Shown here piece by piece: positions 1-64,000 of a DNA stretch of 64,000 bases. Source of the DNA: Amoebophrya sp. A120 (Eukaryota > Protista > Dinoflagellata); the NCBI GenBank assembly GCA_905178155.1, contig CAJINV010000001.1, forward strand, positions 9,507,865 to 9,571,864, in the 5' to 3' direction. Positions within the stretch are counted from its first letter, which is position 1; the number at the start of each line of letters is the position of its first letter. The position numbers were made by a program, and so were the translations under genes. The notes under the pieces were generated by a model, which was given only the letters and a program-made list of their open reading frames with translations, ran no database searches and had not been told where the DNA came from.

Positions 1-2227
1 GCAGCACGCCACTAGCTGTAGTTCCAGTGGTGTCAACCACCCCTACATCGAATAAATGGCTCCCGCCAACGTCGTCCGCCTTGACGGGTCCGCTGTACAG
101 ATGGTGCTCGTTCAGCGCTTTGTCCTCCGGCCAGATGTAGCGAAGACGCGCGTGGCCATCCGGCCTGCCGTTTCGCATTTCGCCCTGGTGCGAGGCAGTG
201 AGCTTGAACACGTGGGGACCACCACCACGCTCGACCACGTCGGCAGCCCGCACGTCCGCGAAGGTGTCGCGCTCCATGGTTCGCCACTGGTCCGCCGTCG
301 GCGGGTAGAAGTAAGGGAAGGGAAACAGGTTGCGCCACGCATCCGCTACCACCACGTTTCTTGGCGGTATCATCGCGCCTTGCGGATTCTGCAGCCAATG
401 TCTTTCCTGCTCTTGCCGAAACTGCGGCTGCAAGTGGTGCGGCATGGAGCGCCAGACCTCCACGATACCGAACTCGGACGGGGTCCGAGCCCGCACTTCC
501 GCGGGAATGACCGAGGGGAGTTCTGCTAGGTATTTGTGCCACATCCGGGTGGTTGTGTCGGGCTGCAGACGAGAGTTCAACGGCCCCCGGTACAATCGCT
601 GGCGTGTGATCTTGCTCCTCTCGAGCTCCTCTTTGCCCAGCGGAGCCGCTTTCGGGGGCGGCCCACCTCGTCTCCCCTCGCGCGGGTCCTGTTGCCGCTC
701 CCGTTCGTTCTGCCTGTCCCGTTCCTGGAGTTCTCGAATTTTCTCCGGATCGAGATCGTATCTGGTTTCCGTCCGAAGCAGCGACATACCGGAGCGCTTG
801 CCGCCTTGCGGATCGTCGTGCTCCAACCGATCTTGCGTCAAGTGCGCCGAGCTGACTACGGTCTTGGGATCCACAAGCAGTGGCCCGTACCAAATTTCCG
901 CTTTGAGGGTGGACTTGAGCACTCTGTTCCCGTTTTTCTCCGCCTCCTGGATGGCTTTCCGCGTGCTGTAGTCCGCAACAAGCCCGCCGCGTCTGTAGGA
1001 GGCAGCCGGGCCTCCACTTCCGTGACTGCCGAGGGCTGGTTCGATCGCTGAAAAGAATTCCCCCGCCCCGCGCGCGAAGTAGTTCACGCGGGCTAAGGTG
1101 CGCACTTGTTGAGGAGTTATGAGGGCTGCCACGTCGTCATTGTCATCGTGGTACGGGTTGAGAAGCTCCTCCTGAAGATCTGCATACCCGATGTCTTCCT
1201 CAGCCTCAGGGCCAAGAATTGCATGCGTCAAAGCATCAGTATCCCTATCCGCATCGACACTGCCGGTTTTTATGTGGTCACCATCCAGAATCCGTCGCGG
1301 GTCCGGGTGCCTATGCGCACGGTCTTCGCGAAGATAGTGCTCCGAGAGCTCTCCATCGAACAACTGAACGGCTCTCCAGGGATTTTCTGGTGCTCTGAGT
1401 TCTCGATCGAGCCAATGTGGAAGCAAACTGTCGTCGACTATCTCCACTTGCCCGCGTCCCCATTTTGAGAGGCCTTTCTCGCCGCGGCCTTCGCCGCTCT
1501 CGTAGTGCAAAGCCCGCCGCCCCTCCTTCCACTGCCCGAGAAGGGCTCGGCCCGTCCCCAGGTGGATGGTGCCTCGACCGTGAGATTGGTTATCTTTGAA
1601 AGTGCCCGCGTATTTCCCCAGAACAGTCTCCTTCTTGTCTGTTGTCCCATGTAGTTGACCCTTCTGCGCGGCGTTTCGGTCGATTTGAATAAAAGCGCCT
1701 TGACTCACGACACCAGTTTCAGAACTGTGCCGAGCATAGTGGTTGCGCTGAAGATAATCGTCTTTGCGGAGATCGACGGTTCCTGTGTAGAGGCAGATGG
1801 TTTCTCCAAGCGTCGTCCTATGGCGCGCATGCTTTGCAAAAGCCTGCGCGTCCTCGAATTGTATCAAGCCGACGCTCTCGGGAGCTGCCACGTTTCCAAA
1901 GTCCGCACAGGGCCACAGAACTCGGCTCACTTGTGTAAGCCTTTGATCCGTTTCCGCCCGCTGCTTGTGCCTGTTCTGGCAAATTTTATTTACTCTCAGT
2001 GATCGATCTTTTCCTTTTGGTTTTGCCACTGCTGTTGCTTTGCTGTTCGCCTTTCCGACTTCCCGTTGCGACGAATTTGACTTGCTGCGAGACCTGCGGG
2101 ACACGCCGGGCGACTGCGAGTCTGCGCCAAGAACGAAATTCTCACGCTGCAGTAGGCTCACGAGGAGAGCCAAAGCGGCCCAGCCAATACGAGTGCAACT
2201 GATCGCCGTTTTAATTTTTCGAGCCGA
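1..2227 (-). CDS. Hypothetical protein with MORN-like motifs (partial; runs off the left edge, start exon not found)
   Basis: An open minus frame runs from a CAG acceptor at 2228 to position 1; it is absent from the ORF track because it has no stop in the window. It contains KYAGTFKDNQSHGRGTIHLGTGRALLGQWKEG (~1615-1520) and HQGEMRNGRPDGHARL (MORN-like), plus a hydrophobic stretch IGWAALALLVSLL near the 5' end. Confidence 0.7.
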
Positions 2228-3043
2228 CTGAGATTGAGAATATGGATGACTAAAGATGCAGTCGTGTTGGTGTTTCAGGTAGATGGCAGAGCTAGAGAAA
2301 AGGCGCTATGCTTCTTGCTGCTGTTCTTACTGTACGTTTAGAAATTTTATCAAATCGCGAAACAAAGATGAGCACACAGAAGTTTTTTTTTGTCCGCTAT
2401 AGTTACTTAGAAAGCAATGGAATTCTACTGAATTTCAGAAAAAAATAGAAACACGCGCTACGGTTACAAAACTTGCAGGCATAAAAATGAACTTAGAGCC
2501 AGTTATAGTTAAAACAAGTGCTCGCTTCTTATTGTTATTGATAGACTAGAGAATCTGGATCTGCTAGCTACAGTTAGGCTTTTTGCTGACGCTGGTGCTG
2601 GTAAGGGGAAAGAGAGAATTGGTCTCAAGAACGTGATTTACTTGCTTTAGCAAAGTACGGCACTACCCATACCGTTACCGATCACCGACAGGGGAGCATT
2701 TTTTTATCATGCGATCAAAACTTGTTTCGTCAATGAGTCGCGATTTGTTCGCGATCTGGTTGGGATCGTTTGCATTTGGATCTTGAGGTGCAAGGTACGA
2801 TGTTGATCGTGCAATGCTTGACTGAGCATCCGTTATTTTCTTACTTTGTAGGTGCAGACCACACCTTGCTGATCATTTTTATTAACGACGAGCTTCATCA
2901 AATTCATCACATGTGTTCCGAAATATCAATTTTTTTTTCTGCATCTGCTTGGAAAAAACTTGGTCGGACCGATATTTTCAAAGCCATTTTCCTCATACAA
3001 GAGGTGAGTAGGACACTTCACTTTTCTCTATTTGTGGAAAGTG

Positions 3044-4300
3044 AAAAATGCTCAGAAGAAGGAGGAGGAGGATCCTTCACACCTGTTTAAGCTATACTTA
3101 TTGCTATCAAGTGGAACATGACTTCGCAGATCACCCGGAGGAAACGAGCAGGGAGGCACCGCTCTCAGGAGAAACACCTAATCGGCCAGCATTATCTCCC
3201 GTTCCTTGTACCAATCGCGCCATAATGCAACTACATCTCTTTGAGTCGCGGGCACTGAGGTACACTGTTGCAGCTTCGTCTCTTCGAGCCGCGGCCGGGT
3301 GCGCTCCATCTGCTCACAAGCATGCCCTCTGTGGTGCGGCTGTCTACGCTGGGACGGTCCGGGGCTTGGGCGAGTTTAGGGTCATATTGGGCACCATATA
3401 TGTTAGGTGCTTGTCCCTTAACTCTGTAGACAATTCGCTGCCTCCGCCCGGGAGCAGCTTGCGGCAGAGCTCACCTCTCCGCTTTCTTCACGATCAGGCT
3501 CTGCAGGGCGGTAGCATATTTTTCGTGCTACCACCCTCTCTCGGGTGGCTCTGGCCGGACCTTCGTCTTGTTCTACAAAGTCCGCGTCTACGAAATCAAG
3601 ACACGAACTTTAGCTGCGCCTTAAAAATCTGAGATTCTTCCACTAGGCGGCTGCGCTGGATCGTGGGGAATTCGAATATGTATGGATCCGCTCCTTGAAT
3701 CGAGAAAAGATAGAAGGGATACATCTGGAATCTCTATCAGAGAAAATCAATATCAGGATCTATCGACATCTCAGCAGCTCCTGGTCCAGATGTATATCTT
3801 TTCCTCATTCTCGAGGCTCCGCGCCCCCGTTTTCCGCTTTTTCGTCGTGGTCTAGTTTGCTTGTGCTTAGACTAGGGGCGACCTGCTAGCTTTCGTTCTT
3901 GCACCTTGTGCGCTCGTGGCCGTGGAAGAGAAGATGTGAACCCGTCCAAAGAAGATGTTGAGAGCCAGAGCCCGTCAAAAGAAGATGAAGTGCTGCCAGC
4001 GCTGTGGAGAGGGAAATCGCCGACCGGGACCATATTTCTAGATGGAATGCGCACACAGATGCGCGGGGCGCTGAGGCTCTACCTACTTTCTACTGTAAAG
4101 GGGCACAGCTGACCCGCCACGTACGGGTGTCTAACTATCTGGCATCGAAACTCCGTCGCAAGGAGTCGGGGGAGATACCGACGTGGCGTCAGTGGTGGTG
4201 ATTGTGTGTGTGCGATGGGTCTAACAACTACTCTACGGCATAGCTCCCCCTGTTCTAGATTTTTCGGATCTCAGGCAACAAGGAAAAATGCTCAGAAGAA
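3044..4300. repeat. 18-bp direct repeat GAAAAATGCTCAGAAGAA, two copies ~1.24 kb apart
   Basis: Identical copies at ~3044 and ~4283, each followed shortly by CTTCA(A)CACC. Confidence 0.6.
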
Positions 4301-4917
4301 CAATGGGAGCTTCAACACCAACACGACGCACTACCTAGCCAAGATATAATTTCCTATGTCTCTGACTACGTGCTGAAGTAGTTGTATACTATAGATTGAA
4401 GCCGGAGACGATGTCCCACAAAACAAAGCAGGTAGACAAGAGTAACACCACAACTGACAGACGCAATGGAACTTCCGCCATTTACATTTTTTTTTCTGAG
4501 CGCAAAAAAAGAGAACTCCAGCTGCTCGAGTCACTCCGGCAACGATTATTTTCGTGAATTTTGCTTTGGAAATGGTTTTCTTTAGATTACTTCACCGCCA
4601 CTATCGAGCGACAACTTTCGTGTTCTTCATTTTGCAACAACATCGTGCGACAGCAGTGGTGCCGTTCATTTCGTAGGCGTGCAGGCGCACACTCACATCG
4701 TTCGATTACGATTTGAATTTTGTTGATACAATTTGGAATTTTGAGCACGAAAAGCGATCAGGCTACAGGATGAAAATTTACGAGATATTTTAGATATTTT
4801 CAAACTAAACACGTTGTGATATGCTACGGGTTGGTAACTGGAGTAGATCAGTTTCAGTTAGGTTACCATCGCGGCTGTGCGTCAAATCACCTCTAGGGGT
4901 GTCGTATTGCGCTGGCG

Positions 4918-6064
4918 CCGTGGCTGTCGACTTTTTCGTCGAGAAATTCTGTATAGATTAGAGCTTTAACACCCGTTAGCATGAGAAGTGGTGAGTTTGT
5001 AGTGCATTTTGCATGACAAATAGCAGAGGAGACTGCCGGGACATTGTCCCTTTTGCTCTTCTGGGAAGTGGGTTCTGCACACCGCAGAAGTTAGTTGTCC
5101 AGGCTTATGCGGCGGGCAGCTGGACATGGCCTGGGCGTCATTCTTTGGCCATGTGAGTTTTGTCTTCCTGTGCTTGCAAAAGAGCAAGCACTGCAGCAGC
5201 CGCGGCAAACACGCCAAAAACAAGAGCCGCGAAGCACATAAGCGCAGTTTAGGCAAGATGAAGGCGCGGAAGCAAAGGCGAAAGGACCCGGCCGAGAGCT
5301 TTGACGCGTCTATCCGGCAGGCGCGTGAACTCTCCAGGCCTTTTCGGCAGAATATAGAGGCGCTCAGGGCAACAGCGGGCGCCTGTCGTTTCCCCTCGGC
5401 CCCACTTCCCAGGGTCTACTTGTGCGTTTTTTTGAGCACTTTTCTGCGCTAAACTTTGCTTATCACGGTCGAAAAGTGGCGCTCAAGTCCCAAAATTCAC
5501 CAAGGGAATTCTTGACCTGGGGATCACGTCGAATAAGACTTGCTCCGGAGGCAAAAAGACACGTAGGGAGTTGTGAGCAGAGCACAGCAGGCGAAGCAAG
5601 CTAGCGTCCGCGGCCGAATCGTGCCTCCCCTTCCACCCGAGGCTGCTCCCAGATATCCAAGTCCAAGCCGAGCCAACCACAACTCGTGAGAGCATACATG
5701 TTGAACTAGTGCCCCTGTGTTCAGGCGTCGCCCTCCCTTTCGACCATTTCGGAGAGGAACTTCTGAGGCAGACGCGCAGAAGAATAAGAGCCCCCCGACC
5801 CACCTTCTCTGGTCGCTAGATACGCACTACACAGCCCGGCGAGCCCCCGCAAGACCACCTCTTTTGGTGCTGCAAGCGCCACCACGCGACGAGCAGCCCT
5901 TCAGGCTATGTGGTATGCTTGGGCTCGTGTCCATACGTAGCGCTCTTCTCTTTTAAGTAAATGCAAGTCATGCAATACAAATTCACTGCAAATTCACACT
6001 TCTGTAGCGCCACTCGAAATCGTCCGTGGCTCTCGACTTTTTCGTCGGAAAATTCTGTATAGAT
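4918..6064. mobile_element. Degenerate intergenic element: 41-bp direct repeats enclosing imperfect inverted repeats with the TGCATGAC motif
   Basis: Direct repeats at 4918-4958 and 6024-6064 (38/41 identical). Inner gapped inverted repeat at ~4984-5017 versus ~5967-6003. TGCATGACAAA at 5010 and GTCATGCA at 5967. Confidence 0.5.
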
Positions 6065-6689
6065 ACCTACGTAGTTTTGGTGGGCTTGAACTACGTGCAA
6101 ATCAAGAAGATCCTCGGCTGAAAGGCCCTACTACTCGCCAATTTGGTTTGCGGACGTTCAACTTGACGAGTAGTGGGTTTTCAGAGGCGCAAATTGAAAA
6201 TTGCGCAAGAAGTATTCAGAAATAAAAGAGGAGAGAGATTGAAGCGAGCTTTTCGCTACGTAGTAGCACTGGTTGAGTTTGAGAGAGTTTACAGAGACGA
6301 GACTAGAGCTAGAGGTAGAGCTATTTCTTCTTGGTTCTTTTACTTTTATGTCGGGTTTTCCTTTTGCTTTTTCTATAGATACGTTGTTTTTTTTTCGAAT
6401 GCAGAAGGAGCTGCAACGAAGCAAATCTGATATCCGATAGGTCTGAGTCCGATAGATCGTGCTACAAACGCTTGATTTTTGATTCTCGGAAATTATCATC
6501 CATACACTCGATGCCGAAGCAGGGCGAAGATTTTACTAGTAAAGCTCCTGCGGTTCGACGACGACGCAGTAAACCTTTTTCGAATATTGATATTCGTCAT
6601 TCCCAGTTTCGATTTGGGATTTGCTTTGATCTTTTCAAACTATTTGCTAGCTGTATGTTTTCATGACCATGAGCCCGGATTCACTATTT

Positions 6690-9600
6690 CTATTTACTCC
6701 CGCCGTTTCCCTTCCCACGCTGCATGTTTTCCCGGCGCTGCTGCTGTTGCAGGACGTGGTCACGCAGCGACACGGTACCGAACGAATCCCCACGTATGTA
6801 ATGCGTCTCTTCGTGCACTAGTACGCCATCTTCCTCCTCGTAGTTCGCGATAGAGTTCACTCGGTCTTCGAAACTTGACAAGTCTTGCGGGAAGACAAAG
6901 GGGGTAATCGCATTGGAAGATGAACTGGAACTGGACGCGCCATTTGTGTTGCCGCCACCAACATCGTTGAGCTTGTTCAGGGCACTGTTGTAGTTGAAAC
7001 TCGACGGCTCCGGACGGGGAGGCTTCTGGAACGCATCGGGCGACACCATTGGGGGCGAGGCCGGATCTTTCTTCCCAAATCCGGTCCGAAGGTTATCCGT
7101 AATGCGCTTGCTGGCACTGTCGTGACCCAGCCTCATCTTATTCGAGTTCGGTGCGGCGGAGGAGGATCTGTTTGTGTGTTGAGTAGAAATAAGATCATAT
7201 CGAAGAAAGATATCACAAAATAATGGAAATCGCTTCAACAAGCCTCCCCTAATTCTACACTGCCAAGAGTGTTACAATATCAATACCACTCAGGAAAACC
7301 TTGTTACCTGCTTGTATCTTTTGGTTTTCGTTCCGAGCCTTTGGCAACAACATCAGATGCTGTAGAGTCATTTTTCGGCGACGAGCCGTTCCGCAGTGCC
7401 GCCTGCGCACCTCGTTCTGTATCTGCGTTCTTGGTACTGCTGCTGTGCAGAATCTGCTGCACCCCCTCAGACATGTCGATGTGCAAATCTTGCAGGGGAT
7501 GACTCTTCTTTCGCAGTGACTTGCCCACTTGCTCGACGTTTTCCTTGTTTTCGACGGCATGATCTTGTTCACCCTCGCCAACACTAGGTCCGCGCTGATT
7601 CGCGGCCCCGAACAGGGATCCGCTTTTGCTTCGTGACCGGCTTCGACAGGACGCGCGGGGCAGCGCCGAGGAAAACGACTTTTGCCTCTGCTGCATGCTG
7701 GCGTCGTCGTCCTCGCATATCTGATGCAGGGCGCCACTGCTCCTGGCAGCGCCGCTCAGCGACCCCGTCGGGTCGATTCGCAAGGAGGACGAACGGCCGA
7801 GATTCAGGATGTCGTGGTCTTTGTCATTGTCTTTGCTGTGTTGCAACAGCGCGCGATTCTTGATGGAGGATGCGGCCGACATAGGTGTCACGAGGTGATT
7901 TGGGCCCCCACCACCGTAGGGGCTCGGCCGTATCACCGACATGCGTGCGGGGTTGATGTTGCCGTTCAGGTTCTTACTGTCGCCGGGTTGGTGGTCGGAC
8001 AGCCGTGCACCTGTGAGAGGCTTACTGCGCGACCGCGACCGCGACGTGTTTACGTGGTTCTCGCGTCCACCGGTAAAGATCGGGGCGTCCCGCGAACGCG
8101 ATGCGACGGACGTAGAGCCACGCTGGTCGCGATGAACAAGGTTCTTGCCATGGAGGTCCACCAAAATTCTTCCGCTACAACTACTGGAATGCGGTTGTTG
8201 CTGTGCTTGGTCGGGCCGCTTGGAACTTGAGCTCGACGCAGCTCCCTTGGAACTACCAGGTTGCGCAACGGCTGAGACATGATCATCTCCTCGATCTGAG
8301 CGTGGTCCCGCTGTCCCAGGAGCGGCCCGTAAGCTCTGTTCGCCGACGCTTTTGCTGTCGCGCAACACCGCAGGCCGGGAATTCGTGCGTCGCACCTCGC
8401 TACCGAGCGACTTCACCTGTCGCTCCAAGGTCGGAACTTTCGCCACCTCGCGCTCGAGTGATTCCATGCGCTCGCGCTGGTCTATGGGACTCTCACACGT
8501 TACATTCTCAACTGTTACATGATAGATTTGCCATGCAAAATATACATCAACATCCACAAGGTGAAGCTACTTCGCATGGCAAATTTTTGAAAGGCTAAAC
8601 AGTACCTAAATCTGTGCAGAATTTGTAATGCTACAGGTGCAACCTCCCTGGTTTGTTTTGACTTTTGCCACTCTTGCATCACAAATTCATGTAAGAGTTG
8701 AGAATGTCACAGTTGAGAACGCCATATGGTCGTTGAAGGACTTGACTTGCTGTTCCAAGGAACCAATGCGATTTACCAGCTGGGAAAAACTCGCCGCTGT
8801 CATGGTCACGACGGTGCCATCGCTGTTCGTATTCACAGCGCTGTTTGCGAGCACCAACTCACCACCGCTCTGGTGGTCTATCACACGTTCATCCTCGGCG
8901 GGTCCTCCGACACTAACAATTGCGGACTCGGTCGACGGCAGAAGAGCGGTAGAGGAAGAAGAGGTAGCAGCTGAATTTCCGCTGATAAAGGTGGATACCG
9001 TGCTGCTCACCCGAAGGGAGCTCGCGCGGTCTGGTTTCTTGTTGTCCTTCATCAGGCTATCATCTTTAATGGCCGGCTCTACTACTACTGCTTCCGATTG
9101 GCACGACCTCGCAACCACCAGCAAAGATTGCTGCGTAATTTGCCGAGAGGCCTTGATCCACCTTCGGAGCAGGCGGAACAGGCGCGTTGCGGCAACAAAC
9201 TTCTGCAGCAGCGGGGACTCAGGCGCGGGGGTTTTGAGGGAAGTCGATCCACTGCGCCGTGCGCGTCGCTTGCGCACCCAGGCCTTGACTGCCCGCTTGA
9301 ACAACACCAGACCGGTGACAATTTGCAAAAATTTCGTTCGGGTGTGCACGCGCGCAACATGGTCTTCGACGCGGCGAAGAAAAAACGTTTCTTTCATGCT
9401 GCGGATCCAGCGTCGCAGCCGGATCGAGAAAAAAACAGCCCGCGCGAAGGACCTCGTAAGGTCCCGTTTGTACCTCCTCCTGCGAATGTATCTCTTGCTG
9501 TGCAGCACCAGCAGGGCTCCTTGCACGAATTTGCGCCAAAAATGCTGAATGCGCTTGTCCTTCTCGTCCCGCTTTCTGGCGGTTCTGTAGGCGCGCCAGC

Positions 9601-12600
9601 GAAGCTGCAGTCTGCGCAAGTGCATGATCTTGCAGAAGATGTCGTCGACGCGAGGGAGCGAAGGTGGAAAACTGGAACCGACGTTATTAACGCGAGCGAA
9701 TTTTCGTTTCCTCCGATGCGCATCGACCAGGGACAACAATGCCTCTTTTTTGTTCTCCCTCGATTTCCCACTCTCCTTCAAAAACTCGAAGATCCGCCTA
9801 GCGCCCAGTCTCCGAGCATTCACGAAGCTGCGCAGGTGCACGGCAAGCAGGCAACCGCGGGCCAGACTTTGCAGCAGCGCCTCGACCCGGAGTTTCTTTT
9901 GTCGCCTCTTCTCCTGCTCGAGCTTCAGCGCCCTGTTGAAGCGCCAGTCGCGGATGTGCAGGCGCAGACACACCCGGAACAGCACCGAGCGGAGAAAGAA
10001 GTCCCAGTATCTTTGCGCCCGGACTCTTCGAATGGCGCGCCTTTCGGCGACGGCGGCGCGGAAAAATTTCCGGACGTGGACGAACATCAGAGTCCCCCGC
10101 GCGAAGGACTCCACCAACTCCCTTGTCCTCTTCACTCGACGCTGCTGTTGGGACACTCTGGCAGTTTGCAGCAATCGTTTCAGCGCAACGGTGAGCAGCG
10201 CGTGACGGGCAAAGGCAGAAACGTTTTGCTTCGCGATCTCCGCGCGGCGCGTTTCCGCTGCTTGCTTGATGAGCCGTCTGGTATTGGAACGGCGGCGCAG
10301 GAAGAGTTTTAGCAGACTGATGCGCCAGAATGCGCACAACAGCTCCTCACTCCGCTTTGCTTTTGATGCTCGTTCATGCTTCTCTGCGATACGGGCCCTG
10401 AGTCCTGCAACGTACTGTTTGAACTTCGAGACCAACAAGGCACGGCGGAAGAACAAGTGGAGAAATTGCTCGGCCAGTTCCTTGCGCGCCTTGCGGATCC
10501 CCGACAGAGCTCTCGAAAAAGCTATCTTTGCTTTCAGGACTCCGCAGAGAAGGGCAACATTTTGCCGCAGCTGCTGCTTGCGGATTCGCATTTGTGCGAC
10601 TCTTCTCCGGACGTATTTCTTGACGTGCGCGAACAGCAGAGATCCCTGCAGCCACCGGCGGTAACGGTGTTCGCGGAGGGCTATTTTACGCTGTCGAAAG
10701 CGGTCGACGACCGCGGCCATCCTCGGCTTCAACAGGGCAAATCGCAAAACAGCTTTCCACAACCGCACCCGCCTGAGGAGTCGCTGCAGCCACTTCCGCA
10801 ACTCGATCTGCAGGCGAATCCCGCGTACCAGGGTCGTCACGTTGCTCTCGGATTTCAGGCGGCGCTGCGCACGCCTGCGCCACCGCACCAACCGCACGAA
10901 GGTGCGCGCCGCACTGACCATCCCCTTTTCGAGGTTTTCGCGGCGACACTTCTTGATGAATGTTTTCAAAAAGACGGCGAACCGGACAGCGAGCAAGCAG
11001 CGTTTCAGCTTCTTCTTCGTGAAGAACCGGCGGAGGTCGGCGGACACCTGCAGACTCGCGTTGTCGGCCAACAATTTCTGCAGAATCGCGAGCTTCCCCG
11101 ATTTGAGGAACAATTTCGAGATGCCCATCACGTAGTCGCACTTCGGGACTTCCAGGACCAGCATCAACAGGTCGATGAACGTTCTGGCGTCGTAGGCCTC
11201 ATACTCGTGTCAACTGTAAAAGTGTCTGGGTCTGGAAGAGTCCAACTTGTCATGCAGATTTTGGACTCTAAAAAAATCTGTACTGCATGAGCAGCAAAGA
11301 GAGTCCAAGTTTTGCTACACGGAAAGAGCATTTGTCATGCGGTATAGGCATCAGGAAGCCGTTACAAAATCTGTGATGCTAGGGCATGCATCACAGACAT
11401 CAGGAGTCATGCAAAATGTGCATGACAAACCTGCACCTGGCAATCTTCCAGACCCAGACATTTTTACATTTGATAACTCGTCCGGCAGTTTGATCGTGGA
11501 CTGGAACTTCGCGGCCAGCATTTTGTAGTCGCACCGGTGCGGGTACCCGCGGTGCATGATGTCGACGAGCTGAAACGTCCCGGACTCGCGCATCTGGTTC
11601 AGGACCACGGGTTTGTCGAAAAAGTGCGGTTCCTGCACCGCGTTCGGGCAGAAGCAGCGGATGTAGTGGAGGTTCGCTTCCTGCAGGGTCGTGATCAACG
11701 CCTGCAAGTCGCCCAGGTACTTGCGGCTCACGGAGTCAAACGTGGCCAGCGTCGCGTTGGCGCCCTTGCGATTGGCGCGCCCAATCACGTCGATTTGCTC
11801 GCGATTCAAGTTGCTGCCGTCCGCCAGCAGATTCCGCGGCGAGGCCTGGAATTTGTCCGACTCTTCGAGCACAAATTTGGACACGAGAGAGTTGCTCGAG
11901 AGTGCGACCACTTTCTCCAGCTCCGCGTCCAACCGGGAGTTGTTTTTCTCCAGCCACCCGGCCGTGTGGTACGTGATGTCACCGGCGAAATGGGTGATCA
12001 CGAATCCCTCCGACTTCAGGATGCTGTCTACTTCGGTGACCCCCCGACCGCGTTTCGGCTCCTTCACGATGCCGTGCTGCCGGGCGCGCTCGCCGGTCTT
12101 GAAGTGCACGTGCACGTTCTGCGTGTAGGTCGCGGCCGTGACCTCCTTTTGCGACATGCGCCCCACGCGGAAGCACGCGTCGTCCAGCATGCGGAAGCAA
12201 TCCGCGATCGCGCTGACGCAGGGACCGCACTGCGGCACGTCGATGCTGGTCCACTTCAGCCCTTCGCGGCTGTAGAGCTCCTGCTCCCCGAGGAGCACAT
12301 TGTCAATGAAAAACTGCTGCAGATGCTCGTTCGCTAAGTTGATGCACAACTGCTCGAACGAGTTCGCTTCGAGTTGTTCGAAACCGTAGATGTCGAGGAT
12401 TCCGATGGTCTGCTGGTGGGGCGGGAGGTTGCTAGTACCGATGCCAAGATCCGGGTTGATGTCGTTCGGTGACAAACTCGCGGACAAATTCGGAGAGTTG
12501 TTCCGCTTGGTGGAATGGTCTTTCCCGTGGAGGGAAGCATTCACGTTCGTCACCACGTAGTCGAAAAGCTTGCGGTAGAGAAACTTGCTCAAACTGTGCA

Positions 12601-15600
12601 GCAGCCCGATGGCTTGGGGCTGGGTGCGAGCGACCTGGTACGAGTCGCGACCCGCAATCACCACCCACTTCGTGGTCAAAACCTCTGTCAGCTTGTCCAC
12701 ACTGAGTCCTGAGCGTTTTATTTTCATGTTGGGATCAACGAGCATTTTTTACACAAACACAGTCACAGTTTTCGACGCTCCAGGAGTCCGTGTGAAAAAT
12801 GCAAAACGCATGAAAAAAAAGAAAAATCCTTGTTTTCACGGCTAACGACCAGCAGGTAGCGGGCGCAGGTGATTGACGCGAAAAAAAAAGTCAGCCGAAT
12901 TTGAAAAAATGGCCAGCGACCTGTTGTAAAAAGAGAAAATGATGAAAAGTGTTCAACATCAAGATCAACTCATGATCATGAACAGAATTCAAGAGCAACA
13001 GACACCATACCGAGAATCGTCGCAGCCGCCTCGACACTCGCCTCATTGTCTAACCGGAGCGCATCAGAGGCGAGGTTTTGCTCCACGTTCACAATGTCAA
13101 TCTCCGCCAGATGGATGAGACCGCAGAGCAGTTTGAAAATGGGCTCTACTCCGCCCTTTTCCGACGGAAAGACGTTTTGCAGCCCCGTTTGCAAGGACAA
13201 GAAGTTCGCAGCGTCGTCGCGCTTGAACACGCCGTGGGGGGCGCCACGGCCGATGTCTTCCTCCTTCGCCAGGCGGTAAGATTTCGTCGTCGGGTACAGC
13301 CCATGGTCCGCAAGAAATTCTTCGTCGCAAGCGGCGAGGAGCTCGTAAAAAGCGTGGTACGACCGCTCGCCCTGGCCGTAACTAGTGACGCGAGAGGATT
13401 CCAGAAGAAACGCGCGGATTTCGGCGGACTGCAAATGGCCGACGACGTTGAAGAGGAGTGCGTTGTACTTGCCGAATCGCGACGAATTGCAGTTCCGTAC
13501 CGTAGCAGCGTTTCCGAAAGCTTCCAGGACCGGATTTACATCGAGCATCTTCTGCGCAAGCTGCAGAGCCTCCATCTCGTGCGACCGGGAACGGTAGGCC
13601 AGGTACCTGAAGTTAGTATGAAGAAAAGATTCGAAATTTTTATTGCGAGCAAAATAAAAAAACTGCTTTCCACAACAGGGAGCAGGAATTTAGACCACGA
13701 TCAAAAAGGAGAAGATGACGATGTGCCAGGGCAATGGTTTTCTACTAACTTAGCGATTGAAACACAATTTAAAGTATCTACCCCATTGCGATCTTCGCAG
13801 TCTCCGTTTTGCCCGCACCCGACACCCCGGAGATGATGAGCACCTGGGACTGGCCTTCGTGCAGCATCTGGCGGTAGGCCGCGTCCGCGACCCCGTAGGG
13901 GTGGGGGGGCTGTTTCAGCCGCGTGTCGTTGTCCTGGTACAAGCATTTCCGCTCGTCCGAGTACAGCGCGTCGATCTCCTTCCCCTTTGTCAAAGGATTC
14001 ACCGCGAGCAAGACTTTCGCCGCGGAGGTGTAGATCTGGAATTGCGCGTACCGCTTCCGTAAATTCTCGAGAATGGACAGCTCGTCCAAATGCGTCAATG
14101 CGGTGCAGTCGTCGTAAATTTCCTCCCGAAGATTTTGTGGCAGTTGCTGTTGCAACTGCTGTAGCTGCGATTGGTGTGCGGACTTGCGCTTTGCCCGGAA
14201 ATGGGCATGCGTGGAGGTTGGGAGATGGCTGTAGGCACTCTTGCTGCTGGCCGAAGACGAAGACGCAGGCTGTGGATGCGAAAAATCCAAGCCCTTTTGT
14301 GCAGCTTCTTGGTCGTGCGGTGCTGGCGCGTCATCTTTGCTTTTGCCCTTTCCCTTCAGTGCAGGCATCACCATCAAGTTTGCACGGACTTTTATCTCAG
14401 AAGTCCTTTTGGTTTCCTGCACGGCAAGCTCTTGATCCTGTTCAACTTCCGCGGAAGGGATCTCCACATCACCTTCAGCGGTACCATGATCTTCCTTCTT
14501 CGCAGTGTTGACCACTACACTTGGTGGTTGTATGAGCCGGCCCGTGAGGCTTTTGGACGATCGCTGGCGCGGTAGCGAATGTAACTCCTCTTGTTGCGGT
14601 TGCGCGACGACCGCCTGCGGTGCTGCCGCGACCTTCGATGAAGGTCGGATACCGGTTTTCGCTGGTGAGGCGGGCCCACGCGGGCCTGGCTCACTTTCAG
14701 CGGAACTGTTCTTGGATTTCGCTTGTTTTTCCGCAAGTACTTTCTCGGGACTAACGACACGGCCGGTCTCCGCAACGCTCTTCAGCTGCTCTTTCAACAT
14801 GGCCATGGAGCTCGGCGTGATGTCTGCCATTTCTTGAGCGTCACCACCTGCACTAACGCCGGGGTAATCCGCCAGGCCGGACCTCTCGAGCGCGGCTTTC
14901 GAAGACTGCCGTCCGATTTTCGACTTGGCTTTCGGCGCCAACGCGAAGCCGTACATATCATTGGGGTCTGGCCCGAACAGGGGCGTCTCATAGTCGTCGA
15001 CGGAGGACGCGTTTAGGTTTGCCACGGCGTTTTCGACAACGGCAGCGGGTGCAGTGGACGCAGATGATGTAGCTGCAGGGGCGGGCTTTTTCTCTCCCTC
15101 GTGCCCGTCGCTGTCGGTGGCGCCATACTTCGTTTTGTCTAGGTCTTGCTCCTGTTCGTTTTCAGCCGTTGCTGCAGGATTGCCACTGTCGCCGCTTTTG
15201 AATTGCTTGTGGTTATGCGTATCCAGTGCAAACTCCTGATCCACCGACCGGGCGCGCTTGGAGGAGCGCGACGGTCCAGACCCACCGACTTCGACCTCGC
15301 CGCTGCGCGATTCTCTGGCGACGTAGTCGGCTCCACTTCTACCCCCGATGGAGTTCAGAATCTCTTGGTCAGCAAGATCTGTGGTGAAAGTGTTGAACAT
15401 CACAAACACAAAGCTGTGCGTGAACTGAGGAAAGGTTCCACTCTTCACTCTCAGGAAAACGACAAGTTAGGTACATCATGCTCATACATGATGCATATAC
15501 AATTTACAAAACAGAGAACTGTCATCAAAATACTGCTGCCACGGCTAGCGGCGGACGGGGCATTTGACCGGTATGAAATCGGGGAAACGGCAGATATCCG

Positions 15601-17020
15601 TGCGGAGTTGTTGGCAATTCCCTTTTCGCGTTCGCACTTGCTAAGTCGTGCATGCTCCCCTGAGCGCTGCCGCGAAAGCCCACCTGGTCCGAATATTTGA
15701 AATGTCATCTTCAACTTTATTTACAAGGTAGACGAAGAGCTGAGCTGCGGAAAAGATTTATTTTCGCCATGTTACAATTTTTCATACATACATCACATAG
15801 CGATAGACAACCCTACGAGAGCTATTCGAGCTTTTCTAACTCATCGCGCACAATGAAAATGAGCAAGTACCGTCGGCCCCTGCCGGCACTGGCGAAAACG
15901 CTGGTTGTTTGATTCCCTCCGCAACAGTTGCAGCAAACTCTTGGCCTACTCCTTCTGCGCCGCACCCAGGCTTTTCTGCAGTCCCTTTGCTGGACGACGA
16001 CGATGCAGCTCGTCCGGCGCTTTTCACGATGGGATCGCTGATCAACTTGGTCCGCGACGCGTTTGCGCTGGATGGCAACGATTGGGCCTGGTCAGATTCG
16101 CGATCGAGACCGAAATCCTCAAGGTCGTCGTCAATGTCAGCATCGTCGCCGTCGCGGTCTTCGTTCACGAAGCTGCAGATCTGGTGCTTATTTTCAAGAC
16201 CACTCCCGTTGTTCCCGGCGTGATACAACTCGCGCCTATCGAAAACAGGATAGGAAAACCGCTCGGCATTCACATTGTGCGGTGTCTCGTGTTCCAGCAG
16301 CAGCTTTCTGCGCTTGGGAGCTGCACCCCCGCTGGCGGAGTCCGGGAAACCATCGGACGAGAAATCCGAGACGGAGGTTTCAAAAGGGCCGGCCGGCACT
16401 GCGCCGCTGAGCACGCCTCGGATCTCGAAAGAGTCGTCGACATCGACGAGGTTGGAGGTTGCGTTTAAGTTTGTCTTCCCGTCGCTCGCGAGGTTCCTTC
16501 TCAAATGTTGTTGAGCCGCGTCCTCGTCCTCGGAAACAGCGTCGGAAAACGCAAAACTTTCCGGCTCGGCCCGATCCTGTTCCTGTTCGCCGTCTTCATC
16601 GGCGAGCAGGGAAACCTCTTCAACAGCCGAGTAATGAAGCGTGTTGTCTTCGACCTGTTTTATGTTTTCGATCATTTTTATTACGTCTGCTGTGCCTTTG
16701 GCTACTAACTTTGACGCTTTGAAATTTAACGCACTAAGATTCTTCACTCAGGCTAGAGGAAACAGCGCTACAACATCCATGGCGACGGCCGTGTCTGCTT
16801 CACATAAATCACTTTCAACATGCACGACTAGAAGTCCTGTTCTTACCGGTTTGTCTGTCAAATCTGCTTCTGGCACCACGCCGTGGTGACCCTCTTCCGA
16901 GTCCGGGTGCGGTAACACAGGACTCAACAGCGGCGACGCTTGCTCCTCAACGTCAGCCGCAGCTGCACCTTCCGGCACCTCCAGAGGCGGTTCAGGAAGC
17001 CCTACTTCGTCGTCAGCCAT
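6690..17020 (-). CDS. Unconventional myosin heavy chain, 9 exons, ~2,885 aa
   Basis: Motor motifs: GVSGAGKT P-loop, LEAFGNAATVRNCNSSRFGK switch I, LDIYGFE switch II, NSFEQLCINLANEHLQ, HYIRC, RGYPHR, SKLFLK. GT-AG introns at 16655-16846, 15684-15870, 15379-15533, 13607-13781, 12709-13010 and 7168-7307, plus TIR elements at 11208-11475 and 8483-8726. The joined exons total 8,658 nt and are in frame. The first three exons are less certain than the motor. Confidence 0.9.
8483..8726. mobile_element. Introner-like non-canonical intron 1 (244 bp, 40-bp TIR, 5-bp direct repeat TGGTC)
   Basis: TIR arms start TATGG and match at 32/40. TGGTC lies at 8478-8482 and 8727-8731. Removal gives in-frame KSFND-QRERMESLE. 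Confidence 0.9.
11208..11475. mobile_element. Introner-like non-canonical intron 2 (268 bp, 32-bp TIR, 5-bp direct repeat ACTCG)
   Basis: TGTCAACTGTAAAAGTGTCTGGGTCTGGAAGA versus TATCAAATGTAAAAATGTCTGGGTCTGGAAGA (29/32). ACTCG lies at 11203-11207 and 11476-11480. Removal gives KLPDE-YEAYDARTFIDLL within the myosin converter region. Confidence 0.92.
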
Positions 17021-18454
17021 GACCGGTTTCTAAATTGGAGCCATCGTCGCCGCGTCGCACTGCCAAAACTGTTTCAGGGTTGCTCGCCGCTGCAAAGTCC
17101 TCTGGAGGGTATGCGCTACCGGAGACACGACAATGCTTTGTGATGTCCAGGCGGAGACTTCTGTAGAGTTTCTTTATCCTTCACTCGTGCAGAGCTCTGG
17201 TGCTGCGCACCGGAAAGAAAGACTCTGCGTCTTGATGAAGAGATGCAGATCGAGCAGGCTCTATAATCCAGGGCAATGAAGACTTTGACTACTAGTAGTA
17301 CGTCGTTACTTAGTTTCAGAAAAAACCTTTTCTCAGGCAGCTGGTTACAACCGCAACCTCTGCGTGGACTAGAAGGATTTTCGACTTCAATAAAAAAACA
17401 TTCACTTCGGCAAGAAGAAAAAACATCATGGATTTTACAGTATATCATGCACTTACAGGCTGGTAATTCTGCTTGATATACAACAACTGAAACTGTCTAA
17501 AGGTGGTCGAGTCGATACGGCGAAGCTCGAACCTTCTATAAAGCGGGTCTTCCTAGTACAACTCAATCAAGAAAACATGGCCACCTACGGTTCACAACGC
17601 ATACACGTTCAACTCTCTCTTCGATGGTACTGCGACGGACTGAGCAGACTCGAGCGAATGCGAATGTAACAGTGCCAATGAATTAGGTTCGAGGAACACG
17701 GCCTCGGCACCGAGTCCGACGTCGACAAGTGTCGAAATTTTTGCTGCTTTCGAGATTGAAACTGTGCCGCTGTGGTCTCTCATTAAAATCAGCTCGCTTG
17801 AGGTGTAGGACATATCATGCAGGTCGTACATCGTTTTGTATTTGTTACAAAGGGACTCCCGAATCTATCATTGTACATGCGTAAATTATCGCAGCTCCAG
17901 CATCATGCTCAACGCCAACAATAAGCTCAACGTAATCATGTCAGCCGTGCAGTGCTGATAAAGCTTTCGAAAAATGAATGGGACAAGATCTTTGCAGTTG
18001 CACGAGAAAGAGAGGAGTCAAAAAAGGCAACGGTAGCAACAAGAAGTACTGTACACCCTCATCAAAGTCAGAAACAGCGTCGAAGGCGTGAGGTTCGACC
18101 GTGCCGGCGTGACTCTCTTTTCGTCTTTGTGCAAAAAATCGTAAAAACCGTATACGCAAAACAAAAACATGCAGGGACGGCCACACTGTGGTGTAGGTTT
18201 TACCGAATCATTCATTTGTGCTTCTGTTTGCTCGATGACTGTTTAGCAAGTAAGACTGAATAAAAAAGGTGAAGACTCGCAAGCTAAGTAAGTATAGTAA
18301 CAAGTAGGTACAATATACATTTTTGCGCTTCAGCCGTAGTTGATATAGGTTATGAATTTAAATTTTACAGAGAGGGTTTTATTGGGTGCAAATGCGTTCT
18401 GCCCAAGCTGTTCCTGTACGACTCGAGCAGACCCACACCTGCTACGGCAAGGGC

Positions 18455-21400
18455 TCACAACTCATCCCTGCCAGCTTTTTCGGACAAGACAGCGTCCTTT
18501 ACCGACCGGCCTTTCGCTTGCTGCAAGGCGTCTTGGAGCGCGCTGCCGAGTGTCTGGCGCTGGAAGAGGTCCGGACTCTGGCCCAGTCGCAGCTCGTGCC
18601 TGTAGTCGGCATTTGCCTGCTTCGGAGGTGAGCCGGAAACTACTTGCTGCGACACGGGAAAAAGCACGCGCGGAGGAGAAGTTCTTCGCTGCGCCGTTCG
18701 GTGCAAAAAATCGGTGACGACGGCGGATTCCAATTCGCTTACTGCCGCTCGCTCTTGCACGGGACTACGGCCATTTTGAAACGATGCCGCTGAAGATGCG
18801 CCTGCTCTCGTGTGGAGCTGCTGGCTCCGGCCTCTACGGTCTAAATTGTTCTGCTCAAACAACTCCCGCTTCTGGTCCTGTTTCTTCCGTCGCCGCGCAG
18901 ACAAAATGTGGTCTTCGCGAGCGAAGTGCGCCAGAAAGTCGTCTTCGCAGAGGGACTGTTCTGTTTTGGACCGGAGATTTGTTGGCATTTCTTGCGACAG
19001 CTCCACCGAAAGTAGTTCCTCCTTGACGATCTCTCCCGGGGGACTCCGTTCCCGATTTTGCTTCTGGGTCTGCGTCTCAAACCGCACTGCTCGTGGCTGT
19101 CCCGCAGTAGAACTCTCCGTCGTCATCCCCATACCGAATTTCGTCTTCAAAGACGGCGGCCGGAGGAATCGTGCCTCCGTCTTTGCCCCGTACGGCGCGA
19201 TCAGATGACGAAGAAACTCCACCTCTTCGGCGTGCCCAAGCTGTTGCAATTCTCCCCGCGCTGATCGCCTCGCAGATTGCTGCGCAAAATCTTCTTGCCA
19301 CAGCGCCCGCTTCTCCCGTCGGTCGTAGTAGTCGTTGTTTTTCTGCTCTAATTCCTGTTTCGTCAGGAATTCGCTAATCACAGTTTCCTCCGGATTTTGC
19401 AGCTCTTTCTCGATAATCGTGTCGATTTTCTCCTCGCGGTTCACCACACGTCTCGCCCGAACCAAGTTTCGTGCAAAAGCATCTGCGTTCGGGATCGGGT
19501 GCGTTTCGCGGTACCACTTCATCAACGGTCGCTTCGTGTACACGGATTTCAAGCCGCGGTTTAACCGGCGGTCGATCTGCTCTCTTTCGTGATCATTTTG
19601 ATTTTCCGCATACTGCTGCTCAAAAGTCGAGCGATCCTGGTCGTAGTAGTTGTACTCATGGTCCTCTCCACCTGCGTCAGAGACAGAGAAACCGTGTCGG
19701 CTGCGCGACGCAGCCCAGAGCTCCACACTTGCTTCCTGTGAGGCTAAGTGCCGGCCGGGGCCTGCGTCCGAGGACGATGATGAGCTGTCGCCACCGCGGT
19801 CGGACAGAAAGGTTGAGAGCGGGAATAATTTCGCACTGTAGGGAAGGTCATCGCCCCCGCCTCCGCGGGGCGAGGCAAAGCTCTTTTTTACGTGTTTTTT
19901 CGTCGGCAGGCCGAGTCTGCGAAGTTTCTGCTTTTTCCTCTTCTCAAATGCTTTGCGTCTTGGAGTGTCCATGAAGTCCGTCGCAACGCCTTTCAAAAGT
20001 CCGTCGTTGTGCTGGACGACCAGGCGCTCCAGTGTGGTTCGGAGATTCAGCAGAAAATCGAGGAAGTTCTTCTCTTCCCCGAAAATTCTACTTTCACTGT
20101 CGCTGTCGTCTTTCCTTTTCGCTTTTGTTTGTTGCAGGTCGGCGTCCGCTGCGACGGTGGCCGCGACTTTGCGCCAGAAGGGTAGCAGACGGGAAAGCAG
20201 GTCAAGCTCGGTGGCGGAAAAGAGTGCACGACAGGATTCCACTTCTTGTTCAAGCGCTGTCTTCTTCATCACGTTTTCATTTTCTGCCTTGGCTTCGCCG
20301 ATATTGTCGACACTGGCCATTTTGCTCATCTTCTGCTTCTTCCGGCGTTCCGCGCTAGTGATTTCTTTCTCCTCGCCCAAGGGATGCCGCTGCGCAACGA
20401 TTTCCAATGCGGCGGAGGATAAACTTTTGTTGTACTTGCCGCCCGTCAAGACTTTTCGGACGATTTTTTTCACCGCTCCAACGAGGGATTGCAGGTCCAA
20501 AACACGATCTTCCACGGGAACCGGGTGCATGAAGAAGTCATGGTCCAGAAATTCCAAGAAATCTTTGACTTCTGATATCTCAGACGTGCGGCGACTATCG
20601 ATGATCTCGGACCTGATAGTATTTTATCGTTTTGAACAAAATGAAAAGCAAATAAAGCCGATCGTTTATTGACTTTATTTTGAAAACAGAAAACTGAAAC
20701 GATGACTCATTCTTAGAAATGCAAATGATAAATTGAAATGATCGCATCGACAATTCAAATGCATACTTCAGCAAGTCCTGCAGGTAGTGAATCTCCACGG
20801 GTGGCGGTGGCTCGCCCTGTGACTGCGAGTCGCCAGCTGACGAGGAAACAGGTGTGTACAGAGCGAAGGGGTAATTTTGCTCGATAAACGCCGTGGAGAA
20901 CCTGTTTATGTCAAGTTGAGTTGGATATGGATTCGGTATATAAATCGCTAGCTCGTCCGAATTCGAAAACACACCGAACAAGAGTAAATTGTCACGACCG
21001 AAAGCAGACAGAGGCACCTCGGCACTCGTGGATCCTCCTGCGATGGCTCCTCCGCAAAAGCGTAATGCGGATACTTTGACGACGGATCGCGCGACCGCTC
21101 GGCGTAGAAGCGCCGCCTTCGATAGGCCAAACGCGGCGAGCTCGGAGCGGACCGGGCCCCGCGCTGGCGAAGTGCATAGCGAGGAGAAAAGTCCTGATGC
21201 GAAATGAGGGTGGGGAAGAAAGGCTCCGGTCGCTTCTTCGTGTTGTTTTCGGTCGCGCTTGCGTCAGGATCGCCTGGGTCGAGGCCTTGATCATGATCTT
21301 CCTGCTGACTCGTTACATGTTGATGCTCTGGAAGAAACGCAGCCTGGTCCCCCAGTTTTTGCCCATTGTGCATCGTACCTAAGAACCGATCCCGTCCCAA

Positions 21401-24400
21401 ACTGGCCATCAGCGGGTCGTCAGCATCATCAAGCGTAGGAGACGGGACAAGCAGAACCGCCGGACCTGATTCCGTTTCCAGCGCGTCGAAGTCGTCGTAG
21501 TCATCTGCTGCCAAAGAAAACAAATCGTAGTTGTCGGCGCCGATATGGAATGGCAAGTTTTTCTGTGTCAAATTCCTCCCGTCGAGGTGTGCAACATCGA
21601 GCATGTCATCGTCGATCCCGGGGTCGCCAAGACTCGCCGAGCTTTCCTGCGTTCCCTGCTTGCCGTCCCGCCGCAACGCAATTTGCGTGCGCACCACGGT
21701 TCGTAATCGCGAGGGGTGCGCACTGGTGGGCCGGCCGGCAGCACTCGCACTCATCCCTGGAATCGCGTCGGAGCCGACGCGCTCGAGCTCGTGGTCGCCA
21801 TCATCGTCCTCGTCAAGGACTACACCAATTTGCAGATCGTCTTCCTGGGCACTCGCACTTGCTTTGCTTCCCTGGTTTACAAGTTCCTGGCTGGAAAAAT
21901 CCGGTCTGCTGTTCACATTGTCTCGTTCTCCTTCTGGAGGAAATAATTGCCTCGCCGCGCCATCCAGCATTTCAGCAAACATCGAAGAATTTACCCCGCT
22001 GGCCTCTTCCGCTTGAATTCCGACGTTGTTCATCACTGGCAAGTGGTAGACAAACGGGTTGAAGCCCAGAGGCGAGTCGCGGTTCCGTGCGGACGCAATG
22101 CCGGTCCGGATGCGATTGTACTTCCACCGGAGTTTTCGGAACAGCGCCTCTTTGTAGATCCTGCGCCCGAGAATACCCCGAAACCAGGCTTGGATCTTCG
22201 TTGCGTTGCGCCACGGGACTGTGTCGGTGCGGAAGAGGTTTTGCATGCTCTCGTCTTGCTCTCCCCCAATGAGCAAGTGGTCCGGAATTAAGCCCGTTTG
22301 ACTCTCCGCGCCAAGCAGCCCGTGCATCCGGAGGTTGTCCCTTAAGCGCCTCAATTCGTCCTGCATCATGCGGATCGACTCGGCTTGGGATTTCGCTAGA
22401 TCTACCATCTCCCCGTTTATGCGCTTTTTCGGATCGGTCAAGTAATCCACGTACACCGTCGCAACCGCGCGGATGACGAGGTACTCATGTTCGTGCTCGA
22501 AGTAACTGGCGTCGGAAGCACTGTTGACGCCGACTACGGATTGAACTTCGTTTTGCTCCAGGTTCTCAAACCAGGCCGGGGGGATCGGATAGTCCAGAGC
22601 GTGCTCGAAAAGTGCCGCATGTGGATCGTGGTGCTGCTGCTGCTGCGCAACATCATGATCAAACAAAGTTGTGTTGCTGAGCTGGAGAGTTGATGTTGGC
22701 GCGCCACGGTCGGCGAATGCTTGGTTCGGGTCCTCTTCATCTCCGAACCCCGCTGGCGGGGCTCCTGTTTCGCCGAGAACACCAGCTGTGCCAGGGTCAA
22801 GTTGCAGTGTGACATTCTGGTCCCAACTGAAAGCTGTCTCGCCGAAAGCAACTGTCGCTGCGTCGTCTTGTTGTAGTACTGTCCCTTGATGCTCTTCTTG
22901 CCCTGCGAGCATGTTTCGATACTGCTCGTTTCGTTCCCGGTCACTTTTAGCGAGAATTTCAAACGTGTCTTTTTCATCCAAAAAGTAGTTGTTCATGTTC
23001 AACAAGACGCCGTCAACAAGCTCCGTTCCAACCCCCTGCTCCGCAGTCATCTTGTCGATGACAATCCGGTACAAGAAAGAAAGCAACACTTTCGCGAACT
23101 CCTGCTTTTCCAACAAGCCTCTCTTTCGCAGCTCCTCTTCCTCCGCCAGTCGCCGTAGTTCATCTTCCGTCAAAATGTCCCGATCCTCCGCCGCCATCAG
23201 CTTCAATTCCGCCCGCATCACTTCCCTATCGTAGATCTCCTGCCATGCGAGTTCGAAGATCGAGGGAAGAAAACTGTAGTAAGATTTTTTCGGAGCTGCG
23301 GCAGGGGATCTGGCCTTGCTCGCTCCTGTGCTGAGATCTTGCGAAGTAGATTCGAGCTTTCTGTTCGCGACATCAGTGTTCATCTGCGACACCAGTTCCT
23401 TCGCACGCCGAGCCTCTTCCTCCACTTGATTGATTGACGCTTTCAGTTCCTGGTGCCGCGTGTCGTACTCCAAATGCTCCGAATACCGCTGCAACACATC
23501 TCCAAAGTCATCATCTAGCAGTGACTCCGCTTGCGCTTGCTGCTCCAGCAACTCCTTGTAGTGTCTCGGCTTCTGCCGCGGAGATCCCCGTCGGCTCGTC
23601 ATCGTCCCAAAGGCCGCGGTGCTATCTCTATCACCGCCACCACCAGCCGCGCCGAGATCCACCCTTGGGCTTAGAACCGGGTCGCCGAGCCCGACACGCA
23701 ATTCCTCGAGATTGGACGTGTCCGCTAGCGAGGTCACGACATTCTGCTCTTGCCCGTCTGTCGGCGACCGTCCGAGCAAGATTTCTTCGACCTCGCGCAT
23801 TCTCTGCTCCCGCTCTAACCGCTTTCTTTCCTCTATCCACAGTAAATTTCCCGTACAAATGCAGTCTCTGCATGACAAAAGCAAAACTTGCCTTCAATCC
23901 TAGTCTAGCATGACAAGTTGTACACTGCAAGTTAGCGGAATTTGTCATGCATTTTATACATGTACGGGAAATTTACATTGCATATCCTCCTCCGCCTCCC
24001 GACGCCGTTTTTCCGCGAGCTCCGCCAGCCGCTCGTCCTCGATCTTGCGCCACATCGCAAGGGAGTAGAGATACACCTCCTTCAAATTTTTCTTCACAAA
24101 CGCCTTGCGGATCATGTCGTCGATTTGCGTCTCGTACAAATTCGCCAGGTACGGCGGGACCACACGGTAGCGGTAGAAGTTGTACTGAAACAGGGTGAGT
24201 TGCTCCTGCATGATCCGTTCCGTCATGATTCTCGTGTACACATCGTTCGTCAAATTCCGCACGTAGGCTTTGGACACCTGTGTGGGACAGTTCGAAACCC
24301 GTTCCAGCGCCTTCCCGTCGACCACGTTGCCGTATGCGTCGAAGTAGTACTCGACCGCGCGCCGCATTCGTCGCCGGCTGTTCGGGGACATCCGCGGCGA

Positions 24401-27400
24401 CCCGAAAATGCGCGCGGACGTGAGCTTTTCGAAATCCGGATCCGCAATCTTCTCGTAGACATGCGTGTAGTCCTCTTCCAGTCTTCGCTTTGCCTCGTAC
24501 TCGCGCTCGAGCTGCTCGCGCCACTCCTCGGGCGGGTCGAGGGAAACGTCGTGGATGCCATCCTGAACGGACATCGTGTACTTTGTGATCGGCGAAGCTG
24601 GTGTAGAATACGCGCCGATCGCTTCTTTTTTTGGCAGAGATTTGGTTCCCGGTTGTGGTTCCTCTACATCGCCAGAACTGGCGGACGACGACACATTCAT
24701 GGAAACCTTCAGAAGGATTGGTGGTGCAGAAGTTTCATCTTCACGGTCTTCATGGATTCTACTTGAAGACACCGACGCAACTTCGAGGCCCAAGTCGAGC
24801 GTGACGTCAAGCCCGTCGCCGTCGGGCCGGCGTTGGAGCTTGGGGGAGGGAGGGCGTGCAGAGGATGCTGCGCCGGAAAATGGCGCGGCTCCTGAGCCAG
24901 ACGCCCCAGTTGTATGATCATGTCGCCGTTTATTGGAAGATTTGTTCCTACTTCTTGAGGCAGTTCTTTCCCTGCTTCCTTCCCTTTGACTGTCGTCAAG
25001 TCCCTCCAACTTTTCGCGTTTTTTCTTCTTTTTTTTCTTTTTCCCTGTTGTTGTGCAGGTGTCATCCATCGAGGATTTGCGTTTCTTTTTCTTCTTCGGT
25101 TCCGCGGCCTCAATCCGAACTTTTTTCACCGGAGCACGCCCGTCGTTAATTCGTACGGTGCTGCTTTGCTCCTGTCCTATGTCGTCAATCGTTCTTGAGT
25201 CATGCGGTTGTTCACCGCCGTCTCCGGCACGTCGCTTCTGCCGCACAATCGCGTCGTTTCTGTGCGAAATCAGAGACCGCACGTACCGCAAAACCGCGTT
25301 CGTGTCAGCATTCGTCTCCTCGTCCATCCGGACCGCGAACTCTACTTCCGTTTCATTCGCCGGCGCCACGGGTCTTCGCTTCCAGGTCGGGATCAAGTAC
25401 TCGACGCGCGGCACGTGGGCGGAATTCGTGAGGAGGTAGCGAAAGATGATCGGGTCTGGGTTGTACAGGCACCGCTGATCTTCGCCTATTTGCAGGTAAG
25501 TCCTCACCGCATCGGCCAAAACTTTCTCCTGGTTAAGAACCGGATCCACAACACGAATTGGGGGCGACAAATGCTTCTCCACAGTTCCCCTTCTGGCACT
25601 GTTCAAGGGCGAGATGTAGTTGCTTGACCCCCGCACGCGGGCCGGTGCGGTGGAAGACGAGGAGCCGCCGTACTGGTAATTCCGGAAACTCGTCGTGCCC
25701 TGCTCGTGGTGGGAGGGCTCGCGGCGCGGACTGGTGGCGACTTTGTCCGGTTGTCGACTCAGCCAGTTGTCCACAAAATACTTTTGGTGCGTCAGACCTG
25801 CAGTGGTAATGCGGCCGTTGTGCGGGGACAAGGGCGTCGGCGACTGCGCGCCGGTTCTCGTTTGCACGAACAACCCGAAGACCGCGGAGAGCGTCAGACG
25901 ACGGATGTACCCACCTGCGAGAATACGGGAAAAGGCATGCTTGTCGTTGTAACAGGCCTGCATCAACAAGACCTCGTCCACGGGTCTCGGTTGAAGGGGG
26001 AAAAGATTGCGCTTATACGGGGACGGGGAGAGCGCTGGCTTCCCCGACGAGGTCGGTCTGCTGATTGAGTCGCTTTCCCGCACTGCAGTTGTTGTAGTGT
26101 CAGGGGCGGCTTCAGCTCTTGGTGAACAAGTGTGCAGAGAACTCGCTGGCCCGATGGTTAGGGTTACGTAATCCGAATCTACGTACTTGCCGCTGGCCCG
26201 ACTTGCCGAGCTGCGGTGTTTTCTTGCGTCCTCCGCAGCTGCTTTTCGTTGTTGCAAGACCGCAGTGGTCACGCAACTATCTGCACCAACAGCCGTGCCC
26301 TCAATGACCTCGACTTCATCGTCTTCCAGGAACCTTTTCGTTTCCGGTTCGTCTGCAAAAACTGAACGAGGTAACTCGATAAAATTTCTGGGCGGCTTGG
26401 GGTTCCGCAGTCGTGGCGAGCGGTAGGTCGAACTTTCGACCGTCACATCCCAGTCACCGCGAAACTGCGGTCTGACGAGCGGCGGTGCCACGTATTTCTC
26501 CGTTTTATTGCTCAGTAACGAGCCGTAATTACTATCCCGAGCGGACCTCGTCTGCTCCACTGGCGTCCCAGCCCGACTGTGAGGAAAGCGCGGCGGCACC
26601 CTAGCGCTATTTCTTTCTTGCGTAATATGCGTGGTCTGTTGCATCTGCTGCTGGGACCCACTGAAGAGGTGCTCTTGGTGATACAGCAGCTCTGGTCCTG
26701 GTAGACTGCGTGCTGTGTTCGAGCGAACAGTTGGCGCTGGCCCAGCAGATCGGGCGGTCACGGTAACTGGCACAGTTTTCGATTGCTTCAGTTCATCTGC
26801 ATGACGAGACCGAGCTGTACTCGCAGCTGACTGCACAGGAACTTCCTGAGCTGGCTCCTGCCGCCGCTCCTCCAGCACTGCACGCTGCTTTGCAAAGAAC
26901 TCCTCCGCCACTGCTTTCGCAGCTACTGCTTGTTCTTCCGCCGTGCCGCCCATTGCTGCCACGAAGGCTATCCGCTCATCGGTCAAGTGTTCCTCAGCCC
27001 TTTTCAGATCCACAATTTTTCGCAACTCGGCCTGGATTTCCGCGATCTCGCGTACCAGACCGGAAACAACCTTCTCCGAGTCCGCGGGGTACGATTCCGG
27101 CTGCAAGTCTGACACCAGGCTCGTGAAGGCTCGCAACTGACGGCGCGCGGGCACGAATTTTGTACGGTGCAACTGCTGAATCTTCTGCAGGTAAAACGGC
27201 AAGTGCGGGCACTGTGCCGTGTCCATGTCGATTGTCGCATTTGCTTTTTCGGTCTCCGTTTCGGACGATGACGAATCTGCATTGTTAGTGCGCTCCCTCT
27301 CTCGCCGCGCGCTCAGCCGCTGCTGCAAATCACGTTCGTAATGATCGAGCATGTCGCCGACCGACTGGCTTTCCATTTGCAAATGGTACAGCTTTTTCTT

Positions 27401-30400
27401 TGTAATTTCTGCTGGCACCGCAATGGTCGTCTGAAGGATATCGATAGAAGAGGTTGTGTCCTGCTGGGGGTCTCTCTGCGACCGCGAAGTCGTGCTCGTG
27501 TTCAGTGGGGGCAGTAGTGCTCGATCTCTATTTCTTCCCCGGGGCGATCCGTAGCTCCGAGCAGACGCAATCCCGACGGTCGGGTCTCTATCCTCCCCGA
27601 AAAGACGCTCAACCGCAGGACTTAGCGGGAGCGCGGGCCGAACCGCAGCTGCGCTGTCTGATTTTGCTGTTCTGTCTGTGTCCTTTTTGTTCTTATTCCC
27701 ATCACGAACATGCTCTACCTCCCGGTCCTGAAACACATTCCTCCGCGAAGGAGATCCTACAGGACCGACGGGCTTGTCCGTCAACGTTTCTTCAATCGAC
27801 AAAATTTTTTCCTTCAGCGCCTGCAATTCGTCCTCGGTTAGCTCGGGCTCCCCGAGAATTTCGTCCTCCACATCCAGAAAATTCACTTCGTCAACCGTCT
27901 CCGCGGGAATCTGGTCTGCTGCCGGCGGCCCGCGGCGGCCGCGGGTGGCTAGCAGCAGCTGCTGTTCTTCTTCATACGCTTCCCGTGCGGATTCTAGACG
28001 CATTTCGGTGTGGGCGTCAACCAGCTGCTTGATATCCTTAATGAGGCCGTTTTTCACCAGCCGCTCTGCTTCCAGCTTCACGGGATTCTCCTCGTCGTCG
28101 TCCGCAAATTCGACGTCGGCAAAAACATTGGCGTCCTCCATCTTTGCGTTCCAATTTGACAGCTCCCGTGCGAGACGGCGACTTTCACGAGCGGCTTCGT
28201 TATCAACTACAACTATGCGTACTCCTCCGAGTTCATCTCGCTGTGCTTGCTCATCGGCGACCCGGCTACTCCTGCTACCGTGGCTGATTGCAGGCAGGGC
28301 AGCTCGAGAAGTTGCTCGATCATCTGTGTCGACAGAAATCACAGTGTTGCCTTTCGTCGCTGTTTTCGGCTGGATCCGTAGCGGTTTCGGCTTGTGCTCG
28401 ATTACTTTTCCAGTGTTGTCCTGATGCACCAGATTTGGTTCTGCTCTAGTACCAGCTACAACTTTCGGCTTTGGTGCTCCATAGGGAAGATCTGTAGCAA
28501 CCTGCTGGTCGTGTCCCCGCGGCTGGACCTTCTTTGGCTGTATTAGCGGCATGCCTTGTGCCGCGACGCGCCGATGAGCAGCCTCATCCGGTCCTGCGGC
28601 GACATTCGCAGTGCCTGTGTCTTGTCCCAGATGAACACCAGAGGCATAAACCGATCCGTACTCGTAATCATCTCCGGCCTGGCCTGCACCGCGATCAGTT
28701 CGCTCACAGAATGACAACGCGGCAGGCCGAGACGAGGCCTTCTTCTTCGGACTGAGTGCGAAAAGTGGTTTTCGCTGCGCTGCTTCACCACTCGTCGTCG
28801 CTGAGGATTTTGGGTGTAGCCCGGAGGCGCCACCGTTTCTAGCCCCAGCAGCACGGTCACGATTCAAATTTTGCTGTTGCTCGAGGACTGATCTGTGCAT
28901 CTTCCGCGCACTCACAGCGGCGTCCGGCGACGGTTTTCGCGTTTTTGTTTTCGCCGCTGCTGACCGCGCTGATGAAACCTTCTCGCGATCCTCGAACTCC
29001 GCTGCCTTCACGGGATCGTAGCGCTGCTGCTCACATTCCTCCTGAATGTCCTCGATGAGACGGTGGAGTTGCAATTTGCCTTTTTCTCGCCGCGTCATGT
29101 GCAACTTGTCCATGTCGATGCTCTCCCGCTTTCTGCGCGCAAGCTCGTCTTTCTCCGCATCCAGGCGTGCACGCTCTTCTTCTTGGAACTTCGCTTCCGC
29201 ATCTGCCAAAGCCACATTTATCACCTCGCCAGGCCGATTTGCCTTCCCTGCGGAGGCAGTACTCTCTCCCGCCGTCGCGGACACAAACGAAGCGAGCTGG
29301 CCTCGTTTGCGGTCCCTTTCCTCCGCTTGCTTTTTCAGCGATTCTTTCTCCGCTCCAACGTAGTTCTTCAACGACTTCACCCTTTCCGCTACTCTCGCTT
29401 CCGCCCCAGCTTCGTGCTCCGCTTTCCTCCTGGCCTTCTCGTCCTCAGATTGTCGTCGCATCATCTCCGCTTCAAGTTCCAGTAGTTGCTCTTCCGTCGC
29501 GACTTCGAGGAAATCCGCGCCGCGCTTCACGAAGAAATCTCGCAAGACCGATCGCTTTTCGTCTCGCTGACTCGCTTCCTTTTTCAGATCCTCTTTCCCG
29601 TCCTCGACGTATTGCCGCAGCGCGGCGAGACGGTACTTTAAATCCTTCACGACCGGCTGGGGCGGCTCCGGTGGTTCCTCAGGGACGGCGTCGGTATCTT
29701 GAAGCTCGGCGTCGTCTTCACCTTCAGGTTGGTGACTTGCCTGTTCGTTCTCGCGACCCGGGTCGCCTGGTTGGACTTCGCCTTCTGCAGCCACACCGAT
29801 TTGGGTTTCCAGACCCGCGGCAGCACCTGCATGCTCGGTGGAAGAGGCGTCCTGGCGCGATTGCTCGTGTAACGGCACTGTTCCTGCAAGAAAGTGTCGC
29901 TCTGCGGCAGCGTCGGACGAGACTCTTGCAACTGCACCAGAATCTTCCGGATCTTCACTGGGTGGATTTCTTCCGTCGTCTCCCGATGCGACACCCTGGT
30001 CTACTTGCTCAGTATCTTTGTCGAACTCCTCGTCCTCCTCCTCCTGCTCTTGTTTGGACGGTGCGCTGCGTGACGGGGCGACCTTGGGTTTCAAATCCTC
30101 CTGGACTTCGGTTTTCCTTTGATTCAACACAGCAGTATGAGATTGCGCCCGGACTGGAGATGCAGACGCTCCAGCTCCCGGCTCGGTATCGGAATCTTCT
30201 CTTCTGCGAAGGGCGTACATCGTTTGCGAGCGCTGGGGCTTCTTTCCGTTCTGCAGCTCCAGTGCCGGCACGTCCTGTCGGAGATTGGGAAAGGAATTCC
30301 GGTGTCTTACGGCGTGCGTTCCACTACTGGCAGAGGAACCGGCATTGCTGGCCGCATCCATTTCCTGCTGCTGCGACTGCGCAAGTGCAGCTGGCGTTTG

Positions 30401-32383
30401 GACTTTATCATGGTGAGACGAGTCTCCCAAGTCTGTCGCTACGCGAAGAGCGGCAAGATCTGCCCCATGGTCCTCGACTATCTCCTCGCTATCACTCGCC
30501 GCCAACACGGTTTTTCCCGCCACGTCCTCAAAAATCTTGGATTGCTGTTGCGAAACCGACAATGAGTCCACATCCTCGACAATCCCGAGGGCTTCATCCT
30601 CCTCTCGCCGCTCTTTTGACGCTGAAAATCCGACCTTTGTTCCCGGCAATTCCTGTCTGGCTCGCTTCACCGCGACCGAATCTTGTTCCCCGACGCTCGG
30701 CTCGCCGAGGCTTGAGACGCTGCGAACGGAGCGCGGCTCTACAGCGTCTCCTCCCGCGCCACTCGGGGGGCAGAGAAATTTTTTCATCTCGGCACTGTCG
30801 TCGTTCGTATCAGCTTTCCGTTTAGCAGCGGACTTTTCTCCTTGATCCTTCCTTTTCTTGCTGTGTTTGTTCGGATGTGCGGACGCTGGGCGACTGCGTA
30901 CCGCCTTGCTTCTTGGTGGATCCGCAGTGCCGTCCGCGCCGTTTCGTCCGGCTTCCGCTTCGAAATGAGACGCATCGGCTCCCTGGTCCTCCGGCTCATG
31001 ATCAGTGCCGCCCCTGTCTTCAACTGCATCCGAACCTTTGCTGGGCTTTTCTTTTGATCCTTTTGGACTTCTGCTTTTTGACTGTGATTTCGTCACTTTT
31101 CCTGCTTTACCTACCTGCTCCGGTGAAGTTTTGTCCTTTTTCGCTGCAGACTTTCCATCTTTCTCTTTCGATTTTGGCGAAGATGGTTTCGAAGCAGCAG
31201 AGTTGGCTCGCGCTGCCGTCTGTGGTCTATCGCGGCTTCTCTTGTTTGCAGCGGCATCCGCCTTCTGTGGGCCATCTGATCTCGAAAGCTCTGCACTGGG
31301 AGTGGTGGGTCTCGTGCTTTTGGTTGTGTTCGTTTTATCGCTTTGATGTGCTACTGGCATGCGTCGCTGTTGACCACGAATTTCTTGGCCTTGCCCTTGG
31401 GTATAGTGTGACTTCACGCTTTTTCCTTTGCGGTCATTATCAGTACCTTTCGCCTCCGATATACCAGCCGCAAAAGTACTACCTTCTGCGGCTGCTTTTT
31501 TTGTTTTGCCATTGGCAGCGGACGGCGAGGTTCCCGCCACTAGTCTCCGGGCCTGCTCACCCACCGGACTTCTCGAGGACGGCGACCCTTGTCGGCGTCC
31601 CTGATTGCGCAGCACTAAATCCAGCGGAGATGGGGAGCGAGAACGACTTGGCACCATGTCCGGACTTCGCATGCGCAGTCTCTCCTCTTCTGCACGCCGC
31701 GCGCGGTCAAGAAACAGTCTTTCCGCAAGCTTTTCTCGCTCAGAAAACACCGTCGGACTGGCCATTGCACGTGGAGGTGGACCAGCACGGGAAGGTTGTA
31801 AACCTCCTCCATTGAGCATTGACGAGAAGGCGTCATCCTTGATGAAGATAGAGGGCTGCTGCTGTAGTTGGTGTTGCTGCGCACTTCGTGTAGTTCGCGT
31901 GCTGCTTACCTGTGGATTCAACAAAGGACTCCTGCGAAACGCGGATACCAAATCTAGTTTCTGCTTTTTAACGTTGATGGGAACTGAAGTTTTGATGCTC
32001 TCTCCCACACCGTGCACGAGCTGCCGGATGCCGCGCTGTCGCTCCTGTGGACTGTTCAGCCGACGATGCGGTCCACCAGCTCCGTGCGGAGAGGTTGTAG
32101 AAGCACCGCCAGCGGAGGTTGCGAAGACCAGACTTGACACCAATGCATCGATGTCGCGATCCCGGTGCTGCAAAAACCGAGAGTGCTCGCTTCCGAGCGG
32201 CGACGGGGACCGGTCCTGTGCAGTGCCGGCAACCTGGGAGTCAACATGTGGAAGTGGATCGAAAAATTCCTCCTGGAACGGCAATCGTGGCTCAGTGAGA
32301 TGAGATCGCTCTTCTATTTTCATGAAGTCCACGCCCTCTGCGGCGGTTTGAGATTTCCGGTAGCTCCACTTGTTGTGCGACAT
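18455..32383 (-). CDS. Giant (~4,500 aa) low-complexity/coiled-coil protein with an IQ motif, 4 exons
   Basis: ORFs 23954-32383, 20948-23884, part of 20595-21017 and 18455-20557 join in frame via the TIR element at 23834-23984 and GT-AG introns at 20902-21017 and 20613-20766 (13,503 nt). IQ motif: ATKIQAWFRGILGRRIY. Confidence 0.8.
23834..23984. mobile_element. Introner-like non-canonical intron 3 (151 bp, 24-bp TIR, 5-bp direct repeat TCCTC)
   Basis: TATCCACAGTAAATTTCCCGTACA versus TATGCAATGTAAATTTCCCGTACA (21/24), plus an inverted TGCATGACAAA pair at 23869 and 23941. TCCTC lies at 23829-23833 and 23985-23989. Removal gives RRREAEE-ERKRLERE. Confidence 0.92.
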
Positions 32384-33720
32384 CTTTATTTAGGCCCCTG
32401 CTGACAGGGGCTATTCTTACCTGGTACCCTCAAGTCATTCTACGTCGATATGGATCGATTCAGATTCAGAACGTTTCATGTACGTGCGCTTTTGAAGAGC
32501 CACGATAGTTGCGAAACGTGGCCGAAACTTATCGCCATCGTAAGAAACACAGGCAAAAGAAAACCGCCACCGCGAAAAGCGAATATAAAAAATTTAGAAA
32601 TTATGTATGGCGCTGCATCAGCTGCGCCACAGATATATCACGAGTTGTAAATACGAGTACGACCTTCGAGTCGAAGCACGACCTGCGACGCTCCAAACCG
32701 TTGTTTATCTTCGCGGCGCGCTTTCATCGACACCAACGATCGAAAATATCCGTTGCGAGGCACGGCGAATGCAAACGCATTCCCAGAAGTTAAATGTTTG
32801 TCCTGAGCGACAAAAACGAACTCAATGTATGAATTGCCACGAACATTGAGGAGCGAAGCGAAGACACACTAACAACTTACTATCCTCACGCAAAATAAAA
32901 AAACAAACGGATACGCGATCAGGAAAGATCAGACAGACTGCCAAGCGCTGCCTCAAGGTCCAGGAAACGGTCAGCCCGGAACAAAGGAATCCAATCTTTC
33001 ACTCTTAGCAGAAAGCCACTAGACGGAGCAGAGGCTGTACTAATAGGCGTGAGAAGTTATCCTCAAACATCTAGGCTGGGGTGGTCAATCTCAATCGATT
33101 CTACAAACAGGACTAGCTCGTCGAAGCTATGACATCAAGTCATTTTCATGAAAATGTTCGTGTATGGTGATGTCGTTGATACTTTTCCAGTATTAACCTT
33201 CGTGCAATATGTACGTTGTTAGTTCCTCACGTCACTCCATTAATTCTTGCTTTTCTTTTTGTAAAATTATCTTCAGGGTAGCACCGGTGCTGCTTTTGGT
33301 TTTCTACTTAAATTAAAATTGGAGTGTGTCGCTTTACTTGTCGAAGAACTGTATTGAAATCCATACATTGCTCCCTTGATACGTCAAAATCAAAAATGAA
33401 ACAAATAACTAATTGAAAGGGCAACTTGCTAAGAACACTCAAAACATATGAAATAACTCATCATACACGGAGGAAAACTTCTGCGATCTAAAGATTGCGA
33501 GACAGTTATCCGATTTATTATCACCTGGTTCCTATCATTATCATAATTGCGCACCGGGAAAGAGGGTTGGAATTTGTGTGATTGCTTTGAAGTTTTCGCT
33601 TTTCGCAAATGGAAAAGCGGATGATCGTGGTTACTGGTAAGCCTTAGGCTTAGCTGCACAACGACAACAGAAATACGCGTCATCCCATCTTCTCAAGTGT
33701 CGCTCTATGCGACGACCTCT

Positions 33721-36700
33721 TCACCTTGGTGTCGGCGTCCGCGCCCCAGAGCGATTTCGCGCGTAATTGGTAACATTGAAAGAGGTTTGCGTATAGTGGA
33801 TGCTCTTCGTTTTCACTCGATTTCTGTTTTTCTGACTGAAGAAATCGTTCTGTTCGTAAACAAGTTGCTCCTTGGACATCCGCCTAGCACTGCTCGGGCG
33901 GCGAGAAACGGTGGAGTTTGTTTCTTTGCTGGCGGTGTTGCGGTCCTTCTCCTTGCTCGCACGGACACTTGCGCTCCGGGAGGCGTCGCGCACCAACAAG
34001 GGCGTGCGCGAAGACGAAGTAGAGCCATGCGGGTTTACAGGCACAATCGCCGTTGGTGTAATGGCAGATGGCATTGGCACAAGCGCCATGCTGGAGCACG
34101 CTGATGTGGGCTCTCGATAATTCTGCGACAATTTTTCCGCGTGCTTGTTGGAGTCAGCAGTTGCCGTCGAGTGCTGGTGTCTGCTCCCCTGGGCTGCCTG
34201 AGTTGCATTCCTACTGCTCAATCGACGATGAGACAGCGCCGGCCTCTTGTCGTCATTTTGAAAAGACTGCTTTCTGTCTCGCTCCCCTGGGGGCTGCACC
34301 TGGTGCTGCTGGGCGGCCATGGACTTCGATATTGCATCGTGCAACCCCGGGTCCTCGCGCCATTTCTTTGCCGACGTCGCGTGTCTCTCTGCCCTTGCAT
34401 CGTGGACTTTGGTGCTAGAATCCGGCAGTTTCGGCATGGCCGAAAGTTGCGGCGGCTGCAGTCCCATCGACGGGGTACTGGCATTCGGCGGGTTGTTTTC
34501 AAAGGGTAGAGGCATCAAGGACAGATCAGGCCATGGTTGCGATGGTGGGGGGCGGATGAATTGCGCGGGTCTGCTAGAGGGCGCTGCAGTCCTTACTTCT
34601 TGCTGCGAGGGTGGGGGATCGGGGCCCGCATAGTTCCGAACAAGCGCTGTAGAAACCTGAAATGCAGCTTAAACTTGAAATTCATTTTTGTTGTTGAACG
34701 GCTGCAATTTCAAATTCATGCTCGTCCAAACCACGCTTAAATGTGTCAACATGAAAACCTAAACAAGGCTCCTGGGTTTTATCGTAGTGATTATTTCTTG
34801 CCTTTAGATTTACCTTCGACATATCTTCTACTTGCTGCGTGATCCGCCCTTGCTGATCCTTTACCACAAGCGCCACTGTTCCCCGATTCTTTCCCGGGGA
34901 TATGCAGACCTGGCTCGGACCGAAGTTGAACTGGAAGCCCTCCGGACCGTCGTTTATGTTTCCGATCTTCATTCCGGGGGACGGCGACGAGGGCTCGTAT
35001 TGACGGGGATTTCCCGCCCCAGCTCCGCCCGGAGGATTTTGTTGCAGCAGCTGGGGGGAAGGCGAACTGTATTCCGAGTTGGCCTCTGGAACGACCGGAA
35101 GCCGCTTGTCGTTTTGCTCCACCTTCTGCAAAAACGCGATTGCGTTCTTCTGGATCCGCTGCTCGTGGGTCAGGTAGTTATTGCTTACACCGCTAGACGC
35201 GAGAAGCCGGGTTCGAGCACCTAAAGATTATTGTAGAGTAACAAGGTATATTCCGCACACCAACAGCAACACGATGCCCATCGGATGGGTGACTCTACCA
35301 AGACTACAACTACAAGCAACAAGGTAGGAAAGTGTACAGCCGGTACATAAAGGGATAATTTCTACCTTGATCATTCTCCCTTTTCCAAAACTGATCGAGC
35401 GTGTTTGTCACCTCGAATTGCTTGTCTCGTCTGCTTTTTCCATACGACGCTGCGAGCAACCGGTTTCGCTTGATGAAGTCCGTGGTTTGGCCGCCGGAAG
35501 ACAAGCTCGAGCGCCGAGAATTCGAACAAGAAGTCGACGGTCGGCGGGGCGGCTGCACCGAAAACGATTTGGTATCCCTGTAATAGTGAGATTCATTTTC
35601 ATTTTGAAGACACTTACACCACAGAAGCGGATCTTCCCGCCCCCCTGATCTTGCGCGGGCTGAAAAAAACAGTCACTACGGTGGTCTACTCCTTACTGAC
35701 GGCACTTCTGTCAGTCACGACGACGCATAAGTACAAATTGCACTGACAACAGCCGAACTTTACATAAGTACATGACATGGTCCGCGTGATGCGCGTGTTG
35801 ATTCCCGGGCCCTCTACCGCTCCGACGACCGCCGCAGGCCAGACTGCCGCTGCTATGCGGCCGCTCCCGCTGCGTGGCCCACTTGGCCAGGTGCCGTGCG
35901 TGCTTTTCGTCTCGCTCCCACTGGTGCAAACCGACGTGGACGCGGTTTGCGCTCGCCTCCCGATGCAGAACGTCTTCTTTCCGTCGCGGACTCCAGAACG
36001 GGTTGAGATTTGCCACGTACGTGGAATTGTCGGCAATCTGGTGTGCCAGATCCGTGCGGTACGACCGCTGGGTGCTCAACTTTTGCTCTGGGCTCTGCTC
36101 CTGGGTGGACGGGTCATTCCGAACCAACGCAGCGCAGCCGGCAAGGCTCGAGAGCTGCCGCGAAGGGGAGCCGCTCCTGTCCCGGGGACTGGAAAGCGTC
36201 GGCGTAGCTTCCAGGTCGAAGGTGCGCTGATACGCGCCGGGAGGCTGGTGCGCATTTTATCGACTTTCTCAAAATCACAAAACAAAAACGAGCGCAACAG
36301 CAAAGAAACCTCTACACGAGGTGAACCTGGACGCAAATGCAGATTTCAGCAAGGAACGTCTACTCGCAGGTAGTACCTGCCACTGGTGGTGCCCGCGCGG
36401 TTGCGATTCTCGATTTCTAAATCCCGGCGATTGCGCCAAGAAGCCCGTGACGCGGCCAGCCTTTTCGTCCTGAATTATAAGAGGTTCAACTGTTGATTTT
36501 CTAAGTGTTTTCGAATTTTTCTCAAATAGCTACTTTGCATTCAGAAACTAGTTATGTTTAAATAGCTATTTCCGCGGCTTATGTAGGTAAGCTAGGTAGG
36601 TTCTTTGCGGCTGTGTCTGCAGCCGCAAAGAACCTACCTAGCTTACCTACATAAGCCGCAAAGCTAGCTAATTAAAACTATTACGTTTTAGCTATATGAG

Positions 36701-38649
36701 AAAAATTCGAAAATAGTTATAAAATCAACAGTTGAACCTCTTATATGAATGTGATCGGGTTTACTCGCCCCTTGCGCGGCAGGCGACCGCGGACTGACAT
36801 GCTCAGGTCGGTACGAATTTCCGAGCCCCGCGGGATCTCCGGCTTTCGGTTCGACCTCTGCTTCGTCAGGCGCCACAAGCCTGGAACTGCGCAACGACGG
36901 CTGTGACCGTTTTTTCTCGAGCAGCACCTGTGCGAGTGCGTCCACGTTTGCCCGCTTCTCTGCCTGTTCGGTGTGCTTCTCAAGGGCCTGCAACAGCGTC
37001 GCCCGGGCTTCCTGTGCGACGGAATGCTCGCGATTCTCTCGCCGAACCTTTTGCTCCTTCAGCTTTTTCGTGTCTGCAGCGCTATGGTTGTAGTCGTCGC
37101 AGACGGCTTTCAGCTGGCGGACGCGGTCCGAAAACACGGGTACGGAAGAAGTTGGCTGTTGCGCGGAAGAGTTGATTTCTTGAGTTGTGCGAGCACCGTT
37201 TTCGACGGATGAGTTCGGAATGTTATCCTGCAGCGGTGCAGCAGTCTCTCCATTTCCGTAGCATCGTGCGCCATCGTGGTCCATGATCATTCGACTGGAA
37301 GACAGATGGGTCGCAGGTGCTAGGTAAGAAGAAGATTCACCAGTTTGATGATGAATGTCTGCATTCCTGTTCCAGTACCCCGAACTGGTTCTTTGAAGCG
37401 CCCCGGAGCTGCGTCCACGGTCCGGAGAACGACTCCTGCTTCTGCTCTGATGTCCGCCCGCTCTCGAATCTTCTGCGCTGCCTCCAAACGCGCCACCAAC
37501 GTCACCGTCAGCATCCGAAACAAGACGGCCTCTGGAACGACGTGTGTTTGACATTGGGGAGGGATCTCTGTACTGCTGCTTGTACTCAGAGACAAATTTC
37601 TCGCGCGGCCCCCGACTGTTTCGCGACCGGACTTGCTGCGGAGATTGTGACCGGGATCTGCTGCTATTAACGTTGTTGCGCCATGAAGGAGAGTTTTGTA
37701 GCAATTTTTCATGTTCCTGTTCCTCGTCGTACCCCTTGACGGCTGATTGGAGGTTCTTTTCAATCTCTTCGTGCGATCTTTTCAACTGCGCTCTCGACGA
37801 CCTAGGCGACAAAGATGAAGCATTCCTTGCATGCTCCCTCCCTTCCCGTCCATGATACCAGTCTTTATCGTTTTGCTGATGCCCCCTACCAGCATTACTG
37901 TTTGGCTTGTCGTTGTTCCAGCCGCTGTAGTTGTCATACCACGTTTTGTTGTGCCAGTTGGTGCCCCAATTGTTCCAATAGTCGTACTTTTGATTGGTCC
38001 GGTAGTTCTGTTGATATGACGTGCTATTCGAGTTGTTGTAGCCATGATACGTGCCTCCTTGACCATGGTCGTTGTACCACGACCCCCACTTGTCGTAGCT
38101 TTCTCGTCGTGCTGCTCCTCCCCACCAATTGCTAGTGTTTGGTGAAGTAGCTACCATGCGCGGACTCGCCCAGGAAGAAGTCGCTGGGTTGGGGGATGAA
38201 GATGGGCCTGACTTGTAGATGGCGTTCGGATCGCGCCGCGGGCTTCCTTGTCCCTGATGTTCAGTGGACGAACCATCCCGATTGTAACCAACGTTCTGCG
38301 TCGATACTGCAGCTGCATTGACGATTCCAGCAGAATATGGAGGTACGCCTACCCACCACGAAGTAGAGGGTCCTTTCGCATCCTCAAAATTACTCCGCGC
38401 CGGCGTCACAGGCTGGGGAATTTGAGTGACAGGTTGGTTGATTGTGCCAAACCCGAAGGCTGATCCCGGCTGCACCGAAGGGCCAGTTTGCACATGCTGC
38501 ATGACGACTGGGTAGTTTTGCGCCACCGAATCTGTCGAAAAGTGTGGCTGCCGTGGTGCCGCTGTTTTGCTACTTCGTCCATCCAACGAAGATGCCGCCG
38601 TAGTCAGCAATAAAAGGTTCGGATCCAAACTGGGCGCGTCCAGATTCAT
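33721..38649 (-). CDS. Hypothetical low-complexity protein (~1,340 aa, 6 exons) with a W/N/Y-rich segment
   Basis: Exons 36751-38649, 36377-36475, 35772-36244, 35366-35577, 34814-35220 and 33721-34656 join in frame through one TIR element and four GT-AG introns. No recognisable domain. ORF 38570-39295 may supply further 5' exons. Confidence 0.7.
36476..36745. mobile_element. Introner-like non-canonical intron 4, foldback type (270 bp, 57-bp TIR, 5-bp direct repeat TGAAT)
   Basis: TIRs starting TATAAGAGGTTCAACTGTTGATTTT match at 53/57. TGAAT lies at 36471-36475 and 36746-36750. Removal gives KPDHI-QDEKAGRV, open to a CAG|GT donor at 36376. Confidence 0.93.
36574..36659. repeat. Perfect 40-bp inverted repeat with a 6-nt loop inside element 4
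   Basis: 36574-36613 is the exact reverse complement of 36620-36659; the loop is TGTCTG. Confidence 0.97.
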
Positions 38650-39518
38650 GATGGAACTTGTTCTTCCGCCTGGCTTTGCCTTTCACGATGAAGTTGCGAC
38701 TGTGTGAGTCTGAGTCTATTATAAAGAATTCATATGATATTTTCCCACATGTTGATAAGCAATCCGCTCGCACTCCCTGGTCTCGTTGCCATGCATGTGA
38801 ACAGCAAGGTATAATTTGCCCAGCTCTTTCACTCCCGAGCACTCGTCTACTTTTTCTGATTCTCTTTACCCTTCCCGCAAAGAAAAGCAGCTGAACACCA
38901 TCTATGCACCGAAGAACCACGGACACGTCGGAGCACGGAGTTATATTGCTTCTTGGGCCCCGCGACGCGGTGAGTGATGATGATGATGAGTCAGCAACCC
39001 CATAGAGGTCAATCCAGCGATTTCCTTTTCTTTTGACACTCTGACGGACAGACACATTACTTGCGGAAAAGCCTCTTGCTGTATCGCTATCGGGCCTGGA
39101 TCGTGAAATATTTTGTATCGCTGTTCTTCTCGAACCTAGACCAATGCTCTTGAAGATAAAGGGTTCCTCTATGATAGAGGGTTCCTCTATCGATTCAAGG
39201 ACAGCATACACATACTGCTGGAGCTCACAGAATAATTTCGTGGCATGGGCTGCCTCATCTGGAAATCCATCATCATAATGCTTGGTCCTGCTCAAATCTT
39301 TCGTTATGTGTAGAATATTATTTGTTTTCGATTACATCGTGAAAGTGACTGTGAATGGTGGTTCAAAAACGGCCCTGGAGCGCGAGGACCAAAGCTCAGA
39401 AAAAAATGAAACAAAAACATGATGCGCGAAGACAGTCACGAAGAGCACCCTTGATGGTCGACATCTCGGGCTCCTTCGCGTTGGCATTGGGGGGTAAAAG
39501 CTTGTTTCCTGTGAAGGT

Positions 39519-41011
39519 TTATGCAACTCCCAGTTCCCGCAAACGCTCCATCAAAAAGTCTCCCGCAGTTTTGTACCGCTCGGAGAGGTACGTATCCTTC
39601 GTAGCGTGGATGAAGCACGGCGTTGACATCCGTTCGCCCTCTTCCATCTTCAAGACGCGGTGCGTGGTTGCGATGTATTCCCGGTTTGTCATCTCCTGCA
39701 GCATGTCGCCAATGTTGATCACAATCGACCCGGGGACACAGGGAACTTCATACCTGTTGTGTTTTCAGAACAACGAATTGTATTGAGAATGCCGGCGATA
39801 TAAATGTGCACAGATGATGAAACAGATCATAGAATTTGAAAAAAGTTCGACTCGAGAGAGAGTGAACGTGCTGCAGAAGCAAAAAAATGGTCAACGGCTT
39901 ACAATCGAACTGAAGCCACGATACCATTCCCCACTCTGGTTGCTCTGCACCTGCAGCCCGCGTGCCGAGCCGGCCGGAAGCACAGTGATCAGGTTGATGT
40001 CTTCGTGCGCGGCGGCGCGCACGGCGCCGGGCGCAAAGTCCTTGCTTTTGTATGCGGGGTAGTGCAAGACACGCAGCATCGTCTGCTCCTCAGACAGGCA
40101 GTCCGTAAGTTTCCCCGGTAAGCGCGCACGGACCTCTGGATCCATATGCTCGTCAATCCACTGCAGCAAAATGCGCCCTGGGTGTTGTGAAAAATTTAAG
40201 TAAATTTTCTTATCAACTTCTAATATAGGCGTGGTAACAATAGATGGATGCGCGTGCGCCCCCGCAGGCATCGTCACAGGTGCGATTTTTACAAACTATG
40301 ACGTGCTGACGCAGACATGTTTGACATTTATCAACATTGACCATCTCCATCCACAAGAACCAAAAGAACTTCCGTACCTAGCTGGATCATCTGGCGAAAG
40401 AGTTTCTGCGCCCGCAATGACACCTCTTTCGGGTAGCGGCCCCACGGGAAGTAGCATTGGTAGTAGTGTTTGATGTCCCGCACGGTCTGACCTTTCGCGG
40501 ACTCAGCGTGCTTCACCGGAAAGTAGCCGTCCTGGGTCTTCAAATTCCGCATGTACGGAAGCGGGCTCTTGCTCTTGCTTTTTCCGTTTTTCTCGAGGGA
40601 AAACATTTCTGCTTGCTTTTGGTTTATTTGCTCCTTCGGGGTAGTGTCATCCACGATTTCATTTCCATCCTCCTCGCTTTCATCCGCGTTGCAATCCGGG
40701 TCGGTAGAGGTGGTCGAAAACTCCTGCTCAAGGTCCTCCTCGGCGCACAATTTTTCTTGGTTTTCGTCCAGGTACGTCAGAAAATCGCGCCATTCTTGGT
40801 ACACCTCCTGAATAAGTTTTTCGTCCACGATATGATTGGTCAGCACCGCGAATCCGGTGTCTTTCAGCGACTGCGCAAAGACTGCGGGCGCGTTGGCCGC
40901 CTGGAAATCCACGATCTTCAAACTATCCCAAAACTTGACCTCCTGCTCTCCCGCGGAGTGCGCCGAAACATCGGGGGAGGGCGGAGTGCTAGCCGTCCTT
41001 GTGTTCGTCAT
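39519..41011 (-). CDS. 2-oxoglutarate/Fe(II)-dependent oxygenase, isopenicillin N synthase-like family, 3 exons
   Basis: Motifs SLKDTGFAVLTNH, LRVLHYP, AAAHEDINLITVL (HxD), GLQV, INIGDMLQ, TTHRV (distal His) and RMS (2OG-binding RxS). GT-AG introns at 40178-40377 and 39754-39924. Confidence 0.93.
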
Positions 41012-42609
41012 CCTGGCAGGCGACTACGACTGGATCAAGAATGTAGTAGGTGTGGATTGATGTGATAGGTACTAACCTCTCACGGTTCGAGTTAGAATGT
41101 TATATGTGATATTAGTTGGAATGGAGGAATAGTTGTAAGGACAAGCTAGCTGCGGTGGCCGAGAACCAGTCGCGGTCTGTTGTTCTCGCAAAAAAGTGAA
41201 AGAGAACCTAGTTGTTTTGGCACTGTCTCTGCCTACTTGACCTTCAAAGTTAGAGACAAAAATGTAGCTCCACGGCAAGAGCTAGAGCAAGAGCGACAAC
41301 AAATAGATGCAGAAATTGAATACACGTACACACGACTACATAACAACCGAGGAACAATGGATAAAGTCGTCGTCTTACTTGTTCGTTTGAAGCCATAACA
41401 GATGAAGATCTTATCCTTCGCAGTTGAGCGCTGTTGATCACACGACACCCGGTTCTTTGTATGAACTTCTTCTAGACGCATTTCTCGTTGGCCATTTTGG
41501 ACATACAACATTCTTTACAGGTTGTTTGTATTACCGACTTTGACAATTGATGAAAATCGCTGCCGCACGCTGCATTTTCGATACATACCTCGACTTTTTT
41601 CATGATATTGATTATTCATATTTTTCCCCGTTCGAAGCAAAGATCACGGATCTTCGGGCACACTAGAGCCAAAATGATTATCGCATCCCTTCGTGACACG
41701 TCATGGACTTGTTCCTGGGCGTGGACATCTTGGCCAACGGCAACACAAAACTTCATGGTTCCCAAGTTGTGCCATTTCTGGTTTGCATCACTTCTTTCAC
41801 CCGATGAATGGGCTCATTGATGTCGCTGTGCTATGGTGCTAGCATAAGTACATTTTGTGGGGCGGGATGGGTTGTGTCTTCGCAAAAATGGTTTGCTTGC
41901 GCGTAGGGGAGAAGCGCGCTTGGGTGTCTGCAACTCTCCAACATGCCCGCCCGTTCGCGAGAGGCGGACTTACGGCCAGTCAAACGTTTCTAGGACAAGA
42001 ATAAGAAACACAAAATGGCGTCGTGGATGTCGCGCATCAAATGATGAGTTAGAGAAGTTTCATGATAATGTCGTCGTTGTTGTATTTTTTGCGATGGATT
42101 TTTAGAGCGACAATCTAATCTGTGGTCGCTTGTGGTTGTGTCTAACGTTTGTCGAGCCTATGAGAGTAAGACGTGGCAAAAGCGTCATGTTTAAATGTGG
42201 AAATTTTTCAGAGTGCGAACGACAAAGGTCAGAGACCAGTCCTCTTTGTGTCTCTCCTCTGTCTCATCTTCAACGTAGGCAGATCTCCCCGATATTCCTT
42301 CGGCAAAAAAAGATGATGCTGCGCATCTTTTCCTGTCCGCGTTGTGTCCTTTTTGTTCAACGTCGAGTGAAAAACAAAGGTCGTCATCTTCTTCTTCGTT
42401 GAATCTCCATACGAAAAGTAGGGCTTACACAGCACTCCACCTCCACCTTCCTCCGGTCCGTCGCTTCAAAGGTCGCTGAAAAATGTGTTTCGGCCGGCGC
42501 TACCACTTGCGCTGACGAGGTCTTCGACGCAATCTGCCTGCAGAAAAATTTGCTCCATAGATCACGCAGATCCGCAGTACCGTCGGTGGAGCAGGAGCCC
42601 CCGGCCTCA

Positions 42610-44051
42610 TTAAAAGAAGTTGGTGTGGTGTTCCGGAAGAGGAAGGCTCAACTTCGGTGTCTGCGGTCCTTTGCCGCGGTGCTGGTCGTGGTAACCATGA
42701 TATCCGTCGTACTCGTACTCCAGATCGGTTTCTATCCTTCGCGGTTGCACAGTGAGAAAGACGTCAGGCCCGCTAAATTGCCTCAGGATTCCCGATATCA
42801 GTTCGGGAGTGAGGATGGTGGAGCCTGTGGGAGTTGTTGTTTCGATAACTCTTGCTCGAACAGTAGTCGCATTGCTGTTTGCCGCCAAAAGAACAGCATT
42901 TTTCCGTAATAAATACCGTCGAGTCAACACGACGGACATACGTATGTGAAAATGAAAATTACGATGCGCACCCGAGCTGGGGTCGGGACAGATGTGCCGT
43001 TTCCACTGCTCCACGTCGCAAACCTTTCCAACGCGCCAGTCCCATATACTCCTGCACTCGTCGTGGTGGTGCCCTATGCGTACCGCGTCGCCGTTGTTTT
43101 CCGTGCGAAACTTCCGTATCTCTTTCACGATCTTTCGCGGAATCTCGCGACACAGAATGTAAATGGGCAGCGGCGGTGGGGACGACGAGAGGTCCTTGTT
43201 TCGCCCGTTGTTCGGGGACACCCGCGTGGAACTTTTGCCCTGCTGTTGCATCAAGCGTGCGTCCGACCGTTGCCTCCGGCGCAGCTCCGCGGCCTTTTCG
43301 ACGCAGTACTTCTGCAGGCAGTAGAGTCGCCGGTTGTCAAACGTAAACCACCGCTCCTTCCCCAGTTTGTCCTCAAGGTCCTGTCGCTTCCACACAGACT
43401 GAAACTCGATTTTGTCCTCCTCGTCGTCATCTTGTTCACCACCTGTAGAGCGTGAAGTCGGGAAGTGAGGTCCAAAAACAAACTCACAGGACGAGGGTTT
43501 GTTATCGTCCATCGACTAGTTTCTATGGTCGGATTCGTGTCATGTAGGTTAACTGTAGCAGTCAACTTCAACATCTTCCAAGCCTCGGTGTATAATTTTC
43601 GACCTGCTACGAGTCCTGGCCCTGCACTCAGGCTTGCTCAAGACAAGTTGTTCATCAATCAAATAAGTAAGTACTATATACCTCCGTTGTCTTTCTCGTT
43701 CCGTGCGGAGTTCGGTTTTGGGTCCCTGCGCTTGGCACGCCAGCGGACCACGTCGATGCAGGGAAAGGGGTGCTCGAGAAGCAGGTACTTTGATGTTTCC
43801 CGCACCCGGATGTCAGCAATTGCCATCTCGATGTCCCGCCCGTCCTGGAATTGCGGAGCTATTCTGACCTGTGAAAACCCGAGCTGCAGGGGAGAGAGCA
43901 GCCAGAACCTGTATTCCGGGTCCTCCTCGGGCCGAGGTCCGCCGCGCGCGCCCATCGGCGCGGTGGATGAAGAGCTACCTCCGCCGTTCCCCACATGCTG
44001 ATGTTGATGTCTCCCCCCGTGACCGCCATGGTGCTGGTGGTCTTGCCGCAT
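42610..44051 (-). CDS. Protein with a ParB-like/DNRRL domain
   Basis: LGFSQVRIAPQFQDGR...PFPCIDVV (ORF 43674-44075) joins WFTFDNRRLYCLQ (ORF 42610-43512) via a phase-1 GT-AG intron (~43444-43681). The 3' end is uncertain. Confidence 0.65.
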
Positions 44052-45385
44052 GGCTACTCCTGGAAAAGCTGACAACCACTATCGCTGCCCCTGCCGCCGG
44101 TTATACCTCATATCAGTTCCTAATGGCAAGAAAAAAGAATCTCGAACCATGGTGGGAAGTGCGTGCGCCCCGTGGTGTGCTTTATGTTCGTCATAGCAAC
44201 GAGGACCTCGTCGCGCTCTGAGAGTGTGTGCGGTCGCTGTTGAGCGTGAGCCGAATCTTCAACATATGTTTTTGAATATCGAGGATGCTGCGCTATTTGT
44301 CATTGATCCTAGGGACAGGGAATACGAGTAGGAGTACTGTTTGTTAGTGTCTTGGAATTTTATCATTATCATATTCATATCCACTGGCGTAGCTAGTCTC
44401 AACTTTCTCTAGACGAGCGGGGAGCTTCTTTTGTTTTTGAAAAACGGTCCTGAAGTCGTGTCGCACCACGCATCTCTACCAAACCGTCCTTGAGTATCGG
44501 GTTACAGAAGAGACTAAAAAGTAAAGTGCGTCACAGCCACGGGCGATAAAAAACAAAAAGGCGACACACGTTCACATGTCAAAAATCAGAGATACTGCCG
44601 CAGTCAGAGTCGCCTGGAAGGGAAGATGAGCAAGCAGGTCAATGCTGTGAAGCTGAAGATTGCGGAATCTTCGCGTTTTTGGATCGTGTTGCGAGAAAGC
44701 AGTAGACGTTGGCGTTAGGATACTACCAGCGTTTTCTTCTTCGCGCAGATCTGCTCGGTGTCACTGCTATAAATCAAAATCTGAGGAAGTAAATGAAAAT
44801 CGTGGCGACTGGAAAATGATATGCAGTCGGCCCTCTCCTGGTACTTGCGGTGGAGCTCGCATCGATCCTGGTAGCTTCATCGCTATGAGTGTAAAAAGAA
44901 CAAAGTACTGAGCAAAGTTTATCTAGGATCTAGTACTAATGTACTTTACAGGAACTACACTTGGTAAGTTTTCTGAATGGAATTTGCCGAGCGCAGTTCC
45001 TGATCATATCACCTGGTCATGTGCCACTTTTGGATCTGTTTCTATGACACAAGAGCGCAACAAGTGGATCTTCCTTGAAAAAGTACCATTGACCACCTGG
45101 AGGTGATGTTTTTCAAAAAGTAACGGCAAAGGACGGCAGTCGCACGAAACAGAGAAGGCAACAACGGCTTCGATGAACACAGCTTCACTACCAAATGCAG
45201 GTCCCATTCTCGGCCGCAGAAGGGATGCGAAAGAGTCACAGTCACTCTGTCAAATACAAATTGTAATTGATAATTCACAGATTCAGATACACGTAGATGT
45301 GTTGCACTTTTGTGCAGGAAAGTAACCGCTGGATGTTTCATCCAAGCAAGGTCAAACCCATGACACTATCACAGCAAAAAAATCA

Positions 45386-48300
45386 TCATAAGCGACTGGA
45401 GCTACACGCCGGTGAATCACAAACATGCTTTTGCCCATCATCTCCACCAGGTATTTTTTCCAAGGCGAGACCTCCAACACGCGATGTGCTCATGCTAGCT
45501 GGCTCAGGGTCAGGCGTACAATTGCTACTGCGCTTCTTGTACCTCCCGACATTCACCATCGTCGAGATCGGAACATCCTCCATCGAAAGCCTCGGAGTTC
45601 GCATGCCGGCGTAGCAGCTCAACGTTCCTACCGAAAGCGGCTCCCGCTCGTCCATCTGTTTGCGCGAGAAAGCCTCCTCCTGTTCTTTTTGCGCCCGAGA
45701 ATTAGCGGCCTGAAGACGAGAGAGAACCGGATCATCGGCATCTAGTTGCTGCTCCGATCCAGGTAGTTGTGTTGGGTTTATTTCAGTAGCGTCTCGCGCA
45801 AGAAGTGGTACGTCTTCTCGATACATCGCTGCGCCAGCACCAGCAGCCGCATATTGGGTTAAGCCCGACTGCTGCTGCGCATTCGTGCTGTTCTCGCGAT
45901 CCAGTTCTTGCGCCGCTAAGTAGTACGTGGAGGAAGACGAGGCGGTTTCTGCACGCTCCAGGCCAGGTATGGTGGTTGTGGTGTTGCCAGCGTTCGTGCG
46001 CTTTCTTTTTTGTCCGAGTTCCCCATGTTCATGATGGTAACGTAAACGAGTTTCCTCAAACAACTCTTTCAACGACAGATCATGCTGGAGCTGAACGCCG
46101 GATGGTGATTGTGCTTGGGATTGCTTCGCTGCGCTGGTGCCGCTGCCATTTTCTTCTTCAGTCTTTGCAGCTGTTGTTCCTGTCGCTGAACAACCTGATC
46201 CTTTAAAGTGCTTCTCGTTGAATTCCAAGTGCTTTACCAGTTGCTCGCAGTAAAACGACGCGAAGGTCCCCAAAGCCGGCTCGTACTGTCCCGAGGTTAC
46301 CATCACAAACAGTGGCCAGGAGAGCGTGTCGAAGTATCTTTGGTAACTCTTCAAGGTGAAGAAGTTTGCGAAGCCGCCAGAGAGGCAAAACTGGTACAAA
46401 GTGATGACTTGCGTGTTCGGCGATCGAGCGGTGAGGTCGTGGAAAGCCTGAAAGAGCTGCTGGCTATAGAGTCGGAAGCGGTACTTTGGGGCGCCCCAGT
46501 CCACGGACGTGCGGCGCGACCGGACGCGATTTTTGTTTCTGACGTTGGAAGAGACACCGCCTGCTGCAGGCGTTGTGCTTGCTGCTATTATGCCAGCAGT
46601 CGATGCCGGTCCGCAACTTGCAGCCGGGCCGTCGCTTCGCGGAGTGAACACCTTTTTGCTACTACTCGCGGGCGAAGAAGTTGCCGATATTGAAACGTGT
46701 CCAACCGAGCCCGAGAGCGAGGAACCGTCCAAGTCGTTCTCCGTTTCATTCGTCTCACCCGCGAGCAATCGCGCGCTTGTCTCATTGACCTGCTGTTGAT
46801 TCAGGGCTTGCGAATGGTTGGCCGCCGTCTCCGTGATGTTCATCACGAAATCAGCCGTGCCGGGGCCCATCCCGAAGTCCTGTCGAGGCGAGGAGGCGGC
46901 TCCTGCGTTCCGCGTGCTCATCTGGTGCTCCGTGTCGCTGGGGCTGGCGCTGGCACTGCGACTCACGTTGCTATCGCGCCCACTCGCGGCACCTTCCTCG
47001 TCGACGAACCCCTGGGTGGCAGCGATGGAATAGATGTGGTCTTGGTCCGCCGCTGTCGGGTAGGGAAAGTGGCAATACCACTCGTCCCAAGCCTCCTCTT
47101 TCCCCTTCACCGCCGGATGCGTATTGCCGTGGGTATTGATCAGAAGGAAAACTGAGCCAGGGTTCCGCGGCAGCGTCTTGCGTTTCGCTCTCCTCTTTTC
47201 GTAGTTCTTGCGACCAGCTGACGCTGCAGATGAAGTAAATTGCTCATGTGTGCGCTTATGACTGGCTTTGTAGGGTGTCAGAAAGTACTGCTCATTTTCC
47301 GGGCCCCCGGAATTACTGCCAGCTATCCCGCTCTGGCTCTTTGGTGTCGTGAACGAGTCATCGAATAGAGATGCCGAGGATGCGCTGCTGCAGTCTTCGG
47401 CACTGCCGCCCGATGACGTCGTCGCTTCTTGAAATAATTTGGTTGGGTGCTGCTTATTTCTCGTCGTTGCTGCCGATGAACTACTTGAGGACGACGCTGG
47501 TGTTGCGGCACTTCCAGGGTTGCGCAGGACGCTGAGCAGGCTCCAGACGTTGACGTCTTCGTAATCGTAGTCCGCCCCGCCGTTCTGCAGCAACGCTTCG
47601 CAGTCCTTGTACGTTTCCCTTTTTTTTCGCTGCATGGTCTCGAAGAACTCGGGCGTGGCTTTCCCCGTCAACCGCTGGCAGCTCTCCGTGCTCGAGGTCA
47701 CTTCCTCCAGCCAGTCCAGCGTTTCCTGGAGTTGCGTTACGACGATGATCCGGTCCGCGCCGAACCACGGGAGTAGTTTCTCGTACATCCGCCCAATGTT
47801 CTGCAGCGAGCAGTGGCCGCCAAGGTACTTGCCCGGTCGAGTTCTGTTCTTGTCCGCAACCATGGCACCTCCGCTCTCACCACCGACGAGGATGCACCAA
47901 GCGGTGCCGTCTGTTGCTTCATCAAGGGTTACTTTCCTGTCTGAGTTTGGTGATTGGGATTGCGGTGCTGCACCGGCTTCAGCAGTGGAGGAACTCTTGC
48001 TATTCAGTACTTCCTCACCGTGCATATCCCGGCTCCGGTCCGCGTGCTGGTCACAGCAATTCGCCCGGTGCTTCCGAATTTGTCTGAGAAACCGCTCTTC
48101 TGACTTTTGCGCGAACTCAGCTTGAGCCACATCGAGAATTTCCGTCTCGATACGTTGCACGGTGGTGGCTGCCAGAGGGAAATAGTACTCCCGTACGTCC
48201 ATTGCCATTGGCGAGGCAGTTTCTTGAGAAGACTTTTCCGCGATATTGATATCGTCATCAGGTAAAATAACGCTCGCACCGGAGCAGCTTGGCTGAAACG

Positions 48301-50921
48301 CCCTGTCTGCAGCGCTTGAAAGCAGCGCGCCACTTGCCGGGCCGAGGACCGGCTGCAAGGGTTCGTGGAATTCCCCTTCGGCCCCTGTGGGTGGCTTATC
48401 GGAGTTGTTGCCCGCTTGCTTTGCAAATACGTCAATCCAACTCATCTTGGTAGTTGTCAAGAAAGAAGTTTCTGTTTCTTCAGAAGCGGACGACAACGTC
48501 TCCCTGTAGCCTGCATCTTCCACAAGTCGCGCAGCCACTTCAAGTCCAAGCCTTGCGTCGTTGCAGACCCAGTCGCTGTAGTCCAAAGCGCGCTGGGCAA
48601 CGGAGAGGGGAATAGCCCTGGGCTTCGTCTCTAGTACGTCGTCGTTCGGCCGCCGGTACTCAGCACGTGTAACACGCAAAACTAAATCGATTCGACACGC
48701 ATTAACGCTTTGCGCTACCCAGACCCAAACGTCGTCTTTCAGGTCAGGCTCACCTATGATGGGAGCGAGTATACTGATCGCTGACTCTGACTGAGTGGTA
48801 GTAAAAAGCGCGTGCGTTTTATTGTCCTCCCAAGTCGAACTCGAAGCGGTCGTCGTTTGTTGCAAGTGGGAGACCAACTTCTGATCTCCAGTCTTTACCG
48901 CAGCGAGAAAATCCTTGGGGGCGTCCAGTGTTGCACCGATTTGCGTTCGGCTTTCGCTCGTGTCCGCACTATGTCGAAACAAGCGCGACAAGCCGTCCCA
49001 TTGTTTACAACTTTGCCGTAGCACCCACTGCCAGACAAACTTCGAACTAACCGCGGAAATCGCGGTCAGCACATCCCCGCTGGTGTAAAGACCACTGGGA
49101 AGCTTTGTCACGAAAGTCTTCTGTTCTTTCCGCAGAAGCTTCGCACACGCTGGCAACACCACTGCTCGATGAAGACCGATTGCAAGCTGCTTGAGGTCTC
49201 GAAAGAGATCTGCCGAAAAGTCGCGGAGTGTCCCGGTCCATTCAACGAAGTCCCTATCCGAGTGTAGCGCACGGCTCGTTGACAGATTAGGATTACTGCT
49301 CCGTCTAGAAAATGGACTGAAGTTCGACGACTGGTTGTGTGTTCCAGGACTGGTGGACTTGTTTTCACTTGATGATGCTGACGCCGAAAGTGCTGAAGAT
49401 TTCCCATTCGCGGCGCTATTGCCTTCTACGACACTTCTATCGCATGCGGTCTCGCCGGAAGGCTGTTGTTTTGGATTATTTCCGGAATTATGACTGACAA
49501 AGACAATTTTTTCCACGACTGGCGTGGCCTCCGGCAAGGCACTTGCACTCCGCTCAGCAAACACCACATCCACCAGTCCGACTTGCTCCGGGGCCACTTT
49601 CTTTTCGTCCACAGAAAAGTAGCGCGTGCCCGACACTCCGTCGCACATCAGGGGTGCACCGGGGAAGTCCTTGTGCTTGACGTCGACCAAAAACATCTGT
49701 TTCCGATCCAGCGCCGGCGAATACAGGAAATTGCGCTTGTCGAAATCCTGGTCCTCGATGGAGAGGTGAGAGCCGAGCCTCGGATCTTGGTCTCCCCCCG
49801 CCTTCTCGTGGCCGACCGGAAGCAAAACGCAGCCGGAAGAGTACTCTTTCGGGTACTCCTTTGCGTGAAAAAGGATGTGGGTACAAGAAACGGGTGCTTC
49901 AGTATGATATGTGGTTGATGAAGAACAGGATGGCCTTGAAGATCCGGTAAGTAGTACTCTAGAGTCCTGCTCTTGGATCAGTCTTGTTGCAGATGATGCT
50001 GTAGGCACTGCTGATGCGGGTCCTGCGGCCCAAGAGAACGTCCCGCGCATCACGTGACCGTGGAAAAGGTCGTACGGAGCAAGTCGAACGTTCGCACTTC
50101 CAACACCAGGATCTCTGCCGGTCTCGGCAATAGCATCGAACAGCGCCCGCACAAATTCCAGGTCATTGGCGTGGTAGTCGGACAAGCTCGCCGGCTCGCG
50201 ATCCAACGGCGGACCGTACGGCGTCAACCAAGCCGGAATACCGACCGAGCGAGCAGGAGAGCCCATCGCCATGCTGTCCTGGGTTTGCGGAGGATGGTCT
50301 ACGCTGCGAAAAATGTTGCGCTGCTGGACCTGGTGTTCCACCTGGGTTAACGTATCAAGCTCAGGTGACGCCGCTGCGGCGAAGGGTTGCGCTTGATTTT
50401 GGGCAGGCGATGCAGGCGAGACCGTGCATGCCTGTTGCGGCTGCCTGGAAAATCATTAGAAAGAGTAGAAAGGGTGAAGGACATATTTATACAGGATCAT
50501 TGTTCATGGGCATGGGGTGAGGGTGACGGAACGAGGAGTGACTCTGCTATTGCTTTTGATAGGGCAAGGGTAATACATCTGAATAGCACATCATGCAGAG
50601 CCGGACATTGGGAGTAAGATGTTCATCATGCTCCTGTAAAAGTGACGTAAAGGTCGGAAGGCCGGGGTAGCAGATGAACGGCATCACGACAAAAAAAACG
50701 GGTACCTACCGGGGACTAGAAGAACTGGGTTCTGCAATGATTGGAGAGTCTGATGGTGATGAAGTTCGACGGGATCTTCTCGAAATTTCCGAACGATCTA
50801 GAAAATGCGATCGAGCTGTAGTCGTGTCACTCCTGCGTTTTTGCAAAAAAATCGAACCGACCTGATTCGGCCGTGTCAGGCAGAAAAAAATCGAAGAGAG
50901 TGAGAACGCGAAAACGACCAT
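45386..50921 (-). CDS. Large protein with a C13/legumain-like (clan CD) peptidase domain
   Basis: In order: AWCILVGG, FGADRIIVV, DYDYEDVNVWSLLSVL, VFLLINTHG (His), LYQFCLSGGF (Cys), LFVMVTSG. This parallels the C13 motifs WAVLVAGS, IIVM, DY.G.DV, F.DHG and EAC.SGS. A probable 5' exon at 50710-50921 joins via a phase-2 GT-AG intron. Confidence 0.7.
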
Positions 50922-52029
50922 GGCTTTTCTTCTTCTTCTTCTGCTTCTTCAGCGATTGATTTCATGAAAAACAGACTAGGCGGTACTATGCGTTCTGCTC
51001 AGAATCGACTTTGAGCTTAAACTACAGGACACACACAGACACTCACTGTTTCTCCCACTCTAGTATCTGCCACTTTCATCATGAGGTGGATGAGTCAGAC
51101 CTCTGTTCTTGAGGATCTCGATCCGGTTGAAGAGCCTGCAACTATGTGCAAATTCAGTCCAGAGCCTAGCCCGATGGATGTCGTTTGCTACTAAGTTTTC
51201 CTGTGGTGAACGCTGGGGCGATGAGCCACACAATTCGAAACAACCGACGAGAACAAAAAAGCGTCCACCTGGTCGTGAGCAAAAGACACCACGAGCGTCG
51301 TGTCCATCATTCATTTGGGTTTTGCCTAGGGTGGCCAGCCTGCGCAACAAGACCAAGATTTCGAAATCACAGGATCACAAAGAAAAACATTTTTCACCCA
51401 ACGAACCATAATCATGAAGAGGGAACTTTAGAAAGTTGTACTACGAAATCTACGGCTAGTAATACCGAAACCGAACAAACCGACCACAGACAACAACAAG
51501 AAAAACAAACTACTGGTGCAAGGTTGCACCTGGAACCATCTGGTTTATCGAGAACATCACACACAACATCGGTCAGCTCGTGGCTGTTCCTTTTCTTGTA
51601 CGTGTGAAATAAATAGGAGTTCTTTCATTGTAATCGGTTTCAACCGATCGAAGGGGTCAGTGAGTTCCCGTCCCGTCTTTTCAGGGCTAGCCACCTGAAC
51701 TACGTGGGCTGACAAAGAAAAACAAAAATTGACTTTATTCTCTAAAGTAAGAGTTTCGTTGGCTTCGACATCTTCAAATAGAATCGAAATCAAAATACTC
51801 ACTTCGGGTTCTGGTTCATTTGAAACAAAAGAATTCAGCACTGCCGCGACCTGAACCTATTTCAATCTGTCGAGGTTCAACATTAAATCAGACAAAAAAC
51901 AATATACAGAGGTGGCGAAACACAAAACGCTAAAACCTACCAGGACGCGAAATCGTCATCATGGTGTGAGAGTAGAAGAGAGAAGTGGATTCGGTTGAAT
52001 ATTATGAAAAAGAGAGCCCTGTACTCATT

Positions 52030-55000
52030 TCAATGATGACCCCCGCCTGCTTCCCCGGATCCGTCTGCGTGCACGACACTTGGCCGGCTCCATTCCGGCT
52101 CTCGCGCCCAGTGGGCTTTGGCGTCCCAAGCCTTCAGATTGATGATCGCGACGGGGAGACACTCCAACGTGACAAGGGTCGCGAACAAAAGCTTTTTCTG
52201 CTGCTCGGACACCAAGCCTGACTGGACGAGGATGTTCAGAAACAAAAGTTGGAAATGCCCAAGCGAAACCAGGACCTGTGGAAATTTTTGGATACGTTTA
52301 CGTACCTGTGCACAACTTCCTTCAACTTCATGTTCTGCGTCGATGCAAAACTACGATACAGACAGCATTGAAAAGCAAATGTTGACGTGTAGGCCACGAC
52401 TGACGCGGTATCTTCAAAACCTTACCTTTGCCGACCAAAACTTCCATTTCGGTTCAAACAGACGCAGCCAGTGGGTCATGTGCCGCTCGAAAGCGACGAT
52501 GTTGTACAGGGCGCCCATGGAAGCGATCAGGCCGGCGCCAAAAATCATGGACTCGAGGGTCTCGATCAGTGTCTCGTGCCTCTCCAGCAAGTGATCCACA
52601 AATTCGTACCGATGACCGAGTGCGCGCGACAACACAATCACCAGCTGGAAAGCCGCACCGAAAGCGTTCACCACAACGAAAGTCTGGACGCCTGGCAGAA
52701 GTTTGGGTGGAAGTATAGTCAAAAAACCGCAGTGGTAAAATTCACAGGTGTGCCAGGCACTGTTGTACACAGATGCAGTAGTTAATCTTTTGTGCTCAGT
52801 ATGATGATCACTATCACTGTCATTACTGTGTTGAATGAAAAACCTCACTTAGCTACCAAGCAGCGTAATCTTCCTCAACGGGTCGAACATGCGCTCGCGC
52901 TGTTGCTTGCGCAGACCCTGGTTCCTGACCGCGCCGACGCACAATCTCGAAAAGCACCACAACGCCCACGCTACGTACAGGTCGGCCATGTAAAAGTTCG
53001 CTTCGTAATACTGGCTGAATTTTCTCTCGCGAAGATGGAGTGGTAAATACTTTGCCTCGTCACCCGCGTGGATGTCTTGCGGGGCTGGTTCTGGAGATTA
53101 CGATGATATCTCTGTAAACTGGAATCGGAGTCTTTGCTTTGACTGAGGCTTAGCTTCAAGATGAACCTTCGAACTCAAAGTACCGGACTGCATGCAATAC
53201 CGCTGTTGCTGACAATAGCGTCCGGAGAGCAACAAGAGATCACGTGGAGAAGAAGTCAATAGTGATAGATTGTTAAGTAGTTGTTCGTAGAGCCACAAAA
53301 AAAAAAATAATAATACCTTCCGGCTGAATCATAGCAGCCTCACCGGCGGACGAATTTTGGTCGGACAGCGGCATCACCAGTGCCGCGTACAACGTGTTTC
53401 CTACCTTGTGGTACAACATAGCGGCCGTGTTGTGAATGCGATCGTGGTGGACCGTCCCCGACATGAGCTCCGACATCCGTAAAGTGCTTTTGAACGCCAG
53501 TAGGGAATACACCACCGGTAGCAAAATGACTTGTATCGAGTAGTCATGCGGCTTGATCGCCAAATGCGCCAGATGTGGCTCCTCGATTTCGGTTTTGTTG
53601 CGCATGCGCTCCGAGAGCGTGGTGAACTCGCTGATGGCGGCAACAGAAGACGATCGGCGGGAAGAGACGGCGGAGCTGTTGACACTGCTCCTTCTGGAGC
53701 ATCGCGATGGTCGCTTGTGTTTTCCAGTTTTCTCTTTGCTTGCATGGAGCAACACGAGGTTGTTTTTGTTCGCAGTGTGGTCTTCACATTCACTACTGGC
53801 CGCCTTCTCCACCTGCTCCGCCACGTCGGTGTTTGCAGTACCCTCCACGAGCTTAGCCTGCTTCTCGTCATTGGCAGCCAATGTGAGCGCGTGCGCGACC
53901 TTGAGCTTTTGCACCACCTCATCGTGCGTCGGGGTGCCGCAGGAAACCGTGCCAGGAGCTCTCTCCTTGTCGTGGAACAAATCTCCGATTTCTCCCATGC
54001 GGTTGTGGTGCCTGCAAAGATTGATGCCGGTCACGACGAAAGTGATTAACACAAAAACGCCACTTAGATCCACCAAAATGCTGAGAATCGCGGGGATGCG
54101 ATAGATGTGCTTGTGCTCGACCTCATCCAGCAGCGCAGACTCATGCTCGAGCTGCTCATCCGTGACTCGGCCTGGTTGCTCTCGTCGAACCCGGCTCTGG
54201 TGCCGGCTAACAAGCGCGGTCGCTATCGCAGTGGTGGTAGCGGGGGCGGGAGGTGGTGCCGCTGGGTGCTGTACATGCAAATTCGCCTGCAGTGGACGAT
54301 TTGGATTTCCAGCCACGTCAGATCCTCCCTGTGCTGCTCGGGAAACCGAGAACCCTTCACTTTCTGTAATTGCTCCTGCAGCCGAACTACCCGTCGGGGC
54401 TTTCTCTTCACTCGTCTTCAGGCGGCCACTTCTCGTCAGCTCGGATTCCTGCTCAGCAATAGCTGCTGGAAGTAGTTCCGTCCCTTCCTGCTCGTGGCCG
54501 TGGAGAAGCTGCGCCACTTCCTGCACCACGTCTCCGGCTTCAATGGCCTTGCTCTTTATCGGTATTTTTTCCAGCTTCTCCTCCGGATTCTCTTCGAGAA
54601 AACTCGCGGGCGCTCCTGCACTGCCATTTCCACTGTCATGTTGTTCGCGTTGTTGTTCTTCTTGTTCGGAGGTCATATGTGCTGCTCCCCGCGGTGACGA
54701 TAGTGGCCCACCAGCACCTGCACTTGGATTTTCAGTGTCTAGTGGCGCGAGCGCTGCTGATCTCACACCCCCGCTGCGGTTCCGCGGCCGCAAAAACTGA
54801 CCACTGCTGTCGCTTTCCGCTCCGTCCTCGTCTGCCGGCTCATCTTCTGCCGATGAAGGACGGCGATTACCAGGTCCACCTCCGCCGCTCAAAAGAACTT
54901 CTTCAGGCAATACAACCACTCCCCTGCGTTGGTCGCCGCCATCTGCACTCGCCGCAGGCGATGCAAACGCACTTGATCCTGGTTCGTCCGACAACTCCGC

Positions 55001-55555
55001 TTGTGGTGCAGGCGAAGAGCCGCCATCTCCCCGATCTTGATTGGTTTGCCCATGTCCTTCCCCCGCTGCTCTCGATCTCTGTTCCTGCACTGCCGGCGCG
55101 TCTTGAACGAAGCGTTCCCAATTCTTCGCTGCCTTTTCGTTTCTCGGCGGGCTATGTTCCTGCTCCGCGGCCGTCTCTTCGGCGTGCAAGTCTTTTGCGA
55201 CGTCCGTCATTTTCTGGAGCAAATCCGGCCGCTCCTTTTGCAGCTTTACCATGTCGCCGAGCGCAAGCAACACCCGCTTCTCCACCTTCCGCCGCTCCCC
55301 ATGGTCTCTTTGCTCCCGTAACCAGGCCCAATAGCGCGACTGCTTGATGTCGGGGAGCAGGTAGCTGCGCAAATCCAAACACCGCTCCAGGTCCGCGATC
55401 CAAAGGCCGAGGATGCAGAGGTAAAGCGGGATGTAGTAAGTTGTATACCAAGCTCTTCGCTTGGTGCACGTGTCCCGCCAACTTGCATGCTGGCCAAGGC
55501 GTCGGATGGCACCGAAGACAACAAAAACGATCACGAGATCAAGAACGGTCAACAT
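52030..55555 (-). CDS. OST-alpha/TMEM184-like multi-pass membrane protein, 4 exons
   Basis: Several hydrophobic helices and motifs IQVILLPVVYSLL, ADLYVAWALWCF, PKWKFWSAK-VLVSLGHFQ and LVTLECLPVAIINLKAW. Three GT-AG introns (~53092-53316, ~52692-52856, ~52276-52426) keep the frame. Confidence 0.75.
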
Positions 55556-56421
55556 TTTTACCTACGCATACGTTAGGGAAAGAAGGCTCCTTAATTCGGC
55601 TTGTGACTCCCAAAAAGTTAAAGTACCGTGTTCATCCGGTGGGCTGAGAAATTATGTTGGAGAAGCAAGAGTCAATCGCAAAACAGTGACAATACACAAG
55701 AAAGCAAAACGCGGCTGGAAATCGGTCCAAAACAAACCTGATACATAGAACTCCTCCATTGGAGAGGGCCACTACTGCAATAGCGTGTCTCAACCCGCTC
55801 CGTTCCTCGGAGGTGGTCAATGCAGTGAGTATGTTTACTTACGTCCTCTGTATTCAGCTGCAGTCAGTTTGTATCCTGTTCTTCTGTGATGACGGGATTT
55901 GGCGAAAGCCTGAAGAACATTAGAGAACTTTCAATCTGCCGTTGCATTTTGTCAACCAAGCGAATCACTCTCTCTCCGAACAAAGATCGTGTAGCATATG
56001 CATAATCATAAACATACCGATGTATATGCTTCTGTTCTAGGACGGAGGAGGAACCTTTACAGCTGCTATTTTTATTCTACTGTAGTTTCCATAGGGAGAG
56101 GCGAAAAAATTACTTAGAGTCAAACAAAATATATCGATAAACCCAATCCAAAGCATTGCACCTGCTGCTTGACCGCAAAGCCTTTCCAAATCAAGCGGTA
56201 GAGTGCAACTCATAAAGCGCAATGAAATGGAAAAACTCTGTTTTAAGCCAGGCTCGAGGTAGCACTGTTTGTAATTTTCTTTCCGAAATAAACATAAAAG
56301 ACGCTGTTATGGGGATAGGCTTCCTCCCTACGAATTGACAAGATTACTACCGGTGATTTTCTCTTTTACTGTATCTTGCAAACTTGAAGATGAAGAAAAA
56401 AAATTCATCTTTGTACATCAA

Positions 56422-59400
56422 TTATAGGGATTGAATGTAAGGCGGAAACCTTCTAGTGTTGGTATTTGCGTATGCGCTCGGCATTCCAGGAGACACTCGA
56501 CGTTCTCGTGTTCCCATCCCCGTCCGGGGTGGGCTGCCTACAGCAGGCCGGTGTTGTGCAATAGGAGACCCGTTGCCCAGCATCCCAGCAACCCCTGCTA
56601 TGGGGTCGCGACGCCGGCTTTGGTGGCTTGCCGGACTGGGAACAAAGCCGGCTAGGCCCAGAAGCGAGCGCGCTGTTGATGGCGCGGGGCGGTTGGGCGA
56701 TGAAGAAGATTCTGAATTTGGAGATGCAGGGAATCCGCGGACCAGGTCCCGCGAAGGGGCTTCCTCGGGCCATCGGTTCAAGTATAGCGTCCGCGCGTGG
56801 GGCATCTTGTACGGTATTGCGTCCACTTCCGGGGGCATTACTTTTTCCGCATAACTCTCTTCCACTCTACTATTTTCGTCCGACGAATAATTCGTCGCAG
56901 CCTCTGGGTGCATTCTAGTTCTCGAGAAACGCCGTTTCATCCGGTGTCTCAGGCTGCGCAGAACCGGCGAACTGGACGGCGTTCTGCTCACCTCAGCCGG
57001 GCTCTGGGCCGTTTCATCCGGGGTGCCGGTAGACGAGGTTGTTCCCGTGGCTAACGAGGAAGCGGAGGACGACGATGTTCTCCGGTCTATGCTGCGACGC
57101 AGCACACGCTCGCGCTCATTCGACGGGTGCTCCACTGCAGGCAAAGTTATGCCTGTTCGTCCAACTGTCAAGGAGCTACTCGTCTGGTGGTGACCCCTGC
57201 GTGCCCGGCTGTACCACGAAGTCGTGGCTCCAAAAAGTGCGGACGCTGCGGCCCCCACCAAAGTGGACGATCTGCTTGCAGAAGTGGAGGAAGGAGAAAA
57301 GAAACGACATCTCGCCCGAAGAACATCGCTCCGATCGGAGGCGGACGACATTGGCAGGCTGTTTTGTCCTACTGGTGGTGGAGCACTGAGGCAGGATTCG
57401 GCCGCTGCCGCTCCCCCAGCTGCTGCAGAAGAGCGAGAGCCCCCAAGGGTGCTGCTTTCATCATTCTTTTCCTGTTGCTCGGCAGTTGACAACATCGCCA
57501 GTCTTCTCCCTTCTAGTTCCACGTCGGCTTCATCTCCCAAAACAGGCTGGCGCAAAGCCTGCTTTTTCAGCTCGTCATGCTCCCGCCGCGCCTGGTCCGC
57601 TTCTTGCGCAAGTTCCTTTTCCCAAGCTTCCACCCGACCGACATATTGGAGGAACTCTGTGTCGTTGTCAAACGCCAAGTACTCCACGTTGACCCAATGG
57701 CCTACCCGGCAAAGCGGGCAGCGGTACCAAAATCGATCGATTTTGTGGCGCTGGCGCGCGTCCGGGCTCCACGACTCGACTCTTGCTACCTCCTTCATGT
57801 ACTCCCCTACTACGTGCGGCGCAAGGCAGTCTTTGTGGTAAAAATGGTGGCACGGAAGCTTGCGGACGCGCTCGCGCCGTACAAAGTCATACGCGCCCGG
57901 AAGTTGTTGAAGAACTGCAGCTGGGAGTTTGCGATAGTACAACTCTGCTTCACCTTCTACTTTTGCGCCGGAGCAAGCAACGTTGTCAATACTACAGCTG
58001 TTGCACGTCGAATGAATTGCACTAAGAGCTTCATCGGAATTAACAACATCCGGAAAGTGCAGCCGCGGCCTGTTATCGCTCCCCACCGGGATTGAGGAGC
58101 GTGCTTCAGGATGGGGAGGCGACGGGGCTACCGGCGGTAAATCAGCAACCGGTGGAAAGGGACGTTGCACCGGCGCAACAGGAAAGTCGTTGGATGCACT
58201 ACCGCCCTGTGTGAGCCTGAGTGTCGTAGGACCACCACTTCGCGGAGAAAGTACTGCTGCTGGCTCTACTCGGTTGTCGATGTCGTCCTCGTGTCGGTCT
58301 TCACCCTGAGCATTAGAAGTTCGTGCGACTGCACTTGCCCCCCCTCCCCTCCCCGCGGAGCAGAACACAGAGCCAGGTCGCGCAGTTCTCGAAGACGGTA
58401 TCTCTTGCACCTGTGGTTGCACTTCACGCAGGTGCTCAGGAAGCGGTGGAGGAACGAGGATTTCTGATGCTGGTAGTTCCAAACCATCATTTTCTAGCTC
58501 TGGTAACGCTTCTGAAGCCTCTGCCGTATGGCCCACACCTCCACCTGCATCGGAACTAACATGTTGACCACGAAGATCGGAACCTGCTGTCTGAGTCTGA
58601 TTTTCTCTTTCAGCGGCTGCACGAGTGCACAGCAGCATCTTCTTGCGAAGCTGTGCGTTCTGCTCGTGCCGACAGGTGACGCAGTTGCAGCGTGGCGGTT
58701 TTGCACCAGCGGAATACAGCTGCCCGGCCCGGCAAACGGTGCCGCCCTCAATACCCATTCCACGGCCGAGCATCTTCGAGTCCGAATGGTACGGTGATCC
58801 GAGCCACACTTCGCGCAGGACGAGCATCCTTGGTGACAAATACGCGTCGGACTCGGAGAATCCGTCCTCCTCCGGAGCGCCCCCCTGTTCGGAGGAAGAC
58901 GACGGGATCGTCATCAGATCGCTGTCATTGAAACTGTCCAACGTATTCTCACGTGGCGCTGTGGCTCTGTATGTCGTGTACACCCCCACAGAAGCAGAGC
59001 TGGGCATGATTACAGCAGGCCTGGATTGTACGGCTACGCCTACTTCCTGTTCTACATGGGCTTCCCCAGAACCAGATCGCTCTAAAACACCTCCTGCAGT
59101 AGAAGTAGTGCGGGTCGTGCCCTCACGTGGATTGCGATTCGCACTTCTGCCACCGATGGTCATGCTGCTGGTGGAGGTGGTCGCGGTTGCACCAGACAGA
59201 GCAGAAGGATTCGCGGTCTCCATTGCTTCGCGAGATACTCCTGAGACGCTCAGAAGTCGTGCTGGCGCATCCGTTCTTGTGCCTCCGTCCTGTTGCTGCT
59301 GCTCGTCGATTTCATTGCGGGAATTGCTTCGCCAAGGCACGTGTCCCCGCCTCTCAAGCCATCCGGGGGACCCCGTGAAATCCCGCTGCGCACGTGTACT

Positions 59401-60039
59401 ATCGCGAACTGCTGTCGTAGTGTCCACAGATGATGTAGTTGATGTCACCACGGGGGTGGATGCCGACACGGACAGCGGCGCCGGCGCCGTTGCGGCTGCA
59501 TTTTCGTAAGTAAAACCAGGTCTCGTCACGTCAACAGCTTCGTTTTCCACTTGCGGCAACATTAAAGTGCTTCGACTATAATTGCGCTGAACGCGGTCTG
59601 GATGTGAAGGCCTGCTTCCTGGTCGTTCTTCCCTCCATTGAGTTGTTGCAGTCACAGCGTCGCGGCCTCTACTTCGACTTCGACCCATTTCTTGCCGCAC
59701 GCCAGCTAAATCGGCGATTGTCAGACTCATCGTCCCATCGTAAGGGACCAAGTCACCTTGCGTTGGATCATCATACGCAGCAGGTCCCGCAGATCCACAG
59801 CGGTCTTCTCTCGGCGGCAGAATCAGAGCAGGCACGCCATCATCTTCGTCCTCCGACTCCGAGTCAAGGGAGCTCCTGAATAGTGGGGACAAACAGATAG
59901 CACAAGCGGGAGCAGTGTCCGCGACGTCTGCATCTTTCGACGACGCAGGCGAAGCCGCTGCCGCAGCCATGGCGGCCAGGGAAAGACTTACGCCTGCCTG
60001 CAAAGCAAGCGGGACACGCAAAGTACTAGTCCACCACAT
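56422..60039 (-). CDS. RING-H2 zinc-finger protein (probable E3 ligase), 1,205 aa
   Basis: Single ORF with CAICLSPL near the N-terminus and VRKLPCHHFYHKDCL...YRCPLCR further in. Confidence 0.75.
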   Translation of the reverse strand: MWWTSTLRVPLALQAGVSLSLAAMAAAAASPASSKDADVADTAPACAICLSPLFRSSLDSESEDEDDGVPALILPPREDRCGSAGPAAYDDPTQGDLVPYDGTMSLTIADLAGVRQEMGRSRSRGRDAVTATTQWREERPGSRPSHPDRVQRNYSRSTLMLPQVENEAVDVTRPGFTYENAAATAPAPLSVSASTPVVTSTTSSVDTTTAVRDSTRAQRDFTGSPGWLERRGHVPWRSNSRNEIDEQQQQDGGTRTDAPARLLSVSGVSREAMETANPSALSGATATTSTSSMTIGGRSANRNPREGTTRTTSTAGGVLERSGSGEAHVEQEVGVAVQSRPAVIMPSSASVGVYTTYRATAPRENTLDSFNDSDLMTIPSSSSEQGGAPEEDGFSESDAYLSPRMLVLREVWLGSPYHSDSKMLGRGMGIEGGTVCRAGQLYSAGAKPPRCNCVTCRHEQNAQLRKKMLLCTRAAAERENQTQTAGSDLRGQHVSSDAGGGVGHTAEASEALPELENDGLELPASEILVPPPLPEHLREVQPQVQEIPSSRTARPGSVFCSAGRGGGASAVARTSNAQGEDRHEDDIDNRVEPAAVLSPRSGGPTTLRLTQGGSASNDFPVAPVQRPFPPVADLPPVAPSPPHPEARSSIPVGSDNRPRLHFPDVVNSDEALSAIHSTCNSCSIDNVACSGAKVEGEAELYYRKLPAAVLQQLPGAYDFVRRERVRKLPCHHFYHKDCLAPHVVGEYMKEVARVESWSPDARQRHKIDRFWYRCPLCRVGHWVNVEYLAFDNDTEFLQYVGRVEAWEKELAQEADQARREHDELKKQALRQPVLGDEADVELEGRRLAMLSTAEQQEKNDESSTLGGSRSSAAAGGAAAAESCLSAPPPVGQNSLPMSSASDRSDVLRARCRFFSPSSTSASRSSTLVGAAASALFGATTSWYSRARRGHHQTSSSLTVGRTGITLPAVEHPSNERERVLRRSIDRRTSSSSASSLATGTTSSTGTPDETAQSPAEVSRTPSSSPVLRSLRHRMKRRFSRTRMHPEAATNYSSDENSRVEESYAEKVMPPEVDAIPYKMPHARTLYLNRWPEEAPSRDLVRGFPASPNSESSSSPNRPAPSTARSLLGLAGFVPSPASHQSRRRDPIAGVAGMLGNGSPIAQHRPAVGSPPRTGMGTRERRVSPGMPSAYANTNTRRFPPYIQSL

Positions 60040-60746
60040 TTATACTTGCTGGGCTCTCTTACATTTGTGCACGGAATGCAATCAACACAGCATTCTGAGA
60101 AACGCGTGGCTCTTCATTATCATGGCTGCAGCTACAGACCATGCGTCTCTGATACCAGATTTTTTTGGCAATTCAATTTCAAACGTTCGACAGGAATACG
60201 AATAGGAAAACCACAAACACAATATTAACAAAATTACAAAACTGGGGGCTTCTTGATGGTTTCGTTCGAAAACAAACACTGAACGTGAACGAAGAGTCAA
60301 AAAAAAACGCCACGCAAAGCAAAAAAAGAATTCCTGATGCGTTTAGTCGCAGTCGTGGTAGGTCGATAGGATGAGGAGTGCGACTGCGTCAAAAAATACG
60401 CTTCAATCTTGTCGGTGCAGTTGCGAGGACAAAGCTCTGAGATTATGGAAATCACAGGGCAGCTAGACCAAAACACAAAGAAAGTTCCACCGCTAGAGCT
60501 GCCTCTATGTTCCGTTTCGCCGTGTGAAACTTCTATCGCCGTCGCATGGCCGTCAACATGTCGCTAATTTTGTAATTTCTCCGTTTTCATCATTCCTCTT
60601 AGTTTTACCTCGCGCTCGCAGCTCGCAGCTCGCAGAAAAAATAAGAAAGAGAAACGCGGAATGACTTCTTCATCGAGTGGTAGAGTCGGTCTATAAATGT
60701 TCATTTCGGGGAGCACGCTGCGAAACCAGCGGTGCTGCAGCTGCTT

Positions 60747-63700
60747 TCAAAACCCGTACATTTCATCAAGTCTACTTTTCGGTCTGTCCGCTTCAAAGTC
60801 CTCACTGTCCCACCGACTATCCGATCGCCCCGAAGGACCCCTTGCGGGGCGCTTGCGCATGCGGCGCGGCCGACGCCCCTTTCTGTCATTTGATGTAGCC
60901 GCGGAAAAACCAGGACGCCGATTTGTGCGGCCAATGCTGTTGGACATAGTGGAAACTTTTGTGTAGTCGACAACTGCACTAGAAGAAGGTAAGCCGTCGC
61001 TTCTCGTTGAAAGCCCACCTCGTCCATTCTGTCGCTTTGCCAGCGCCGATGGCAATCTAGAATTCTTACCCAGCGCAACAGGCGGCGTGCCGTAAGGATC
61101 CGGCCTGGCAGCTGTAGTAGGCTGGTGCCTTGATGTTGTTGCAGACGTCTTTTTGTTCAGCACACCGCCCACCGCACTTCGCGCTGCAACAGGCGCCGCG
61201 ACCCTGGGTGGCACTGTAGCAGAAGCAGAGTTGTTGTGCTTCTGAACAGTACCTGAATGGAACGGAGATGGTGGTGGCACCGCGGGTGCAACTCCAGCTG
61301 ACTTCCCTGCACCTGCGTCGGCAGGTCTTGTCACACTACTCCCTCCCGAAAGCTTGACCATACTCGTTTTCGGAACAAGGTTCGCTCCACTACTGTACAT
61401 CAAGTTGCTTTCATCGGCGCGGTTACCTAACTCAATTCCATGTTGAGCGGCGCCATTGCTCCCTTGTCTTGATGAAGATCCACCACCAGCGCCTCCGGCT
61501 ACCAACGAAGATCGCACTTGTGGGTTGTGTTGGTTCCGTACGAGTGTATGCGCAACTGTCAACGTGGTGAAGAAATTTTGCCAGTTTGCGCTGGAAAACA
61601 GGTGAAAATCCTCATCCGTGACGCAGGAGCGGAAATTTCGCCTTGGCACAACACTGGGGTAATTGGTGGTTGTAGACATGATGCCGACCCGCGCAGCCCC
61701 TTCTGTGCTGTTTCCAAGCGACCCAGCAGCAGCCTCAAGAACCTCCTGCTTTGCTACCTGCTGCAGCCAGGATCGCAGCTGCCTATCCTGTGCAAAAGTA
61801 TCGTACTCGTACTAATTGAAATCATGCATGACAAATCTTGTTTCTTAGCGAAATCAGCATTACAAATTCCATTTTTCTTTCTGGAAAAATTTGTATTGCG
61901 ATTTATACTAGTACGATATTTTTGCAATGCATACTGCCGATCGTAGAGCAACATCTCCGCGTTGGTCAGAACGCCCTGTGATGTTTCCGTGATGATCGGA
62001 AACCCGGTGGAGCAACCCGGATGCTGCAAAATTCCCGCTTTGACGAACTCCACCAGACTGGACCGGTAGGGTGCGGTCTCAAACCGCTTGGCCGACGACA
62101 CCAGGCGGCACAGAATCGCGGCTTTCTGCGGACCATCCAGAGCTGCCCACCCGGGGTAAATCGCTTCCAGGGTGCTGCTCAGCGGGTTCTGTTGCTGCTG
62201 CGCATTCATCAAGCGGCTGGGCTGCTCCGGATCTGTTGAAGGTTCTACTTGTTGAGAAGCAAACGTGGTAAAAGCGCCTGGCGATGAAGCAGCACTGCAG
62301 TTCTCAATCACACCCTCCTCCCCGTTGTCCACGCCTCGTGCCAAAATTTCCTCCCCCTCAGTGATGCTCTGCACCCAAGCAGCGATCGGCGCCTTCCACT
62401 TCTTTCGCAGATACTTGTTTCTGATCATGAAAACGTCCATAGCTTCAATCAAACACGGATTCGCAGGGTGGGAGGTCTGGCTCTCATCGGTTTGACGTCC
62501 CCCTCCAGAAGAAGGCACGATTTTGTTCGTCACGCGAATGTCAGAGACATTCGTCACGTCGTAGTAGCCCAGCCAACGCATGATTTCCGCGATGTAGAGT
62601 GCACTCTTTGTCGGTAACACGTGCCGCGCTAGCACGGCGTCACGAAACGTCGCAGTGAAGATTTCAAACGGACGCTCCACGTGCAGCGGAAATGTGTCTT
62701 CCGCGCCACTGTAGACGCGCTGACGCAACCAGGGCCGGATCTTTTCGGACAGCGAGGCTCCGGCACTGGGTGATGCTGAAATTCCATCGCAAATTTGTGT
62801 TTGCGGCGCCACCCGGTCACAGCCACTGCTTTTTTTCGATATGAAAGCACCAGTTTTTTCGGTTTGTACCAGGTCGCGAATTTTGTCGAAGCACAAATTC
62901 ACCATGCCCTCGACATCCAGCTTTTCTCGTTCCGCTCCTTTCTTTGGCGTTAAGTTGACGTGCCCACCCGGCGACGTTCCTGTAAAGACACTTTTCTCGA
63001 GCAGATTCCTCCACGTGTAAATTCCACAATTCTCCAAAAACGTGGCCATGGCGGTCGGTGTCAGCGGCACTTCGGTTTCCGCCCGGTGCGAACGCTGCAA
63101 GTATCCGAAGCGAACCAAAACCGTCCCAACCGCAGCTGCTCTCGCATCCAAGGTTGCGAGCGCTGGCTCCTGCAAGAACGGCTGAGTCCAGGATGAATCA
63201 TCGGATTTTACTGCACGACCCTGGTATAATTCCTGCCCACGACGATCTCTGCTAGTACGGGCGGAATCCTCCGTGCTAGCTGTGCCGGTAGAGCGACCAC
63301 AGCTTGCTGTAGTGGTAGACTCGTCCGATCTTGGCTGAGCGGCTACGTGGCCGACTACCCGGTTTTTGGTGTTCTTCGATGCGGGTGGAATAAACCCTTT
63401 GTTGTCCGCAGCGAGCGACGTAGCCGTGTCCCCGCCGATCGCCCCGGGCTGATCTCGTGTCTCTTCAACGACAGGACCGCTTTGCAAATCGTCGGCACAC
63501 TCGATGAGAAAATTGCGGTTCTCTGGTCGAGCGGCAGCGCGGTTGAACGTGAATAGTTCCGTGCAGCACTTGCGCAGGTCTTCCGAGCGCCGCGTGCCAA
63601 GCCGTGCGGAATCAACCAACACGTAGCAAAGCGAGTCTTTCGCTTGCAGCCTGTTGTACAGCGGGATAAAGTCCAGGTCCCCGGAAACGACGACAAACCC

Positions 63701-64000
63701 GTCCGGGACTGTGGATTGCTTGTCGTTTTCGTGTTTCTCCGAAATCTTGTTCCCGGCAACAAGCACATCTTGCTGATGTTGCTTTCTCTGCCCATGATAG
63801 CCAATCGCCGCCTCCAGAGTGTCCATTGCCAGTGCGAGGTCTCCGGGGTCACGCAGACCGCCGGTGATGTTCTGCGGCACTTGCACCCGAACAGGTACCG
63901 GAAACGGACCGCACTCGTTCACTTTCGCTTGCCAGTGCTTGTATTCGCCGCCCTGTCGATAGTACGTCGCGCACTGAACGCGAATGCCTTTGCCTTGGAG
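60747..64000 (-). CDS. NYN (LabA/DUF88, PIN-like) domain protein; 5' end lies beyond the window
   Basis: Motifs DLALAMDTLE, FVVVSGDLDFIPLYNRL and SEDLRKCCTELF. ORFs 61754-63922 and 60747-61679 are joined by removing the TIR element at 61784-61933. Confidence 0.8.
61784..61933. mobile_element. Introner-like non-canonical intron 5 (150 bp, 28-bp TIR, 5-bp direct repeat CTGCC)
   Basis: TATCCTGTGCAAAAGTATCGTACTCGTA versus TATGCATTGCAAAAATATCGTACTAGTA (23/28). CTGCC lies at 61779-61783 and 61934-61938, and TGCATGACAAA at 61825. Removal gives LLYDRQ-LRSWLQQVAK, in frame with the next ORF. Confidence 0.9.

What the first reader, a model, noticed from the sequence alone, without database searches (positions are those of the whole stretch)
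8478..61938. Five MITE-like elements act as precisely removable non-GT-AG introns with one shared rule: TAT...ATA ends and a 5-bp target duplication
Seen: five elements (8483-8726, 11208-11475, 23834-23984, 36476-36745, 61784-61933) interrupt the coding regions of four genes. Each has 24-57 bp TIRs, begins TAT and ends ATA (one ACA) in transcript orientation, and is flanked by a different exact 5-bp repeat (GACCA, CGAGT, GAGGA, ATTCA, GGCAG on the coding strand). Each carries in-frame stops or shifts the frame. Deleting the element plus one repeat restores the protein, and no register gives GT-AG (best options AC-AG, TT-AG, GA-AG, none, GC-AG). Established: IR/DR-bounded invasive non-canonical introns are reported in Amoebophrya, and to my knowledge their removal mechanism is unresolved. 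Inference: a structure-guided excision system, either at RNA level or IES-like at DNA level, operates alongside normal GT-AG splicing in the same transcripts.
Basis: partly seen in the sequence, partly recalled or inferred. Interest (0 to 1): 0.9.

Follow-up and report, generated by a model that had tools for sequence, protein, structure and literature searches.

The report
Amoebophrya transposon introns, precisely removed
Five small transposons sit inside protein-coding genes of what is likely an Amoebophrya-type marine parasite, and four are cleanly missing from RNA-derived contigs without GT-AG splice signals; the phenomenon was published in 2021, and the cutting machinery, likely a relaxed spliceosome, remains unidentified.

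Summary
All five elements, their inverted repeats, TAT…ATA ends (one ACA) and exact 5-bp flanking repeats are there; the rule finds 5 elements against 0.475 in shuffles. RNA-like contigs skip element + 5 nt at 4 of 4 sites laid and also splice GT-AG introns; a DNA run keeps E1–E3. Removal is therefore at RNA level, not IES-like. These match the introner elements of Amoebophrya sp. A120 in Farhat et al. 2021 (PMC7789003): TAT + 7 nt + AAA ends, 3–5-nt direct repeats, one 5-bp example. Refinements from a second assembly: 83 of 103 copies of one family have an exact 5-bp duplication; only 4 of 77 oriented coding copies allow GT-AG; both orientations occur; one copy splits RPB1. A G·U test found no sign of selection on RNA pairing, so "structure-guided" is unproven. 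Verdict: already known phenomenon, sharper rule, open mechanism. About 15 coding copies with mismatched duplications could map the true cut site.

The parts
8483..8726 (-). Element E1, 244 bp, 40-nt arms, ends TAT-N7-TCA type; in myosin tail coding region; repeats at 8478-8482 and 8727-8731
   Evidence: skipped with 5 nt (joint 8477>8727) in X3 and X6 contigs, not in X1
11208..11475 (-). Element E2, 268 bp, TAT...ACA in transcript sense; at the end of the myosin motor region; repeats at 11203-11207 and 11476-11480; member of the largest family
   Evidence: joint 11202>11476 in X3 and X6; 119 of 119 myosin homologues align across the joined junction
23834..23984 (-). Element E3, 151 bp; repeats at 23829-23833 and 23985-23989; in a large gene with no Pfam family
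   Evidence: joint 23828>23985 in X4 and X5; joined frame open for 3739 codons
36476..36745 (-). Element E4, 270 bp, 57-nt arms plus an inner palindrome (36557-36676); repeats at 36471-36475 and 36746-36750
   Evidence: joint 36470>36746 in X3, X4, X5 in a contig that also has four GT-AG joints; bin depths equal zero cover of the element
61784..61933 (-). Element E5, 150 bp; repeats at 61779-61783 and 61934-61938; precise register GC-AG, or GT-AG with one extra codon
6690..15466 (-). Myosin gene hosting E1 and E2 and a GT-AG intron at 7168-7307; outer limits approximate
   Evidence: Pfam Myosin_head E=3.7e-70; RNA pieces; joined 3' part open for 1785 codons
20948..32389 (-). Large gene hosting E3; limits approximate
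33043..38708 (-). Transcript hosting E4 and four GT-AG introns; 1352-codon frame after splicing
60747..64000 (-). Gene hosting E5; runs off the window; weak NYN-domain match below the Pfam cut-off

Best explanation
The five elements are short inverted-repeat insertions with 5-bp target duplications in coding exons, four of them missing with one repeat copy from RNA-derived contigs; they are likely non-autonomous DNA transposons (Amoebophrya introner elements), likely cut from the pre-mRNA by a host spliceosome that no longer needs GT-AG. Shown: anatomy, multi-copy families, presence in DNA, precise absence from spliced contigs (4 of 4 laid), no dependence on canonical dinucleotides or on one orientation. 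Inferred: insertion by an integrase-like DDE transposase with a 5-bp stagger; the symmetric arms give the same signals in either orientation (N-U-A-U at the 5' end, like the G-U-A of the host's canonical introns, and a U run 11-14 nt inside the 3' end); the cut most likely falls one base outside the 5' TAT, leaving four repeat bases upstream and one downstream. Neither the transposase nor the splicing enzyme was identified.
For: RNA joints of 249, 273, 156 and 275 nt, each element + 5, in contigs that lack GT-AG introns. DNA run X1 keeps the GT-AG intron and the elements. In a second assembly 83 of 103 E2-family copies have an exact 5-bp repeat, 11 more have one mismatch, and 93 of 103 end TAT..ATA, with ends found without assuming either. 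Precise removal gives a coding frame at 70 of 134 sites against 14 and 15 for off-frame controls. Of 77 oriented coding copies 4 allow GT-AG, 2 GC-AG, 6 AT-AC and 13 have neither GT nor AG; E2-family copies lie in both orientations, 29 vs 11 with 3 unclear. A 972-bp copy splits RPB1 and its removal restores the reading frame. For the spliceosome: Farhat et al. report 83 of 89 spliceosomal proteins and U2, U4, U5, U6 but no U1 in A120; all nine predominant A120 splice pairs in their Table S4 have T at donor position 2, eight of them non-canonical through the acceptor or donor base 1 as expected for this register; all 5 canonical introns checked here start GTA. Ends resemble integrase-type transposons: IS3EU TA..TA, IS481EU TNT..AYA, Ginger2 4-5-bp duplications; an A120 introner family with inverted repeats and LTR-element homology is reported.
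Against: No lariat, branch point or snRNA pairing was shown. AG at repeat positions 3-4, the predicted acceptor, fell from 8 of 28 to 10 of 77, p=0.06, in the larger set; G at position 5, the predicted donor, is not enriched (18 of 77). No pyrimidine asymmetry inside the 3' arm (0.505 vs 0.527). Damaged terminal triplets are not significantly depleted from coding sites (Fisher p=0.76, 0.08, 0.14 at three settings). The Table S4 pattern could come from aligner choice within the repeat. A 25-57-bp stem at the splice sites must be opened by a spliceosome. X3-X6 are only guessed to be RNA and come from one study; contigs drop rare forms. No transposase was found, and Farhat et al. found none in A120.
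Confidence: 0.55

Rival explanations
1. RNA-level removal by a spliceosome-independent endonuclease and ligase, or a dedicated second machine, that recognises the terminal stem or a protein bound to the arms and the shared internal GCATGAC motif, as suspected for Euglena nonconventional introns.
For: All five fold as long stems that join the ends (z -3.5 to -21.7). Dinucleotides and orientation are free. GCATGACA occurs in 13 of 17 family representatives. Euglenid nonconventional introns are excised as circles by unknown machinery (review passage).
Against: No G.U excess in transcript sense (58 vs 55), sense not clearly more stable (p=0.10), and arms no better paired at coding sites. The outermost pairs are weak in E2 and E5. 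Any inverted-repeat transposon folds this way.
Confidence: 0.33
2. The joined cDNAs are reverse-transcriptase template switches across a hairpin between direct repeats; mRNA keeps the elements and protein is made another way, for example by ribosome hopping between the duplicated codons (a 5-nt repeat holds one whole codon in any phase).
For: Non-canonical ends, flanking direct repeats and strong structure are the described marks of such artefacts (PMC10275267 passage). No RT-free data were seen.
Against: No contig covers E4 in X3-X5: bin depths match the joined contig exactly, and no loose ends at E3 or E4 suggest retention. The weaker stem E3 is skipped too. Coding copies tolerate a mismatched repeat (13-15 copies, no depletion). 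Myosin and RPB1 would need near-perfect hops of 250-970 nt.
Confidence: 0.05
3. IES-like programmed excision from DNA before transcription.
For: Inverted-repeat ends and precise loss of one repeat resemble transposon-derived DNA elimination (recalled). Rare or stage-specific DNA forms are invisible in contigs.
Against: DNA run X1 contigs enter E1, E2 and E3 from the flanks, and joined-form depth is 0 at E1 and E2. A second assembly also holds the elements in coding sequence. Only one DNA sample was laid.
Confidence: 0.03
4. Ordinary spliceosomal splicing at nearby GT-AG sites, or the host genes are pseudogenes.
For: In-frame GT..AG pairs exist near every element, and E5 has a direct one.
Against: RNA joints at E1-E4 are the precise non-GT-AG ones; the orthologue fits the precise form at E5; long open frames and conserved proteins follow removal.
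Confidence: 0.02

Closest known systems
Amoebophrya sp. A120 introner elements (Farhat et al. 2021, PMC7789003)
   Same: Non-canonical RNA-seq-supported introns with terminal inverted repeats starting TAT + seven variable bases + at least three A, 3-5-nt direct repeats (5 bp in the Fig. S19 legend), about 240 nt, many families, mixed with GT-AG introns in one gene. The end profile here matches.
   Different: Here the repeat is uniformly 5 bp when measured from the element ends; arms run 24-57 nt rather than 8-20; E1 and E4 have TCA in place of the A run; a shared internal motif was seen. The paper's figures could not be viewed, so some of this may be shown there.
A120 introner families in Gozashti et al. 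2025 (PMC12130899)
   Same: Mostly TIR DNA elements of 100-350 bp with largely non-canonical splice sites; family 38 has inverted repeats and LTR-element homology.
   Different: Automated duplication calls vary from 2 to 5 in the 19 of 58 rows seen, with one manual call of 5; no single rule was stated in what I read.
Euglenid nonconventional introns (PMC11282704 passages; PMC12501133 abstract and introduction)
   Same: Non-GT-AG, end-joining stems, duplication-like repeats, coexistence with spliceosomal introns, unknown machinery.
   Different: They need a CAG/CTG-type motif and a purine at the exon start; no such motif here. They are excised as circles; not tested here.
IS3EU/GingerRoot, IS481EU, Ginger2 DNA transposons (PMC10045372 passages)
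   Same: TA..TA, TNT..AYA or TGT..ACA ends and short fixed duplications from an integrase-like DDE enzyme.
   Different: IS3EU usually makes 6 bp, IS481EU 4, 15 or 25 bp; Ginger2 makes 4-5 bp. No transposase links these elements to any of them.
Micromonas and Aureococcus introners
   Same: MITE-derived introns that leave the protein intact.
   Different: Those use canonical splice sites, one carried and one taken from the duplication.

Membership tests
Amoebophrya A120-type introner element | Intron supported by RNA, with non-GT-AG ends | tested here: met
Amoebophrya A120-type introner element | Terminal inverted repeat starting TAT + 7 nt + AAA | tested here: met
   E2, E3, E5 and most of 34 family-representative ends; E1 and E4 have TAT + 7 + TCA
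Amoebophrya A120-type introner element | 3-5-nt direct repeat at the exon-intron borders | tested here: met
   5 of 5; 83 of 103 exact in a second assembly
Amoebophrya A120-type introner element | Repeated in families | tested here: met
   E1, E2, E5 cluster with copies in loci L001-L131; E3 has partial hits; E4 had none in these loci, which were selected with an E2 pattern
Amoebophrya A120-type introner element | Host is Amoebophrya | tested here: inconclusive
   Nearest named myosins are dinoflagellate and Amoebophrya paralogues at 35-39%; the assignment rests on the match of element anatomy to the paper
MITE (non-autonomous TIR DNA transposon) | Short, non-coding, inverted ends, fixed-length variable-sequence duplication, many copies | tested here: met
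MITE (non-autonomous TIR DNA transposon) | Cognate autonomous element with transposase | tested here: inconclusive
   Two longer copies gave no Pfam hit in four frames tested; no whole genome was held
IS3EU/GingerRoot | TA..TA termini | tested here: met
IS3EU/GingerRoot | Usually 6-bp duplication | tested here: not met
   5 bp; none longer in 103 copies
Spliceosomal intron | GT-AG, GC-AG or AT-AC ends | tested here: not met
   E1-E4; 65 of 77 oriented coding copies
Spliceosomal intron | Lariat intermediate and snRNP dependence | not testable with these tools
   needs branch-point reads or inhibition
Ciliate-type IES | Absent from expressed-genome DNA | tested here: not met
   one DNA sample, contigs only
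Euglenid nonconventional intron | Excised as circular RNA without lariat | not testable with these tools
   no raw reads of this organism's genes were available

The most novel reading that the evidence does not exclude
This lineage has a dedicated, sequence-blind RNA excision system, co-evolved with an integrase-type transposon, that finds any TAT..ATA element in either orientation, measures exactly five bases and ligates the exons without the spliceosome, making exon insertion free even in RPB1. The extreme form, not excluded without RT-free data, is that mRNAs keep the elements and ribosomes hop between the duplicated codons.
Probability: 0.3. Interest if true: 0.9.

Novelty: already known. 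Interest (0 to 1): 0.35.

Why it matters
The phenomenon is published, so the window adds instances, not a new system. What it sharpens is useful: a uniform 5-bp duplication points to one integrase-like mobiliser for many families, and means the reported diversity of splice dinucleotides is largely the target sequence read in an ambiguous register. How these introns are removed is still open. Coding copies whose two repeats differ by one base (for example in L011, L012, L020, L055, L059, L062, L073) let ordinary RNA reads fix the true cut site and separate a relaxed spliceosome from a new enzyme.

Tried and rejected
No whole genome was held. Run X9 (2026 RNA, same species label) matched only E2's arms and no gene, so it says nothing about these loci. 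No listed holder is on record as RNA; X3-X6 are taken as RNA-derived because they lack GT-AG introns. An AG-acceptor lead (8 of 28) weakened to 10 of 77, p=0.06. The G.U test, sense/antisense stability and pyrimidine asymmetry were null. An apparent shortage of damaged ends at coding sites (1 of 14) was confounded by short flanks and was not significant when redone at three settings; the damaged end lay 3' in 6 of 9, 3 of 3 and 2 of 2 coding calls. GnnnG targets, which would allow GT-AG with one extra codon, were 8 of 77, about the 6 expected. No match of the E2 pattern in viral contigs. No Rfam match in the window. No earlier findings of this scan. One literature search returned nothing. Strand calls in the second assembly use a codon model trained on this window and may contain errors; loci lacking flanks were dropped (134 elements scored; 13, 36 and 44 dropped).
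Full report
Observation. The five elements are at the stated coordinates, AT-rich (31-43% GC in a 53% window), with arms of 40, 30, 24, 57 and 39 nt. Each is flanked by an exact 5-bp repeat and by no longer one; removing element + 5 nt opens one frame across each junction; no precise register is GT-AG. A strict scan returns these five only, against a mean of 0.475 and a maximum of 3 in 200 shuffles.

RNA or DNA. Of 11 runs listed, six were laid. Contigs of X3 and X6 skip 249 nt at E1 and 273 nt at E2 in one contig that also lacks a GT-AG intron; X1 keeps that intron, runs into E1-E3 from the flanks and has depth 0 for the joined forms at E1 and E2 (84 further joints were not shown). Over 21000-39000 the joint table held six rows: four GT-AG introns, E3 (156 nt; X4, X5) and E4 (275 nt; X3, X4, X5). 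Bin depths there equal what the joined contig alone gives, so no contig covers E4. X3-X6 are one study and only guessed to be RNA; contigs hide rare forms. The database protein P0242 uses the precise junction and the orthologue P0243 aligns across it without a gap. After splicing, frames stay open for 1785, 3739 and 1352 codons, and 119 of 119 myosin homologues align across the E2 junction.

The rule in more copies. With partner ends found from arm similarity alone, 103 distinct copies gave 83 exact 5-bp repeats, 11 with one mismatch, 9 worse, none longer than 5, and 93 with TAT..ATA. Fifty-two further elements lacking the exact E2 arm motif obey the same rule; 178 elements fall into 17 clusters whose ends read TAT, seven variable bases, then an A run. 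Precise removal gives a coding-like frame at 70 of 134 sites versus 14 and 15 for shifted controls; among 77 oriented coding copies only 4 allow GT-AG, and both orientations occur. A 972-bp copy in L033 interrupts RPB1 (Pfam Rpb1_5 and Rpb1_6 upstream), and removing it with 5 nt continues the frame into what I recall as the conserved RPB1 motif. Whether this assembly is the same species was not determined.

Mechanism. The fixed 5-bp, any-sequence duplication and TAT..ATA ends indicate an integrase-like DDE transposase (inference from the end and duplication types in PMC10045372); none was found. Removal is at RNA level. I favour a relaxed spliceosome (0.55): the published A120 genome keeps most spliceosomal parts but lacks U1; the nine predominant A120 splice pairs all have T at donor position 2, which is what a cut one base outside the TAT gives; and the five canonical introns checked here all start GTA. 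The tests I could run did not confirm this: AG at the predicted acceptor 10 of 77 (p=0.06), G at the predicted donor not enriched, though G at repeat position 4 was 34 of 77 against 22 expected (p=0.005, partly target preference). The stems are real, but G.U pairs are not favoured in transcript sense and arms are no better paired at coding sites, so structure guidance is unproven. Damaged ends and mismatched repeats are tolerated or not significantly depleted at coding sites. A spliceosome-independent enzyme stays at 0.33, RT template switching at 0.05 (marks described in PMC10275267), DNA excision at 0.03.

What is known. Farhat et al. [quoted passage not shown] Gozashti et al. 2025 (PMC12130899; passages, and 19 of 58 A120 rows of supplement 8; files 13 and 14 not searched) class most families as TIR DNA elements with duplication calls of 2-5. 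PMC12005148 (passages) says such elements are confined to part of the genus. PMC11282704 (passages) and PMC12501133 (abstract, introduction) give the euglenid comparison. Searches listed no paper that resolves the mechanism or states a uniform 5-bp rule; subscription papers such as Roy et al. 2023 were not seen, and the internal motif was not searched in print. The host is likely an Amoebophrya of the A120 type, from dinoflagellate and Amoebophrya myosin hits and the match of element anatomy.

Verdict. Observation confirmed; interpretation partly supported; already known; interest 0.35 for the sharper rule and the ready-made test of the cut site.

Noticed in passing
L033:1494-2465: A 972-bp family member with a unique interior sits in the RPB1 coding sequence; removal with 5 nt restores the frame; no register offers AG or GT-AG.
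   Followed up: partly
elements E2, E3, E5 and loci L001-L131: Internal motif GCATGAC(AA): 8 of 16 window hits lie in the 1083 element bases; the related 8-mer CATGACAA is in 109 of 134 elements and about five times denser than in flanks; GCATGACA is in 13 of 17 family representatives. Possible protein-binding site.
   Followed up: partly
E2-family copies in L001-L131: Orientation relative to the inferred coding strand is uneven, 29 vs 11 (3 unclear); not explained by G.U pairing or stability.
   Followed up: partly
window 61779-61938: TAT..ATA ends with a 5-bp repeat of form GNNNG always yield an in-frame GT-AG intron adding one codon; this may explain the 15% of A120 canonical introns reported with repeats and could be a stepping stone in their evolution.
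   Followed up: partly
window 36557-36676: E4 holds a second, inner 57-nt palindrome, so the whole element is nearly one hairpin (about -163 kcal/mol); no relative was found in the loci.
   Followed up: no
window 11215-11255 and 11442-11475, run X9: 130 reads of a 2026 RNA run carry a related element's arms with other flanks, mostly one locus, while no gene of this stretch is covered: a relative with the same family, with the element retained or from DNA.
   Followed up: no
P0243 versus window 53273-55561 and 60747-64000: By eye, the orthologue P0243 joins a match to the E5 gene with a match to the membrane-protein gene at 53273-55561, suggesting conserved neighbourhood or a fused gene model.
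   Followed up: no
L050:765-1461: A 697-bp member with a GC-rich unique interior, perhaps captured sequence; no Pfam hit in two frames tested.
   Followed up: partly
window 1-64000: All long reading frames lie on the minus strand, as in the one-direction gene clusters reported for Amoebophrya.
   Followed up: no
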